NCBI RefSeq assembly: GCF_004010195.1
Contig: NC_057719.1
Coordinates: 45,033,766-45,097,765 of the forward strand
Length of the DNA stretch: 64,000 nucleotides
Direction of reading: 5' to 3'
DNA from: Chiloscyllium plagiosum
Lineage: Eukaryota
In this document: positions 1-64,000 of the stretch, one piece after another
Layout of the letters: the number at the start of each line of letters is the position of its first letter
How positions within the stretch are numbered: the stretch's first letter is position 1
Notes under the pieces: generated by a model
The model's input: the letters and a program-made list of their open reading frames with translations, nothing else
Databases searched by the model: none
Told to the model about the DNA's origin: nothing
Translations under genes and position numbers: made by a program

Positions 1-59
1 AAGTAGAATCATGAGAATTTTAATAGCTTCTCTGCCATTTCTCTATTCCCTAAAAAATA

Positions 60-260
60 TGTTTTATCTATATAAGAAATCTCCCAGAATTACAGATCCA
101 AGTGAACAGGGAGAATGAGGAGATAAAACAAATTAGTATTAGTAAAAAAGTTGTGCTGAAAGTTAATAAGTCTCTGGGACCTGATAGTCTACATTGTAGA
201 GTACTGAAGGAGGTGGCTGTGGAGATAATTGATGCATTGGTAATTTTGATGTTATGGTGA
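60..260 (+). mobile_element. Old CR1 LINE ORF2 fragment
   Basis: Resembles the CR1 segment at 60590-60760 (KSxGPDxLHxRVLKEVAxEIxDAL-like region); degenerate. Confidence 0.6.
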
Positions 261-2271
261 TAATAACAATGGAGCTGAATGAAGAGCAGGACTATGATCA
301 AATATTCGTGGTTCCGGGGTGCTCAAGAAAGATAAAGGAAAAAATTAGGAGTGATGATGTATTTTTGGTTAAGTAGAGCATTGCAGTACAGTAATAGAAG
401 ACAAAGATGTCTCAGACTTTCAGATTGATGCTAGTTTTGTGAGCATACACATACAGAAAGCTACCTGAAACTGCGATCTATTTCACAAGGATCTCTGACA
501 GCCAAAAGGACAGAGAACAATTTTATCTCTTAGGCTGGATTAAAACTCAGAAATGAAAGACCAACAACTGACTCACTGCACAATCCAAATCAAACAGTTG
601 TAGATGTTCAGTAAAAGTGTGTATAGTATTACAACGGATGTTAGCAGTAAGTTAGTTCAATAGTGTAACATACATTGCATTATTGTGCACTCTGAAATAA
701 GTACATTTTCTACATTAAATATACCTAAAATATGTTGGGGAAGGTAACAAATCTCTCTTTTTGAATAAGACCAGCAGCTAAATTATTTACATAAAAATGT
801 TATCATAATATGCAGTCCTCATTCTAGCTAATCCTACCTTTTGCCTAGCCCACCAAAACATGAATACAATCTGTGAATGGTACTACCTCCCTCTTGTGAC
901 AGAAGGAACACATGACAAAATTTTAAATTATATTTTAATCTTCTGTCTCCAGATTATCAGAGACCAGACATAAGACTGATGATATGTATCAAGTCCTGAA
1001 GGGTGGAGCAATGTGGGAACTGCCCATGAAGTTCCATTTTTTACTGTACAATTCCCCCTGCTTCGTGGCATCCTCAGTGAACATTTGAGTTAGAGTCAGA
1101 GACTTAGGACAGTTCCAATGTACTTACCTGAATAATTCTAAATAGATTAAAACCTGCCCAATTCCTGGGAAACTCCAGAATGAACTCCTCAGCCATCCCC
1201 TATGAACCCCTGACTACCAACTGAGCATCCAAACTGACCCAACTAGTTTTCGGAGTAGCAAAGTATTCAATAAGGGCTCAGTTCATGGCATATTGGAAAA
1301 CAAATGGTGGTACAGCCTGGATGTAGCTTTTCCAGATGAAATTTGGGAATCTTGTTGGTTGCCATTTGATGCCTTCAGTATATGCCTTCATTGTTTAGAA
1401 TGTTAACAATAGACATGACACTGTCATCTATTGGAGTGCTCTAAAAGACACAAATACATTGCAGGGAGGTTGTTCTTCACCCGTTCCACTTTAAATGGCT
1501 GCGCATTATAATTAAACTTGACAAAACATCAAAACTAACATTGCCTTCATTGAATGGATAATTCAAGCCTGGTGCAATTTTGTCCTTATCCTTTGCAGAT
1601 TATGGCAATATCAGGCAAAAGGTTATCAAAATTCTGCTAAGTGTTAATTTCAGGGAGGGTTTCCCTCTGTCAGTCCTACTGAGTACTCTTATACAAATTT
1701 ACATTGCTCACCTCATTCTGTGTGCACCACCTCTCTATGTTGCCATGCCCATCACTTGAAGTACTCACCACTGCAGGGAGCTTCTGAGATTACTGGTGCC
1801 AGCACATTTTTAAAGCATAACTATGCACCAAGTCAAGTGCTACCAGTTATGAATAGCCCCTCACAGTACTCATTAGGAGAGGGAAATGAGAAATTGAGAC
1901 ATCTGAGGGCATAATGGTGGCACAGGTGATACTTCATTGCAAATAGAAGCTCACATACATAAATGTATTACTATTTAACATCATTGTCTGTCTGATCATC
2001 TACATAGCTACCTGTCCTTAGCACTGTATCATCTCAGAACTCTAACTACTCTTTCTCTAATCCCCAGTATTGCATAACTTCTTGTCGTTGTCCACTGTAG
2101 GAGCATTATATGCTGGAAAGCCTTTAAGCACTTGAAAAATGTTAACTTGTATTGAACAACAGCAAAAGTAGAGAAAAAATGCAAACAAAATGGCTGCACT
2201 TGCTTCTGGGAACAAATAGTGACCACTTAACTTTTCAGCAGTAGCAAATTTACAGTCAAATTTACTGCAAT

Positions 2272-2492
2272 TGAGTTAATTCTATAGAGGCGGTTATCCC
2301 ATCACCAAGACACCCTTTATTCAAATATGGAGAGTCCTTAACACTGATAGCCAGCTTTCAGTGAACACAACCTCTGACACTCCTGTTTGCATCTGTCAGC
2401 CAGGGCTCTCTGATTAGACCAAATTAACAGCCCCAATGGCAGAACTCAGAGTCTATGAGGTCCACCTGGCTGACCTCGTTACAATCACTGCA
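2272..2492 (-). mobile_element. Solo LTR (221 bp)
   Basis: TG...CA termini, flanked by gcaat (2267-2271) and gcaac (2493-2497); AATAAA on the - strand near its 3' end; no ORF. Confidence 0.6.
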
Positions 2493-2524
2493 GCAACCAA
2501 CTGAAAACATTGGAACCGGGTGTC

Positions 2525-2690
2525 AATGAAGTTGTGTTAATGTTTCAGGTCCAATGACATACCTTCAGAACCTTATACACTAACTTTCCTTTCTCTCCAC
2601 AGATGTTGCCGGACCTGCTGAGCTTTTTCCAGCAATTTCTGATTTGTTTCTTATTTATAGCATTCAATGATCTTTGGGGTTTATTGTGTC
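2525..2690. mobile_element. Old Penelope-like terminal-repeat remnant
   Basis: ctctccacagatgttgccggacctgctgagc..tccagcaatttctg resembles the old PLE tails at 30342-30790 and 42450-42515. Confidence 0.55.
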
Positions 2691-2953
2691 AATTAATTAA
2701 TGACTAACATCCAACAATGCACCCTTCTATCATGTTGAAGGTGAAGTTCCTCTTGCTCAGCATCCTCATTTTCATTCTCAGAAAACTGCTGCTGATCTCC
2801 CAGTTCTTCAGAATCTATCATCCCTTATTTGCTTGCTCCAGTTGTGCAGAATACAATATGCAAAGAAAATGTAACACATTATCTGGAGTATTCTGGAAGG
2901 CTGCCTGATCAATCCAACTACTGCAGCCTCATCTTCAGAAGGCCTTAACACAA

Positions 2954-3252
2954 GGGTGGCGCAGTGGCTCAGTGGTTAGCACTGCTGCCTCACAGCACTA
3001 GGGTCCCAGGTTTGATTCCAGCCTCAGGTGACTGTCTGTGTGGAGTTTGCACATTCTCCCTGTGTCTGCGTGGGTTTCCTCCCATAGTCCAAAGATGTCC
3101 AGGTCAGGTGAATTGGCCGTGTTAAATTGCCAATAGTGTTAGGTGCATTAGTCAGAGGGAAATGGGTCTGGGTGGGCTACTCTTCGGAGGGTCGGTGTGG
3201 ATCTGTTGGGCCAAAGGGCCTGTTTCCACACTGTAGGGAATCTAATCTAATC
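2954..3252 (+). mobile_element. HE1-like tRNA-derived V-SINE, near full length
   Basis: A box tggctcagtgg, B-box-like gtttgattcc, V-domain tgtgtggagtttgcacattctccc, CR1-like 3' end and (aatct)n tail. Confidence 0.9.
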
Positions 3253-4276
3253 TGCTCCATGAAGGCCCTGCTGGAATAATGGGCTGTATTGCATCTACAG
3301 TGGTGGATCTCTCAGCTGGCTGCCATAAGTATACTTGACCTGTATTTGTGGTGGAAAGAGGCTGATTACAGTGTATCTGTGCTTATGTGTGTCACTATAT
3401 GGGAATGGGGCGGAGTGGGGCTTCACTGTGTCTTTCACCATTGGGAGTTGTGGAAAATTTGGCTTAAATCTCACTGGCTAGAAGTTGGTGCTATGTTCTA
3501 GCCTGTTAGTTACTTACTTTGTATATTGAATCCATTTTATTTTAAACTTGTGTTCTGTGTAGCACAGCCTACAGTGAAGCTGCAGCTTCTCCAATATTAT
3601 TCAGTGTTATTTGAAACCCTCCCATTGTGTCAGATGGCCTACTGGGAAACTTGGTGTGATGTGCTGAATGCAAAGGTAAACATCAATAGTTCCCACTGCT
3701 TCCTGAATTGGAATGGCTCAGATGAATTAATGACTGGTGAGACCAGTTATTAATAATATTTTTACAAAACATTTTAAAACACACATTTTTATATTATATG
3801 AAGTATTATATGTTGATCTATACTCTGCAAAATTTAATTATGTACTGAATGTTGTAGTGCTGCTTTATTTCTGTTCAGTTTTTGTTGGTATTTGGAGTCG
3901 CATTGATTTCACGTGTTAAAATGGGTCATATTAGAAAATAATTTTGAAAGCACTGATTTGGGAGCTTGGTAAAATATATTAACGTGTTTTGAATAAAAGT
4001 AAAATGTATTAATGCATATAATGCAAAATGCACATCACAGTTTTGAAAGCTGAGCTCATAAACCAACATTAGGTTAAGGCTGATCAGCAAATTTGGTTTG
4101 TAATTTAACTTGTGTAAGTTTTTCTTATATTGCTGTTCTGGAAAATATAAATGTGCAGAATCTTAAAAACTTTACATCTCCATAATGTTCAATATCTTGT
4201 CATGAAGGTGTGCTTTATGCCAGATAATGGTTTTTACTACATTGACTAGAAACCTGAATTGAACTTTTAAAAATAG

Positions 4277-4333
4277 TGTTGGGCCGAAGGGCCTGTTTCC
4301 ACACTGTAAGTAATCTAATCTAATCTAATCTAA
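4277..4333 (+). mobile_element. 5'-truncated HE1 SINE 3' tail between 68-bp direct repeats
   Basis: tgttgggccgaagggcctgtttccacactgta+(aatct)n; flanks 4209-4276 and 4334-4401 are identical. Confidence 0.85.
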
Positions 4334-6295
4334 TGTGCTTTATGCCAGATAATGGTTTTTACTACATTGACTAGAAACCTGAATTGAACTTTTAAAAATA
4401 GACTGAAGTGACTTGAACTCACAGACAAGATGGCTAGCTAATTTGCATTGCAGTACATTCCACATTCCAAACCAAGGGATTGAGACTCAATTTCCAAAGA
4501 AATCCATCAAAGGCACTGACATCAAAGGAATGTGAATGTATTTCCTATTTCATTAGCACAACATCCAGATACTCAGCTGGGTGGAATTAAATGATGAGAG
4601 CCTAATCACTTAAACAATTAGACCCTGGCAAAGAGGGAACTATCTAGATCTGACCTAATCAAGACACAATTAGAATGCATGATCATGTTCAAATTACTGG
4701 TGAGCTAGGTGAGGGCAGTCACATGACAAACTAGTGTTGTATGTTTTAAGGACATTTTTCTCAGCATACCTAAGGACAAGAAGTGGGGAGAGAGAGAGAG
4801 AAACTAAATACCTCTTTTAAACTAAAGAATGTCATGTTGTCAGTCGAGCACAGGGCAACCAGGGAAGCAATTCAATCCCTGCTCACAATAATGCTTAGAA
4901 ATAAAACTGAACATAATATTTTAAATCAGACAATGTTTTGGATAATAAAGAGGAAAGTTGTGTGGAATGGCATATGAGCAAACTTCAATACGTAAACTAA
5001 AAAATGGTAAGATTGTTCAGTATTTTGTTAATGTGGTGGTGGTCCTGACGACCAGCTGGAGAGCCAGTGGGAACTATAAATCATCTCTTTCTGTTATAAC
5101 TTGCTGAATAAAGTTCAGCTCAGATACAGTTAGATTGTGACGATCCTTGCCCAGGAAAAGGACCCTGACAATTGGAAGCCTTGGTGTCATGAGCTGCCAG
5201 TCAATCAGAATCCAGCAGCTGTATTGCATGGCAAAACCATGAGAGGGGTGGGGTGGGGTGGGGTGGGTGCAACTGCCAACTGGCAACCAACTGGGGCCTG
5301 GTGTTATCATCGGATCCCAGACCAGAGGTGAGTGATAGTGAGGGAATGGGAGGGTGGGGTTGTGGATTGTGGGAAAGGGGTGACAGCAGAGAAGACCAGG
5401 GTGGGACCCTCCCTTCGTGATGCTGGATGTCTCACGTTTGCGGAGAATGCTTTTGAGCAAGGAATGCCTTTGGAAGCCCACAAGCGATATCCGTGAGTTT
5501 ACTCATCATTCCTCCTACATGGTGTGCCACACTCCCCAGCCTCCACCAGGTTAGTGCCAGCTGTTGGGCAGCATTTATTGCTCAGTTAACTTCTCAACTG
5601 GCAGGAAGGCACTCCATGGGCCAAATACTATGGCAAAACTGTGGATGCTGGAAGTCTGAAACAAAAATAATGCTGGAGAAACTCAGCAGGACTGGCAGTA
5701 TCTGTGGAGAGAGAAATAGAGTTATCAGTGGCAAACTCTCCACAGGGAGAGGGCATTAAATTTTACTCATTGAGTGACTTCACTTCTAATATATAATCAC
5801 ACAGATGTAGAAGTACTTATTTTAAGTTTATTTGTGCCCAAGGTCTAATCAGTGCTATTGATTCACTTTTGACTTTCTGCATTCTGGCTAAGGTTACATT
5901 TTATAACCATTCAATATAGTGGGGTCTTATTTTTCCCTACACTGCAAGCAGAGTACTTTGGGTCATTTTGTTACTAATATAGTTGCCATGTGTTTCAACA
6001 CATCAAGAACAAGTTTAGTCTCAGGCTACAATTGATGTTTACGCTACAATTCTAATTAAGGTATAATTTTAAATTAAGGTTTTATTAGACTTTGAGGAAA
6101 GTGGAAAGGAAATCACAGGTTACATTCATTGCAAGAAATGCAGCAACGTTCTGCTGAGCAGAGATGAAGGGAATCTTTTATCAAGTAATAAACCAGTCCA
6201 TTATCAGCATAAAAAAAGTATTCACAAATCTCTTTGTTGGGGATGATGAAGGACCAAAAAAGTGGTGTGCCCAACATTTAAGATCAGTTCAACTT

Positions 6296-6415
6296 GTTTA
6301 GAACATTACAGCACAGTACAGACCTTTCGGCCCTCGATGTTGCACCAACCTGTGAAACCAATCTGAAGCCCATCTAACCCACACTATTCCATTATCGTTC
6401 ATATATTTATCCAAT
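6296..6415 (-). mobile_element. CR1 LINE 3' end fragment
   Basis: Matches the 3' ends at 21110 and 62920 (gaaca..acagcacag..ccttcggccc.cgatgttg). Confidence 0.7.
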
Positions 6416-6439
6416 GATTGATGCAATTAATACTGAAAC

Positions 6440-6950
6440 ATTGTGATGTTGTTCCAATGTAGCGGGAGTGGATGTTGAATGAGAGGATTGGGGCTTGGGG
6501 AAGGTAGACATGGATGGCTTTTCTCCATTTGTTCATAGGATGCTTCAGAATCTGAGGAGTCAAGAATGGTTCTGAACATTATGCAATCTTCAGCAAACAT
6601 CCTCACATCTGACCTTATGATGGAGGGAAGATCATTGATGAAATGGCTGAAGATTATTAGGCTGAGGACACCATCCTGAAGAACCGGGTTTCTTGCTGTA
6701 TAGTGGCAGTGTCCCTATCTCTAGATCATGAGGTCCAAGTTCAAGTTCCACCTGCTCCATAGGTGTGTATTAATACCTCTGAACAGGTTTTTGAGGAAAA
6801 TGTCTATCCTGAAGAACACCTGCAGTGTTGTAATTGGACTGAGATAAATGACCTCCAATAACCACAACCATCTTCCTTTGTGCTGGATATGGCTTTAACC
6901 AGTGAAGAATCATCCCTTAATTTTCTGGAGTAGCTCAGTACTATACTTGG
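6440..6950 (-). mobile_element. Old non-LTR LINE (second family) RT fragment
   Basis: Reverse complement reads as decayed QGSVLxP..FINDLPSIIRSDVxMFAxD; interrupted by a short SINE. Confidence 0.65.
6685..6805 (+). mobile_element. Short (121 bp) tRNA-like SINE with 12-bp TSD
   Basis: TSD atcctgaagaac at 6673-6684 and 6806-6817; A-box-like tatagtggcag and B-box-like gttcaagttcc. Confidence 0.6.
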
Positions 6951-6954
6951 TTAT

Positions 6955-7062
6955 TTGCCTGAAATGTTAATTTTCTTGGTCCTTGGATGCTGCCTGACCT
7001 GTTGTGCTTTTCCAGCACCACACTCTCGACTCTACTCTTCAGCGTCTGCAGTCTCACTTTGG
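6955..7062 (+). mobile_element. PLE terminal-repeat fragment (family 1), decayed ribozyme half
   Basis: ggatgctgcctgacctgttgtgcttttccagcaccacactctcgac tail shared with 14470-14567. Confidence 0.75.
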
Positions 7063-7149
7063 CCCATTATTCTCTGTGCATGATCAGAGGCATCTCGAAT
7101 AGTGCATGGACATAGTTGCCTTGGTGATGTTGTCCAATTTCTAAATGGT

Positions 7150-8898
7150 TAGAGTCATAGAGATGTACAGCATGGAAACAGACCCTTCAGTCCAACCTGT
7201 CCATGCTGACCAGATACCCCAACCCAATCTAGTCCCACCTGCCAGCATCTGGCCCATATCCCTCCAAACCCTTCCTATTCATATACCCATCCAGATGCCT
7301 TTTAAATGTTGCAATTGTACTAGCCTCCACCACTTCCACTGGCAGCTCATTCCATACACGCACCATCCTCTGCGTGAAAAGGTTGCCCCTTAGGTCTCTT
7401 TTATATCTTTCCCCTCTCACCCTAAACCTATGCCTTCTAGTTCCCCACCCCAGGGAAAAGACTTTGTCTAGTTATCCTATCCATGCCCCTCATGATTTTA
7501 TCAACCTCTATAAGGTCAACCCTCAGCCTCCGACACTCCGGGGAAAACAGCCCTAGCCTATTCAACCTCTCCCGATAGCTCAGATCCTCCAACACTGGCA
7601 ACATTCTTGTAAATCTTTTCTGAACCCTTATAAGTTTCATAACATCTGTCCGATAGGAAGGAGACCAGAATTGCACTCAATATTCCAACAGTGACCTAAC
7701 CAAAGTCCTGTACAGCCGCAACATAATCTCCCCAACTCCTGTATTCAATACTCTGACCAATAAAGGAAAACATACCAAACGCCTTCTTCATGATCCTATC
7801 TACATGTGACTTCACTTTCAAGGAGCTATGAAACTGTACTCCAAGGTCTCTTTGTTCAGCAACACTCCCCAGGACCTTACCATTAAGTGTATAAGTCCTG
7901 CTAAGATCTGCTTTCAAAAAATGCAGCACTTCACATTTATCTAAATTAAACTCCACCTGCCACTTCTCAGCCCATTGGCCCATCTGATCAAGATCCCATT
8001 ATAATCTGAGGTAACCTTCTTCACTGTCCACTACACCTCCAATTTCGGTGTCATCTGCAAACCTACTAACTATACTTCCTATGCTCACATTCAAATCATT
8101 TATATAAATGATGAAAAGTAGAGGACTCATCGATCCTTGTGGAACTCCACTGGTCACAGGCCTCCAGTCTGAAAAAACAACCCTCCACCACCATCCTCTG
8201 TCTTCTACCTTTGAGCCAGTTCTGTATCCAAATGGCTAGTTCTCCCTGTATTCCATGAGATCTAACTGTGCTAACCAGTCTCCCATGGGGAACCTCGTTG
8301 AATGCCTTACTGAAGTCCATATAGATCACATTTACCATTCTGCCCTCATCAATCCTTTATGTTACTTTTTCAATAAACTCAATCAAGTTCATGAGACATG
8401 ATTTCCTACGCACAAAGCCATGCTGACTATTCCTAATCAGTCCTTGCCTTTCCAAATACATGCAAATTCTGTCCCTCAGGATTCCCTCCAACAACTTGCC
8501 CACCACCGATGTCAGGCTCACCGGTCTATAGTTCCCTGGCTTGTCCTTACCACCCTTCTTAAACAGTGACACCACATTAGCCAACCCCTAGTCTTCCAGT
8601 ACCTCACCTGTGACTATCGATGATACAAATATCTCAGTAAGAGGGCCAGCAATCACTTCCCTAGCTTCCCACAGAGTTCTAGTGTACACCTGACCAGGTC
8701 TTGGGGATTTATCCACTTTTATGCATTTCATGACATCCAGGACTTTCTCCTCTGTAATATGGACATTTTTCAAGATGTCACCATCTATTTCCCCACATTC
8801 TGTATCTTCCATGTCCTTTTCCACAGTAAATACTGATGCAAAATACTCATTTAGTATCTCCCCCATCATCTGCAGCTCCACACAAAGGCTGCCTTGCT
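7150..8898 (-). mobile_element. CR1/HER1-like LINE, 5'-truncated, disrupted ORF2 (RT)
   Basis: ORF fragments ANVVSLFKKGGKDKPGNYRPVSLTS, YMDFSKAFNEVPH, WQVEFNLDKCEVLHF, FTQRMVRVWNELP; many frameshifts. Confidence 0.95.
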
Positions 8899-9739
8899 CA
8901 TATCAAACTGATGGCCATCTTACTGGTATCACTTCCTTCTATTTCCTAATTCATTTTTTGACATACCAATCACTTTTAAGATCATTCCTACATGACACCT
9001 TGTGTCTCTTAGTTTAAGAATTTCATAGATCTTTACCAACATAAGCTTGCATTATTGAATAGTTTATGCATTTGCTTTGAGTAGGTATTGTCACCTCCCA
9101 GTGATAGATTACCAGCCCAATCTTCCAACTGATATATCTGAATATTCCCACCAATTTTCAATCTCCCAAACTGCAAGGGCGGTGTGTGATTCTACAATAA
9201 TTGTTTTACTTAAAACAAATTAAAACTCACAGTAACCATACAAACTAATATGTGTAGGACTGTTACATATTTAGTCACAAAATTAAACCAATTTGAAACA
9301 TGTTGAGTCAAAGCATCTTATATTTTCACAATTTACATTTGATTGAACCATAAACAAACCCATAATACCCTACATCAATGATGTTAGAATCAGAGCTCCA
9401 TTGAACCTGAATCCTATGATTTAATTGGATTAAATGCAAGTCACATAGTTTGTTGGAGGGATTCTTGACATGAGGCTGAGAGTTTTCTTGACAAATCTTA
9501 CCAAACTTGCTGCATTCATTGTCAGCCACCATCTTACCACACACCATTCCCGTAATAACTCACCAACCACTGAATATCCCAAAATTGACTGGCATCCCTG
9601 CTGAGGGTGCCATATTTAAAGGCCTGTTGATCTCCCAGACAAGCACTGTCAGTCTAGAGGTTTGCTGCATAGTTTGTTAGATCTGGCATGGACATGAGAG
9701 ACAGGAGGAGGTTGTCCCACTTTACAGCCAGGGTCCTGA

Positions 9740-11110
9740 AGGTCTTCTTCGCTCACTTAATTTCTTTTTTTAAGTTACCCATTCACTTTTTGTATTCTCC
9801 TCAAGCTTCTATTGTTTTGGGCCCTTGAAACCTAATGTAAGCTTCCCTTTTTCTCCCAATATCTAATCCTGTACATTTCGACATCCAGGGTATCTAGACT
9901 CCAGTCACTGCAGGGACCACCTCACAGCTCGGAGAAAGTGAGGACTGCAGATGCTGGAGATCAGAGTCGAGAGTGTGGTGCTGGAAAAGCACAGCAGGTC
10001 AGGCATCATCCGAGGAGCAGAGAATCCTTTCGGCTCTTGCCCGAAACGTTGATTCTCCTACTCCTCGGATGCTGCCTGACCTGCTGTGCTTTTCCAGCAC
10101 CACACTCCCACCTCATATCTTACTGAGTTATGGCCACTATCACCAAAATGCGGTCTGGCAACTTTACAACTTACCAATTTTATTCCCTAAAACATAGTTG
10201 AGCACCACCTCCTCTTGTAGAACGTTCTGTACGCTGGCTTTAAAACTCTCCTGGATACAATTTAAGAATCCTGACACCTTTAATCCTTTCACAGTTTGTC
10301 TATCCGAGTTATCAGGGTGGTTGAAATCCCTAATATTATTACCTTATTATTTTGAACTTCTCTGAAATTTACCTCCATTTCTATCCTTGCATCTCTCCCT
10401 TACAGTTTAGAGGATGTATAGTGCAATCTCAACAATGTGATTGCTTCTTTTCAGTCTCACTTATTTGACTCCAATTGAGGAACCTTAAGACATTATCCCT
10501 GTTTAATGCTGCAATTGACTCTTTAATCGATTTGCATTCCTTGTTTCCTGTCTCTCTCTCTCCCCCCCTCTCCCTGGTCAGTTCCTTAACTCTCTGCCAC
10601 TCTAGTTGAAACCCTCCCAAACAACACAAGCAAACAACATTCCTTCCCCTATCAAATGCTGACAATGGTCTTGGTCCTGGCCAGATGCCACCTGCCTCAG
10701 TGTTCAAAATAAATTCTCTCTTCATTCTCTACTCTCTTTTTAAACTTGCTGCTGTGTTAAAAATAAATCACCTCCACACACTCTGCGCTCTTTTTAAACT
10801 TACTGCTTCCTCTCTCTGCATTGTGTTCAGAACTGGTACTCGTCCAATCACCTTGAGAACCAATCCTAATGTCCCAATAATCTTCCCACACCATTTCTTC
10901 AGCCACATGTTCATCTGATAAAATCTGGTATTTCTACATTACTAGAACATGCAACTGTTGGAATCCTGAGATCGCCACCTTTCAGGTCCCACCTTGTAAT
11001 TTACATCCTGATTTCTATATTCACCTTGTAGGACCTCTTGCCTTTTTTACTTATGTCATTGGTATCAATATGTACCATGCCCACTGGTTCCCTCCCTTGT
11101 GCTAGTTTAG
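9740..11110 (-). mobile_element. Old CR1 5' portion (EN region and ORF1 esterase remnant)
   Basis: Reverse complement of 11051-11080 gives MVHIDTNDI (CR1 ORF1 VHIGTNDI-like motif); similar to 27640-28110. Confidence 0.6.
9931..10107. mobile_element. Inverted pair of PLE terminal repeats with TSD
   Basis: - arm 9931-10026, + arm about 10032-10107; flanks ccacctcacagct (9917-9929) and ccacctcatatct (10108-10120). Confidence 0.85.
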
Positions 11111-11760
11111 AAGTGTAGGTTTTTCTCTGATTCTGGAGATTGAAGCACAGTCCCTAACAGCAATTGCTCAACAATTAATCAGCTCCTGACTTTCCAGTGA
11201 TGCCATTCTCACACATTTTAAAACTTAGCCAAGCAGTTCCGGAAGGAAACTCACTGTGACCTCATCTCTCTTGCTGTGTTCAGAATAAATCACCTCCTCG
11301 CTCTCCATTCTCTTTTCAAACTTACTGCTATTTCCTCTCTCTGTGCATACTCAGAAAAAAAAAATCTCCTCACTCTTTTTAAAGTTACCGTTGCCTCCTC
11401 TCTCTGTTCAAAATAAATCATCTCCTCATTTTCTTCACTGTTGTTAAATTATACTGCTCCTCTCTCTGTGCTGTGTTCAGAATAAATCACCACCACACAC
11501 TCAGTAATCTTTTTAAACTTACTGCTTCCTCTCTTACTATGATCAGAATGAATTCCGTCTTCTCACTTTTTAAAACTGCTGCCTCCTCGCTGTACTGTGT
11601 TTAGAATAAATTCCCTCTCCCTGCTCTTATTAAAAACTACATCCTCTTTCTATTATGTTTAGAATAAACCCCCATCCCCAACCCCTCCCCCACCACTCTG
11701 TCCTTTTTAAAACATATTGAGTCCTCTCTCAGTTATATTTTCAGGATGAATTCACTTCTT
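10700..11760. repeat. Degenerate 55-80 bp tandem repeat (about 2 + 8 units)
   Basis: Recurrent tgttcagaataaatcacctcctc...tttttaaacttactgcttcctctctc at 10700-10830 and 11277-11760. Confidence 0.8.
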
Positions 11761-11789
11761 GTCCTTTGCAACTCTTGGCTAAGTTTTTT

Positions 11790-12775
11790 TGCATTCCAGA
11801 CTTTTATGAAAGTCAAATTTTACCATCACCATGGTGGGATTCCAATCATGTGTGACAGTAGCACTAAGCTGCTGCCTTCACTACTCCCATTGCAGCATCC
11901 AAGGCCTTTAGCCATTTCTGGAAATCACATGGAATAAATCACATTGACTGAAGTTTGGTTCGTTAAAGCTGAGCACCTCAGAAAAAGGCCAAGCTGGCTC
12001 ACTTACTTGACAATGCTGGCTGAAGATACACCCAAGTGCTGCAGCCTTGTCTTTTCTGCTGATGTGTTGGGTTCTCCTGTTGTTGAGAATGAGACTCTGT
12101 GCAGAACCTCCTCCTGGTGTTATAGAGTCATAGAGCTGTACAACATGATGACAGACTCTTTGGTCCAACTTGTCCATGTCCACCAGATATCCTAAATTAA
12201 TCTAGTCCCACTTGCCAGCATATCCCTCTAACCCCTTCCTATTCATGTACCCATCCAGATGCCTTTTAAGTGCTGTAATTGTACCAGCCACCACCAAATT
12301 CCTCTGGTAGCTCGTTCCATGCACGCTCTACCCTCTGCATGAAAATGTTGCCCCTTAGCTTTTTATATCTTTCTACTCTCACCTTAAACCTATATCTTTA
12401 GTTTTTAACCCCCCCCACCCCAGGGAAAAGACCTTGTTTATTTACCCTACTATGCCCCTCATGATTTTATAAACCTCTAGCCCCCGATGCTCCTGAGAAA
12501 ATAGCCCAGCCTATTCAGCCCTCCCTAAGCTCAAACCCTCCAACCCTGGTAATATACTTTCAAGTTTCACAACATCCTTCCTAAAGTAGGATTAGAATCA
12601 CCTTTCATGGCTGGAGATGGCTGAACAGTGATAAGTAGATCACTTAGCCCTGGCTTTGGCATGCTGCATCCAGTGTTTGACCTGCAAAAAACCTTATCAG
12701 GTTATTAGGTGTGCCTGATTCTGCTCTTGGCGTGCCCTTCTGCAAACATCATTGAACCAGAGTTGAACTCCAGGC
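11790..12775 (-). mobile_element. Old non-LTR LINE (second family) ORF2 fragment
   Basis: PGGGSAQSLILNNRRTQHISRKDKAAALGCIFSQHCQV is homologous to + strand 14820-14975; split by a CR1. Confidence 0.7.
12123..12595 (-). mobile_element. CR1 LINE 3' fragment
   Basis: Homologous to 7150-7660 (tagagtcatagag..tacagcatg..). Confidence 0.9.
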
Positions 12776-13090
12776 ACTCTGGGTGGGCAGTTCAATATCA
12801 GAGTGGGTTGACATCCACCACACTGACGAAGCTGGTTGAGTTCTACATTTCTGTTAGTCTGTGTATGTAGTAGGTCACGAGGTAACCAACAACAGGGAAA
12901 ACACACTTGATCTCATCCTCACCAGTTTGTTAGATACACCTTTTCATGACAGTATTGGAAAGAGTGGCCACTGCACAGTCCTTCTGGAAATGAAGTCCCT
13001 CCTTCACAGTGAGAATAACATGCAGCATTTTGTAAGGCACTATCACTGCTAAATGGGACAGACTTCAAATGGAACTAGCAACTCATAGAT

Positions 13091-14567
13091 GAAATAGGTA
13101 GCCATGGGCACCTGCATGGGCCCCAGCTATTCCTGTCTCTTTTTCAGCCAAGTAGAACAGTCCATCTTCCGTAGTTACGCCGGCACCACTCCCCACCTCT
13201 TCCTCCACTACATTGATGACTGCATCGGCGCCACCTCGTGCTCCCCAACACATTCCACCCTGACCTTAAATTCACCTGGACCATCTCTGACACCTCCCTC
13301 CCCTTCCTGGACCTCTCCTTCTCCCTTAATGACGACCGACTCAACACTAACATTTTTCAAACCCACCGACTCCCGCAGCTACCTGGATTAAGCCTCTTCC
13401 CATCCTATCTCCTGAAAAAAATGCTATCCCGTATTCCCAATTCCTTCACCTCCGCTGTATCTGTTCCCAGGAGGACCAGTTCCACCACAGAACACATCAG
13501 ATTACCTCCTTCTTTAAAGACTGCAATTTCCCATCCTACGTGGTTGAAGATGCCCTCCAATGCATCTCATCCACATCCCGCACCTCCGCCCTCAAACCCC
13601 ATCCCTCCAACTGCAACAAGGATAGAACCCCCCTGGTGCTCACCTTCCACCCTACCAACCTCCGCATAAACCGCATCATCCGTCAACATTTCCGCCACCT
13701 ACAAATGGACCTCACCATCAGGGATATATTTCCCTCCCCATCCCATCCGCTTTCCGCAAAGACTGTTCCCTCTGTGACTACCTGGTCAGGTCCACGCCCC
13801 CCAACAACCCACCCCCCCTCCTTCTGGCACCTTCCCCTGCCACCGCAGGAATTGCAAAACCTGCGCCCACACCTCCTCCCTCACCTCCATCTAAGGCCCC
13901 AAAGGAGCCTTTCACATCCATCATAGATTCACTTCCACAAACGTAATATTGTATCCGTTGCTCCTGATGCGGTCTCCTTTACATTGGGGAGACGAGACGC
14001 CTTCTCACAGAGTGCTTTAGGGAACATCTCTGGGGCACCCGCACCAATCAACCCCACCACCCCGTGGCTGAACATTTCAACTCCTCCTTCCACTCTGCCG
14101 AAGACATGCAGGTCCTGGGCCTCCTCCACTGCCACTCCCTCACCACCCGACGCCTGGAGGAAGAACGCCTCATCTTCCAAGTTCAACACTTCAACCCCAT
14201 GGCATCAATGTGGATTTCACCAGTTTCCTCATTTCCCCTCCCCCCACCTTACACCAGTTCCAACTTTCCAGCTCAGCACCACCCTCATGACCTGTCCTAC
14301 CTGCCAATCTCCCTTCCCACCGATCCGCTCCACCCTCCTCTCCGACCTTTCACCTTCATCCACCTATTGCACTCACAACTACCTTCTCCCCAGCCCCACC
14401 CATTTTTTCTCCATCCTGGTGGCTCACAGCCACATTCCTGATGAAGGGCTCCTGCCTGAAACGTCGAGTTTCCTACTCCTCAGATGCTGCCTGACCTGCT
14501 GTGCTTTTCCAGCATCACTCTAATCTTGACTCTGATCTCTCCAGCATCTGCAGTCTTCACATTCGCC
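13091..14567 (+). mobile_element. Penelope-like retroelement (RT + GIY-YIG), 5'-truncated, disrupted
   Basis: AMGTCMGPSYSCLF, YIDD, decayed IYCIRC..CGLLYIG GIY-YIG, AEHFNS..RRLEEERLIF; ends in ribozyme-bearing terminal repeat. Confidence 0.92.
14433..14472 (+). ncRNA. Minimal hammerhead ribozyme motif (PLE family 1)
   Basis: CTGATGA(14438)-A-gggc tcct gcct-GAAA-CGTC; core intact, stem II has a G-U pair. Confidence 0.75.
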
Positions 14568-17210
14568 CGAGCATCCATGTACTCCATCACAATCCGCAGC
14601 CTCAAGGCCCAGCATATCCACCATTTTACCATCAAATCAGGGGATCAGCTCTGTATCATTGAAAAGTGCAGGAGCGCATGCCAGGAACAGTACCAAAATG
14701 TGGTGACCATTGCAAGTGTAAACTCCAAGTGGTAGAGCGAAGCAATTCCACAAGCAATGGATCAGAAGTAATCCTGCCACTTGCAGTTGTGAATGGTGGT
14801 GGACAATTAATCAACTCACTGCAGGAGGAGGCACCACAAATATACCTATCGTCAATGATGGGGGAGCAGAGCACATCAGCGCAAAGGATAAAACTGAAGC
14901 GTTTGCAACAATCGTCAGCAAGAAGTGCCAAGTGGATGATCCATCTTGGCCTCATCCAAAGGTCCTCAGCATCCCAGATGTTCTCAATTTGACAGTCAAT
15001 ATACAATTTGGAGCATTGTTCTCGACTCCTCAGATATAGATCAGTCCATGTTCAAATACAGCAGGTTTGGTTTGGTTTGACATGAAGCAAGTAAAGTATG
15101 CCACACAAGGGTCAGGAAATGACCATCTCCAACAATAAAATAAATCTAACCATCATCCCTTGGCATTCAATGGCGTTATCACCACTGAATCCTAAGGTTA
15201 CCATTGATCAGAAACTGAACTGAATTAGCCATATAAATACTGGGACTACAGGAGTAAGACAGAGGCTAGGAGTTTGGCAGTGAGTAACTCACCTCCTGAC
15301 TCCCCAGTGCCCATCCATCATCCACAAGGTCCAAGTCAGGAGTGCAATGGAATACTCCCCATTTGTCTGGGATGATGCAGCTCCAAAAACACTCAAAAAG
15401 CTTGATACAATCCAGCACAAAGAAGCCTGCTTATTTGGCACCACATTCACAAACATTTACTCCCATCACCACTGACGCTCAGTTGCAGCAGTGTGTACTA
15501 TCTACAAGATACACTGCAGAAATTGACCAAGGCTTCATAGATAGCATTTTCTGAACCCACAATCCCTACCACCCAGAAATACAAAGTCAGTAGATCAATG
15601 GGAACACTACCACCAGCAAGTTCTCCTCCTCACCACTCACTGCCTGACATGAAAATGAATTACTGCACCTTCTTTGTCTCTAGGTTAAAATCCTTGAAGT
15701 CTCTCCTGAACAGCACATGCACCAGAACAGATCTAGCCAGCAGCTCACCACCTCCTCAAGAACAGCTAAGGATGGATGATTAATTAATGAAAACGAAAAC
15801 ACTTAACCTGAATACATTCTGCACCCTGGGCACTGTCAGTGCTTCTTCAAGTTGGTTTTCAACATGGAGACATGTTTATTCATCAACAGGAGATTTCTGT
15901 GTATATGTTTGACCTGATGCCTTGAGACATAATGGGGTCTGGAGTCTGTGTGCGAAGAACTTTCAGGGACTGGATACCACTGTGCTTCTGAAACGACTCC
16001 TGTATCCAGCAGTGGCAATGATGGTGTAGGTGACATTGTCTGTAAAGTATAATTCTGTGAGTATGACTATTCCAAACCTTTGGTTTTCTAATCTGTGGGA
16101 CTACTCTCCAACTTTGGGCACAACTCACCAGTGGTTAGTAAGACGAATCTTGTAGGTTACAAATATTGGATTTGTTAATGTTCTTTCCTGTGTCTCCTCA
16201 ATGCTTGGTGGTCCTTCAGGTTTCATTTCTCTTCTTAGCTTCTATAGAAGTTTGCTATGACTGATTGACTTAATTAGCCATTTCAGACAACACATTGTTG
16301 TGGGTTTGGAGTCACATCTAGCTCAGACCATGTGGGGATAACAAATTTCCTTTCCTAAAGTGGATTAGTGAACTAATATTTTTACAACAATCATCAAAGG
16401 CTTCATGGCCACATCCTAACTAGATTCTAATTTCAGATTTATGACTTGAATTCAAATCTCACCATTTGTCATAATGGGATTTGTACCCATGGCCCCAGAA
16501 CGATATTAGCCCAGTGACATTATCACTGAATCTCCACCTTTACCAGTGGGCAATAAATGCTGGCCTTGCTGTTATTACCCATGAAGTCCTATTTTTCAAT
16601 TTAATACCAACATACCAAAGCAGGATCTCTTCCCTAATCTGCATTTGTTTCAATATTGCACATGATATAGAACTTTGCCATAATGATTATTATATCCCTT
16701 AAAGCAAGCTAAACAATAATCAGGAAATGATAAATGCATTTTGACAGTGTTCCTTGCTTCTGAATTTTACCAATACTAATTGATCATTGCAGTGTACTAT
16801 GTTTGCTTTAGTACATGATTGTATACCACATCAATTTTGTGTAGATATCCTATGCAATCCTTAGTTTCAGTTCCTCAAATTATAAACTTCCTTGTTTTAA
16901 ATCTGTGCATAGCCTTACCCCTCCTGTCTTGGCAACTTCCTCTGCCCCATCAACCTCTCTTCCACTGAATTCTCTTTCTCTGCCTATGATCGCTTGTGCA
17001 TTTTCTCACCTTTCACTTTACCATTGATAGTTGTATATTCAGGATCTACGTCTAATTACATTCCTGTCCTTTTGTCTCTTCAAACCTCTTTTCTTCCCAT
17101 AAAAATCTCCTTAAAACCTACCTTTCATGTGTCTTTTATCTTTCCTTTATTGAAATAAATTACTTTTCCTGTTGCTTGTGTGAAGCTCTTGATGCATTTT
17201 TCTAAGGCAA

Positions 17211-17910
17211 ATAGAGTCATAGAGAGGTACAGCATGGAAAAAGACCCTTCTGTCCAACTCGTTCATGCTGACCAATTATCCCAAACTAATCTTGTCCCAC
17301 CTGCCAGCAGCCGGCCCATATCCCTCCAAACCCTTCCTATTCATATACCCATCCAGATACCTTTTACATGTTGAAATTGTACCAGCCTCCACCACTTCCT
17401 CTGGCAGCTCATTCCATACACGTACCACCCTCTGTGTGAAAAAATTGCCCCTTAGGTTTCTTTTATATCTTTCCCCTCTCGTCCTAAACTTATGCCCTCT
17501 AGTTGTGGATTGTTCCACCCCAGGGAAAAGACCTTGACTATTTACCCTATCCATGCCATTCATGATTTTATAAACCTCCATAAGTCACCCCTCAGCCTCC
17601 AACACTCCAGGGAAAACAGCCCCAGCCTATTCAACCCCTGCCTATAGCTCAAATCCTCCAACCCTTGCAACATGCTTATAAATCTTTTCAAGTTTCACGG
17701 CATCCTTCCAATAGGAAGGAGACCAAGATTGCACACAATTTTCCAAAAGTGGCCTAACCAATGCCCTGTATAGCCGTAACATGACCTCAGAACCCCTATA
17801 CTCAATACTCTGACCAATAAAGGAAAACATATCAAACGCCTTCTTCACTATCCTATCTACCTGTGGCTCTACATTCAAGGAGCTATGAACCTGCACTCCA
17901 AGGTCTCTGC
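17211..17910 (-). mobile_element. CR1 LINE 3' fragment
   Basis: DLGVQVHSSLNV, LYRALVRPLLE, FFTQRVVRVWNELP. Confidence 0.93.
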
Positions 17911-19014
17911 GCACAATCTCCAGGTTGGAGGGACCACGCTCTTGTTGCTGACTTCTTCATTCACAAATTTCCCTGTCAGTGTGTCCACTTTCTCTGCTCC
18001 TTGGGACAGCTTAATACACTAAAGTTTTAGTACTCAAGTCGCTGGAACTCATTACTTTCTGACTCAGTCTCCTTCTGTGCTGTAAGATTCTGTGATTCAT
18101 TGTGATCTTACATCATCTAGGTGCTAAGACACAATGTGTTAAATCTAATGCATACAAGAGAGTCATGGAGGAAACTGCATATCTCAAAGTTTCCAACACA
18201 AAATAAGGATAGTACAGATTCAGTTCTTCTGTTTTCAGATCCCTCCAAAACTCTAAGTATATCCATGCCACCCGTCTTTTGAAGTCTCACTTTCATGTCA
18301 AAGTTCTTGTGCCGCCTTAAATATCGCCCATCAAGTTGATTGTTGCCAAAATGAAAAAGGAAGGAAGATGTTTACAGACCCTCACTGAGGATTAGTCACT
18401 GACTAATTCATATAACACAAGTAGTCAATAGACAAGACAGTGAAAGAGAAGCACAAAGGTACCGAACAGAAACTGGGGGAAAGTCAATTGCTGACTGTAA
18501 ACAAAGATCTTGTAATGAAAAGAAAGATGCTAGCAGATTCAAATGTTTTTGAATTTAAACAATTTCATGTTTACCATACATATGGCCATTCTTGTGAGAT
18601 ACCTCAAAAGGAATTGACTAAGAAATAGAATTAGCATTTAGATTGTAGCACTTGCAACATGAAATAGGCCATTCAGCCCATTGGAATTGTGGTGATGGTA
18701 ATGCATCATCAACCTTCATAATAATGAGATAAGGACAGGATGAATCCAATCAATTTTGTTCCCATTCTCCCGGCAAGAAGGGTGCTACAATTGGCCTGTT
18801 GTCATTGAAAACAATTGGATATGTTCACATTTCAATTTTTCTCTAATGTTATTTTCAGAAAGTGTGTATTTACATTAGGAAAAGATTGGGTAAGATAAGA
18901 TTTAATCCTTGTGTCTTATAGTGTTCCACAATTGTGGTAGTCAAATCTCCAAGCAGCAAACAAGTACTGGTGATAACTATTTATCAGAAAATACATAGAT
19001 TTTGAAGTACACAG

Positions 19015-19710
19015 ATTTTCCCATTAATGTACATTGGCATTACCATAACTGAAACCCCTGCTATCATTGACCATTGACTAGGAACTAGGCTAATCGAGCC
19101 ATATAAGTACTTTGGTTACCAGAGCACACCAGAGTTTAGGAATTCTGCATTGACTTACTTACCTTTTGTCTCCCCATTGCCTATCCCCATTATCAATAAG
19201 GCATAGATCAATGTTGCAGTGGAATTCTCTCCATTTGCCTGGATGGGTGCAGGTCCAACAACATGTAAGAATGTCAACACCGTCCAGAACAAAGCAGTCC
19301 ATTTAATTCAAACCCCATTCATCATTTTTAACATTTAACTCATCATAAATATACAGTGACATAAATGTGTGCCAGTTACAAGATGCACTATCGTAACTCA
19401 CCAAGGCTTTTTCAACAGCACCTTTCAAACCATAACCTCCACCACGTAAAAGAACAAGGGCAGCAAAACATTGCAACACCACTGTCTGCACATTTCTGCC
19501 TAAGCTACACATCATCCTGACTTGGAAGTATATCACAACTCTTTATTACCACTCCTTGACTATCACTGGGTCACAATCCTGGTATTCTCTCTCAGGCAGT
19601 ATTGTGGATGTATCTAAACCCCAGAACAGTGGTGTTTCAAAAAGGCATCTCACAAATACCTTCTCAATGGCAATTAATGCTTGGTGCAGCCAGTATTGCC
19701 ACATGTCGAA
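19015..19710 (+). mobile_element. Old non-LTR LINE (second family) 3' portion
   Basis: Colinear with 15150-15790. Confidence 0.7.
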
Positions 19711-20349
19711 TGAGATGGTGATGGGTTAATTTCAACTGGAAAACGTTTTGTCTGAACTGAAAGGTCAGTCGTAGTGAACTGAATTCTAGGAGACACCAGA
19801 ACATTCTAAGAGGAATATTTGCTGCCCCACAGAGATTTAATGACCAAATGACAATAAATAGGTGGAGAGCAGGGTTTTCACACTTCAGGGACAGAAACAT
19901 AATCAGTTAGACTATGCAGGATATCTCAGCACAGAGCCCATTTAACCTACCAATTTTATATACAGGTATGACCACCTTACTTGTAAAAGCTTTGAGCTAT
20001 GGAGTTACTTGATCTCAGTGAGAAGAATTTCAGTTGCTGCTGACAAGTCTGTCATATATCTCCCATTAACAAGCCAGATTTTATAGTACAGTGTCAATTG
20101 TACCTGAGAGCAAAGTTCTCATTCTATTTTCTTAAAGGTCCCTTTCCATGTCTTAAAAATATCACAAAACCCTTTAACTCACATAATCACTTTTTTTTCT
20201 AAATAAGAACAAGTAATACAATTAAATATATGTATTATTTTCTTTCAACAAGAAACTTGATGCTGGTTCTGCTGTAGGATTGTTATTTTTAATAGGTATT
20301 AATTATGACTTGATGGAACAAATGAATTAAATTCTATTTTGTTTAACAG

Positions 20350-20410
20350 TGGTTAGTTGTAAAAATATTGTGTAAGGAAGAATATCCATATGGACCAGAC
20401 TAAATGTAAG
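20350..20410 (+). other. Candidate 61-nt exon
   Basis: ttctattttgtttaacag| ... taaatgtaag|gtaatt in unique AT-rich sequence; possible ATG at 20390 (MDQTKCK). Confidence 0.25.
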
Positions 20411-20611
20411 GTAATTCCTTTTATTGCTATTATATGGTCCAAGTTAATACAAGCACTGTAATGAAGAGAAGGAAACTATGGTTTGTTAATCAGAGGTCAA
20501 ATAAGTAGATGCCTTTGAAATGGACACAACTCTTACTCAGGACTCAATTACTTGTGACTTAAATTGGTTTATTTTGTAACTTAAATACAAGCCTCCAGGT
20601 ATATTTTCTAT

Positions 20612-20660
20612 ATATAGGTGTGTGTGTGTGTGTATATATATATAAATATATATTATATAG
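20612..20660. repeat. (TG)n/(TA)n microsatellite
   Basis: Direct reading. Confidence 0.85.
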
Positions 20661-21109
20661 GTTACATTGAAATTAGGTTCTAATGTGAGTTTTGTAGTTG
20701 TTTAGATTGATTGCATTCTGTTGTCTCAATGGAAATATACAGATTATATCTATAGACTCCATATAGAATTTTATACTAGAGCAGCTTGTACTCTTGCTAT
20801 TTTTAGTTAACTTGTCTTAGGCACCAGAGTCATGATGAAGTCATGCGTTGACAAATGGTTCTTTTAATTAAGACATATTGAGAAACTTTGGCTTTTTTTT
20901 AGAACATTCAGATGTAACAGTTGGAACTTTTAGAATTACATTAAATAATTGGCAGTTAACAATACATACCCCAGGTAAACACATAAATGGGTCCATTGGT
21001 GCTGTATTGTCAGCAAAGGTGTAATAAGTTTGCAGGCCTATTCAGATAGGCTACAACAAAATCATGATCTTACAATGTGAATGACATGCCAAATGTTGAA
21101 TCAGGAGAC

Positions 21110-22533
21110 AACATAGAACATAGAATAATACAGCACAGAACAGGCCCTTCGGCCCACAATGTTGTGCCGAACATTTGTCCTAGCTTAAGCACCCATCCAT
21201 GTACTTAATAAATTGCCGCTTAAAGGTCACCAAAGATTCTGACTCTACCACTCCCACAGGCAGCGCATTCCATGCCCCCACCACTCTCTGGGTAAAGAAC
21301 CCACCCCTGACATCTCCCCTATACCTTCTACCCTTCACCTTAAATTTATGTCCCCTTGTAACACTCTGTTGTACTCGGGGAAAAAGTTTCTGACTGTCTA
21401 CTCTATCTATTCGTCCTGTACAGCTGCAACATCACTTCACGACTCTTGAATTCAATCCCTCTGCTAATGAACGATAATACTCCATAGGCCTTCTTACAAA
21501 CTCTATCCACCTGAGTGGCAACCTTCAAAGATCTATGTACATAGACCCCAAGATCCCTCTGTTCCTCCACCTGACTAAGAACCCTACCATTAACCCTGTA
21601 TTCTTATTTGTTCTTCCAAAATGGACAACCTCACACTTGGCAGGGTTGAACTCCATCTGCCACTCCTCAGCTCAGCTCTGCATCATATCTAAGTCTCTTT
21701 GCAGCCGACAACAGCCCTCCTCACTGTCCACAACTCCACCTATCTTCGTATCGTCTGCAAATTTACTGACCCACCCTTCGACTCCCTCATCTAAGTCATT
21801 AGTATAACTTACAAACAGCAGAGGACCCAGAACTGATTCCTGCGGAACTCCACTTGTAACTGGGCTCCAGGCTGAATATTTGCCATCTACCACCACTCTC
21901 TGACTTCGACTGGTTAGCCAGTTTTCTATCCAATTGGCCAGATTTCCCTCTATCCCATGCCTCCTGACTTTCCGCATAAGTCTACCATGGGGAACCTTAT
22001 CAAATGCCTTACTGAAATCCATGTACACTACATCCACTGCTCTTCCCTCATCCACATGCTTGGTCCCCTCCTCGAAGAATTCAATAAGACTTGTAAGGCA
22101 AGATCTACCCTTCACAAATCCGTGCTGGCTGTCCCTAATCAAGCAGTGTCTTTCCAGATACTCATAAATCCTATCCCTCAGTACCCTTTCCATTACTTTG
22201 CCTACCACCGAAGTAAGACTAACTGGCCTGTAATTCCCGGGGTTATCCCTATTCCCTTTTTTGAACAGGGGCACAACATTCGCCACTCTCCAGTCCCCTG
22301 GTACCACCCCCGTTGACAGTGAAGACGAAAAGATCATTGTCAACGGTACTGCAATTTCCTCTCTTGCTTCCCACATAATCCTAGGATATATCCCGTCAGG
22401 CCCAGGGGACTTGTCTATCCTCAAGTTGTTCAAAATGTCCAACACATCTTCCTTCCTAACAAGTATCTCCTCTAGCTTACCAGTCCGTTTCACACTCTCC
22501 TCTTCAACAATACGGTCCCTCTCGTTCGTAAAC
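21110..22533 (-). mobile_element. Young CR1 LINE, 5'-truncated, 287-codon open RT segment, internal deletion near 21412
   Basis: [47 protein letters not shown]; (atagaac)-type tail. Confidence 0.95.
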
Positions 22534-22970
22534 AATAAGAGATGTCAGTAAAATGACCAATAGTTTTAAAGAATCACCAGTTAGAATTTAGGATTATACT
22601 GTTTTAGCCAATCTGAGATTCCTCACTGGCAAGCCAATTAGACTTCAGGATGTGTCTGATCATAAATGGGATAGGGGTAGTGGCTAGACTGGCTTTATTA
22701 GAGATGGTTAATGGCTTGTCTACAAGAAAGGAAGTGTGAAAACAGAGGTGAATTCCAGTCAACAGAAGAAGATAAGAGCTGTAATCCCAGTCAACAAGTG
22801 TTCTGTACTAGTGTCCCAAATGGATTGACTTTTTTTTAAATTGAGTATCATTTCTTTTATATTTGCTTTGCTAAACTTACCAAATTCTCTGAAATATATT
22901 AAGACATATTTCTCCCTGAAATGGCCTTAACAGGGCTTGTAAACATTTGGATTGGCTCTCTGAACTTAGA

Positions 22971-23074
22971 GGAGAAAGTGAGGACTACAGATGCTGGAGA
23001 TCAGAGCTGAAAATGTGTTGGTGGAAAAGCGCAGCAGGTCAGGCAGCATCCAAGGAACAGGAGAATCGACGTTT
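22971..23074 (-). mobile_element. Short PLE terminal-repeat insertion truncated inside the ribozyme
   Basis: Near-identical to 59341-59443; 5' end reads aaacgtcgattctcc. Confidence 0.85.
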
Positions 23075-26000
23075 GTACTTCACATGATCTACTCTCATTC
23101 AAATACCTCCACATTCTAACCACTTCCTAATAAATATTTTGGTTATTCTTTTTGGTTATTCCCTCAAGTGGAAACCTAAATTATTGGGTTGAACTCTGTA
23201 AACCCCAAAGAAGTCCTGTTGTTGGGTCAAAAACAGGTACTGACCCTGATCCAATTGGCAGGGTGACAGATAGTGAATAATGCCTGCTCTTCAAATTGCC
23301 ATCTCTTCCACCTTCAAGCTCATTTCTGGGAAATTTCAGCCAGTTCTATTCACATCTAATCTGCTCAACCCTTTGTTAATGTTATAGACCTGGATTACGT
23401 CATCTCTTTTCTGAAACAAAAATATAGGCTAAGCCCTTCCACCTTTACCTGACAACTATAAAGGCTCAGCTTGGTTTTAAGAACCCTGTATATCTTTTTC
23501 TGCATTTTCTCCAGTTCTTCCTCTACCATTTTTATTGCATGTGAATCAGAACTACGCATAATATTAAGGGTGGACTGACTAAAGTTGTATGCAAGTTTAA
23601 TAGACATGCACCTCTTTCGATTTCTGTGTCTCGAGAGCAGGATTCTGCAAATTGTCTCACCTAAAGGACCTTTTATTTAAAGATTGCCTAAAATTAAAAA
23701 AATTGGGTGTCTTAAGGCAAAAATTCAGCTTTTTTAAACCAAATACTTGCCAAATTGCCATAGTTTCTATACATAATAAAGAAAATATGTGGATTGAATT
23801 TTGTATCAATAGAAAAGAAATCAAAATTGAAATAAACCTAACTGAATTTCTGACTACGTTTATGACATGGAAAAAATGACAAAAACATCATTTTTAAAAC
23901 AAGCGTTAAAACCCGATGCATAGAATTAAGACAAATGTTTTCAGCTATTCACTCTCATGACTTAAGAATAAAATGTCTAGGAACAAATTTAGAATAATTA
24001 TCATTTGAGCTATATTGGAAACAATAATAATTTCAACCATAAAATCTATTTCTTGAATCAAAGGAATTATCTAAAATCAGCTATACCTGTGAATAGGTTT
24101 ATTTAGAGCTTAATTATATTTTTCAGTGTTGAAATAATCACTCAATACCTTAAGGTGTAGCACAATAATTAGCTCCATAATAAAAACATGGTTCTTACTT
24201 CTTTGACTTAGTTTTTGTTGTTTAGGGTCTTTTTCATGTTGATGTATTCCAATTGGATAAGGTTGGGAGTTGCCTGCTGCTGTGGACCTGGAGGTGCACA
24301 CCCTAGTTTTTGACTGCTTACTGCTTGTTATCCTGTTGAAGAAGATTAGTCAGGGCACGGCAGAATTGGAGCTGCCAGCCCAAAGAGAGGGACAATCAGT
24401 AAGTCTGCAGCTACAGCAGACCCATGGGACAGCTGGGTGCTGCTAAGATAGGGCACTGAAACATGAAGGCTCCCTTAGAGGCAAGGCTACATAATTCTTG
24501 TGCAGGCTGCACATGATTCAGCCTCTTTGCCATTTAACACAGCAGTGAACACAAATACACAACACATTGGTGAGGAAGTGAGGACTGCAGGAGTAAATCA
24601 AATGACTTGTTGAACCTGCACCAGCATACAAGAGGACCCTGGCTGATCTTGGGTTTCAACTCATTTGCTTCCCATATCCCTTGATTTACTGAGACACCAA
24701 AAATCTGTCAATCTTAGCCTTAACTATATTCAATGACAGACTATTCACAACCCTTCGTGTCAGAGTTTCCAAAGATTTGCTAGTAAGGTCTATGTCAGAC
24801 ATAAAGAAGAAGGAAAATCATGGTTTGGGTGTTGAGGGGGAGCTCCTTTACATGCTACTGTGTTGCTGCACCCAGGCAGGGATAGAGTGTCACCAGTCTG
24901 TTAAAAGTGGTGCACCTTCTGTGCTATTACTGGGCAGATGCTTCCAGACAGTTCATCTGGCCCCGTCAAGAAGCTGAATGAAAAATTCCAGATCGCCTCC
25001 ACAATTGGCTTTAAAGGTCATTAGCAAGTCCTGTTACATTCCCTTGCAGTCTGTGTGAAAATAGTTTGAGGTAAAATGGAGCTGGGGAACCAGCACACAG
25101 GCTGTTTCTGATATATTTAGTGCCACTGGCCTCTGATCCTGCCTCTGGCAGCAGTTAAAAGTCAAGTACCAAAGATGTTTTAAAAGTCAAAGTCAAAAGA
25201 TGTACTTCTGAAAATACAGCAAATTTTTATTTTTGAAACAGATAAATTGCACAAAGTCCATATTCCCCACTTTGGTTATTTCTGTTAAATTTCCTGAAAC
25301 CTGGTCTTAGACAGTTAGAGTACTGGTGATGCAGAGTTGAGAATCTTTGCCCTAGTGTTCTACTGAACTGGCTGATTCAACTATCAGATTATTTAGTTTG
25401 CCAACTAAGGTAGAATAATATAGTACAGAAGAGGCCCTTCAGCCCATTGAGCCTGTACTGCTAAAATAACATTATTTACACCAGTCCAATGTTTCCAAAC
25501 TAGACTCTTAACCTTGAATGTTATGACATTTCAAGTGCTCATTCAAGTACTTTTGAAAGATTGTGAGGTTTACTGCCTCAATTACCCTCCCAGGTATTCC
25601 ACACTCCCACCACTCTTTTCCTCAAATTCCCTCTAAATCTCCAACATTTCACTTAAAAGTTATGTTTCCTTGTTATTGTCCCTTCAACTAAGAAGAACAA
25701 CTGCATTCTATTCACCCTGTCCATGTCCCTCATAATCCTAGACATCTCTATCAGGTCCCTCATTATCTTCAGTGCTCCAAAGATAACAACCCAAATTTAT
25801 CTAGCCTCTCTTCATAGCTGAAATGTTCCATCCCAGGCAACATCCTGATGATTCTCCTCTGTACAACCTTCAGTACAGTCACATTCTGCCTAAGCATGCT
25901 GACCAGAACTGCACATGGTACTCCAGCAGTACCCTAACCAAACTTCAATACAGCTCGAATATGACCTCCGTAATCTTATAATCTATGCCACAACTGATAA

Positions 26001-26726
26001 AGGCAAGCATTCCACATGCCTTAACTACCCAATTAGCCCTTGGGGATATGTGCACAAATCCCCCAGGATCCCTCTGTTTATTTGCGCTTTCGAGTGCTTT
26101 GCTATTCATTGAGTACTCCCTTGTATTGTTACTCCTCCCAAAGTGCATCACCTCACATTTATCAGGGTTAAGTTCTATCTACCGCTGATCTACACAATCT
26201 GTTTATATCCCTTGTAACACCTTCCTCCTTGCTGACAAACATCCAGTCATCCACAACTTACTCATTATCCATCCCCATCTTCTCATCTGTATAATTTATA
26301 ACTATCACAAACAGTAAGGGACCCAGTGTTGATTCCTGTGTCATGCCACAGCACATTGGGTTCCAGTCAAACAAACAGTCTTCTACCACCGCACTCTGAC
26401 TCCTGTCACTAAGCCAGTCTTGAATCCAACTTGCCAAGTTATCCTGGATCCCATGAGCTTTTAACTTGGTTATTAGTATCCCGTGGGACCTTGTCATAGA
26501 CTTTGCTGAAATCCATATAAACTGTATCAACTGCCCTATTTTATCCACGCAATTGGTCACCTCCTCAAAGAATTTCGCCAGATTTGTTCAGGATGACCTC
26601 CCTCTGACAAAGCCATGCTGACTATCCCTGATCAAACCCTGCCTCTCTAAATGGAGATTAATTGTTTCCTTCACTATTTTCTCCAAAGGTTTCCCAGCCA
26701 TTGATGTTAGACTTAACAGGCTATAA

Positions 26727-26984
26727 TTCCCTCGGGTGATTGCCTGTGTGGAGTTTGCACATTCTCCCCGTGTCTGTGTGGGTTTCCTCCGGGTGCTCTG
26801 GTTTCCTCCCACAGTCCAAAGATGTGCAGGTCAGGTGAATTGGCCATGCTAAATTGCCTATAGTGTCAGGTGCATTAGTCAGAGGGAAATGGGTCTGGGT
26901 AGGTTACTCTTCGGAGGGTCGGTGTGGAGTTGTTGGGCTGAAGGGCCTATTTCCACACTGTAGGGAATCTAATCTAATCTAATT
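26727..26984 (+). mobile_element. HE1-like V-SINE, 5'-truncated
   Basis: Near-identical to 3015-3252, (aatct)n tail. Confidence 0.9.
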
Positions 26985-27134
26985 ATCCTTCCCACCTTTC
27001 TTGTAAATTGGAACAACATTTGCTATCTTCCAGTCCTCTGGCATCTTCCTATTACCAGAGACAAGGTTTAAAAAAATTGGGTCAGAGCCCCTGTAATGTC
27101 TTCCCTTATCTCCCACAACAGACTGGGATACAAC

Positions 27135-27214
27135 ATTCCTGATGAAGGGCTTTTGCCCAAAATGTCGATTTTCCTGCTTCGCAGATGCTACCTGACCTGC
27201 ACCATTCTAATCTT
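27135..27214 (+). mobile_element. 80-bp PLE terminal fragment with 14-bp TSD, decayed hammerhead
   Basis: TSD gactgggatacaac at 27121-27134 and 27215-27228; ctgatgaagggcttttgcccaaaatgtc (GAAA changed to AAAA). Confidence 0.8.
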
Positions 27215-28141
27215 GACTGGGATACAACTCGATCAGACCCAGGGATTTGTTCACTTTTAAAGCCACCTCCTTGTTTCATGCATCAATTTGTTCAAGAACT
27301 TCTTAAGTTCTATACTTGCCTCCTTCTCTCAAGTAAAGACAAATGTGAAATATTCATTTAACACTTGACCAATGTACTCTGGCTTTGCACACAGATTGAC
27401 CCCATGGTCCCTAATAGACTTTTATTCTTTCACTGGTTATTTGCTTCCCCTTGGTATAATTGTAGAATTTCTTGGGATTCTTCCTAATCTTCTCCACCAG
27501 TAGTTGCTCATGCCCCTCCTTGCTCTCCTAATTGCTTTATTGAGATTCCCCCACACTTTTGACACTCTATGTTTTGCTCCCTTTGTACCTGTTGTTTATC
27601 TCTCTTTCCCTTTTTATGCAGTTCTGAATATTCATAGACATCCAGGGTTCTCTAGGCTGATGGTCCTACAGTACACTCTCTAAAGGGACCATGTTGGGTC
27701 TATACTCACCCCAGTATCTTTTTGAACACCTCCCACTGTTTTACTGTAGATTTATCCTCAAGTAACTCTTGTTGGTCTATTTTGGCCAGGCGTGCCTTAT
27801 TTTAATAAAATTTACCTTGCCCAATCCAAAATCCATTTTTGAAGACTGTCTTTCTCCTTTTCTATAACAAACTTAAAATGTATAGTGTAGTGGTTGTTTT
27901 CACTAAAATGCTTCCCCACTGTCACCTCGAATATCCAGTCCAGCTCTGCTATGTCACTTGTTGGACCTTCTACACATCGATATAACAAGCTCTTCTGTAT
28001 ACTTTAAGAAACCTGTCCCTCTATACTCTTTACATTATGATTATCCCAATTAAGATTGGGGTACTGTCTTTGAAATCCCTTAATATAATTACACTTTTAT
28101 TGTTTTTACATGGCTTAGTGAATTCACCCCGTATTTGTTCT

Positions 28142-29800
28142 TTCCCAAGATCCACAAGCCTGACCACCCTGGCCGACCCATTGTCTCAGCCTGCTCCTGC
28201 CCCACCAAACCCATCTACACCTACTTCGATGCTGTCCTATCCCCCCAGTCCAGGAACTCCCCACATACGTTCGAGACACCACCCACACCCTCCACCTCCT
28301 CCAAGACTTCCATTTCCCTGGCCCCCAACGCCTCATCTTCACCATGGACATCCAGTCCCTCTACACCTCCATCCGCCATGACCAGGGCCACCAAGCCCTC
28401 CGTTTCTTCCTCACCCGACGTCCCTAACAGTACCCTTCCACCAACACTCTCATTCATTTGGCTGAACTGGTCCTCACCCTTAACAATTTCTCCTTCAAAT
28501 CCTCCCACTTCCTCCACACCAAAAGGGTAGCCATGGGCACTGGTATGGCCCCTGCTATGCCTGTCTCTTTGTTGACTACGTAGAACAGTCCATCTTCCGT
28601 AATTACACCGGTACCATTCCCCACCTCTTCCTCTGCTACATTAATGACTGCATCGGCGCCACCTCGTGCTCCCACGAGGAGTTGAGCAGTTCATCAACTT
28701 CACCAACACATTCCACCCTGACCTTAAATTCACCTGGACCATCTCTGACACCTCCCTCCCCTTCCTGGACCTCTCCATCTCCATTAATGACGACTGATTC
28801 AATACTGACATTTTTTACAAACCCACTGACTCCCACAGCTACCTGGACTACAACTTCTCCCACCCTGCCTCCTGCAAAAATGCCATCCTGTATTCCCAAT
28901 TCCTCCACCTCTGCTGTATCTGTTCCCAGGAGGACCAGTTCCACCACAGAACACACCAGATGGCCTCCTTTTTTAAAGACTGCAATTTCCCTTCCCACAT
29001 GGTTGATGATGCCCTCTAGCACATCTCATCCACTTCCTGCACCTCTACCCTCTANNNNNNNNNNNNNNNNNNNNNNNNNNNNNNNNNNNNNNNNNNNNNN
29101 NNNNNNNNNNNNNNNNNNNNNNNNNNNNNNNNNNNNNNNNNNNNNNNNNNNNNNNNNNNNNNNNNNNNNNNNNNNNNNNNNNNNNNNNNNNNNNNNNNNN
29201 NNNNNNNNNNNNNNNNNNNNNNNNNNNNNNNNNNNNNNNNNNNNNNNNNNNNNNNNNNNNNNNNNNNNNNNNNNNNNNNNNNNNNNNNNNNNNNNNNNNN
29301 NNNNNNNNNNNNNNNNNNNNNNNNNNNNNNNNNNNNNNNNNNNNNNNNNNNNNNNNNNNNNNNNNNNNNNNNNNNNNNNNNNNNNNNNNNNNNNNNNNNN
29401 NNNNNNNNNNNNNNNNNNNNNNNNNNNNNNNNNNNNNNNNNNNNNNNNNNNNNNNNNNNNNNNNNNNNNNNNNNNNNNNNNNNNNNNNNNNNNNNNNNNN
29501 NNNNNNNNNNNNNNNNNNNNNNNNNNNNNNNNNNNTCCCACCTATCCACTCCACCTTCCTCTCTGACCTATCACCTCCATCCTCACCCCCATTTACCTAT
29601 TGTACTCTTTGCTACCTTCTCCCCAGCCCCACCCCCATTTATCTCTCCACCCGGAAGGCTTCCTGTCTCTATTCCTGATGAAGGGCTTTTGCCCAATACG
29701 TCAATTTTCCTGCTCCTCGGATGATGCCAGGCCTGCTGTGCTTTTCCAGCACCACTCTAATCTCGACTCTGATTTCCAACATCTGCAGTCCTCATTTTCC
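28142..29800 (+). mobile_element. Penelope-like retroelement, disrupted, spans an assembly gap
   Basis: PKIHKPDHPGRPIVSACSCPT, MDIQSLYTS, YIND; highly similar to 13091-14567; decayed hammerhead at 29675-29702. Confidence 0.92.
29055..29535. other. Assembly gap (N)
   Basis: Run of N. Confidence 1.
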
Positions 29801-30341
29801 TTTGTTCCTCTATTGCCCATTGACTGGGGGTATAATATACTCTTAATAGCATGATTGCCCCCTTTTTATACCTAGGTTCGACCCACAAAGTCTCACTTGA
29901 CGATCCTTCCAAGCTACCATCCCTCCTTACTGCAGTAAATGAATTCCTAACTAACAAGGTCAACACCATTTTCACATCTGTATCCTTTGATTCCTGCCTG
30001 AAAATCATATACACCAGAATGTTATGTTGCAAGTCTTATACGTTCCACAACCATGGCTTTGTGACAGTGATGACATTGCAGTTCCATGTGTCAATCCATA
30101 GCCTAACACATCTGTCTCACTCCAGCCTCACCTTACCCCTTTGAGACACAACTGAACTTGATCTGTCTTGGTTATGCTGTTTTACCATTGAATGAAAGCA
30201 CTGTGACCCCTGCCCTTGATGAACTAATTTAAACTCTTCCCAACAGCATGTGCAAACTCTCTGGCAAGGATGTTCGTCCCATTCTAGTACAGGTTCAATT
30301 GTAGAGATCTCACATTCCCCAGAAGTAGGTCCTAGTCATTC

Positions 30342-30790
30342 AGAAACTAAAACAGACATTGCTGGAAAAGCTCAGCAGGTCTGGCAACATCCGTGAAGAG
30401 AAATCAGATTTAATGTTTCAGGTCCAGTGACATTTCCTCAGAACTGATGGTAGCTGGGAAAATGTCACTTTATATGCAGAAGGTAGGGTGGGTGAAGGGA
30501 TGAAGGTGATTGGGGATAGAGCCGAAAGAGAGAGAAGAACAATTGGATAGACAAAGGAGTGGATAATGATCTGGCTGGGAGACTGAATAGCTGTTAATGG
30601 TGACTGTTAATGGCTAACAATGTGTTGTGTGTGTAACAGCAGACTATGTGATCACAAGGCCTGGTGAGGAAGGGTCACCAGGTTCCCCCCCCCAATTTCT
30701 CTTCACAGGTGTTTCCAGACTGACTGACCTTTCCTGGCAACTTGTGTTTTTGTTTCTGATTTACAACATTTGTAGTTATTTTGGTTTTCA
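30342..30790. mobile_element. Old PLE family 3: inverted terminal repeats
   Basis: 30342-30405 is the reverse complement of about 30695-30760; - strand ctgaggaaatgtcactggacctgaaacatta is a decayed hammerhead. Confidence 0.65.
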
Positions 30791-31699
30791 CTTTCTCCAG
30801 ACATGTTTGCCAGAGATCACAATAGAATCCAGTAGCACCCACGTGCTGCAGTCTTGACGCATAAAGAATCCTGCTATCCTGAAATAATTTAATTAATTAC
30901 CACCAACTTGTACACAATTTTAAAACAGAACTACATTCCAGATACGCACCAAACAACTAGCTCAACTAGCTTTTATTTGTAGTGGAGCAAGATCAATTCC
31001 TAAATGGCAAGATATACTAAAAAGCAAAAGCAAAAGGATGCAATCAAACACTTTCTTCTCCTTTCCATCTTCATCAAACTCCCCACTTTTAAAAAAAAAC
31101 TCTCAACTTTGAACACAATTTCCTCAATGCATTTGTTTTCCTCCCGCTGCACTAAAGGACATATTTTTGGGAACTGAATGGGGATTAGAAACACGCCAGA
31201 TTTAACCAGTTAGCTAAAACTTCAATCTTATTTGCATAGTACCTCCCATTTACTGTTAGTTACCGACCAGATTTGGATTTTAAGAACAGAGTTTAAAAAT
31301 AAAAATTAACACAAACTCCTCACTAACCAAACCCAATTGTTCAATTTCCTGAGCTACAAAACATCACCTGCCCCGCCACCTTAGTGATGCTGTAATTAAT
31401 TAATTAACTAATTAAATTTAATTAATGCTTTCAGCTCTTCTGTGTTTTTTAAAAATGTTGTTGAATATTCTACGTACCCTTATTGAAACTCCTTAGTTTG
31501 TCTGATTACTATTAAATAGGAAATATCCAATGACCTACCTGTTTCCAGATGTTGGGTTTTTGTCTGTATTCTGACTCAGAACCAACAGTTGGTATTCCTC
31601 TGTGCCCCACAGTCCTGTATACCCTCCTCCATGATCTTATTGAATGGTGAGCAGGCTTGAAGGACTGAGTGGTCTACTCTTGTTCCTTGTTTATACATT

Positions 31700-31940
31700 C
31701 AAATGTACTCCTGTCTATATATCCCACTTTCCTGTATACCTCACGCCTATATATCCCACTCATGCATACCCAATTTCTGTATACCTAACTCCCATAGATC
31801 ATAGTTCAGTGTATTATATATCTTATTTTTCTCTGTAACGTGCTCACCTCCTAAATATCCCATTCTTTTATATGCTGTTCTCAATATTTATACTCCATTC
31901 CTTCTCACTGAAACCCCTGTCTTTATACTCCCACTGATGT
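31700..31940. repeat. Degenerate low-complexity minisatellite
   Basis: Recurring tatatcccac / ttctgtatacc / tactcccat motifs. Confidence 0.5.
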
Positions 31941-32817
31941 GTCGTTCTTTACAGCCCCACGCTCGCCTTGCTGAAGTCTTGCGTTTTTCATCCCCCTACC
32001 GTCTTTGATATCTCGCTAAGCTCTAATAAAATTGAAGTCAATGGGACTGAGGGTGAAATCTCTGAACTGGTTGGAGTCATATCTAATTCAAAGGGAAGAT
32101 TGACATGCATAGGCAGGTCTGGCCAAACGTGTACTGTTCGTATCCAGGTTGAATTACAGTCGTATGTAGTACAAAATGTTTAGAGATCACTGGTTCACAG
32201 AAATCAATAGTAAATCCTCAGCTGTCACCCTTCAGGAATTGGGCTATGTAGCAAGTGAGTGGGGCGCTCAAAAGAAAGAACACATGTACAATCTGTTATC
32301 TGTATCATGTCAATACTTGTCATGACTGGAACTTTAGTTGTGAACAAATCACATGCTTTTTCTTGAGAAAGACGTATACTTGACGCACGCAAAGAAAGAA
32401 AAAGATTCCAGTTTTAAACCTCTGAGGATTAGGTTCTGATTACTGTTCTGTATCTGCTGTGCAAAGACAGCGGCGTTGCTACATTTACATAAACAACACA
32501 GGAAATCAGTCATTCATCGTTGCCATGGTAGCACTGGGGAAATCCATTTTATTAAAGTTCACTGTGCCCCTCTTAGGAACATTACAAACAAAGAACTGCA
32601 ATAAAAGAAGTAGATTGGGTGCAGATATAATAAAATAACTCTGAGTTTTAATATAGGAAATCTTTGCTGCTGAATGTTTGTCTAGCTGGTAGTGTTGTTT
32701 AGGAGGCACCCCTTCATACCAGCAGCTGGGAAGAATGTAAAAGTCACACAGAGGTTTCTGTTGGGGGGGGCGAAGCAAGCCTTCAGAATGATTTTTTTCA
32801 TTTATTTAATATTTCAG

Positions 32818-33128
32818 ATACCAAGATGAATTCCTTTGATTACTTCACCTAATGCTTCAAGCCAAGCTCAGAGATCAGAGCATTGGTTGTAAAGTGTGGT
32901 GAAATTGATACAGAAATAAGCAGTTGAAAGGAATAGTAGTAAGGAAGGAAGCACAAGGCACACAAAACAGAAGGGCTAAATGAGAGAGAAAGAGAGGCAG
33001 AGAAGGGGAAGTTACAGCAGCTAGAAAGGGGAGGAAGTGGGAGACCTGCTGCTTCCTGTAGACAGAATGATGATTGAAGACAAAGCTGGGTGTGGACTCG
33101 TCTCTCAGGGCTGCTGCCTACACAGCTG
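32818..33128 (+). other. Candidate 5'/UTR exon
   Basis: Donor cagctg|gtaagc at 33128/33129; possible acceptor atttcag| at 32817; purine-rich unique sequence; ATG at 33067 gives only 20 codons + 2 nt. Confidence 0.35.
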
Positions 33129-34165
33129 GTAAGCTTGGATTCTCCTGCATATTTAACCAGTTTTAAGAAGAGAAGAGTGAATATCTGCTTTCAATTTAAT
33201 GACCAAGGTAAATTAGCTTTTTTCCTTTCCTGTTTTTAATACTACACTTAAGAATTCTGTTGATGAGTTTATTTTTTTTGCCAAAATAGACTTGATTGCA
33301 TTTGGGACTGCAAATATTAAAGATCTGTGTGTATTATTCCACAAAATGATATTATCAACAACTGTACAACAACTAATACTGAATATTTGATCATGTTGGT
33401 GTTAAGAAAATGTAATGCTTTTAATCTGAAAGCTTGCAGAAACCAAGTATGTAGCTGTTAGCAGCGAGAGGAATAGCTGTCCGCTGTGAGGGTAGAATGA
33501 TTTAATTGTAATTCATTCAATGTGATTGGGAATTTGTGCTATATCACTTAATGCTGATTGTAAATTTTATGCAAAATAACACACCAACAGTCAGCAGCTC
33601 AGTTCTTTTGCTAACACTATATATCACAAAGGAGCCAGTATGGATTTTGCTGTGCAAATGTGTTTTCATGTTCATATTCTCATTGTAGCTAAATGTCTAT
33701 ATTTATAAAATAATTCTTCAAACCCAATATATAAAATAACAACAGTGTAGTAATAATATATATAATAAAGACATTTTTAATATTTGAATTACTGTAATTC
33801 TGAGAGCTGTTGAGATGACTAAATGGGGCAATGCAAAATCAATCAGTTTTTTTCCCATAATATCAGGGTATCTGCATTGAAAAGTCCATCATATAGAAAA
33901 AAGGTGTTGATTTGGTTGCCAGTAATAGCATTTAATTAGTAACTACAAATGCTATTTTTAAATGTTGTGAAATCACATGACTTATTTAGACTGCACCTCC
34001 TCCATTTTATTGAAGAAAATATAGATACCTCAAAATTAATTCAGTGATTCATAGCTGCATGCTACATTAATGTCTTTTGAATTCTGTAGGACTGTGTCTT
34101 GAAACATGGTAACTAGACATTGAAGAAAAGATAGTTTCTGATCTGAAATACCAGTCAAATAATTT

Positions 34166-34350
34166 GAAGTAAAGGCAGAAAATGCTAGAAATATTCAGCA
34201 GGTCAGGGAGTGCCTGTGGAGTCATAGACCCAGAGCTCTCCACAGCTTCTCTGCACAGTTTTCTCTTCATAGCTGCTGCTTGTCAAGCTGATCATTTCCA
34301 ATTTTTAACAAAAATTGTTTCATTTCAGGTTTCTAACGTCTGCAACATTT
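34166..34350. mobile_element. Old PLE-like inverted terminal remnant
   Basis: cagaaaatgctagaaatattcagcaggtcagg.. followed by an inverted decayed copy. Confidence 0.45.
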
Positions 34351-35489
34351 TGCATTAGAGGCAAATAATGTCTTCTCATTATGGATTCCACAACCGTTGA
34401 GTTTTAAGTTTTTGATTGGTGACTCTATTTTGTGTTATAGGTCATACAGTTTTCAAACATTAAAAAAAAATATTGTGGACAAACTTGTATCAAAATAACC
34501 TCGGCTTTGTATAGTCGCTAATTGGCTTTTATTGTGTAATTTGAGACTTGTTTAATCAATTGGTTCCATATTCAAGCTTAATGTGCTCAGGGGAATGTAG
34601 CTGTTACACAAATGTGAACCATTTGGGAAATTATACACACAGCAGTCTCTGAAAATTTACAGGCTGATGGGATTTCCAATGTCCCTCCTAATCTGAGAAA
34701 GAGATTTCGGTTGCCATCCATAATGATAGACACTTCAGAATCAAATTTCTGTTTTAGACAGTATATTCCCTGTGAACAGTCTGTTACATGGAAACATTAG
34801 TGAAATCCAATAAGCATTTGATCTTAATAACATTTAAATCAGTTGCCAGATTTATTCTGCTGTCAATGGTTATTTTTACTGATGTTTAGACATGTTAGCT
34901 AGACTAGCTTATTGACCAACACTACTTATTAAGTTAATAATATTGTGTTCAATTGTTAACTGAATTATGAATCCAATAATTAAACTGTAGCACTTATTTC
35001 ATTGTCACAAGGAGGTTCAATCTGATACAGATACCAATACAAGGAGTCTACAACTATGGCTTCCCATTGTCCAACAATTGTTCATTCTGTATTGATGAAT
35101 AAATTACAACAGGTGTTTGCACTGAATTAGATATGATCACAATGATTCATTTATAGAAGTACAGATGTTGCCTTTGGATGTGAAGAGATTGGCACAGTAC
35201 TGTCCTGGTATGGTTGTAACTGGTACCATTATTACTCATTACTTTAATGCCACTTTCAACAACAATAGCATTAGTTCATAGTCAGAGTTATTTAAATTCA
35301 AGAATAAAGTGAATGTTGGAAAATGGTACCATGTTGTAATAGTTTTGTATGTACAATGATCAATGAACATATTATTATAAAACAGGTTTTGGCTGTTCTT
35401 TCTTTTAAACTTAAGGAGACCTTTTAATCTGAATGCAGAAATTGTTGTGGCAGAAATAGACATTTTTAGTGGCAATGAGAGATGTCACA

Positions 35490-37020
35490 CTGCATGGAAT
35501 TATATAGGAATACAAAGGGAATGTGAGTCAGAAACAGCCATTTGGTCCAACCAACCTATCCCTTAGGTTAACCTTCATTTACATTCATTTCTACTCTTAT
35601 ATTTCCTCATTTAAATCCATCATTGTAATCTTCAATTCTCTTCTCCTCCAATACTTTTTGCTTCATCACTCCATGAGGTCTTGAGCTTGACAGTCTCACT
35701 ACTCTTTGGGTGAAGAAGTATCTTCTGAATTGTATATTGAATATCTTGGCTACTATCTTGTGTTGGAGAAAGTGAGGACTGCAGATGCTGGAGATCAGAG
35801 CTGAAAACGTGTTACTGGAAAAGCGTAGCAGGTCAGGCAGCATTCAAGGAGCAGGAGAATTGACGTTTCGGGCATGAGTCCTTCTTCAGGACTGGGGCTG
35901 AAGAAGGGCTCATGCCCAAAACGTCGATTCTCCTGCTGCTTGGATGCTGCCTGACCTGCTGCGCTTTTTCAGCTACAATCTTATGTTGGCAGTGTTTATA
36001 TTATGCCTTCCCCCACAAGTGGAAACATTCTCTTTTCATCCGCTCGATCAAAATCTGATGTAATTTTAGACCTCGATTAGATTGCTTCTCAGCATTTTTA
36101 CATCAAGAGAGAAGAGACGCAGCCTACTCATCTGTTTTGAGATATATCTCCCCATGCAATTTGGTGTTATTTGCCATCTCTCTATTGCCTCAATCACCTT
36201 TGCTTTTGTAAATATAGTGCAGAACTGCCCTGTAATACTAAGTATAACCAAGGTTTGACACCAGTTTAGTACAGCTTTCTTATTTTTCAATTCCATTCCT
36301 CTAGAAATAAAGCCTATTGCTTGGTTTGTCTTTTGGAAGCCTTGCTAAAGAGTGGTGCAACTTCTTGCGGTTGATACGTTTGCATATCTTGATTCCTTTT
36401 CTCCTCTCTCCCTCATCTAGATCTTCCAAGTTTTATTCTTCCTGCCATAATGTACTACTACACATTTGTGTGTTGAGCTTCATCTGCCAAATGTTTGCCC
36501 ATTTTGCAGATTTATTAATTTCTTCCTGTAACTTATTTCAGCCCTCCTTGGTATTGACTACCAATCCCCCCTCACAATTTGATGTAGTTTGCAAATTTAG
36601 AAATTGTGTTTGTATGTTAATGTAAGTTAATATAAAATGTGCATCCCAGCACTGGTCTTTATGGAACACCATTTCCCTGCCTCTTGTGGTCTGAACTGCC
36701 ATTTTCTCTCACTTTCTGCCTTTTTTCAAAGTCAGCTGGCAATCCATTCTGATATTTGTGTTCCAACTTCACATTCTCTGACCTTATTCATAAGTCTATT
36801 ATGGGACACCAAAATGGGCTTTTGATGATCCAGATAAATTATATCTACTATATTATCACTCTCTACCTCTTTAAAAAAAAATCAGTAAAGTTAGTTAAAC
36901 AAAATGATCCCTTTGTAAAATTCATGCTAATTGTTCATGATTATTTCTTTTCTCTTGTTGTCCTTGAGATCCCTACATTAGTTAGGATTCCACTATATTT
37001 CTGTAGTTCCTGGATAACCA
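35490..37020 (-). mobile_element. Old CR1 LINE remnant
   Basis: RRYFFTQRVVRL, LRLFSL..LRSNLIEV, RT FAND-like region near 36580. Confidence 0.7.
35767..35971. mobile_element. Back-to-back inverted PLE terminal repeats, two hammerhead motifs, 18-bp TSD
   Basis: TSD gctactatcttgtgttgg (35749-35766) / gctacaatcttatgttgg (35972-35989); - copy ctgaagaaggactcatgcccgaaacgtc, + copy ctgaagaagggctcatgcccaaaacgtc. Confidence 0.88.
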
Positions 37021-37885
37021 GGAGCAATGTTACAGATTTTAAGGCTGAAAAAGAGAAGTTTTAAATGAGATAAGCCTGACAATGGCAACACTTAAGATGT
37101 TATTACAGAAAAAAAAATGTCATGATTACTGTGGTATGTGCTGATTCTTAGTATTACTGATCTCAAAAAAGAGAATAATGGTTATTGGCATCAGAAAAAA
37201 TAATGGTGTTTTACTGATCCTGTTTTTCTTCTGCTCAAAGGTTGAAAAGATCTAAAGGGACTCTAAGATATATCAGATATCCATTCTAAGTGTCTGAAAC
37301 CTTTGGGGCTTGGGTTAGGATCGAATGGTGCAGGAGCACTGGACACCTCAAAATATCAGAATTTGGCTGGGTCTGAGGAAGTCTGCATAAGTGAAGGTGC
37401 ACTAGACTTATGGAATGGTATTTATTGCCTTCCCCTGTGGCACGTTGCCAAGACGTTGGCAGATACAAATACTGCCACCTTTTGGCCTCCACCCTGATTA
37501 AATCCATGACAGCCTCTCTGTTATGAATGAGGGCATGAACTGGGCAATTAATGCCCACTTAAGGATTGTATCCTGCTGCTGCTGGTATTAACATAGTGGT
37601 GGGTGACATTGTGACATGAGGGGAACAGCAGAGTGCCTGTTTCTTGTGCTCTTCTATGGTGAGGCCTCTTATTCAAAGGCATTCTGTCTGATCAAGGTCT
37701 GGAAATTGGGAAGACAGGGGTGGGGACACTGCACTGAGAAGCCCCATGCCCTTACTGCCCACCACTTTCCCTCATGACCTCACTCTGTAAAGCTTCTCCT
37801 GCCATCATTAGACTCTGGCTTGTGTCATTCTAAACTGACATGCCAGGAGCTGCCACCTCATGCCCACCTGCACCTCACCCACCCA

Positions 37886-37960
37886 CATTCCTGCTAAAGG
37901 ACTTATGCCCAAAACGCTGCCTAACCTGCTGTGTTTTTCCAGCACCACTCTTTTCGACAT
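37886..37960 (+). mobile_element. Decayed PLE terminal fragment
   Basis: cattcctgctaaaggacttatgcccaaaacg..cctgctgtgtttttccagcaccactc. Confidence 0.6.
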
Positions 37961-38826
37961 CATCTTCCCAGTAACACTGCTGAATGGAAGAGCTGTTGGT
38001 CTGTGACTGGCTTGGCAAGCAGAGACTTACTCCCTCATGGAAGGCCCCTTCCCTGGCCTTCTGTTACATGCCTGACTCTCTCATAATTTGAGACTGTTTT
38101 CCTTCCCCCAGAGAAGGGAATGTGGGTCTCTTGCTGGCTCTACAATGAGCCACCCTCATGCCTCCAAAGATTGCCTCCTATTTTGGGAGAATCAGATCAA
38201 CGCAAGGCTAGGGGAGTGAACTGGGTGTAATGGGGGGGGGGTTAGGGCTCTACCAATGTAAGTAGACCTGATGGACCTGAGGAAAGCATTCCTCCTGCTC
38301 TGCAACTAACACAATCTTTCTTGATGGATTGGGGTTTTCTCACTTCTCTTTACTTGCCGGAGCCTGCTGGGAATCCCACTCAGTGTTTTGCAAATTCAGT
38401 TAAACGAGTGACCATTGACTTACATGGTTCCAGATGATAACCTTGCCATTAGTCACAGGTATTGTGTAACCATCAAACCTTCAAGCTGTTGGTTTGCAGA
38501 TCCCTTATGTTGCAATGGATACAGACAGTTATTATGGTTGCTTATATGATTACATCTATAATGTTTAAATGTTCTTAGGTTTGGGGAAAAAAAACATACA
38601 GCTAATTCTTTTTGGCTAAGTGCAAGTTGCTTCTAGTTCTGTTTCATGATTCTTCTCATGAGACCCAGTAAGATTTCTTGCTGTGTCTTACCAAATGTGC
38701 CTCATTATCCACATACCCTGCCCTCAGTGCATTCCTCACATCTGATCCTATCCTGATCTCAGCACACGCTGTTGCTGAAAGAACTTGTCACTCACTGAAA
38801 TCTCTGCTAGACCTTCACTTTAAAGT

Positions 38827-40262
38827 TGAAAATGTGTTGCTGGAAANNNNNNNNNNNNNNNNNNNNNNNNNNNNNNNNNNNNNNNNNNNNNNNNNNNNNN
38901 NNNNNNNNNNNNNNNNNNNNNNNNNNNNNNNNNNNNNNNNNNNNNNNNNNNNNNNNNNNNNNNNNNNNNNNNNNNNNNNNNNNNNNNNNNNNNNNNNNNN
39001 NNNNNNNNNNNNNNNNNNNNNNNNNNNNNNNNNNNNNNNNNNNNNNNNNNNNNNNNNNNNNNNNNNNNNNNNNNNNNNNNNNNNNNNNNNNNNNNNNNNN
39101 NNNNNNNNNNNNNNNNNNNNNNNNNNNNNNNNNNNNNNNNNNNNNNNNNNNNNNNNNNNNNNNNNNNNNNNNNNNNNNNNNNNNNNNNNNNNNNNNNNNN
39201 NNNNNNNNNNNNNNNNNNNNNNNNNNNNNNNNNNNNNNNNNNNNNNNNNNNNNNNNNNNNNNNNNNNNNNNNNNNNNNNNNNNNNNNNNNNNNNNNNNNN
39301 NNNNNNNNNNNNNNNNNNNNNNNNNNNNNNNNNNNNNNNNNNNNNNNNNNNNNNNNNNNNNNNNNNNNNNNNNNNNNNNNNNNNNNNNNNNNNNNNNNNN
39401 NNNNNNNNNNNNNNNNNNNNNNNNNNNNNNNNNNNNNNNNNNNNNNNNNNNNNNNNNNNNNNNNNNNNNNNNNNNNNNNNNNNNNNNNNNNNNNNNNNNN
39501 NNNNNNNNNNNNNNNNNNNNNNNNNNNNNNNNNNNNNNNNNNNNNNNNNNNNNNNNNNNNNNNNNNNNNNNNNNNNNNNNNNNNNNNNNNNNNNNNNNNN
39601 NNNNNNNNNNNNNNNNNNNNNNNNNNNNNNNNNNNNNNNNNNNNNNNNNNNNNNNNNNNNNNNNNNNNNNNNNNNNNNNNNNNNNNNNNNNNNNNNNNNN
39701 NNNNNNNNNNNNNNNNNNNNNNNNNNNNNNNNNNNNNNNNNNNNNNNNNNNNNNNNNNNNNNNNNNTGTTCCACATATCCTATGAAGAGGCAGGCATAGC
39801 TGGGGCCCATGCGGGGTGCCCATGGCTACTCCTTTGGTTTGGAGGAAGTGGGAGGATTGGAACGAGAAGTTGTTCAGGGTGAAGACCAGTTCAGTCAGTC
39901 GAAGGAGGGTGTCAGTGGAAGGGTACTGGTTGGTACGGCAGGAAAGGAAGAAGCGGAGGACTTTGAGTCCTTCGTGATGCAGGATGGAAGTGTACAGGGA
40001 CTGGATGTCCATGGTGAAGATAAGGCATTGGGGACCGGAGAAGCGCAAATCATGGAGGTCGAGGGCGTGGGTGGTGTCCCAAACATAGGTGGGGAGTTCT
40101 TGGACTAAGGGGGACTGGACCGTGTTGAGGTATGCAGAGATGAAGGGCTCATGCCCAAAACGTCAATTCTCCTACTCCTTGGATGCTGCCTGACCTGCTG
40201 CGCTTTTCCAGCAATACATTTTCAGCTCTGATCTCCAGCATCTGCAGTCCTCACTTTCTCCT
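38827..40262 (-). mobile_element. Penelope-like element with inverted terminal repeat at its 5' truncation, 14-bp TSD
   Basis: TMDIQSLYTSI..KGVAMG..MGPSYACLFIG on -; + strand terminal repeat 40139-40262; TSD cttcactttaaagt at 38813-38826 and 40263-40276. Confidence 0.9.
38847..39766. other. Assembly gap (N)
   Basis: Run of N. Confidence 1.
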
Positions 40263-41156
40263 CTTCACTTTAAAGTCTCAGTTTTTGCTCATCTGACCAA
40301 ATATTACCTGTGGTAATTGTTAATGACCCCGTGGAAAGCCTTGGGTGTTCATTATGCTGGAGGTAATATATAAATACAACTTATTATCATGGAATGGTGT
40401 TTATGAATATATGTTTTCATAGTGGGATTATCAATCACTGATTTTGATCTGGACCATTCAGATTTTGGCACATTTTCACATGGGTCTGCTACCATACATC
40501 TTTAGGTCAGTTAATACTTCAACCATGAGCTTAGCAAAAGGTTGCACTGGAGACTTGTCAAGACACTAAGAATGGGTCGGAGCTAGGGGACAGGCCGCAG
40601 TAGCTATGGGACAGAGCTGGGGAACTGACGTGGGTGCAAATGGTTGCATGGAGGAGAACAAGTGACGGCAGCTGAAGGCTGTGGTAAGTGGCAGTGGGAA
40701 ATTGGGAATCTGTGGTGGGAGCTGGAAATTGGCAGCAGACGTTTGGTGAGAACTGCAGAAGTGCACTGACAGCAAGGGGCGAGTAGGGTCAATGGGTTGA
40801 AGAGCTGAGAATCAGACCATGGGTTGATGCTTCTCTCTGATGGACGATATGTTTGGTCAAAGTCAAGAAGAATCTGGGACCAGGATTACTGTCCTGGCTC
40901 CCCCATGAAGCAAGCCTAACTTATTTAGTTGCCAATTCTTTTCACTTAACAAACACAACAACACTTTTGCTCTTTTTAATATATGTCTGTTTCTGTAAGC
41001 TTATGTTCTTGGTATTTCAAAAAGCTATGCAATTCAGTGTTAACTATTGCAATCAAAATGTAATTATTAATAGCTATTCTGTTAAACCTGTTTCTCCTTT
41101 CTTTCTTGGACATACACAAATAAAACTGTTGTAGTATATTAATGTTGCCTGTACTT

Positions 41157-41451
41157 AGATTACATTACATTACATTACAGTGTGGAAACAGGCCCTTCGG
41201 CCCAACAAGTCCACACCGACCCGCCGAAGCGGAACCCACCCATACTCCTACATTTACCCCTTACCTAACACTATGGGCAATTTAGCATGGCCAATTCACC
41301 TGACCTGCACATCTTTGGACTGTGGGAGGAAACCCACGCAGACACGGGGAGAATGTGCAAACTCCACGCAGTCAGTCGCCTGAGGCAGGAATTGAACCCG
41401 GATCTCTGGTGCTGAGGCAGTAGTGCTAACCACTGTGCCACCGTGCTGCCC
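41157..41451 (-). mobile_element. HE1-like V-SINE with (gtaat)n tail
   Basis: Reverse complement of the 2954-3252 family, including A/B boxes. Confidence 0.9.
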
Positions 41452-41538
41452 TTCGTTGGCTGGTCAGCTGATTTGCAATACAGAGTCATGCCAGCAGTGT
41501 GGCTTATATTTGTGGACCGGCTGAAGTTACCATGAGGA

Positions 41539-42515
41539 ATTAAAATAAAACACAGAAATGCAGACATTGGAAATCTGAAACAAAAATAGAAATTGCTGGA
41601 GAACCTCAGTAAAAAATCTGGCAGGATCTGTAGAGAGAAAACAGAGTTAACATTTCTGGTCTAGTGATCCTTTGTTAGAAGTGATAGTAGTTTGGAAAAT
41701 ATGGTATATATGCTGAAAACAATTGGTTTGGGGAGCAGAAGGTGGGGGTGGGCTGGGCTGGGCTAAAGGAGAAAATGATAGCTGAAGGTGGAGCCGAGAG
41801 GAAGAGAAAAAGGCAGACAAAGGGATGGATAATGGTGAGGCAGGGAGAAACAAAGAGGTGCAAATGGAGACAGTGAGTGGTCTGCTATACATTGTGTGTA
41901 TAGTTTGGGGGGGCGGGGGGGTGTGGAATGAAACCCAGACTGGGTGACCACTTTGCAGAACACCTGTGTGCTATGCGCAAAAAAGACCCTGAGCTTCCAG
42001 TTGCCTGCCGCGTTAAAACACCACCATGTTCCCTGGCCAGCATTTCTCTCAGGCTTGCTGCAGTGCTCCAGTGAGGCCCAATGCAAGCTGGAAAAACAGC
42101 ACCTCATTTTCTGCTTGGGGACCCTGTAGCCTTCAGGACTCCGTATCGAGTTCAGTAATTTAAGGGCCTGAGCACCTTCTCCCAAGTCCTTACCCCAATC
42201 CTCCCACACCCTAGGCCTATTATCACAGCCGACCTATTTTCGCTTACGGTCCCCATTAGCAGCTTTTCTTTTTCCCTGGCTCACCATTATCCATCCCTTT
42301 GTGTGGCCAACTGCCTCTCTCTTCCTCTGAGCTCTATCTCTACCTATCACTTACTTCTTTACCACCCCTCTCCTGTTTTTGGCATGTATACCACCTTTTC
42401 CTAGCCACTATCCATTCTGAAGAAGGGTTCACTGGACTCAAAATGTTAACCCTGTTTTCTCACAATTCACAGATGCTGCCAGATCTGCTGAGTTCCTCCA
42501 GCAATTTCTGTCTTT
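41539..42515 (+). mobile_element. Old PLE (family 3): GIY-YIG C-terminus with inverted terminal repeat and TSD
   Basis: LLQCSSEAQCKLEKQHLIFCLGTL; decayed hammerhead at about 42416; flanks gttaccatgagga (41526-41538) / gttaccatggagga (42516-42529). Confidence 0.75.
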
Positions 42516-43295
42516 GTTACCATGGAGGACTTTCCTTCCCAAGCTCCTCCCTCACCTGAGGCTTGGTGAGCTTAGGTCAAACCACCACCAGTCATCCTTC
42601 TGGCTCTCAGAGAGCAGCCCTATGGCAACTTTAACTTAACCTGGTGGATCCCAACCAGGGCCTCGGTGTCCAAGTAATCCAACAAAGTACAACACCTATA
42701 CTATTGCAGCAAACGACGTTTGCATGTACAAATGTGCGACGGTTAGGGGTGGCCTGACAGTGTCAGTGTTCTGTAATCCTGCCTAGTAACTTCTGCTGTC
42801 TACTGGAGTGTGGTCAGGGACAGATGTGTGTGCATATTCTTGATCCATACTGTGGCCAACGGCACATAAGTAGATTCCGAATTGTGCTTTGCAGCTTTTG
42901 GACTAACTCTAGCTGTAAGGATAATGCTCAATAGGGTTTACATCTCTGGTTTTGGAAGCCAGAAAATGAGTTCAATTTATTTGCATTGACATTTGGACCG
43001 TCTCTGAGGATTGATTACAGTATGAGTTCTTAATATTATATGTCCTGTGCCAAAATTCATATTCTGTTAAATATGAATGAAATATGATTTTTAAAGCATT
43101 TCCAACATGCTGTGGTACATGCTTTTATAATAAAATGGCAGGTAGATTATAGCCACATAAAGTACTGTTCTTGCTGGAAATCTGAAACCAATGCAGAGAT
43201 TACTGGAGAAACTCAGTCAGTTGGCACCACTCATGGAGAGGGAAACAGAGTTGATAATTCTTTTTCAGAACTCCTAAGATACATTCTATGATATA

Positions 43296-43600
43296 ATCAT
43301 AGACTCCCTACAGTGTGGAAGCAGGCAATTCGACCCATCAAGTCCACACCAACCCTTCAAAGAGCATCCCACCCAGATCGACCCCTCTGCCCTATCCCCA
43401 TAGTACTGCATTTCCCATGGCTAATCCATCTAGCCTGCTCATCCCTGGACACTGTGGGCAATTTAACATCGCCAAGCCACCTAACTTGCACATCTTTGGG
43501 CTGTGGAAACTGGAGCCCCCAGAGGAAACCCACACAGATATGAGGAGAATGTGCAAACTCTACACTGCACTCTACAGTGCTAGCAACTGTGCTGCCCTAT
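43296..43600 (-). mobile_element. Older HE1-like V-SINE
   Basis: Diverged match to the V-domain and 3' tail. Confidence 0.8.
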
Positions 43601-43635
43601 AAGTCTGATATTTATTGGGAAATTAGTAAATAAGT

Positions 43636-44682
43636 TTGAAGAGGTAACAAGTAGGTTAGACCAGGGAAACCCAGTGGATGTGGTCTATCTAGACTTTCAA
43701 AAGGCCTTTGATAAGGTGCCACATGGGAGGCTGCTGAGCAAGGTGAGGGCCCATGGTGTTCGAGGTGAGCTGCTGGGATGGATTGAGGATTGGCTGTCTA
43801 ACAGAAGGCAGAGAGTTGGGATAAAAGGTTCTTTCTCAGAATGGCAGCCGGTGACGAGCGGTGCCCCGCAGGGTTCGGTGCTGGGGCCACAGCTGTTCGC
43901 AATATATATTAATGATTTGGATGAGGGAACCGGGGGCATTCTAGCGAAGTTTGCCGATGATACGAAGTTAGGTGGACAGGCAGGTAGTACTGAGGAAGTG
44001 GGGAGGCTACAGAAGGATCTAGACAGTTAAGAAGGCGAATGCAATGTTGTCTCTTATCTCAAGAGGGTTGGAATATAACAGCAGAGATGTACTACTAAGA
44101 CTTTATAAAGCTCTGGTTAGGCCCCATTTGGAGTACTGTGTCCAGTACTCCACACCTCAGGAAGGACATACTGGCACTGGAACGTGTCCAGCGGAGATTC
44201 ACATGGATGATCCCTGGAATGACAGGTCTAACATATGAGGAACGGCTGAGGATACTGGGATTGTATTCTTTGGAGTTTAGAAGATTAAGGGGAGACTTAA
44301 TAGAGATGTACAAAATAATACATGGCTTGGAAAAGGTGGATGCTAGGAAATTGTTTCCGTTAAACGAGGAGACTAGGACCCGTGGACACAGCCTTAGAAT
44401 TAGAGGGGGTCATTTCAGAACAGAAATGCGGAGACATTTCTTCAGCCAGAGAGTGGTGGGCCTGTGGAATTCATTGCCACGGAGTGCAGTGGAAGCCGGG
44501 ACGCTAAATGTCTTCAAGGCCGAGTTTGATAGATTCTTGTTGTCTAGAGGAATTAAGGGCTACGGGGAGAATGCTGGTAAGTGGAGCTGAAATGCGCATC
44601 AGCCATGATTGAATGGCGGAGTGGACTCGATGGGCCGAATGGCCTTACTTCCACTCCTATGTCTTATGGTCTTATGGTCTTA
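43636..44682 (+). mobile_element. Young CR1 LINE, 5'-truncated, internal deletion at about 44028
   Basis: [52 protein letters not shown]; (tcttatgg)n tail. Confidence 0.95.
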
Positions 44683-47363
44683 AAGGCTTTGTGTGGAGAG
44701 TTCCTATACAGTCTGGAGTTAGTGGGTAGATAAAAGCCCAGATTTTCAGAGTTGTGGTGACTCTGCAGTTTACAATCCAAAATGGTGCTAAGAACCTGGG
44801 TTTGGAAGTCACACTGCCATTCTGACAAATCCTAAATTTGCTGATAGGAGAGTGGGAGTAGGATGTGATTGTCATATCAGAGAAACTCCAACTCAGCAGG
44901 CCATTCCAACATGCTGCTCAGTTCAAACTGATCTTATTTTCACGGAAGTCAAGGGCTTATTTCGCAGTGTGTGGTGAGTAATTTTTGACGAGTAGATGCA
45001 AGTCCTCCTAAAGGTGGATAAGGTCTGTGAAACTGTCAAGCTGCAAAGTTATTTAAATAGCCTTTTGTTTACAGTTTAAATAAAACTACTGCATTCTGAT
45101 TTTAAAACAATTGATGCTGGCAGTATCAATATTTGTTTGTTGATATTACCATAATGGCTATTGGATAACACTATTACTGCTTGGCTGCTTTCCACAGCCT
45201 ATCATCACAGCTGTAGTTTAAATGTGCAGTATGACAGCCTTTAGAGATTATTAAAGGATTAGCTGTCATTGTTGGGTTATGAATATAAATGTTTTTGTAA
45301 GAGAAATTAAATGCATTGAATAGGCTTTCATGAATGGGAGCATGTGTTTTATATAGCAAAACCTGCAATTGATATTTAGAACTTTATTTTGTTTCATCTT
45401 AGTATGGATTTTGAAGTATGCACATGGACACTGGATGAGTTGGCATAGGGTAGTGGGTGAAGAGAAGTGATTTAGAATTAGGTTTTACTGTCATGTGTAT
45501 TCCAAAACAAAAGTATACAAGTACAGTGAAAAGTGTACAGTGTCACCACAATGCCATCTTAGATTTGTAACTAGGTACTTTGTACCTAAGGTGCTAAAAT
45601 AGATTAATGAGTGAGCACTGAGTTGATATAGTGACTTTATGGGCTCTTGGAATGAGTGGTGGGTAGGGGTTGACATGGAGAGTGGTTGGGGTGAGAGGTA
45701 GAGAGCATAATGGTTAAGAGCACAATTAGAAATAAATTCCATGGAGCAGAAATTTCTCCTTTGCCTTTTAATTAGCCATCCTTGGCAAATGGCAGGCCTT
45801 GGACAATTTCCAATTTGCATCTGAGAGTGGTGGGCCTGACTCCAACTCTCTGTCTCTTTCTTTATTTTTTCTCTCTGTCTTTCTTTATTTATCTCACACA
45901 CACACACCCTCGTACCATGCAGGGCACCCTATCCCTAAGTATGTACAGGAAATTTCCTGATTCCTCCAACCCAACAATTTGCAATTTGTTAAGGACAGTT
46001 CAAACCTAAAAATGCAGACATAATGTGGAAATTTATTGTCAGTCTGCCTCAAGTCAAGTTGTGCCCAAAAGAAAGTCACTCTTACAGGGTTCTTGCTAAC
46101 TGGTTGGTTTCAGGCAGTTTTCAGTGCCTGAAAATATTTCTGCATTTTGTATTAAGGTGGTTCAAAATGTCTTTGAGCGATTCCAGTCTTTACCTGTGGC
46201 ATAGTAGCTGCTTGGTTTATCTTGCAAATGCTGGCTCTGGTATTTGATTTGTCAACCACAGGCAGGTATATGCTAGAGGGAGGCAGGAACTGAGAGCTCC
46301 CTTCACTGTTACCCATGCATGGTCTTTCTACTTCTGTGTAACTGACCCTGGAAAAGCTGTTTCTTTACACATAAATTGTTAGCATCTTATCCCAAGACTT
46401 ATGTTCACAAACTGGTCAGTTATCAGATATAGTCTCAGTAAGTTGGGGAACTCCAGTCCGATTTTGTTTTAAAGTGATTACATTGTCTGGTTGGTAGAGT
46501 CCTCTTCCCAGCTCATGTCCATTGTCTAAAGTGATTGAATTCAAAGGCTTAGTCCACAACCATCTGAATAGATAGGTCATCTCTGGATCTTGTGAATAGT
46601 TCAGGAGATGTGTCTTGATTCAAGACAGCTGATACTTTTGTTATTGTGATTGTTTTGTAATTTGTAATAAGGATTTGATACTGTCACTTTAAAAAGACCG
46701 ACAACAATATTTTTTAACTTTATTCTGTGGTTTCAGACCACTCAATAAGTAAAGTCACCTTCAATGCATGAAATCAACTGAAGTGTTAAGGACTTCACCT
46801 GTCAGCTGGAGAGGGGTCTGGCATTGCCTCTTGTCAGGCAAGCCTGCCAAACTACAAGCGAATTGGGCAGTTGTGCAGACATTGGCAATCCCCACCCATT
46901 CCTATCCTCTCCTACCCATCCATAATGTCAAGTCCTTCAGTGATTGTGCAGTTTTATCTGCCATAAATACCTCAGGGACAGACCTCTCTGCAGCTGGGCT
47001 CATCCCAACAATGGCAAGAAGAAGCTCTTCAGTGGCAATTGTATTAGCCACTTAATTGATGGTAGCACAGGAAGATTGACGATATGCCTTCCCAGTCTTA
47101 TTCTGGTGGATCCAGGAAGGCAATGGGTTTTAGGTGTGTCTGCCTAATTCCATACCCTTCCTTGTTCCGTGTTTGCCACCAGTGAGAACAGAAGATCTGC
47201 CCAGTCTAAACCATGTGTTGATAACAACTGACTTTGTAATATTTTCCACTGATCTTTCTGTCTTGTGGTACAACACTTGGCAGGAAGCAGTTTTTGCTTC
47301 TAATTGATACATGTTCTGAAATGGAAAGGTGAATTAATCCATTTACTTGTTTTAAGTCTTTTG

Positions 47364-47634
47364 ATTAGATTACCTACAGTGTGGAAACAGGCCCTTCAAC
47401 CCAAGAAGTCCACACCGACCCTCCGAAAAGCAACCCACCCAGACCCATTCCCCTACATTTACCACCTATTACTATGGGCAGTTTAGCATGGCCAATTCAC
47501 CTAACCTGCACATCTTTGGACTGTGGGAGGAAACCGGAGCACGCAAAGGAAACCCACACAGACAGTTGCCCGAGGTGGGAATTGAATCTAGGTTGCTGGC
47601 GCTGTGAGGCAGCAGTGCTAACCACTGAGCCACC
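47364..47634 (-). mobile_element. HE1-like V-SINE, internally deleted
   Basis: Match to the family including ggtggctcagtggttagcactgctgcctcacagc head. Confidence 0.88.
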
Positions 47635-48569
47635 AAATCTTTAGTTCCAGAAATTCTTTGAATTGGACAAGGGGTTTACCCTGACAGAAACTACTGCAGG
47701 AAGAGAGAACTAAAAATCAAACACAAAATAGGAATACTGATGTATTCTCCTTTGCCAACAGCCCACTATTCTTTATTATATTGTGAGGCACCCAGATATC
47801 TCAGGCACACGTGAGTTTGCATTTGTTAGATTTAAAAGTGATATTTTCATCTCTGATATACAGCATTCTGCCCAGCTTTTGTGTCCAGCTTTATGATGCC
47901 TATAACTGGAAAATAATAATGTGTATTCTTCTTTAATGTGACAAGAGATATTATCATAATATGGATGGATTGTTAGAGTATTGTAGTTAGAATCTTGAAC
48001 AGTTTATTAGAACATCAAAGGACCTCAGGCTGGCAATGAAAAGAAATGAAGCACCATTGCAATCAATTGAAAAGCTAAAGAGTTCTCAACTGTTCATCAT
48101 AACAGACAATATCTTGACTAATTACCATATAAACAACAGAAATCCTGCATTCTTTATTTTTGGGAGCTGTTTAGATTAAGCTATTCCTATTTACACTGGA
48201 AACCATTGAAGTAGTATCTCAGTGAGCATCCTACAGCATTTACGTCTTCAGATGGATTGCAAATTCTAAAAGTCAATTCTGCTCAAACCTTTGTATGTTC
48301 TGGGTCTGAACACAATATTCACAACTACATGAAGAAATGATGTTCCATCTGTCCACTAAATGGGTTGACATAGTTCTACTGAATAAGTCCCATTAAAGAC
48401 TGGTCAGGACGTTTAACTTCTATAATTCTAAAATTTAAGTTCTATAATTATCCAAACCCTACAGCAAATTAGTACGGGCAAAACAAAAAGCTTGCAACAA
48501 CATGTTAAGTATTTAATTGAGTCATATTGCTGTCTCACTTGATAATTATAGCATTTATTGAAGGAACAA

Positions 48570-50060
48570 GAACATAAGAGGAGGAGACCAGTTGGCCTAT
48601 TAAGCTCTGCTATTCAACTTGTGTTTCAACTTCCACTTTCTCACTCATTCCCCATAACTCTTGCTTCCCTGAGAGACCAAAAATCAGCCTCAAATGTGTT
48701 CAATGATGGACCATACGCAGTGCTCCAAAATGAACAACCCTTTGAATGAAGATAGTTCTCTTTATCTAAAGTCCACACAATAGGCCTTTGTTGTGAAATG
48801 GTGTCTCCATGTCCTTTGAACAGTATTTTAATCAAGCTTCTTCATAAGCTTGAATATTTTAGTCAGATCACCTCTGTCTTCTAAACCCCAGAGAGTTTAG
48901 ATCCAATTTATGCAGAGTCTTGGAACAACCCCAGCATTGGAGCGGCCAGTGGATCCAGTGAACCTTCCCTGTGCTGCCTCTGCTATAAATGTATCTTTAC
49001 ATAATTAAGGAGACCAAAGTAGCAATCTTCTAGGTTTAGTCTCATTATGACCCTATACAATTGTAGTAAAATATCTTAATTCTTGTACTCCAATCTTTTT
49101 GCAACAAAGTCCAACATGCTATTTGTTTTCTCAATTGCTTGTTGTACCTGCAGACAGACTTTTTGTGTTCCTTATAGAAGTATCACAAATTTCTCTGAGC
49201 ATCACTGCTTACATATTCATGCCTTTTTAAAAAAAAGTCTGTTTTCTTATCCTTGCTATCAAAGTGAATAACCCCCCACTTATCCATATTTTACTCTATC
49301 TGCCACTTTGTTCTCATTCCTTCAGGTTATCAATATCTTTTTGTAACCCCTTTATGTCCTCCTCACAGTTTGCATTCCCACTTAGCGTTGTTTCATCAGC
49401 AAATTTAGATGCATTATTCTACCTCTTTGCCCAAGTTATTCATATAGACTGTAAGTAGCTGAGATCCCAGTCCTGATCATTGCACACTCCACTAGTCATA
49501 CCCTGCCAGCTTGAAATTGCCCACTTATCACTCCTATGTGCTTCATGCTTCTTAACCAGTCGTCGATCCACGCCAATGTATCACCCCCAACTCTGTAATA
49601 GTTATCCTGTGCATTAACCTTTGATATGGCACCTTATCAAATCCATGTTGGAAATCAAAGTATATTACATCTGCTAGCTCCTCTTTACCTATACAATTAA
49701 TTACATTCTTAAAAAACTCTAATAAATTTACCAAGTAGGAGTTCTTTTTGTAAAATTGTTTACTTCTTCTAATTAATACTGTGCTTTGCTTTGCTGGGTG
49801 CTTATTAAAATATCCTTCTGAAGTTCCCTCCTTTTTTGACTAGTGATGTTATACTTGCTAGTTTGCAATCTACTTGGAAAACCTCAGCCCTTGTGTACAC
49901 TATCACTGCAACTATCTTTTTTTAGAACCCTTTAGGTCTTTGAAGTCCTAAGGATTTGTCGAATTTTTGTCCCATGAATTTATCCTGTACATTTTCTTCA
50001 ATATTAATGACCCTAATTCTTGCCTGTTATTAGCACTTATTTATCCTGTTTTTCTGATGT
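48570..50060 (-). mobile_element. Old CR1 LINE remnant
   Basis: NLLEFFKNV..DVIYFDFQHGFDKVPYQRL; FADE near 49395. Confidence 0.75.
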
Positions 50061-51168
50061 ATGGAAGGTGTTACAATAATCAGTGCCCCAGTGAATGTTC
50101 TTCATAGGTGTCAGCCTATTCCTACTTCAAAAGGTAAATGTAATGGTCACATAATTCTCTTAAACATTCTTCAAACAGCCTTCAATAGTTGGAAAGATTT
50201 TGATTGCACAATCAATGACAAACTACTTTTGATAATCCATTTATGGTTAAGTGCATTCAGGAAAATGGGAGATATTGCAAGCATTTCCTTTAACAAACTA
50301 TCACTTGGTGTTTTTTCTGGCAAATCTCCTTATTTCTCATTTGATAAAACCAAAACCATTTGGTTTTATTGCAAAACTTCCTTTTCCTGTCATGCCATTT
50401 TAAAAATAACACTGTACAGCCCAAGTTCTGTGGGCAGAATGTTGGGTGTTGTTGGTAGTGAGACGTGTGATGAGCATTTCAATGGTAAAATGTGAAAGAG
50501 ACAACTTTTCGGCTGTAAGGAACAAAGCTAAAAGACCGTTATTTGTGCGTGTAATACTGCAAGTGTCCGAAAGTATGCACTGACTACAAATGACTGAAGT
50601 TCCATCAGTGCAATTTGTGAAACCAGAGCCTCTCCATGGCACTGCAGCTTTGTAACATACCCCATCTTCCAAACAGGAAATAATTGTTCTCTGCAATATT
50701 TTGGGAGTGGTAGAAAGTTCCTCTGAGTCTAAATCCTATGAACTAGGTTGTGAAATGATTGTTATTGAGTAGATATGCGCGCTGTAATGATTTTGCTGTA
50801 GTCCTGTGATGGTTGTGTATTATTTGTCCATTATAAATAAGCATATTTTGTGCATTATTGTGTACGATACTGAGTAATTTACTTAATGACTTGGAGCAAA
50901 GCCAAATAATAAAATAGTGAGACAAATATAATGTAAGTGGGATTTATTGATAAGAATTGAACATATTGATTACTCATTCTTTAAAACACATGATGGTGTC
51001 TATCTTAAAAGTCTCAATAGACAGAATATAGATTTAGTTATGTTTGTTAGCTTCGAGTATTATGATTTCCTGTCAATGGACATAATGGGAGGAGGTTAAA
51101 TCAGTACAAAGCACAAGATGAATGCTTTTACATCAAGCTGGTTATAAAGATGGTCTGTCGCATTTGAG

Positions 51169-51252
51169 ATGACTGCACGTATTCTAGTTCAGATAGTGAT
51201 CATTCTTTTGCTGCACGTGGAGAGAATTATGCACTTAGCACTCAGCAGAAAG
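51169..51252 (+). CDS. Candidate coding start exon portion (signal-peptide-like)
   Basis: MTARILVQIVIILLLHVERIMHLALSRK ends at cagaaag|gtaaga; in-frame TAA upstream; possible acceptor gttag| at 51050. No homolog recognised. Confidence 0.25.
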
Positions 51253-51519
51253 GTAAGAAATGTGCATGTACTTTATCTTGTATAAAATTCTGAATGCATA
51301 GAATTATCAATAAAACAAAATGACTTTGATACACTCAACATCAAGTGAAAAGACTGAAGACTCGGGGTTGATAAGTTGCAATAAATATCGTATTAAGATA
51401 TAATTAGGATTAACATCTAGAAAAATATGTATGAAACTGGAGAGAAGCAGTCAGATTATCTAATTTTCTACTTCTCATTTTCAAAAGATATCAGTTTTTT
51501 TCTTAGATCCTCCCGAGAA

Positions 51520-52330
51520 AAAATGTAATTTTCACTACGGAATTATGCATCACGCATTTACATTTGCTGATACCCCCATTCATATTTATCATCATTCGTA
51601 TAAACTGACTTGAGAAGGAGTCAAAGTTTCTTTTTGTTCAACTTGCTTCGTCTGACAGACTATGCCCTTTAATCTTTTGGTCTGTCAGGCAGATTTTGTT
51701 CATTTGCACTTCTTGGAATTCTAAACATTTTGATAAAGTTTCATTCTGAGTCAGTTTGCAGTTCAAAGTTTCCATCTTCCCCACAGTATCTTTAAGTGTC
51801 TCAAGCGCCTAAACTCCAATATTCATTTGCTTGTACTCTTTCTAAATCCCAGATGTTCTCATTGAAGTACATTGAGCAGAACTGTGTACAGTAGTACATG
51901 AGTTTAACTGGTATTTTATATAAACTTGCTATTAAAGTCTGTGATTGCTATTGAATCACTCACATTAAGATGCCTTCTTTACCTCTGTACACTGTGCTGA
52001 TGGTTTTAATGGATCCCTGTTCTGTATGTGTTTTGCAGTCCACTAAGATTCATTTTAAGCATTCACCATTTATTCCCATTCCCAAATCTCCTTTTATTTC
52101 GTTTAATTCCCTTTTATTCATTATTTCTAGTTGTTAGCCTCATCAATTAAAACCTTCCTAGGCTATCTGCTATTTGGAGTTCTCCTGAAATGTGAAATGG
52201 TCAGCAAACCCAAATAGTTATGTTCTTGTCTCTAATTCTAAATTATGTTTGTATAGAATAAATAATATGTTCCCAACATGGTCCTATGAGGCACCCTACT
52301 AATCACGATCTGACTGGCTGATGCAGCTCC
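51520..52330 (-). mobile_element. Very old CR1-like remnant
   Basis: Faint CR1-like order of motifs (cagaactgtgtacagtagt, tcagcaaac, ggcaccctacta). Confidence 0.4.
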
Positions 52331-55300
52331 TTGCTAAAATGTTTTAGGTTGTATTTAATTAGTTTTATTTTTCCAGTTTCAAAATTATTATTAGTTTCAG
52401 ATGATGCACCCTCCAAGGTGAGGAATCCATCGCTGCAGAATGGAATAATTTCCTCTTTTTTTCCTCCCAATAGAATCAATATTAAAAATGCCCAGATTAA
52501 ATATAATATGATTCATCTGAAATCTGAAGTTCCGTGTACATTTGACAGTGTCACGCAGCTATGATCTCAATTGCGCATTACAACACAAGTTCATGTAAAT
52601 ATTCTCATTGGAATGGAAGTTCTCTCTCTTTAATGACTGGTTGCATGTGAAATGTGTTTGGCATTTTGACTCAGTTCCTTCTTTGTAATAGGTCACGGCA
52701 TAGTTTTTTTTCAATATAGTTTTCAAGTCAAAGACTATGAAGTGAAGGGCATTGCTCTAACCCACTATTTGATATTTCTCAATTTCAGTAACAATATGTT
52801 ATTCTCTGTCAGTTCATTAATCATAGTCAACTATCACTGGCACACAACCATGCCAGCACACCTCTCCTTTGCAACACTGCCAGTTCCAGATGTCTGCCAA
52901 TTGTCCCCCTTTCATTCTTATCATCTTGTAGTGGCTGAGTTATTACCTACATTTTGAAAAGTCACATGGGCTCTTCATCACTGAAACTCATTGTGTATCC
53001 CTTGAATTTATCCATATGAAGTAATGTAGTAAACTTGTGTTACCAGCTGCAATCTTCTTGCAGTAACAAACTGTTATTTCATACAAGCCACTTCTTTTCC
53101 ATTCAGTCTTGCTCATGCTATTCTCCCAAGCTGATACTCAACAGTTCACTTGCATTTAATGGGCTGGATTTTCTGAAGAATGACAAACATAGTCAGATTG
53201 CCACTCCATTGTTTAAAAAGGAGAGCTCATTTCGAGAAAGAGATTCTGATCATGGATCCTGCAGAAAGGTGGAACATACCTTCAATCCAACTGTGCACTT
53301 GCAGAGCAGGTTAGTTGAGGGAAGGCCAATCACAGTCTCCCTCTTCACACCATGCCAGTAGTCACCACCTTATGGGATTTAATTGTCCAGCAGTGCAGAC
53401 AGCTACTTTGACTGTTCCAGTAAAATAGTAAGTCTGCAAGGGAGGTGTGAAGGTAAGATGCTAGGTTGTAGAGTGTCAGGTAAGTAGGAAGCAAAGTGGG
53501 TTCGATACTATGGCACAAGATAAGAAGGTTGCATGGTAACTAAGTAAGCATTTCGGGTGGGCGGGGGAGTGTGAGATATAGAGGGAGATTATCATGTTGT
53601 GTAAGGGGGAGGGGAGATGTCAAGTCCCAGGGGAGGAGAGTGGAGTGGCCAGTCCCAAAGGAGTGTTGGGTACACTGGCAGTGGATTATGAAGTATGGTG
53701 TTAGGTCCTGGGACAGAGAATGGTGTCAGATCAAGGGTGGACAAGGCTTGTCAGATTCCGGGAGAACCAAGAGGAGGGTAGCATGGTCCTGGTCCAGAGT
53801 GTGGAGGAGGCCTTGGTGGATAATTAGTTAGGGGTGTTTGAAGTGAGTTTTGGGGAGGGGGCTCAGTTCAATAGTTGCCCAGGAGCTGCATCAGGTTTCT
53901 AATTGTCCAACCTTTCTGGGAAAACTATTAACTGTAGCAGAACCCTCCGAATTGTCTGATTTCAGTGGGTATGTTCAGAGGGTTCCAGGGAGTAGGGTAA
54001 TTGCACAGCGCAATCTTCAGTTTCCTGGGCAATTCTCTTGGAGTCTGTTATCTCTGGGATTCCACAGGTTCCTGGTGTTCAACTCTAGTCTGTGCTGCAG
54101 AAATGACTATCCAGCCATTGGGAAATCCAGGCCAGTGTTCCAATCTCTTTCAGGCACTACTTCTATGCCTTAACCTGGGTTCTGCTCTCAGCAGTTCTAC
54201 ATCTCATGGCATGTGAAGGGAAAATGTAACGCAGTGATCTGAAGCAATTAGCTCGAGAATGGTTTCTATATTTTGTCAAAACAACTCTTGTTAGTAGATA
54301 TCCCAATGAATATAACTTGTGAAAATTAAGTTAAACTCGAAGTCTTAAACATCACAAATTTCTGAAATCCAACTGGTGATGTGGAAGCAAGGATACAGAT
54401 CTCCTCCTGTATTGCAAAAAATTCGAACGGGTTTTCTTGCCTCATGGCATGGTTTCGTTTTAATGTTGGAACTGTTTATTTTCCAAAAATGAATTTGCAT
54501 CTTCACCAATCTCCATGACTCATGAATGGTCCAAGATGTAAAATTTATTTGTGTGCAGGGGCAGACTAAACTTGCAATTTATAATGTGTCAACCATGACT
54601 ATCTATGTTTCTGGTTTTGTCTGTTGGCTGGTCAGCACCAGAATCTTACTCTAGTGTGGTGTGGAAATTTTTTTTTGCTGTGCAAAATTGAGCAATACTC
54701 AGTACTTGTTATATTTGCAGAGATCATTTCAAACTATACAACGCAAGATTGAATTACAGGCAATTACAGGTCTGTTACTTGATGTGGTTACTATGAGACC
54801 AGTTTGAGATGATCATTTAAGAATATTACACAAGTGTATTGACACATTTTCTAAAACTGTAAAGTGCATTTTTTTTCTCTATACAGTGCTGGAATAACAA
54901 ATAAGCTGAATAGCAAAAACACAGAATTTAAAAAAAACTTAGCATCTGTTATAGTTATGTGCCAGAATTCCTGACTGAAATCTGTAATGATCCACAAATA
55001 CTGCATCATACCTGGCTCCAGCTTAGGAGATACCAAAATAGTAATGGACCTTCAAGTTTGTTACCAAAACCTTACTTGTTAGTCTTCCAGTCTGGAAGGC
55101 ACTCTCCGATACCTTTCTACATATAATTACAAACTTTTAGATTTTCCAAACTTAAGATTATTTGTGTTTGTTGTTGAACAGTGAACGCTGTTAGATGTTT
55201 AACACTGTGGATCATGGAAATGTACAACCCACAAGAACCCACTAAATTGGAATTAGGAGCTGCACTCCAGGTTATATTCCCCCCTTGGGGATGCTGATTC

Positions 55301-56067
55301 ACTTAGTATGTCCCAACGAGAATCTTTTGTATCTGTTATTGTTATATAGATTTGAGCTCTCACTCTATACACGAACCTGCAGGTAGAGGAAAAATGATGA
55401 GATGCTATAAAAGGAATTGTGGCAAGGAATGTATATTCATTGAACTCACACTGTGGAGATCAAAGTAGATGCAAGTCTGTGCAAAGGTCACTAAAATCAT
55501 TAGCTTCGTGACTGTCTGCAAGCAAAATCATGTAGTCTGGATGCACAGCAACAACATCAATTTGTAGTTAAACAACCTTCGACAGTTAACAGAAGAATAA
55601 TCAGCCAAGTCAATGACTCGGACTTAGAGTGGGAGAGGGGCCATGGTTTATAAAGCGAAATCCATTTTGCAGAGCCAAGGTAGTTTTTTAAAAAAAAGGG
55701 CTGTCTACGGTGTGTCAATAGGAGGTAAGATGCAGACAAGGCCCAATTCCGAGGAATGGACAGATTAATTTGGAGTTGAGAGAAGAACCAGGTAATATCA
55801 AGAAGGGATCAGCACAAGGGTTTAAATTGAAGGGTCTGGGAGCAACTGTAGGTCAGCAGGATGAGGGGTGATACATCAGAAGGACTTGGTATAGTATAGG
55901 ATATAAGCAGTAGCACTTTGGGATGAGCTGAGATTTAGAGGATGGGAAATAGATAACCAGCTCAGTGAGCATTGGAAAAATTAAGTTTGAAAATACTAAG
56001 GCAAGAATGAGGATTCAGTGGCAGCTAGGCTGAGGTAGAGAGGGAGGTGGACAAAATACAAAAGGAG

Positions 56068-56301
56068 TCTAGATTAGAGTGGTGCTGGAAAAGCACAGCA
56101 GGTCAGGCAGCATCCGAGGAGCAGGAAAATCGACGTTTCGAGCAAAAACCCTTCATCAGGAATAGAGGCAGGGTGCCTGCAGAGTGGAGAGATAAATGAG
56201 AGGGGGATGGGGGTGGGGAGAAAGTAGCATAGAGTACATTAGGTGAATGGGAGTGGAGATGGAGGTGATAGGTCAGGGAGGAGGGTGGGCGAAGGTAGCC
56301 T
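56068..56301 (-). mobile_element. PLE terminal fragment with core-intact hammerhead, 15-bp TSD
   Basis: TSD aaaatacaaaaggag at 56053-56067 and 56302-56316; - strand CTGATGA-A-gggt tttt gctc-GAAA-CGTC at about 56132-56159. Confidence 0.87.
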
Positions 56302-56703
56302 AAAATACAAAAGGAGGCAGCCTTTGAGAAACAGTAGGTGAAATGTTTTGAAGCTCCTGGAAAGGGGAAGCCAAGTGGACAGGGGCACTTAACGGAGGAG
56401 AAAGCAAACTGTTATGTTCCTGATGGCGGGATAAAAGCTGTGGATTGCACTTGCCATTTGGCAAATAGTGAGAAGTTGTTTTTAATATATTGTCATGCCA
56501 TTAATCAGTATCCAGATGTAAATGCATGCCTTCAGGTTGATTAAAGATGATGTATGCAAGGTGAAGTGGTCTTCCTAGTGGATTGAAATAGATTAGTAAC
56601 TGCTTCCTTTGTATAGGGAGCGTTGTTGCGCTGGAGAGTGGAGGTACTGAGATCAGGTGATCATGACAAAGCTAGTTGAGGGATGGAGGTGGCAACTCCC
56701 TCG

Positions 56704-57850
56704 TAGAGTCATAGAGATGTACAGCATGGAAACAGACCCTTCGGTCCAACCCATCCATGCTGACTAGATATCCCAACCCAATCTAGTCCCACCTGCCAGC
56801 ACCCGGCCCATATCCCTCCAAACTCTTCCTATTCATATACCCATCCAAATGCCTCTTAAGTACCAGCCTTCATCACTTCCTCTGGCAGCTCATTCCATAC
56901 ACGTACCACCCTCTGTGTAAAAGTTGCCCCTTGGGTCTCTTTTATATCTTTCTCTTCTCGCCTTAAACCTATGCCCTCTAGTTTTGGACTCCCCCACCCC
57001 AGGGAAAAGACTTTGTCTATTTATCCTATCCATGCTCCTCATAATTTTGTAAACCTTTCTAAGGTCACCCCTCAGCCTCCGACGCTCCAGGGAAAACAGC
57101 CCCAGCCTGTTCACCCTCTCCCTATAGCTCAAATCCTCCAACCCTGGCGACATCCTTGTAAATCTTTTCTGAACCTTTTCAAGTTTCACAACATCTTTCT
57201 GATAGGAAGGAGACCAGAAGTGCACGCAATATTCGAACAGTGGCCTAACCAATGTCCTGTACAGCTGCAACATGACTTCCCAACTCCTGTACTCAATACT
57301 CTGACCAATAAAAGAAAGCATACGAAACGCCTTCTTCACTATCCTATCTACCTGCGACTCCACTTTCAAGGAGTTATGAACCTGCACTCCTGGGTCTCTT
57401 TGTTCAGCAACACTCCCTAGGACCTTTCCATTAAGTGTATAAGTCCTGCTAAGATTTGCTTTCCCAAAATGCAGCACCTTGCATTTATCTGAATTAAATT
57501 CCATCTGCCACTTCTCAGCCCATCTGGTCCAGATCCTGTTGTAATCTGAGGTAACCTTCTTCGCTGTCCACTACACCTCCAATTTTGGTGTCACCTACAA
57601 ACTTACTAACTGTAAATCTTATGCTTACATCCAAATCATTTATATAAATGATGAAAAGTAGTGGACCCAGCACCGAGCCTTGTGGCACTCCACTGGTCAC
57701 AGGCCTCCAGTCTGAAAAACAACCCTCTACCACCACCTTTTTGAACTAGTTCTGTATCCAAGTGGCAAGTTCTCCCAGTATTCCGTGAGATCTAACCTTG
57801 CTAACCAGTCTCCCATGGGGAACCTTGTTGAACACCTTGCTGAAGTCTAT
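56704..57850 (-). mobile_element. CR1 LINE, 5'-truncated
   Basis: [13 protein letters not shown], 204-aa C-terminal ORF2 fragment; same subfamily as 7150-8898. Confidence 0.95.
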
Positions 57851-58722
57851 ATTGACATTTCTTGAAACAGAAAGAAGCAGGACTACACAGGGAAGGTCAA
57901 TGTCTATAGATCGCGGGTCAAGATTCATTATACATGGAAGATAGTTGTACCTGGAGGATTGATTGGTGAGGTTCTGACAGTTGAGGATATTAGAAGGCAG
58001 GTCAAGGTTGATGGATAGCATAACAAGAGCTTTGAAGAGGACAATGACTGAGCGCTGCAGGATAACAGATACCAGTGGGCTGAGGGGATGTTGTTATGTA
58101 AATGCTGCATTTTTGAGGACAATGTGTTTTCTTTTGTCGATTGATTCACAATGTGAAAGTCAAAAGTGGAACAGTGTAGTATTCATTTATTAGTTACACA
58201 AGGTCCTGTAAGGCTGGCACCAGGTGTCTTTGGGTTGAAAAGCAACCTGGTAACAGCCTGTGGAACTTGAAGTTACTGATTTTCAACCTAAAGTCTCCCT
58301 GAAACTTGGGGCAGGGCTAATCGAGCAAATCAAGACCTCTGCTGCAGGTGAGGTCAGCCAATGAGAGTCAAGTCTGTGACACCAGGAGTTGCTCAGGGGC
58401 ATGGTGAGGGGGAGGAATAAAGAATGGGAGAGCAGTAGTAATAGGGAATTCTATCATACAGGGAACAGGAATATTTCTGTAACCACAGAGTTGACATCAG
58501 GCATGCACACTGCCTGCTTGGTACCAGGGACATGGCTGCAGGACAGTCTGAAGGGGGAGAGAGAACAGCCAACGGTTGTAATCAGTGTCAGTACCACGGA
58601 TATTGGTTAAAAGAAGAGGAATGTGATCCTGCATGCAGAATAAATGCTCTTGGAAAATAAATCAAAAGGAACACCTTGAAGATGGTAATCTCCAGATTAC
58701 TCCCACCGCCATGTCCAAGCAA

Positions 58723-58910
58723 AGTTTGGGAAAAGATTTGTAGCTCGGGTGCTCGTTGTTGTGGTTCTGTTTGCCGAGCTGGGAATTTGTGTTGCAGACA
58801 CAAGTGCAGAAGCGCTTCACAGGAAGCTCCCAAGCACTGAGGATGTCACCTAGACAGGGGACGAAACGTCTGCAACACAAATTCCCAGCTCGGCGAACAG
58901 AACCACAACA
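58723..58910. mobile_element. Hairpin insertion of a distinct ribozyme-bearing (PLE family 2) repeat, 12-bp TSD
   Basis: TSD atgtccaagcaa at 58711-58722 and 58911-58922; 43-bp inverted arms 58757-58799 / 58868-58910 with 1 mismatch. Confidence 0.85.
58834..58873 (+). ncRNA. Intact minimal hammerhead ribozyme motif (family 2)
   Basis: gca-CTGAGGA-T-gtcacct agac aggggac-GAAA-CGTC-tgc: stem I gca/tgc, stem II 6 of 7 pairs, predicted cut after 58870. Confidence 0.8.
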
Positions 58911-59340
58911 ATGTCCAAGCAAGATAGAACAATTGAATGCATAGCTGGAGTCACTATGTAGGAAGGAGGAGTTTAGATTCATGTGGCTTTGGGATCGATG
59001 CTGGGGAAGATGAGGTCTGTGCAAACTTGATGGGTTGCAGCTCAGCAGTACTGGGACTAACCACTGGTACTTAGGGAGAGGGTGTATACCAGAGAAGCAG
59101 AAGAACAGGAAAAGTGACCGGGGCTAGTGATGGGCAAGGGCGTTTGAAGAATGAGGGAAACAAAGATGGAAATGAAAGCCTGAAAAGTAGGAAGCAAAAG
59201 TTTAAGGTAGTGGAAACAAGGGCTAGCAGCAAATCAATCCATAGTGTAAAAGAGTATGAAAAATGTTGTCAGAACAGATCTAAAGGTACTATATTTGAAT
59301 GCACAGACATTTGTAGAAATGTTGACAAATTATGATTGTG

Positions 59341-59465
59341 GAGAAAGTGAGGACTGCAGATGCTGGAGATCAGAGCTGAAAATGTGTTGCTGGAAAAGCG
59401 CAGCAGGTCAGGTAGCATCCAGGGAACAGGAGAATCGACGTTTCGGGCATAAGCCCTTCTTCAGG
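59341..59465 (-). mobile_element. 125-bp PLE terminal unit (hammerhead + 3' tail), 13-bp TSD
   Basis: TSD aattatgattgtg at 59328-59340 and 59466-59478. Confidence 0.88.
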
Positions 59466-59468
59466 AAT
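59432..59468 (-). ncRNA. Intact minimal hammerhead ribozyme motif (family 1)
   Basis: attc-CTGAAGA-A-gggc ttat gccc-GAAA-CGTC-gatt; perfect 4-bp stem II; predicted cut between 59437 and 59436. Confidence 0.8.
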
Positions 59469-62400
59469 TATGATTGTGTTTACAAAGATAAAGATGCACG
59501 TTGCCAAGGCTGGAAACTGAACATCCCAGCATATTCAATCTTTAGGAAGAACAGGCAAAAAAGGAAAAAGACATTGAGTGATATTGTTCTTGAAGGATGA
59601 AATCCGTACGATTGTGAAAAAGAATCTTTGTGCAGTAAATCTAGTTGTGGAATCGATGTGGATGAAGCTAAGAAGCAACAAGTGATGGAAAACAGTGGGA
59701 GATATCTATTAGCTTCTAAACAATAGTAATAAATTATGGGATGTCATTAAATAGAAAATTCAAGATATGTGCAACAAGATGCTACAGCAATAATGGATGG
59801 TGTTAAGCTACATACAGTAGGCAAACCACATAGCAATAATACTGTGGTGGACAATTCCTGAAGATTGTACATGCCATTTTTGGTTTAGACCAGTACGTTG
59901 AGGAACCAGCTAGTGAACAGCTTACCCTAGAATTGGTTTTGTGCAATGAGTATTATGATTATTATTAATAATGAGTAATCTTGTTGTACAAGGTCCTTAA
60001 GGGGAAAAGTGACCATAATATGATTAGAGTTCTTGATTGGGGTCGAAAAGGAAGGAGTCCAATCCTAAACTAAAATCTTAAATCTAAACAAAGGACATTA
60101 CAAACTGGGAAACTTCATTAAAAAGTGACAGTGGATAGGTATTGGTTAATGTTTAAAAAATGAATATGTACATTGTAACAGTTATGTTTCTTTCAGGTGG
60201 AAGATCACAACAGGAAAAGTGGCCCAATCAGAGCTACCAAAAGAAATTAAGGGTAATTTTAGCTCCCAAAAGGAGTCTCATAAAGTTGCTTTAAAGAAAA
60301 GCAGTAAGCCTGAGGACTAGGAGCACATTAAAACCTAGCAAAGGAGGAACAAGAGACTAATGAAGAGGGGGAAAAAAAATTTGAAAGTAAATCTGCAAAA
60401 CTCTTACATGCACTGTAAGAGCTTACATAAGTATGGAAAAAGATATTTGTGCAGTCAAATGTCGGCCACTTACAACATGAAATGAGAGAATCAATAGTGG
60501 AGAACAAGGAAATGACAGAACATTAAACAATTTCAAAGAAGAAAACACAAATAACTTCACAGAATGCTAAAGAACCAACCATCTAATGAGAAGGAAGAAT
60601 TGAAGGAGATTAGTATTAGTTTAAAAAAAAAAGTACTGGAGAAAATAACAAGACTGAAAACTGATAAATTGCAAGGGCTTTATAGTCTTCATGTCAGAGT
60701 AATGAAGGAGGTGGCCAGGGAAGTGCATACCTTGCTTATTATCTTCCAAAATTTCTGGAACAACCCTGGTAGATTGACAGATAGCAAATGTGACACCATT
60801 TTTTTTTAAAAAAGGAGGGAGGACAGAAATGGAAAATTCACCGAACACCATCAGTAGGGAAAATGCTAGAGTCTTTAAGGATGTAATAAAGGAATGCTTA
60901 GAAAATATCAATGAGATTGCACAAAGTCAATGTGGATTTATGTAAGGGAATTATTTGACAAACCTTTTTTTGAGAATGCAACTGGTGGAATAAATGAGGG
61001 AGAACTAGTGGATGTGGTATATTTTAACTTTTTCAGAAAGCTTTTTATAAATTTTTGCATAGGAACTTATTGTGCAAAGTCGAAGCACATGGGATTACTA
61101 ATGGTATACTGATATTGACTGATTTGCTGACACCAGACTCGAGGAATAAGTGAATCTTTATCTGGGTGAAAGGCAGTGAGAAGTGGGGTATGCAGGGTTT
61201 AGTGCTTCGGGCCTAACTCTCTCTCTCTCTATATAAGTCAACTGGATGAAGATATCAAATGTAATATCTCTGAGTTTGCTGATGACACAAAACTAAGTAG
61301 GACTTGTGAGGAAAATGCATAAAGGCTTCAGGACAATTTTTAGATATGCTGAGTGAGTGGGAAAATGCAGTATAGCATGGATAAGTGTCATGTTGTCCAG
61401 TTCATTGGGAAAAACAGAATGAAAGAGTATTACTTAAACAGTGAAAGATTGGGGATATATTGGTGTACAAAGGGACCTGGGTGTCATTGTACACTGGTCA
61501 TTGAGAGCAAACATGCAGGTGAAGCATGCAATTGGTGTGTTGGTCTTCATTGCGAGAGCACTTGAATGAGAAGTGGTCCAGCGATATAGTTCAAACCACA
61601 CCTAGAGTATTGTGTGCAAATTTGGTCTCCTTACCCAAACAGGATATATGTGCCACAGAGGGTGTTCAGTGAATATACACCTGACTCATGCCTGGGATGG
61701 CAGTTTTTCATAGGAGGAGAGATTTGAGTCAATTGGGTCTGTCCCTGAAGTTTGGAAGAATGAGAGAAGATCTCATTAAATCATGTAAAATTCTGACAGG
61801 TCTGGATGTAGGAATGATGCTTTTCCTGGCTGGGACTTTTCAGATCAAGGAGACATGGTCTCAGGATAAGGTCAGGCCATTTTGGACTGAGTTAAGAAGA
61901 AATTATTTCACTGAGGGTGGTGAATCTGTGGCGTTCTCTAACACAGAAGGTGGTGGAGGCCAAGCTACTGAATATGTTGATAAAAAGTAATAGATTTCTA
62001 AAGCTAAAGGTGTCAAGGGGAATGGGAGAAGAGCGGAGCATGGCATTGATGTAGAGATTCAGCCATGGTTTTGTTGAATGGTAGAGCAGGCTCAATTGGA
62101 TAAATGACCTACTCTTCCTATTTTCTGCATTTCTGTCTCCTATATTTTAAATTTGCTTAGTATTAGTTAACCCATTTTTTTTCACTTGGTTAGAAAGAAT
62201 AAGTTTGTTTATAATGTTTTTCTTCTTTGTTGATTAAACCGGTGTGAGGTTTTGTCTTAGATAGCAGTTAAAGTCAGGCAAGTAACCATTTTAGTGACAC
62301 CATTGGTCAGGTCTCCATTTTATGATGGCCAATAATGTATTGGGGCTTGATTACCAGTTTTCGGGATGATGACAAGCAGTTCCGGGATCACTCCGACAAC

Positions 62401-62735
62401 ATGAGTTCTCTAAAGTAAAGCTGCTAGAGTAGAGCTGGAGATTGGAGTTGTCCAGAGTGGTGTGGGTGGAAATGTGGATCTCCAAATATAAGGTTTCCTA
62501 TTGGACAAAAGTGCTTAGGAGAGGAGGAAGAACCTTAGAGACTCTGCTGCCCAGATCTTCGATTGCCTTTCTTTGCAGTTCATCTCTGCTAATCAAGGTC
62601 ATAGAATGTAGCTTAGAGCTTGGTGACTTCCTTTGTGACGCACCTTAATGTTCGCCACCTACACTTTGTTTCTAAAGTTTGTTTCATATGTCAGCTCTTT
62701 TTTCAAAAAGGAAGTTGTCTGAATTCTTTCTTTAG

Positions 62736-62849
62736 TTTCCCACATTTTTAAAGTGTGCACCTGATTCTGAAATGTGGCATAAAAATGTTTTGCAAGTTCA
62801 GAAAGTGCCTCGTAATCTTAACCATTCCCTTTTGGCTTCTTTCTTCAAG
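62736..62849 (+). other. Candidate 114-nt exon
   Basis: ttctttctttag| ... ttcaag|gtaagc; open in phase 0-0 (FPTFLKCAPDSEMW..ASFFK); alternative frame from ATG 62785 gives MFCKFRKCLVILTIPFWLLSS. Confidence 0.3.
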
Positions 62850-62916
62850 GTAAGCACAATTCCTTTAATTTCTGATTTTAGCTATTTCATCTTTGGCTTA
62901 GTGCTTGCCAATAAAA

Positions 62917-63992
62917 TTATAGAACATAGTACAATACAGCGCAGAACAGGCCCTTTGGCCCTCGATGTTGTACTGACCTGTGAACTATTCTGTTAGTCCC
63001 CCTACCCTATCCCATCATCATCCATGTGCTTATCCAAGGATTGTTTAAATCTCCCTAATGTGGCTGAGTTGACTACATTAGCAGGTAGGGCATTCCACGC
63101 CCTTACCACTCTCTGCATAAAGAACTTGCCTCTGACGTCTGTCTTAAAGCCATCACCCCTCAATTTGTAGTTATGCCCCCTCGTACAAGCTGATGTCATC
63201 ATCCTAGGAAAAAGCCTTTCACTGTCTACCCTATCTAATCCTCTGATCATCTTGTATGTCTCTATCACATCCCATCTTAGCCGCCTTCTTTCCAAGGAGA
63301 ACAGACTCCAGTTTCTCAGCCTTTCCTGATAAGACCTTCCCTTCAGACAGGCAACATCCTGGTAAATCTCCTCTACACCTTTCCAATGATTCCACATCCG
63401 TCCTGAAATATGGCGACCAGGACTTTACACAATATTCCAAGTGTGGCAGCACCAGTGTTTTGTATAGTTGCAGCATGATATTGCGGCTCCGGAACTCAAT
63501 CCCTCTACGAACAAAACCTAACACACCGTATGCCTTCTTAAGAGCACAATCAACCTGGGTGGCAACTTTCAGGGATCCATGTACGTGGACTCCAAGATCC
63601 CTCTGCACATCCACACTACAAAGAATCTTTCCATCTACCCAGTACTCTGCCTTCCTGTTATTCTTCCCAAAGTGCAGCACCTCACAGTTAGCTGCATTGA
63701 ACTCCATTTGCCACCTCACAGCCCAATTCTGCAGTTTATCCAAGTCCCCTGCAACGTGTAACATTCTTCCAAACTGTCCACTACTCCACCGACTTTAGTG
63801 TCATCTGCAAATTTACTAATCCATCCACCTATGCCTGTGTCTAATTTAACTCCATTTGCCACCTCACAGCCCAATTCTGCAGTTTATCCAAGTCCCCGCA
63901 ACCTGTAACATTCTTCCAAACTGTCCATTACTCCACCGACTTTAGTGTCATCTGCAAATTTACTAATCCATCCACCTATGCCTGTGTCTAAT
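62917..63992 (-). mobile_element. CR1 LINE, 5'-truncated, with tandem duplication of its 5' end
   Basis: WQMEFNAANCEVLHFG, LYKTLVLPHLEYC, FFMQRVVRAWNALP; 63700-63845 repeated at 63848-63992. Confidence 0.93.
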
Positions 63993-64000
63993 GCAGCGGT

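Follow-up and report, generated by a model that had tools for sequence, protein, structure and literature searches.

Minimal hammerhead ribozymes have been described from the Penelope-like elements (PLEs) of metazoans (Cervera and De la Peña, 2014; PMC4209133). In the passages of that paper used for comparison they have a type I topology, an extra base between positions 9 and 10.1, a G10.1 pair, a palindromic 15.2–16.2 without loop 3 and a location in the pseudo-LTR (pLTR). They occur mostly as single dispersed motifs, with opposite-strand head-to-head pairs and several consensus families per genome. Counts of about 4,000 in coelacanth and 9,000 in Xenopus are given, and no cartilaginous fish appears among the supplementary alignment rows examined. 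For PAc, the Poseidon element of Anolis carolinensis, the relevant passages of Frangieh et al. (2024; PMC11167929) describe two internal starts of reverse transcription that define the tail, uncut RNA as the main substrate and a hammerhead that cuts only with protein. Neptune and Nematis PLEs combine a reverse transcriptase (RT), a Zn-finger-like linker and GIY-YIG, and their description includes heavy 5′ truncation, partial tandems, an inverted 5′ copy, a 30–40 bp tail and a pLTR that contains the transcription start (Craig et al., 2021; PMC8557442). Finally, Li et al. (2026; preprint 10.64898/2026.07.22.740005) report non-LTR retrozymes, type I hammerhead repeats from PLE pLTRs arranged as head-to-tail tandems, from one chondrichthyan genome.

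The DNA analysed here (the window) is a stretch of 64,000 nucleotides from Chiloscyllium plagiosum. A preliminary description had listed 12 coordinates as copies of one repeat, and a single repeat family of ~95–130 bp accounts for all 12. The repeats are end modules of a PLE and, as had been proposed, carry a minimal type I hammerhead motif of the described kind. Positions 9 and 10.1 are separated by an extra nucleotide, G10.1 pairs with Y11.1, the stem III remnant is palindromic (C–G in families A, B and D, G–C in family C, a pair demanded by the descriptor) and helix I is open, with 2–5 bp that covary. The pLTR location, the mostly single dispersed motifs, the head-to-head pairs and the several families per genome are likewise shared with the motifs of PMC4209133. 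Helix II has 4 bp here and 7–8 bp in the Schistosoma families of that paper, and the third pair of helix I is, unlike there, a U–U mismatch in the commonest subfamilies. Core boxes that include U16.1 and H17 occur in 4 window copies and are invariant across large subfamily majorities; they are also present in families B, C and D, where the descriptor requires them. An Rfam scan of the window gave no hammerhead family matches at E ≤ 5. Dimer cleavage of PLE hammerheads has reportedly been described by Lunse et al.; no report of an elasmobranch hammerhead ribozyme was found in the literature, where Penelope work on sharks and cartilaginous fish was judged by title and the study of Lunse et al. 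or its supplements may already list shark motifs.

Positions within the module are given relative to core C3. The complete short copy at 59340..59468 on the minus strand (−4 to +125) has C3 at 59464, an intact hammerhead, the conserved block and the tail, with a predicted cut between 59437 and 59436 and a flanking target-site duplication (TSD) of 10–13 bp. The catalytic boxes are also intact at 14438(+), 35889(−) and 56159(−), in agreement with the preliminary description. Stem II contains G–U pairs at 14438 and 56159; at 35889 it is broken by an A–C mismatch, G1.1 is lost and an alternative hairpin forms on folding. Core, stem II and helix I are all kept in only 3 window copies. The suggestion that several copies lost the core by a CpG-type change is confirmed at 27139, 35898, 37890 and 40139, where G12 is changed to A, and at 29675, where a second core change accompanies it. 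Absent from the earlier list are a clear copy at 9930–10026(−) and a stub at 38824–38846(−) adjoining an N gap.

The copy at 56069..56288(−), with hammerhead 56159, retains 129 nt of 3′ UTR, has no tail and is flanked by a 15-bp TSD. An old copy at 6952..7057(+) is truncated at +14 and has no first core box, and the copy listed at 23065, which lies on the minus strand (22969..23074), is truncated at about +20 and has neither first box nor stem II. The short copy 27133..27219(+) begins at about −6, with G12 changed and a deletion inside the block, and the decayed short copy 37886..37957(+) has a changed core and an internal deletion. Two head-to-head pairs are present. In the first, 35765–35897(−) has an intact core, a broken stem II and a broken helix I, and 35898–35978(+) has G12 changed; on folding, the transcript of 35765..35978 is a single long hairpin (−130 kcal/mol) in which the motif is buried. 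Both members of the second, 9930–10026(−) from +28 and 10032–10107(+) from +9, are truncated within the hammerhead, and the pair (9930..10107) also folds as a long hairpin (−125 kcal/mol). Other families are represented by a family B copy at 58837–58870(+), which has an intact motif with a 3-bp helix I and lies head-to-head with an inverted partner at about 58700–58798(−) (span 58700..58910), and by related family D copies at 30358..30474(−) and 42415..42504(+). The former has C3 at 30441, a decayed hammerhead, a downstream block as in the main repeat, and TATA-like and initiator-like words 33 and 4 nt upstream of C3; the latter has its hammerhead at 42417(+), with G12 changed.

Carriage of the motif by PLE terminal repeats was also rightly proposed, as PLE bodies carry the module in their 3′ repeat; at 24 of 30 RT-matching loci it lies on the same strand and ≤1.5 kb downstream. 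A 5′-truncated, frameshifted PLE at 13098..14567(+) comprises the RT C-terminus, a CX4CX2C linker, a putative GIY-YIG endonuclease, a pyrimidine-rich 3′ UTR, the hammerhead and the tail (C3 14438, predicted cut 14465/14466, stem II closed by G–U). A second 5′-truncated PLE (28135..29800, +) contains an N gap at 29055–29535 and ends with the hammerhead at 29675, which has two core changes. The 5′-truncated RT body at 38824..40130(−) enters an N gap (38847–39766), ends in the stub 38824–38846 and lies head-to-head with an inverted short copy at 40139..40262(+; +2 to +125) in which G12 is A. Assembly gaps occur inside PLEs.

The frameshifted window translations contain YIDD, CX4CX2C and GIY-YIG-type motifs. 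None of the 4 window PLE fragments had a Pfam match, so the GIY-YIG assignment is by motif. RVT_1 matches were obtained at two sister loci; the two RVT_1 matches in the window Pfam search belong to a different, LINE-type repeat and were rejected as PLE. Since the module ends PLE bodies and its tail reads on into the ORF N-terminus, the module is the pLTR. The pLTR, the optional 30–40 bp tail and the inverted 5′ copy, all present here, are features of endonuclease-positive PLEs. The CX2-5CxxC linker (CX4CX2C in the 13098–14567 element), which is lacking in Penelope/Poseidon, is of the Neptune/Nematis type, and on this linker the element is a candidate member of that clade. The heavy 5′ truncation and partial tandems also resemble the elements of PMC8557442, as does the proposed start of transcription within the pLTR; unlike those, most copies here are the end module alone. 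As in PAc (PMC11167929), the hammerhead lies at the pLTR–ORF junction and the optional tail within the ORF 5′ region, with the ORF starting downstream of the hammerhead here and in stem II in PAc. None of 20 loci, selected mainly for the length of their open frames, contained an intact full-length element, all being gapped or truncated; the ORF 5′ end was seen solely in partial copies.

The motif recurs beyond chance. A minimal-hammerhead descriptor gave 57 matches in 1.06 Mb (the window and five 200-kb blocks of the same genome), whereas reversing the sequence left 1 match and none of three shuffles gave any. A 28-nt core-plus-stem-II pattern has 87,506 exact matches in the genome and none when reversed, and the genome is estimated to hold 650,000 module copies, about 106,000 of them intact. 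The count here is about ten times the top vertebrate figures in the passages of PMC4209133, which were obtained with a different descriptor. Helix I, which the descriptor does not include, shows 78% pairing inside single copies and 40% across families (68 hits), although in family A just 2 of the first 3 pairs are formed in 28 of 42 hits. The helices covary between the four hammerhead families of the genome, so selection for the fold likely acted on the source elements, and it is inferred to have been confined to them.

The inserted copies decay neutrally. Among 109 copies that reach the core it is intact in 31, and the catalytic G12 is the most mutated core base (altered in 25%). With CpG and base class taken into account, conservation of the core does not exceed that of the linker; inserted copies show no sign of purifying selection in this comparison, and the expectation that the core would be better conserved than its flanks fails at the level of copies. 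Only 14 of the 31 intact copies keep helix I and have no inverted partner. The very large genomic load that had been predicted is supported as a number of copies but not supported as a load of potentially self-cleaving motifs. Same-strand intact neighbours with which a dimer could form in cis are rare (within 1 kb for 2 of the 31), and an antisense, head-to-head partner adjoins 88 of 151 short copies. The copies are dispersed or head-to-head and start before the cut site, in contrast to the head-to-tail retrozymes of the 2026 preprint.

The 5′ ends of the copies are concentrated at the front edge of the hammerhead, 61 of 177 lying within 5 nt of it (−5 to −1). Per nucleotide there are 0.09 ends from −140 to −13, 2.4 from −12 to −6 and 12.2 from −5 to −1; within the module the values are 2.5 (0 to 19), 0.9 (20 to 26), 2.0 (27 to 28; 4 copies) and 0.6 (29 to 55). 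A further 12 copies reach beyond −140. The same edge is seen in 11 of the 17 core-reaching copies that continue into the ORF, which begin at −9 to +1 (from 30 loci, of which 12 start further downstream and 1, non-contiguous, was dropped) and in family C, where 23 of 59 copies start at −12 to −1. Family B lacks it, 13 of 17 copies extending beyond −45. No such pile-up is described in the passages on PAc in PMC11167929. The 3′ ends form two clusters about 35 nt apart, at +90–93 and +124–127. Three long family D copies carry TATA-like words 33–34 nt upstream of C3, and 2 of the three have an initiator-like word at −4; upstream of family A there is only a weak TATA-like word.

Cut-site 5′ ends were considered as the main class and rejected, the pile-up being at the front edge. 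Truncation-diagnostic patterns match the genome 270 times at the cut site, 87 times one base further and 82 times two bases further, and 68 of the 100 cut-site matches listed have a single junction word in common. The pattern one base upstream (252 matches) was kept out of the baseline, as from the listed words it looks like small internal deletions. Inversions joined by microhomology were counted by eye at 19 of 30 inspected cut-site loci, and at 14 of the 30 the copy lies behind an inverted partner and has its 5′ end precisely at the cut site; these starts could be cleavage products. No common upstream sequence indicative of a spliced leader was seen by eye in the flanks. A circular RNA template is rejected because it predicts read-through past −4.

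The preferred reading, with a probability of roughly two in three, is that the stubs of 95–130 bp derive from RT copying of uncut element RNA, begun internally and carried through to the RNA 5′ end, which likely lies at the hammerhead front. By analogy with anole PAc, the two 3′ clusters would be two reverse-transcription start sites. The 5′ pile-up would mark a transcription start, driven by upstream words lying in a tandem neighbour's 3′ UTR, so that the hammerhead would be the 5′ leader of the element mRNA and every mRNA would carry start sites near both ends. Priming near the mRNA 5′ end would yield a short ‘strong-stop-like’ cDNA, whose insertion would often be accompanied by an inverted partner and by a TSD. 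The putative ribozyme would be slow and dimer- or protein-assisted, and its cut would remove a ~32-nt leader and uncouple the 3′ priming sites from the ORF, leaving cut RNA rarely copied. The use of uncut RNA as template would be as in PAc (PMC11167929), where RNA-seq ends are likewise absent from the cut site. The D. virilis start is 46 nt upstream of an intron that ends directly against helix I, and a start at helix I is therefore not general.

Alternatively, full-length copies might have recombined between their two terminal repeats and left the stubs as solo pseudo-LTRs; the RNA would still start at −4, with no insertion of short cDNAs. This too predicts solo copies with TSDs, of ≥7 bp in 29 of 63 (200 shuffles: mean 7.0, maximum 12), and ORF-bearing copies at the same edge. 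It is nevertheless unlikely: truncations inside the module exceed those immediately upstream ~28-fold in density per nucleotide, in keeping with short templates; for the ORF 5′ segment there are at least 1,227 first-look candidates (a lower bound, from a diverged query) against the estimated 650,000 modules; and the inverted partners of the short copies are a signature of integration. Less probable again is that the −4 edge is a 5′ joining hot spot, through microhomology between the AT-rich edge and the preferred target of the endonuclease, or an RT stall, and not an RNA end. The PAc endonuclease prefers an ATT word (in the account of PMC11167929) and microhomology junctions are common in this genome, but family C piles up at the edge despite a different edge sequence, the density of ends stays low over >100 nt upstream and no other peak is comparable, and the helices would already be unwound once the enzyme reaches −4.

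Module copies are present in the RNA reads of one sample, X19, a fragmented poly(A) single-cell library of which about 2% was read and which cannot show 5′ ends; neither a capped 5′ end nor a pile of read starts was observed in it. The ratio of inferred-sense to antisense reads is 1.17–1.26 on both sides of the cut, and there is no sense-specific drop at the cut site. G12A occurs in 45 of 477 inferred-sense and 18 of 376 antisense reads (p = 0.012), and in a second count in 61 of 493 and 36 of 421 (p = 0.07), both from this one sample with overlapping reads; the slight excess would fit some cutting in vivo. On folding, helix I of the best copy forms with a probability of 0.08 by itself and 0.008 within its context, and the active dimer was not obtained by cofolding. 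It is very improbable that the intact copies scattered through the genome act as functional motifs, cleaving host transcripts on a wide scale as dimers in trans: their number, their presence in RNA and the G12A excess speak for it, but the even read ratio, the neutral decay, the folding results and the published minimal hammerheads, inactive as monomers and weak as dimers, speak against it. Given the 31 intact cores in 109, the 88 antisense partners in 151 and reads that cross the cut equally on both strands, a ‘load of active ribozymes’ is overstated. Most copies are decayed stubs, and as they likely arose when uncut RNA was copied to its start, they are likely fossils rather than a load of working ribozymes.

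The motif and the element class are already known, and a host function is not indicated. The role of PLE hammerheads is debated as processing, circularization, regulation or passenger, and here hundreds of thousands of insertion junctions argue against cut or circular RNA as the usual template and point to a 5′-leader position for the hammerhead. The many head-to-head pairs are also a large potential source of double-stranded RNA. A further, tentative possibility is that the hammerhead, as the first ~32 nt of the mRNA, acts as a fate switch, uncut RNA being reverse-transcribed and cut RNA translated or destroyed, with strong-stop-like cDNAs, made from the upstream priming site of the enzyme, inserted some 650,000 times. 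If so, the genome would record where the RNA starts and that the ribozyme was inactive while copying took place.

All twelve coordinates at which the preliminary description placed minimal hammerheads on Penelope repeats are copies of a single repeat. A profile built from the window copies recognizes 13 clear copies and, beside an N gap, one stub, a short copy reduced to the end module of hammerhead, conserved block and optional tail. The intact catalytic boxes claimed for four copies are found in all 4; stem II and helix I are broken at 35889, and a minimal fold is possible in 3. Core loss by a CpG-type change of the catalytic base G12, also proposed earlier, is seen in 4 copies, with a fifth carrying this change plus a second one. 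A hammerhead descriptor gives 57 matches in 1.06 Mb, as against 1 in reversed sequence and 0, 0 and 0 in shuffles, and exact genome-wide matches to the core-plus-stem-II pattern number 87,506 versus 0 for the control, so that chance is excluded. The motif agrees with the minimal hammerhead consensus in the available part of Cervera and De la Pena (PMC4209133); an Rfam search of the window returned no model matching the hammerhead. By sequence criteria it is a minimal hammerhead of Penelope-like elements (PLEs), and is predicted to work like one. Element and motif thus belong to an already known kind. A literature search returned no report of shark PLE hammerheads, the key dimer-cleavage study lying outside its coverage. 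Identity as a tandem retrozyme was rejected: non-LTR retrozymes, in the accessible text of the Li et al. preprint (10.64898/2026.07.22.740005), are tandem, whereas the element here is not.

Decayed Penelope-like bodies adjoin 3 window copies. Translations of 13098-14567 give the C-terminus of a reverse transcriptase (RT), then a CX4CX2C linker and an endonuclease of GIY-YIG type; a UTR rich in pyrimidines comes next, with the hammerhead after it. The window PLE fragments received no Pfam score; two sister loci match RVT_1. Among 30 genome loci matching the RT stretch, 24 are followed within 1.5 kb by the module in the same orientation. A CX2-5CxxC-type linker marks the Neptune/Nematis clades in the portion of PMC8557442 available, and the linker sequence here points to these clades. 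In some copies the module does not end with its tail but continues into an open frame leading towards the RT; it therefore represents a pseudo-LTR whose downstream block and tail overlap the 5' region of the ORF. In one subfamily the first ATG, a candidate start codon, is out of frame. Full-length elements are under-represented in the assembly. Both N gaps, at 29055-29535 and 38847-39766, interrupt PLE bodies, a situation shared by most of the long PLE loci retrieved. The window also holds numerous pieces of one LINE-type repeat (7150-8537, 17212-17908, 21250-22544, 43584-44590, 56704-57880 and 63002-63992; the two tested match RVT_1), a 147-bp tandem duplication inside 63747-63992 and, at 10696-11534, a degenerate tandem repeat with units of about 60-70 bp.

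A survey of the window and five 200-kb blocks, with the segment that follows the ribozyme as anchor, gave 303 matches, 228 of at least 15 bits; 192 belong to the noted repeat (family A), 186 of them not abutting N. Extrapolation gives roughly 650,000 copies in the genome. Non-CpG divergence, measured on the 109 copies reaching C3 of the core, amounts to 0.028 for core, 0.060 for stem II and 0.048 for linker positions, core and linker diverging alike at A and T sites; divergence reaches 0.17 at CpG sites and 0.25 at G12. Intact copies number 31 of the 109, with the first two pairs of helix I retained in 27. An inverted partner lies beside 14 of the 31, helix I is present without a partner in 14, and a same-strand intact neighbour occurs within 1 kb of 2. 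Head-to-head pairing affects 88 of 151 short copies, for which folding predicts long hairpins with the motif buried.

The same genome contains at least three further hammerhead families, differing in the letters of stem II, helix I and stem III. Helix I, which is absent from the descriptor, is 78% paired within copies versus 40% across families (68 matches, in which related copies are not independent), and this indicates that the source elements are probably under selection for the fold. In family A helix I is weak: two pairs are followed, in the commonest subfamilies, by a U-U mismatch. The predicted pairing probability of this helix in the best window copy is 0.08 alone and 0.008 inside the 130-nt module, and cofolding of two copies did not return the active dimer. 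An intact family B hammerhead overlooked in the preliminary description lies at 58700-58910, in a head-to-head pair, with a longer bulged stem II and a clean 3-bp helix I; a TATA-like word occurs about 53 nt upstream in this family. The older family D (30358-30474(-), 42415-42504(+), 2583-2635(+), 5658-5738(-) and 34182-34222(-)) shares the downstream block of family A but has a different hammerhead, and the ATG of its block is directly preceded by a pyrimidine tract and AG, resembling a splice acceptor. Family C, with 62 anchor matches in about 1 Mb of sampled blocks, has stem III swapped to the other palindrome.

The ends of the inserted copies bear on how they arose. The 5' ends are sharply delimited: counted from C3, they fall at -5 to -1 in 61 of 177 score-filtered copies (12.2 per nt), compared with densities of 2.5 per nt over 0 to 19 and only 0.09 per nt over -140 to -13; in the set of 186, 56 start at -5 to -2. 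The same edge is used by 11 of 17 ORF-bearing copies and by 23 of 59 family C copies; family B lacks it, its copies being mostly long (13 of 17). Only 4 of the 177 start at the predicted cleavage site. Genome-wide, truncation-diagnostic patterns number 270 at this site, as against 87 at one base and 82 at two bases downstream of it. Inspection by eye of 30 cut-site loci shows inversions joined across helix I homology in 14 and other microhomology inversions in 5; small insertions or duplications account for 3, and other junction types for 8. From these counts and junction types, cleavage-derived copies, if any, are well under 1% of the total. Solo copies have target-site duplications on either side in 29 of 63 cases (control mean 7) and are therefore separate insertions. 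In long family D copies a TATA-like word precedes, by about 30 nt, an initiator-like word located at the edge, as judged by the consensus words. TATA and initiator words and transcription starts are described in the pseudo-LTRs of other PLEs in the accessible parts of PMC3846280 and PMC2377424, and a TCAKTY word stands just before helix I in 6 of 44 rows, by eye, of the Cervera alignment as available (PMC4209133). The 3' ends form two clusters, at +90-93 and +124-127, around a nested hairpin, an arrangement that matches the pair of internal priming sites and the tail in PAc, a Poseidon-type PLE of Anolis carolinensis, in what is available of PMC11167929. Family C has the same 5' edge and also two 3' clusters. 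The simplest reading is that the element RNA would begin at the front edge of the hammerhead and be copied uncut.

RNA was sampled from about 2% of a single-cell poly(A) run (X19) that carries the species label of the best-matching DNA records. Its reads cover both strands of the module, mirroring the genomic stub profile, with a sense/antisense ratio of 1.17-1.26 either side of the cut site (sense, inferred, being the second mate); no pile of read ends was found among the module reads. Reads with G12A exceed those of the antisense strand 1.4-2 times on the inferred sense strand (p=0.012 and 0.07), with no significant strand difference at neighbouring CpG sites in this run, a weak hint of either some cutting or one abundant locus. 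At window 59341 and locus L231:1491, about 150-180 reads extend beyond the tail into the same flanking sequence, which holds a poly(A)-signal-like word. These reads suggest that an abundant host mRNA contains a sense copy close to its 3' end.

In viral 5' UTRs, slow hammerheads of type I have been linked to cap-independent translation in the part of PMC13725137 available, an analogy that may offer a lead, and only that, to the role of the PLE hammerhead. The predicted cut at the 5' end would remove a leader of ~32 nt, and the priming sites would be severed by that at the 3' end. The putative cleavage could thus determine whether element RNA is copied or is instead translated or decays.
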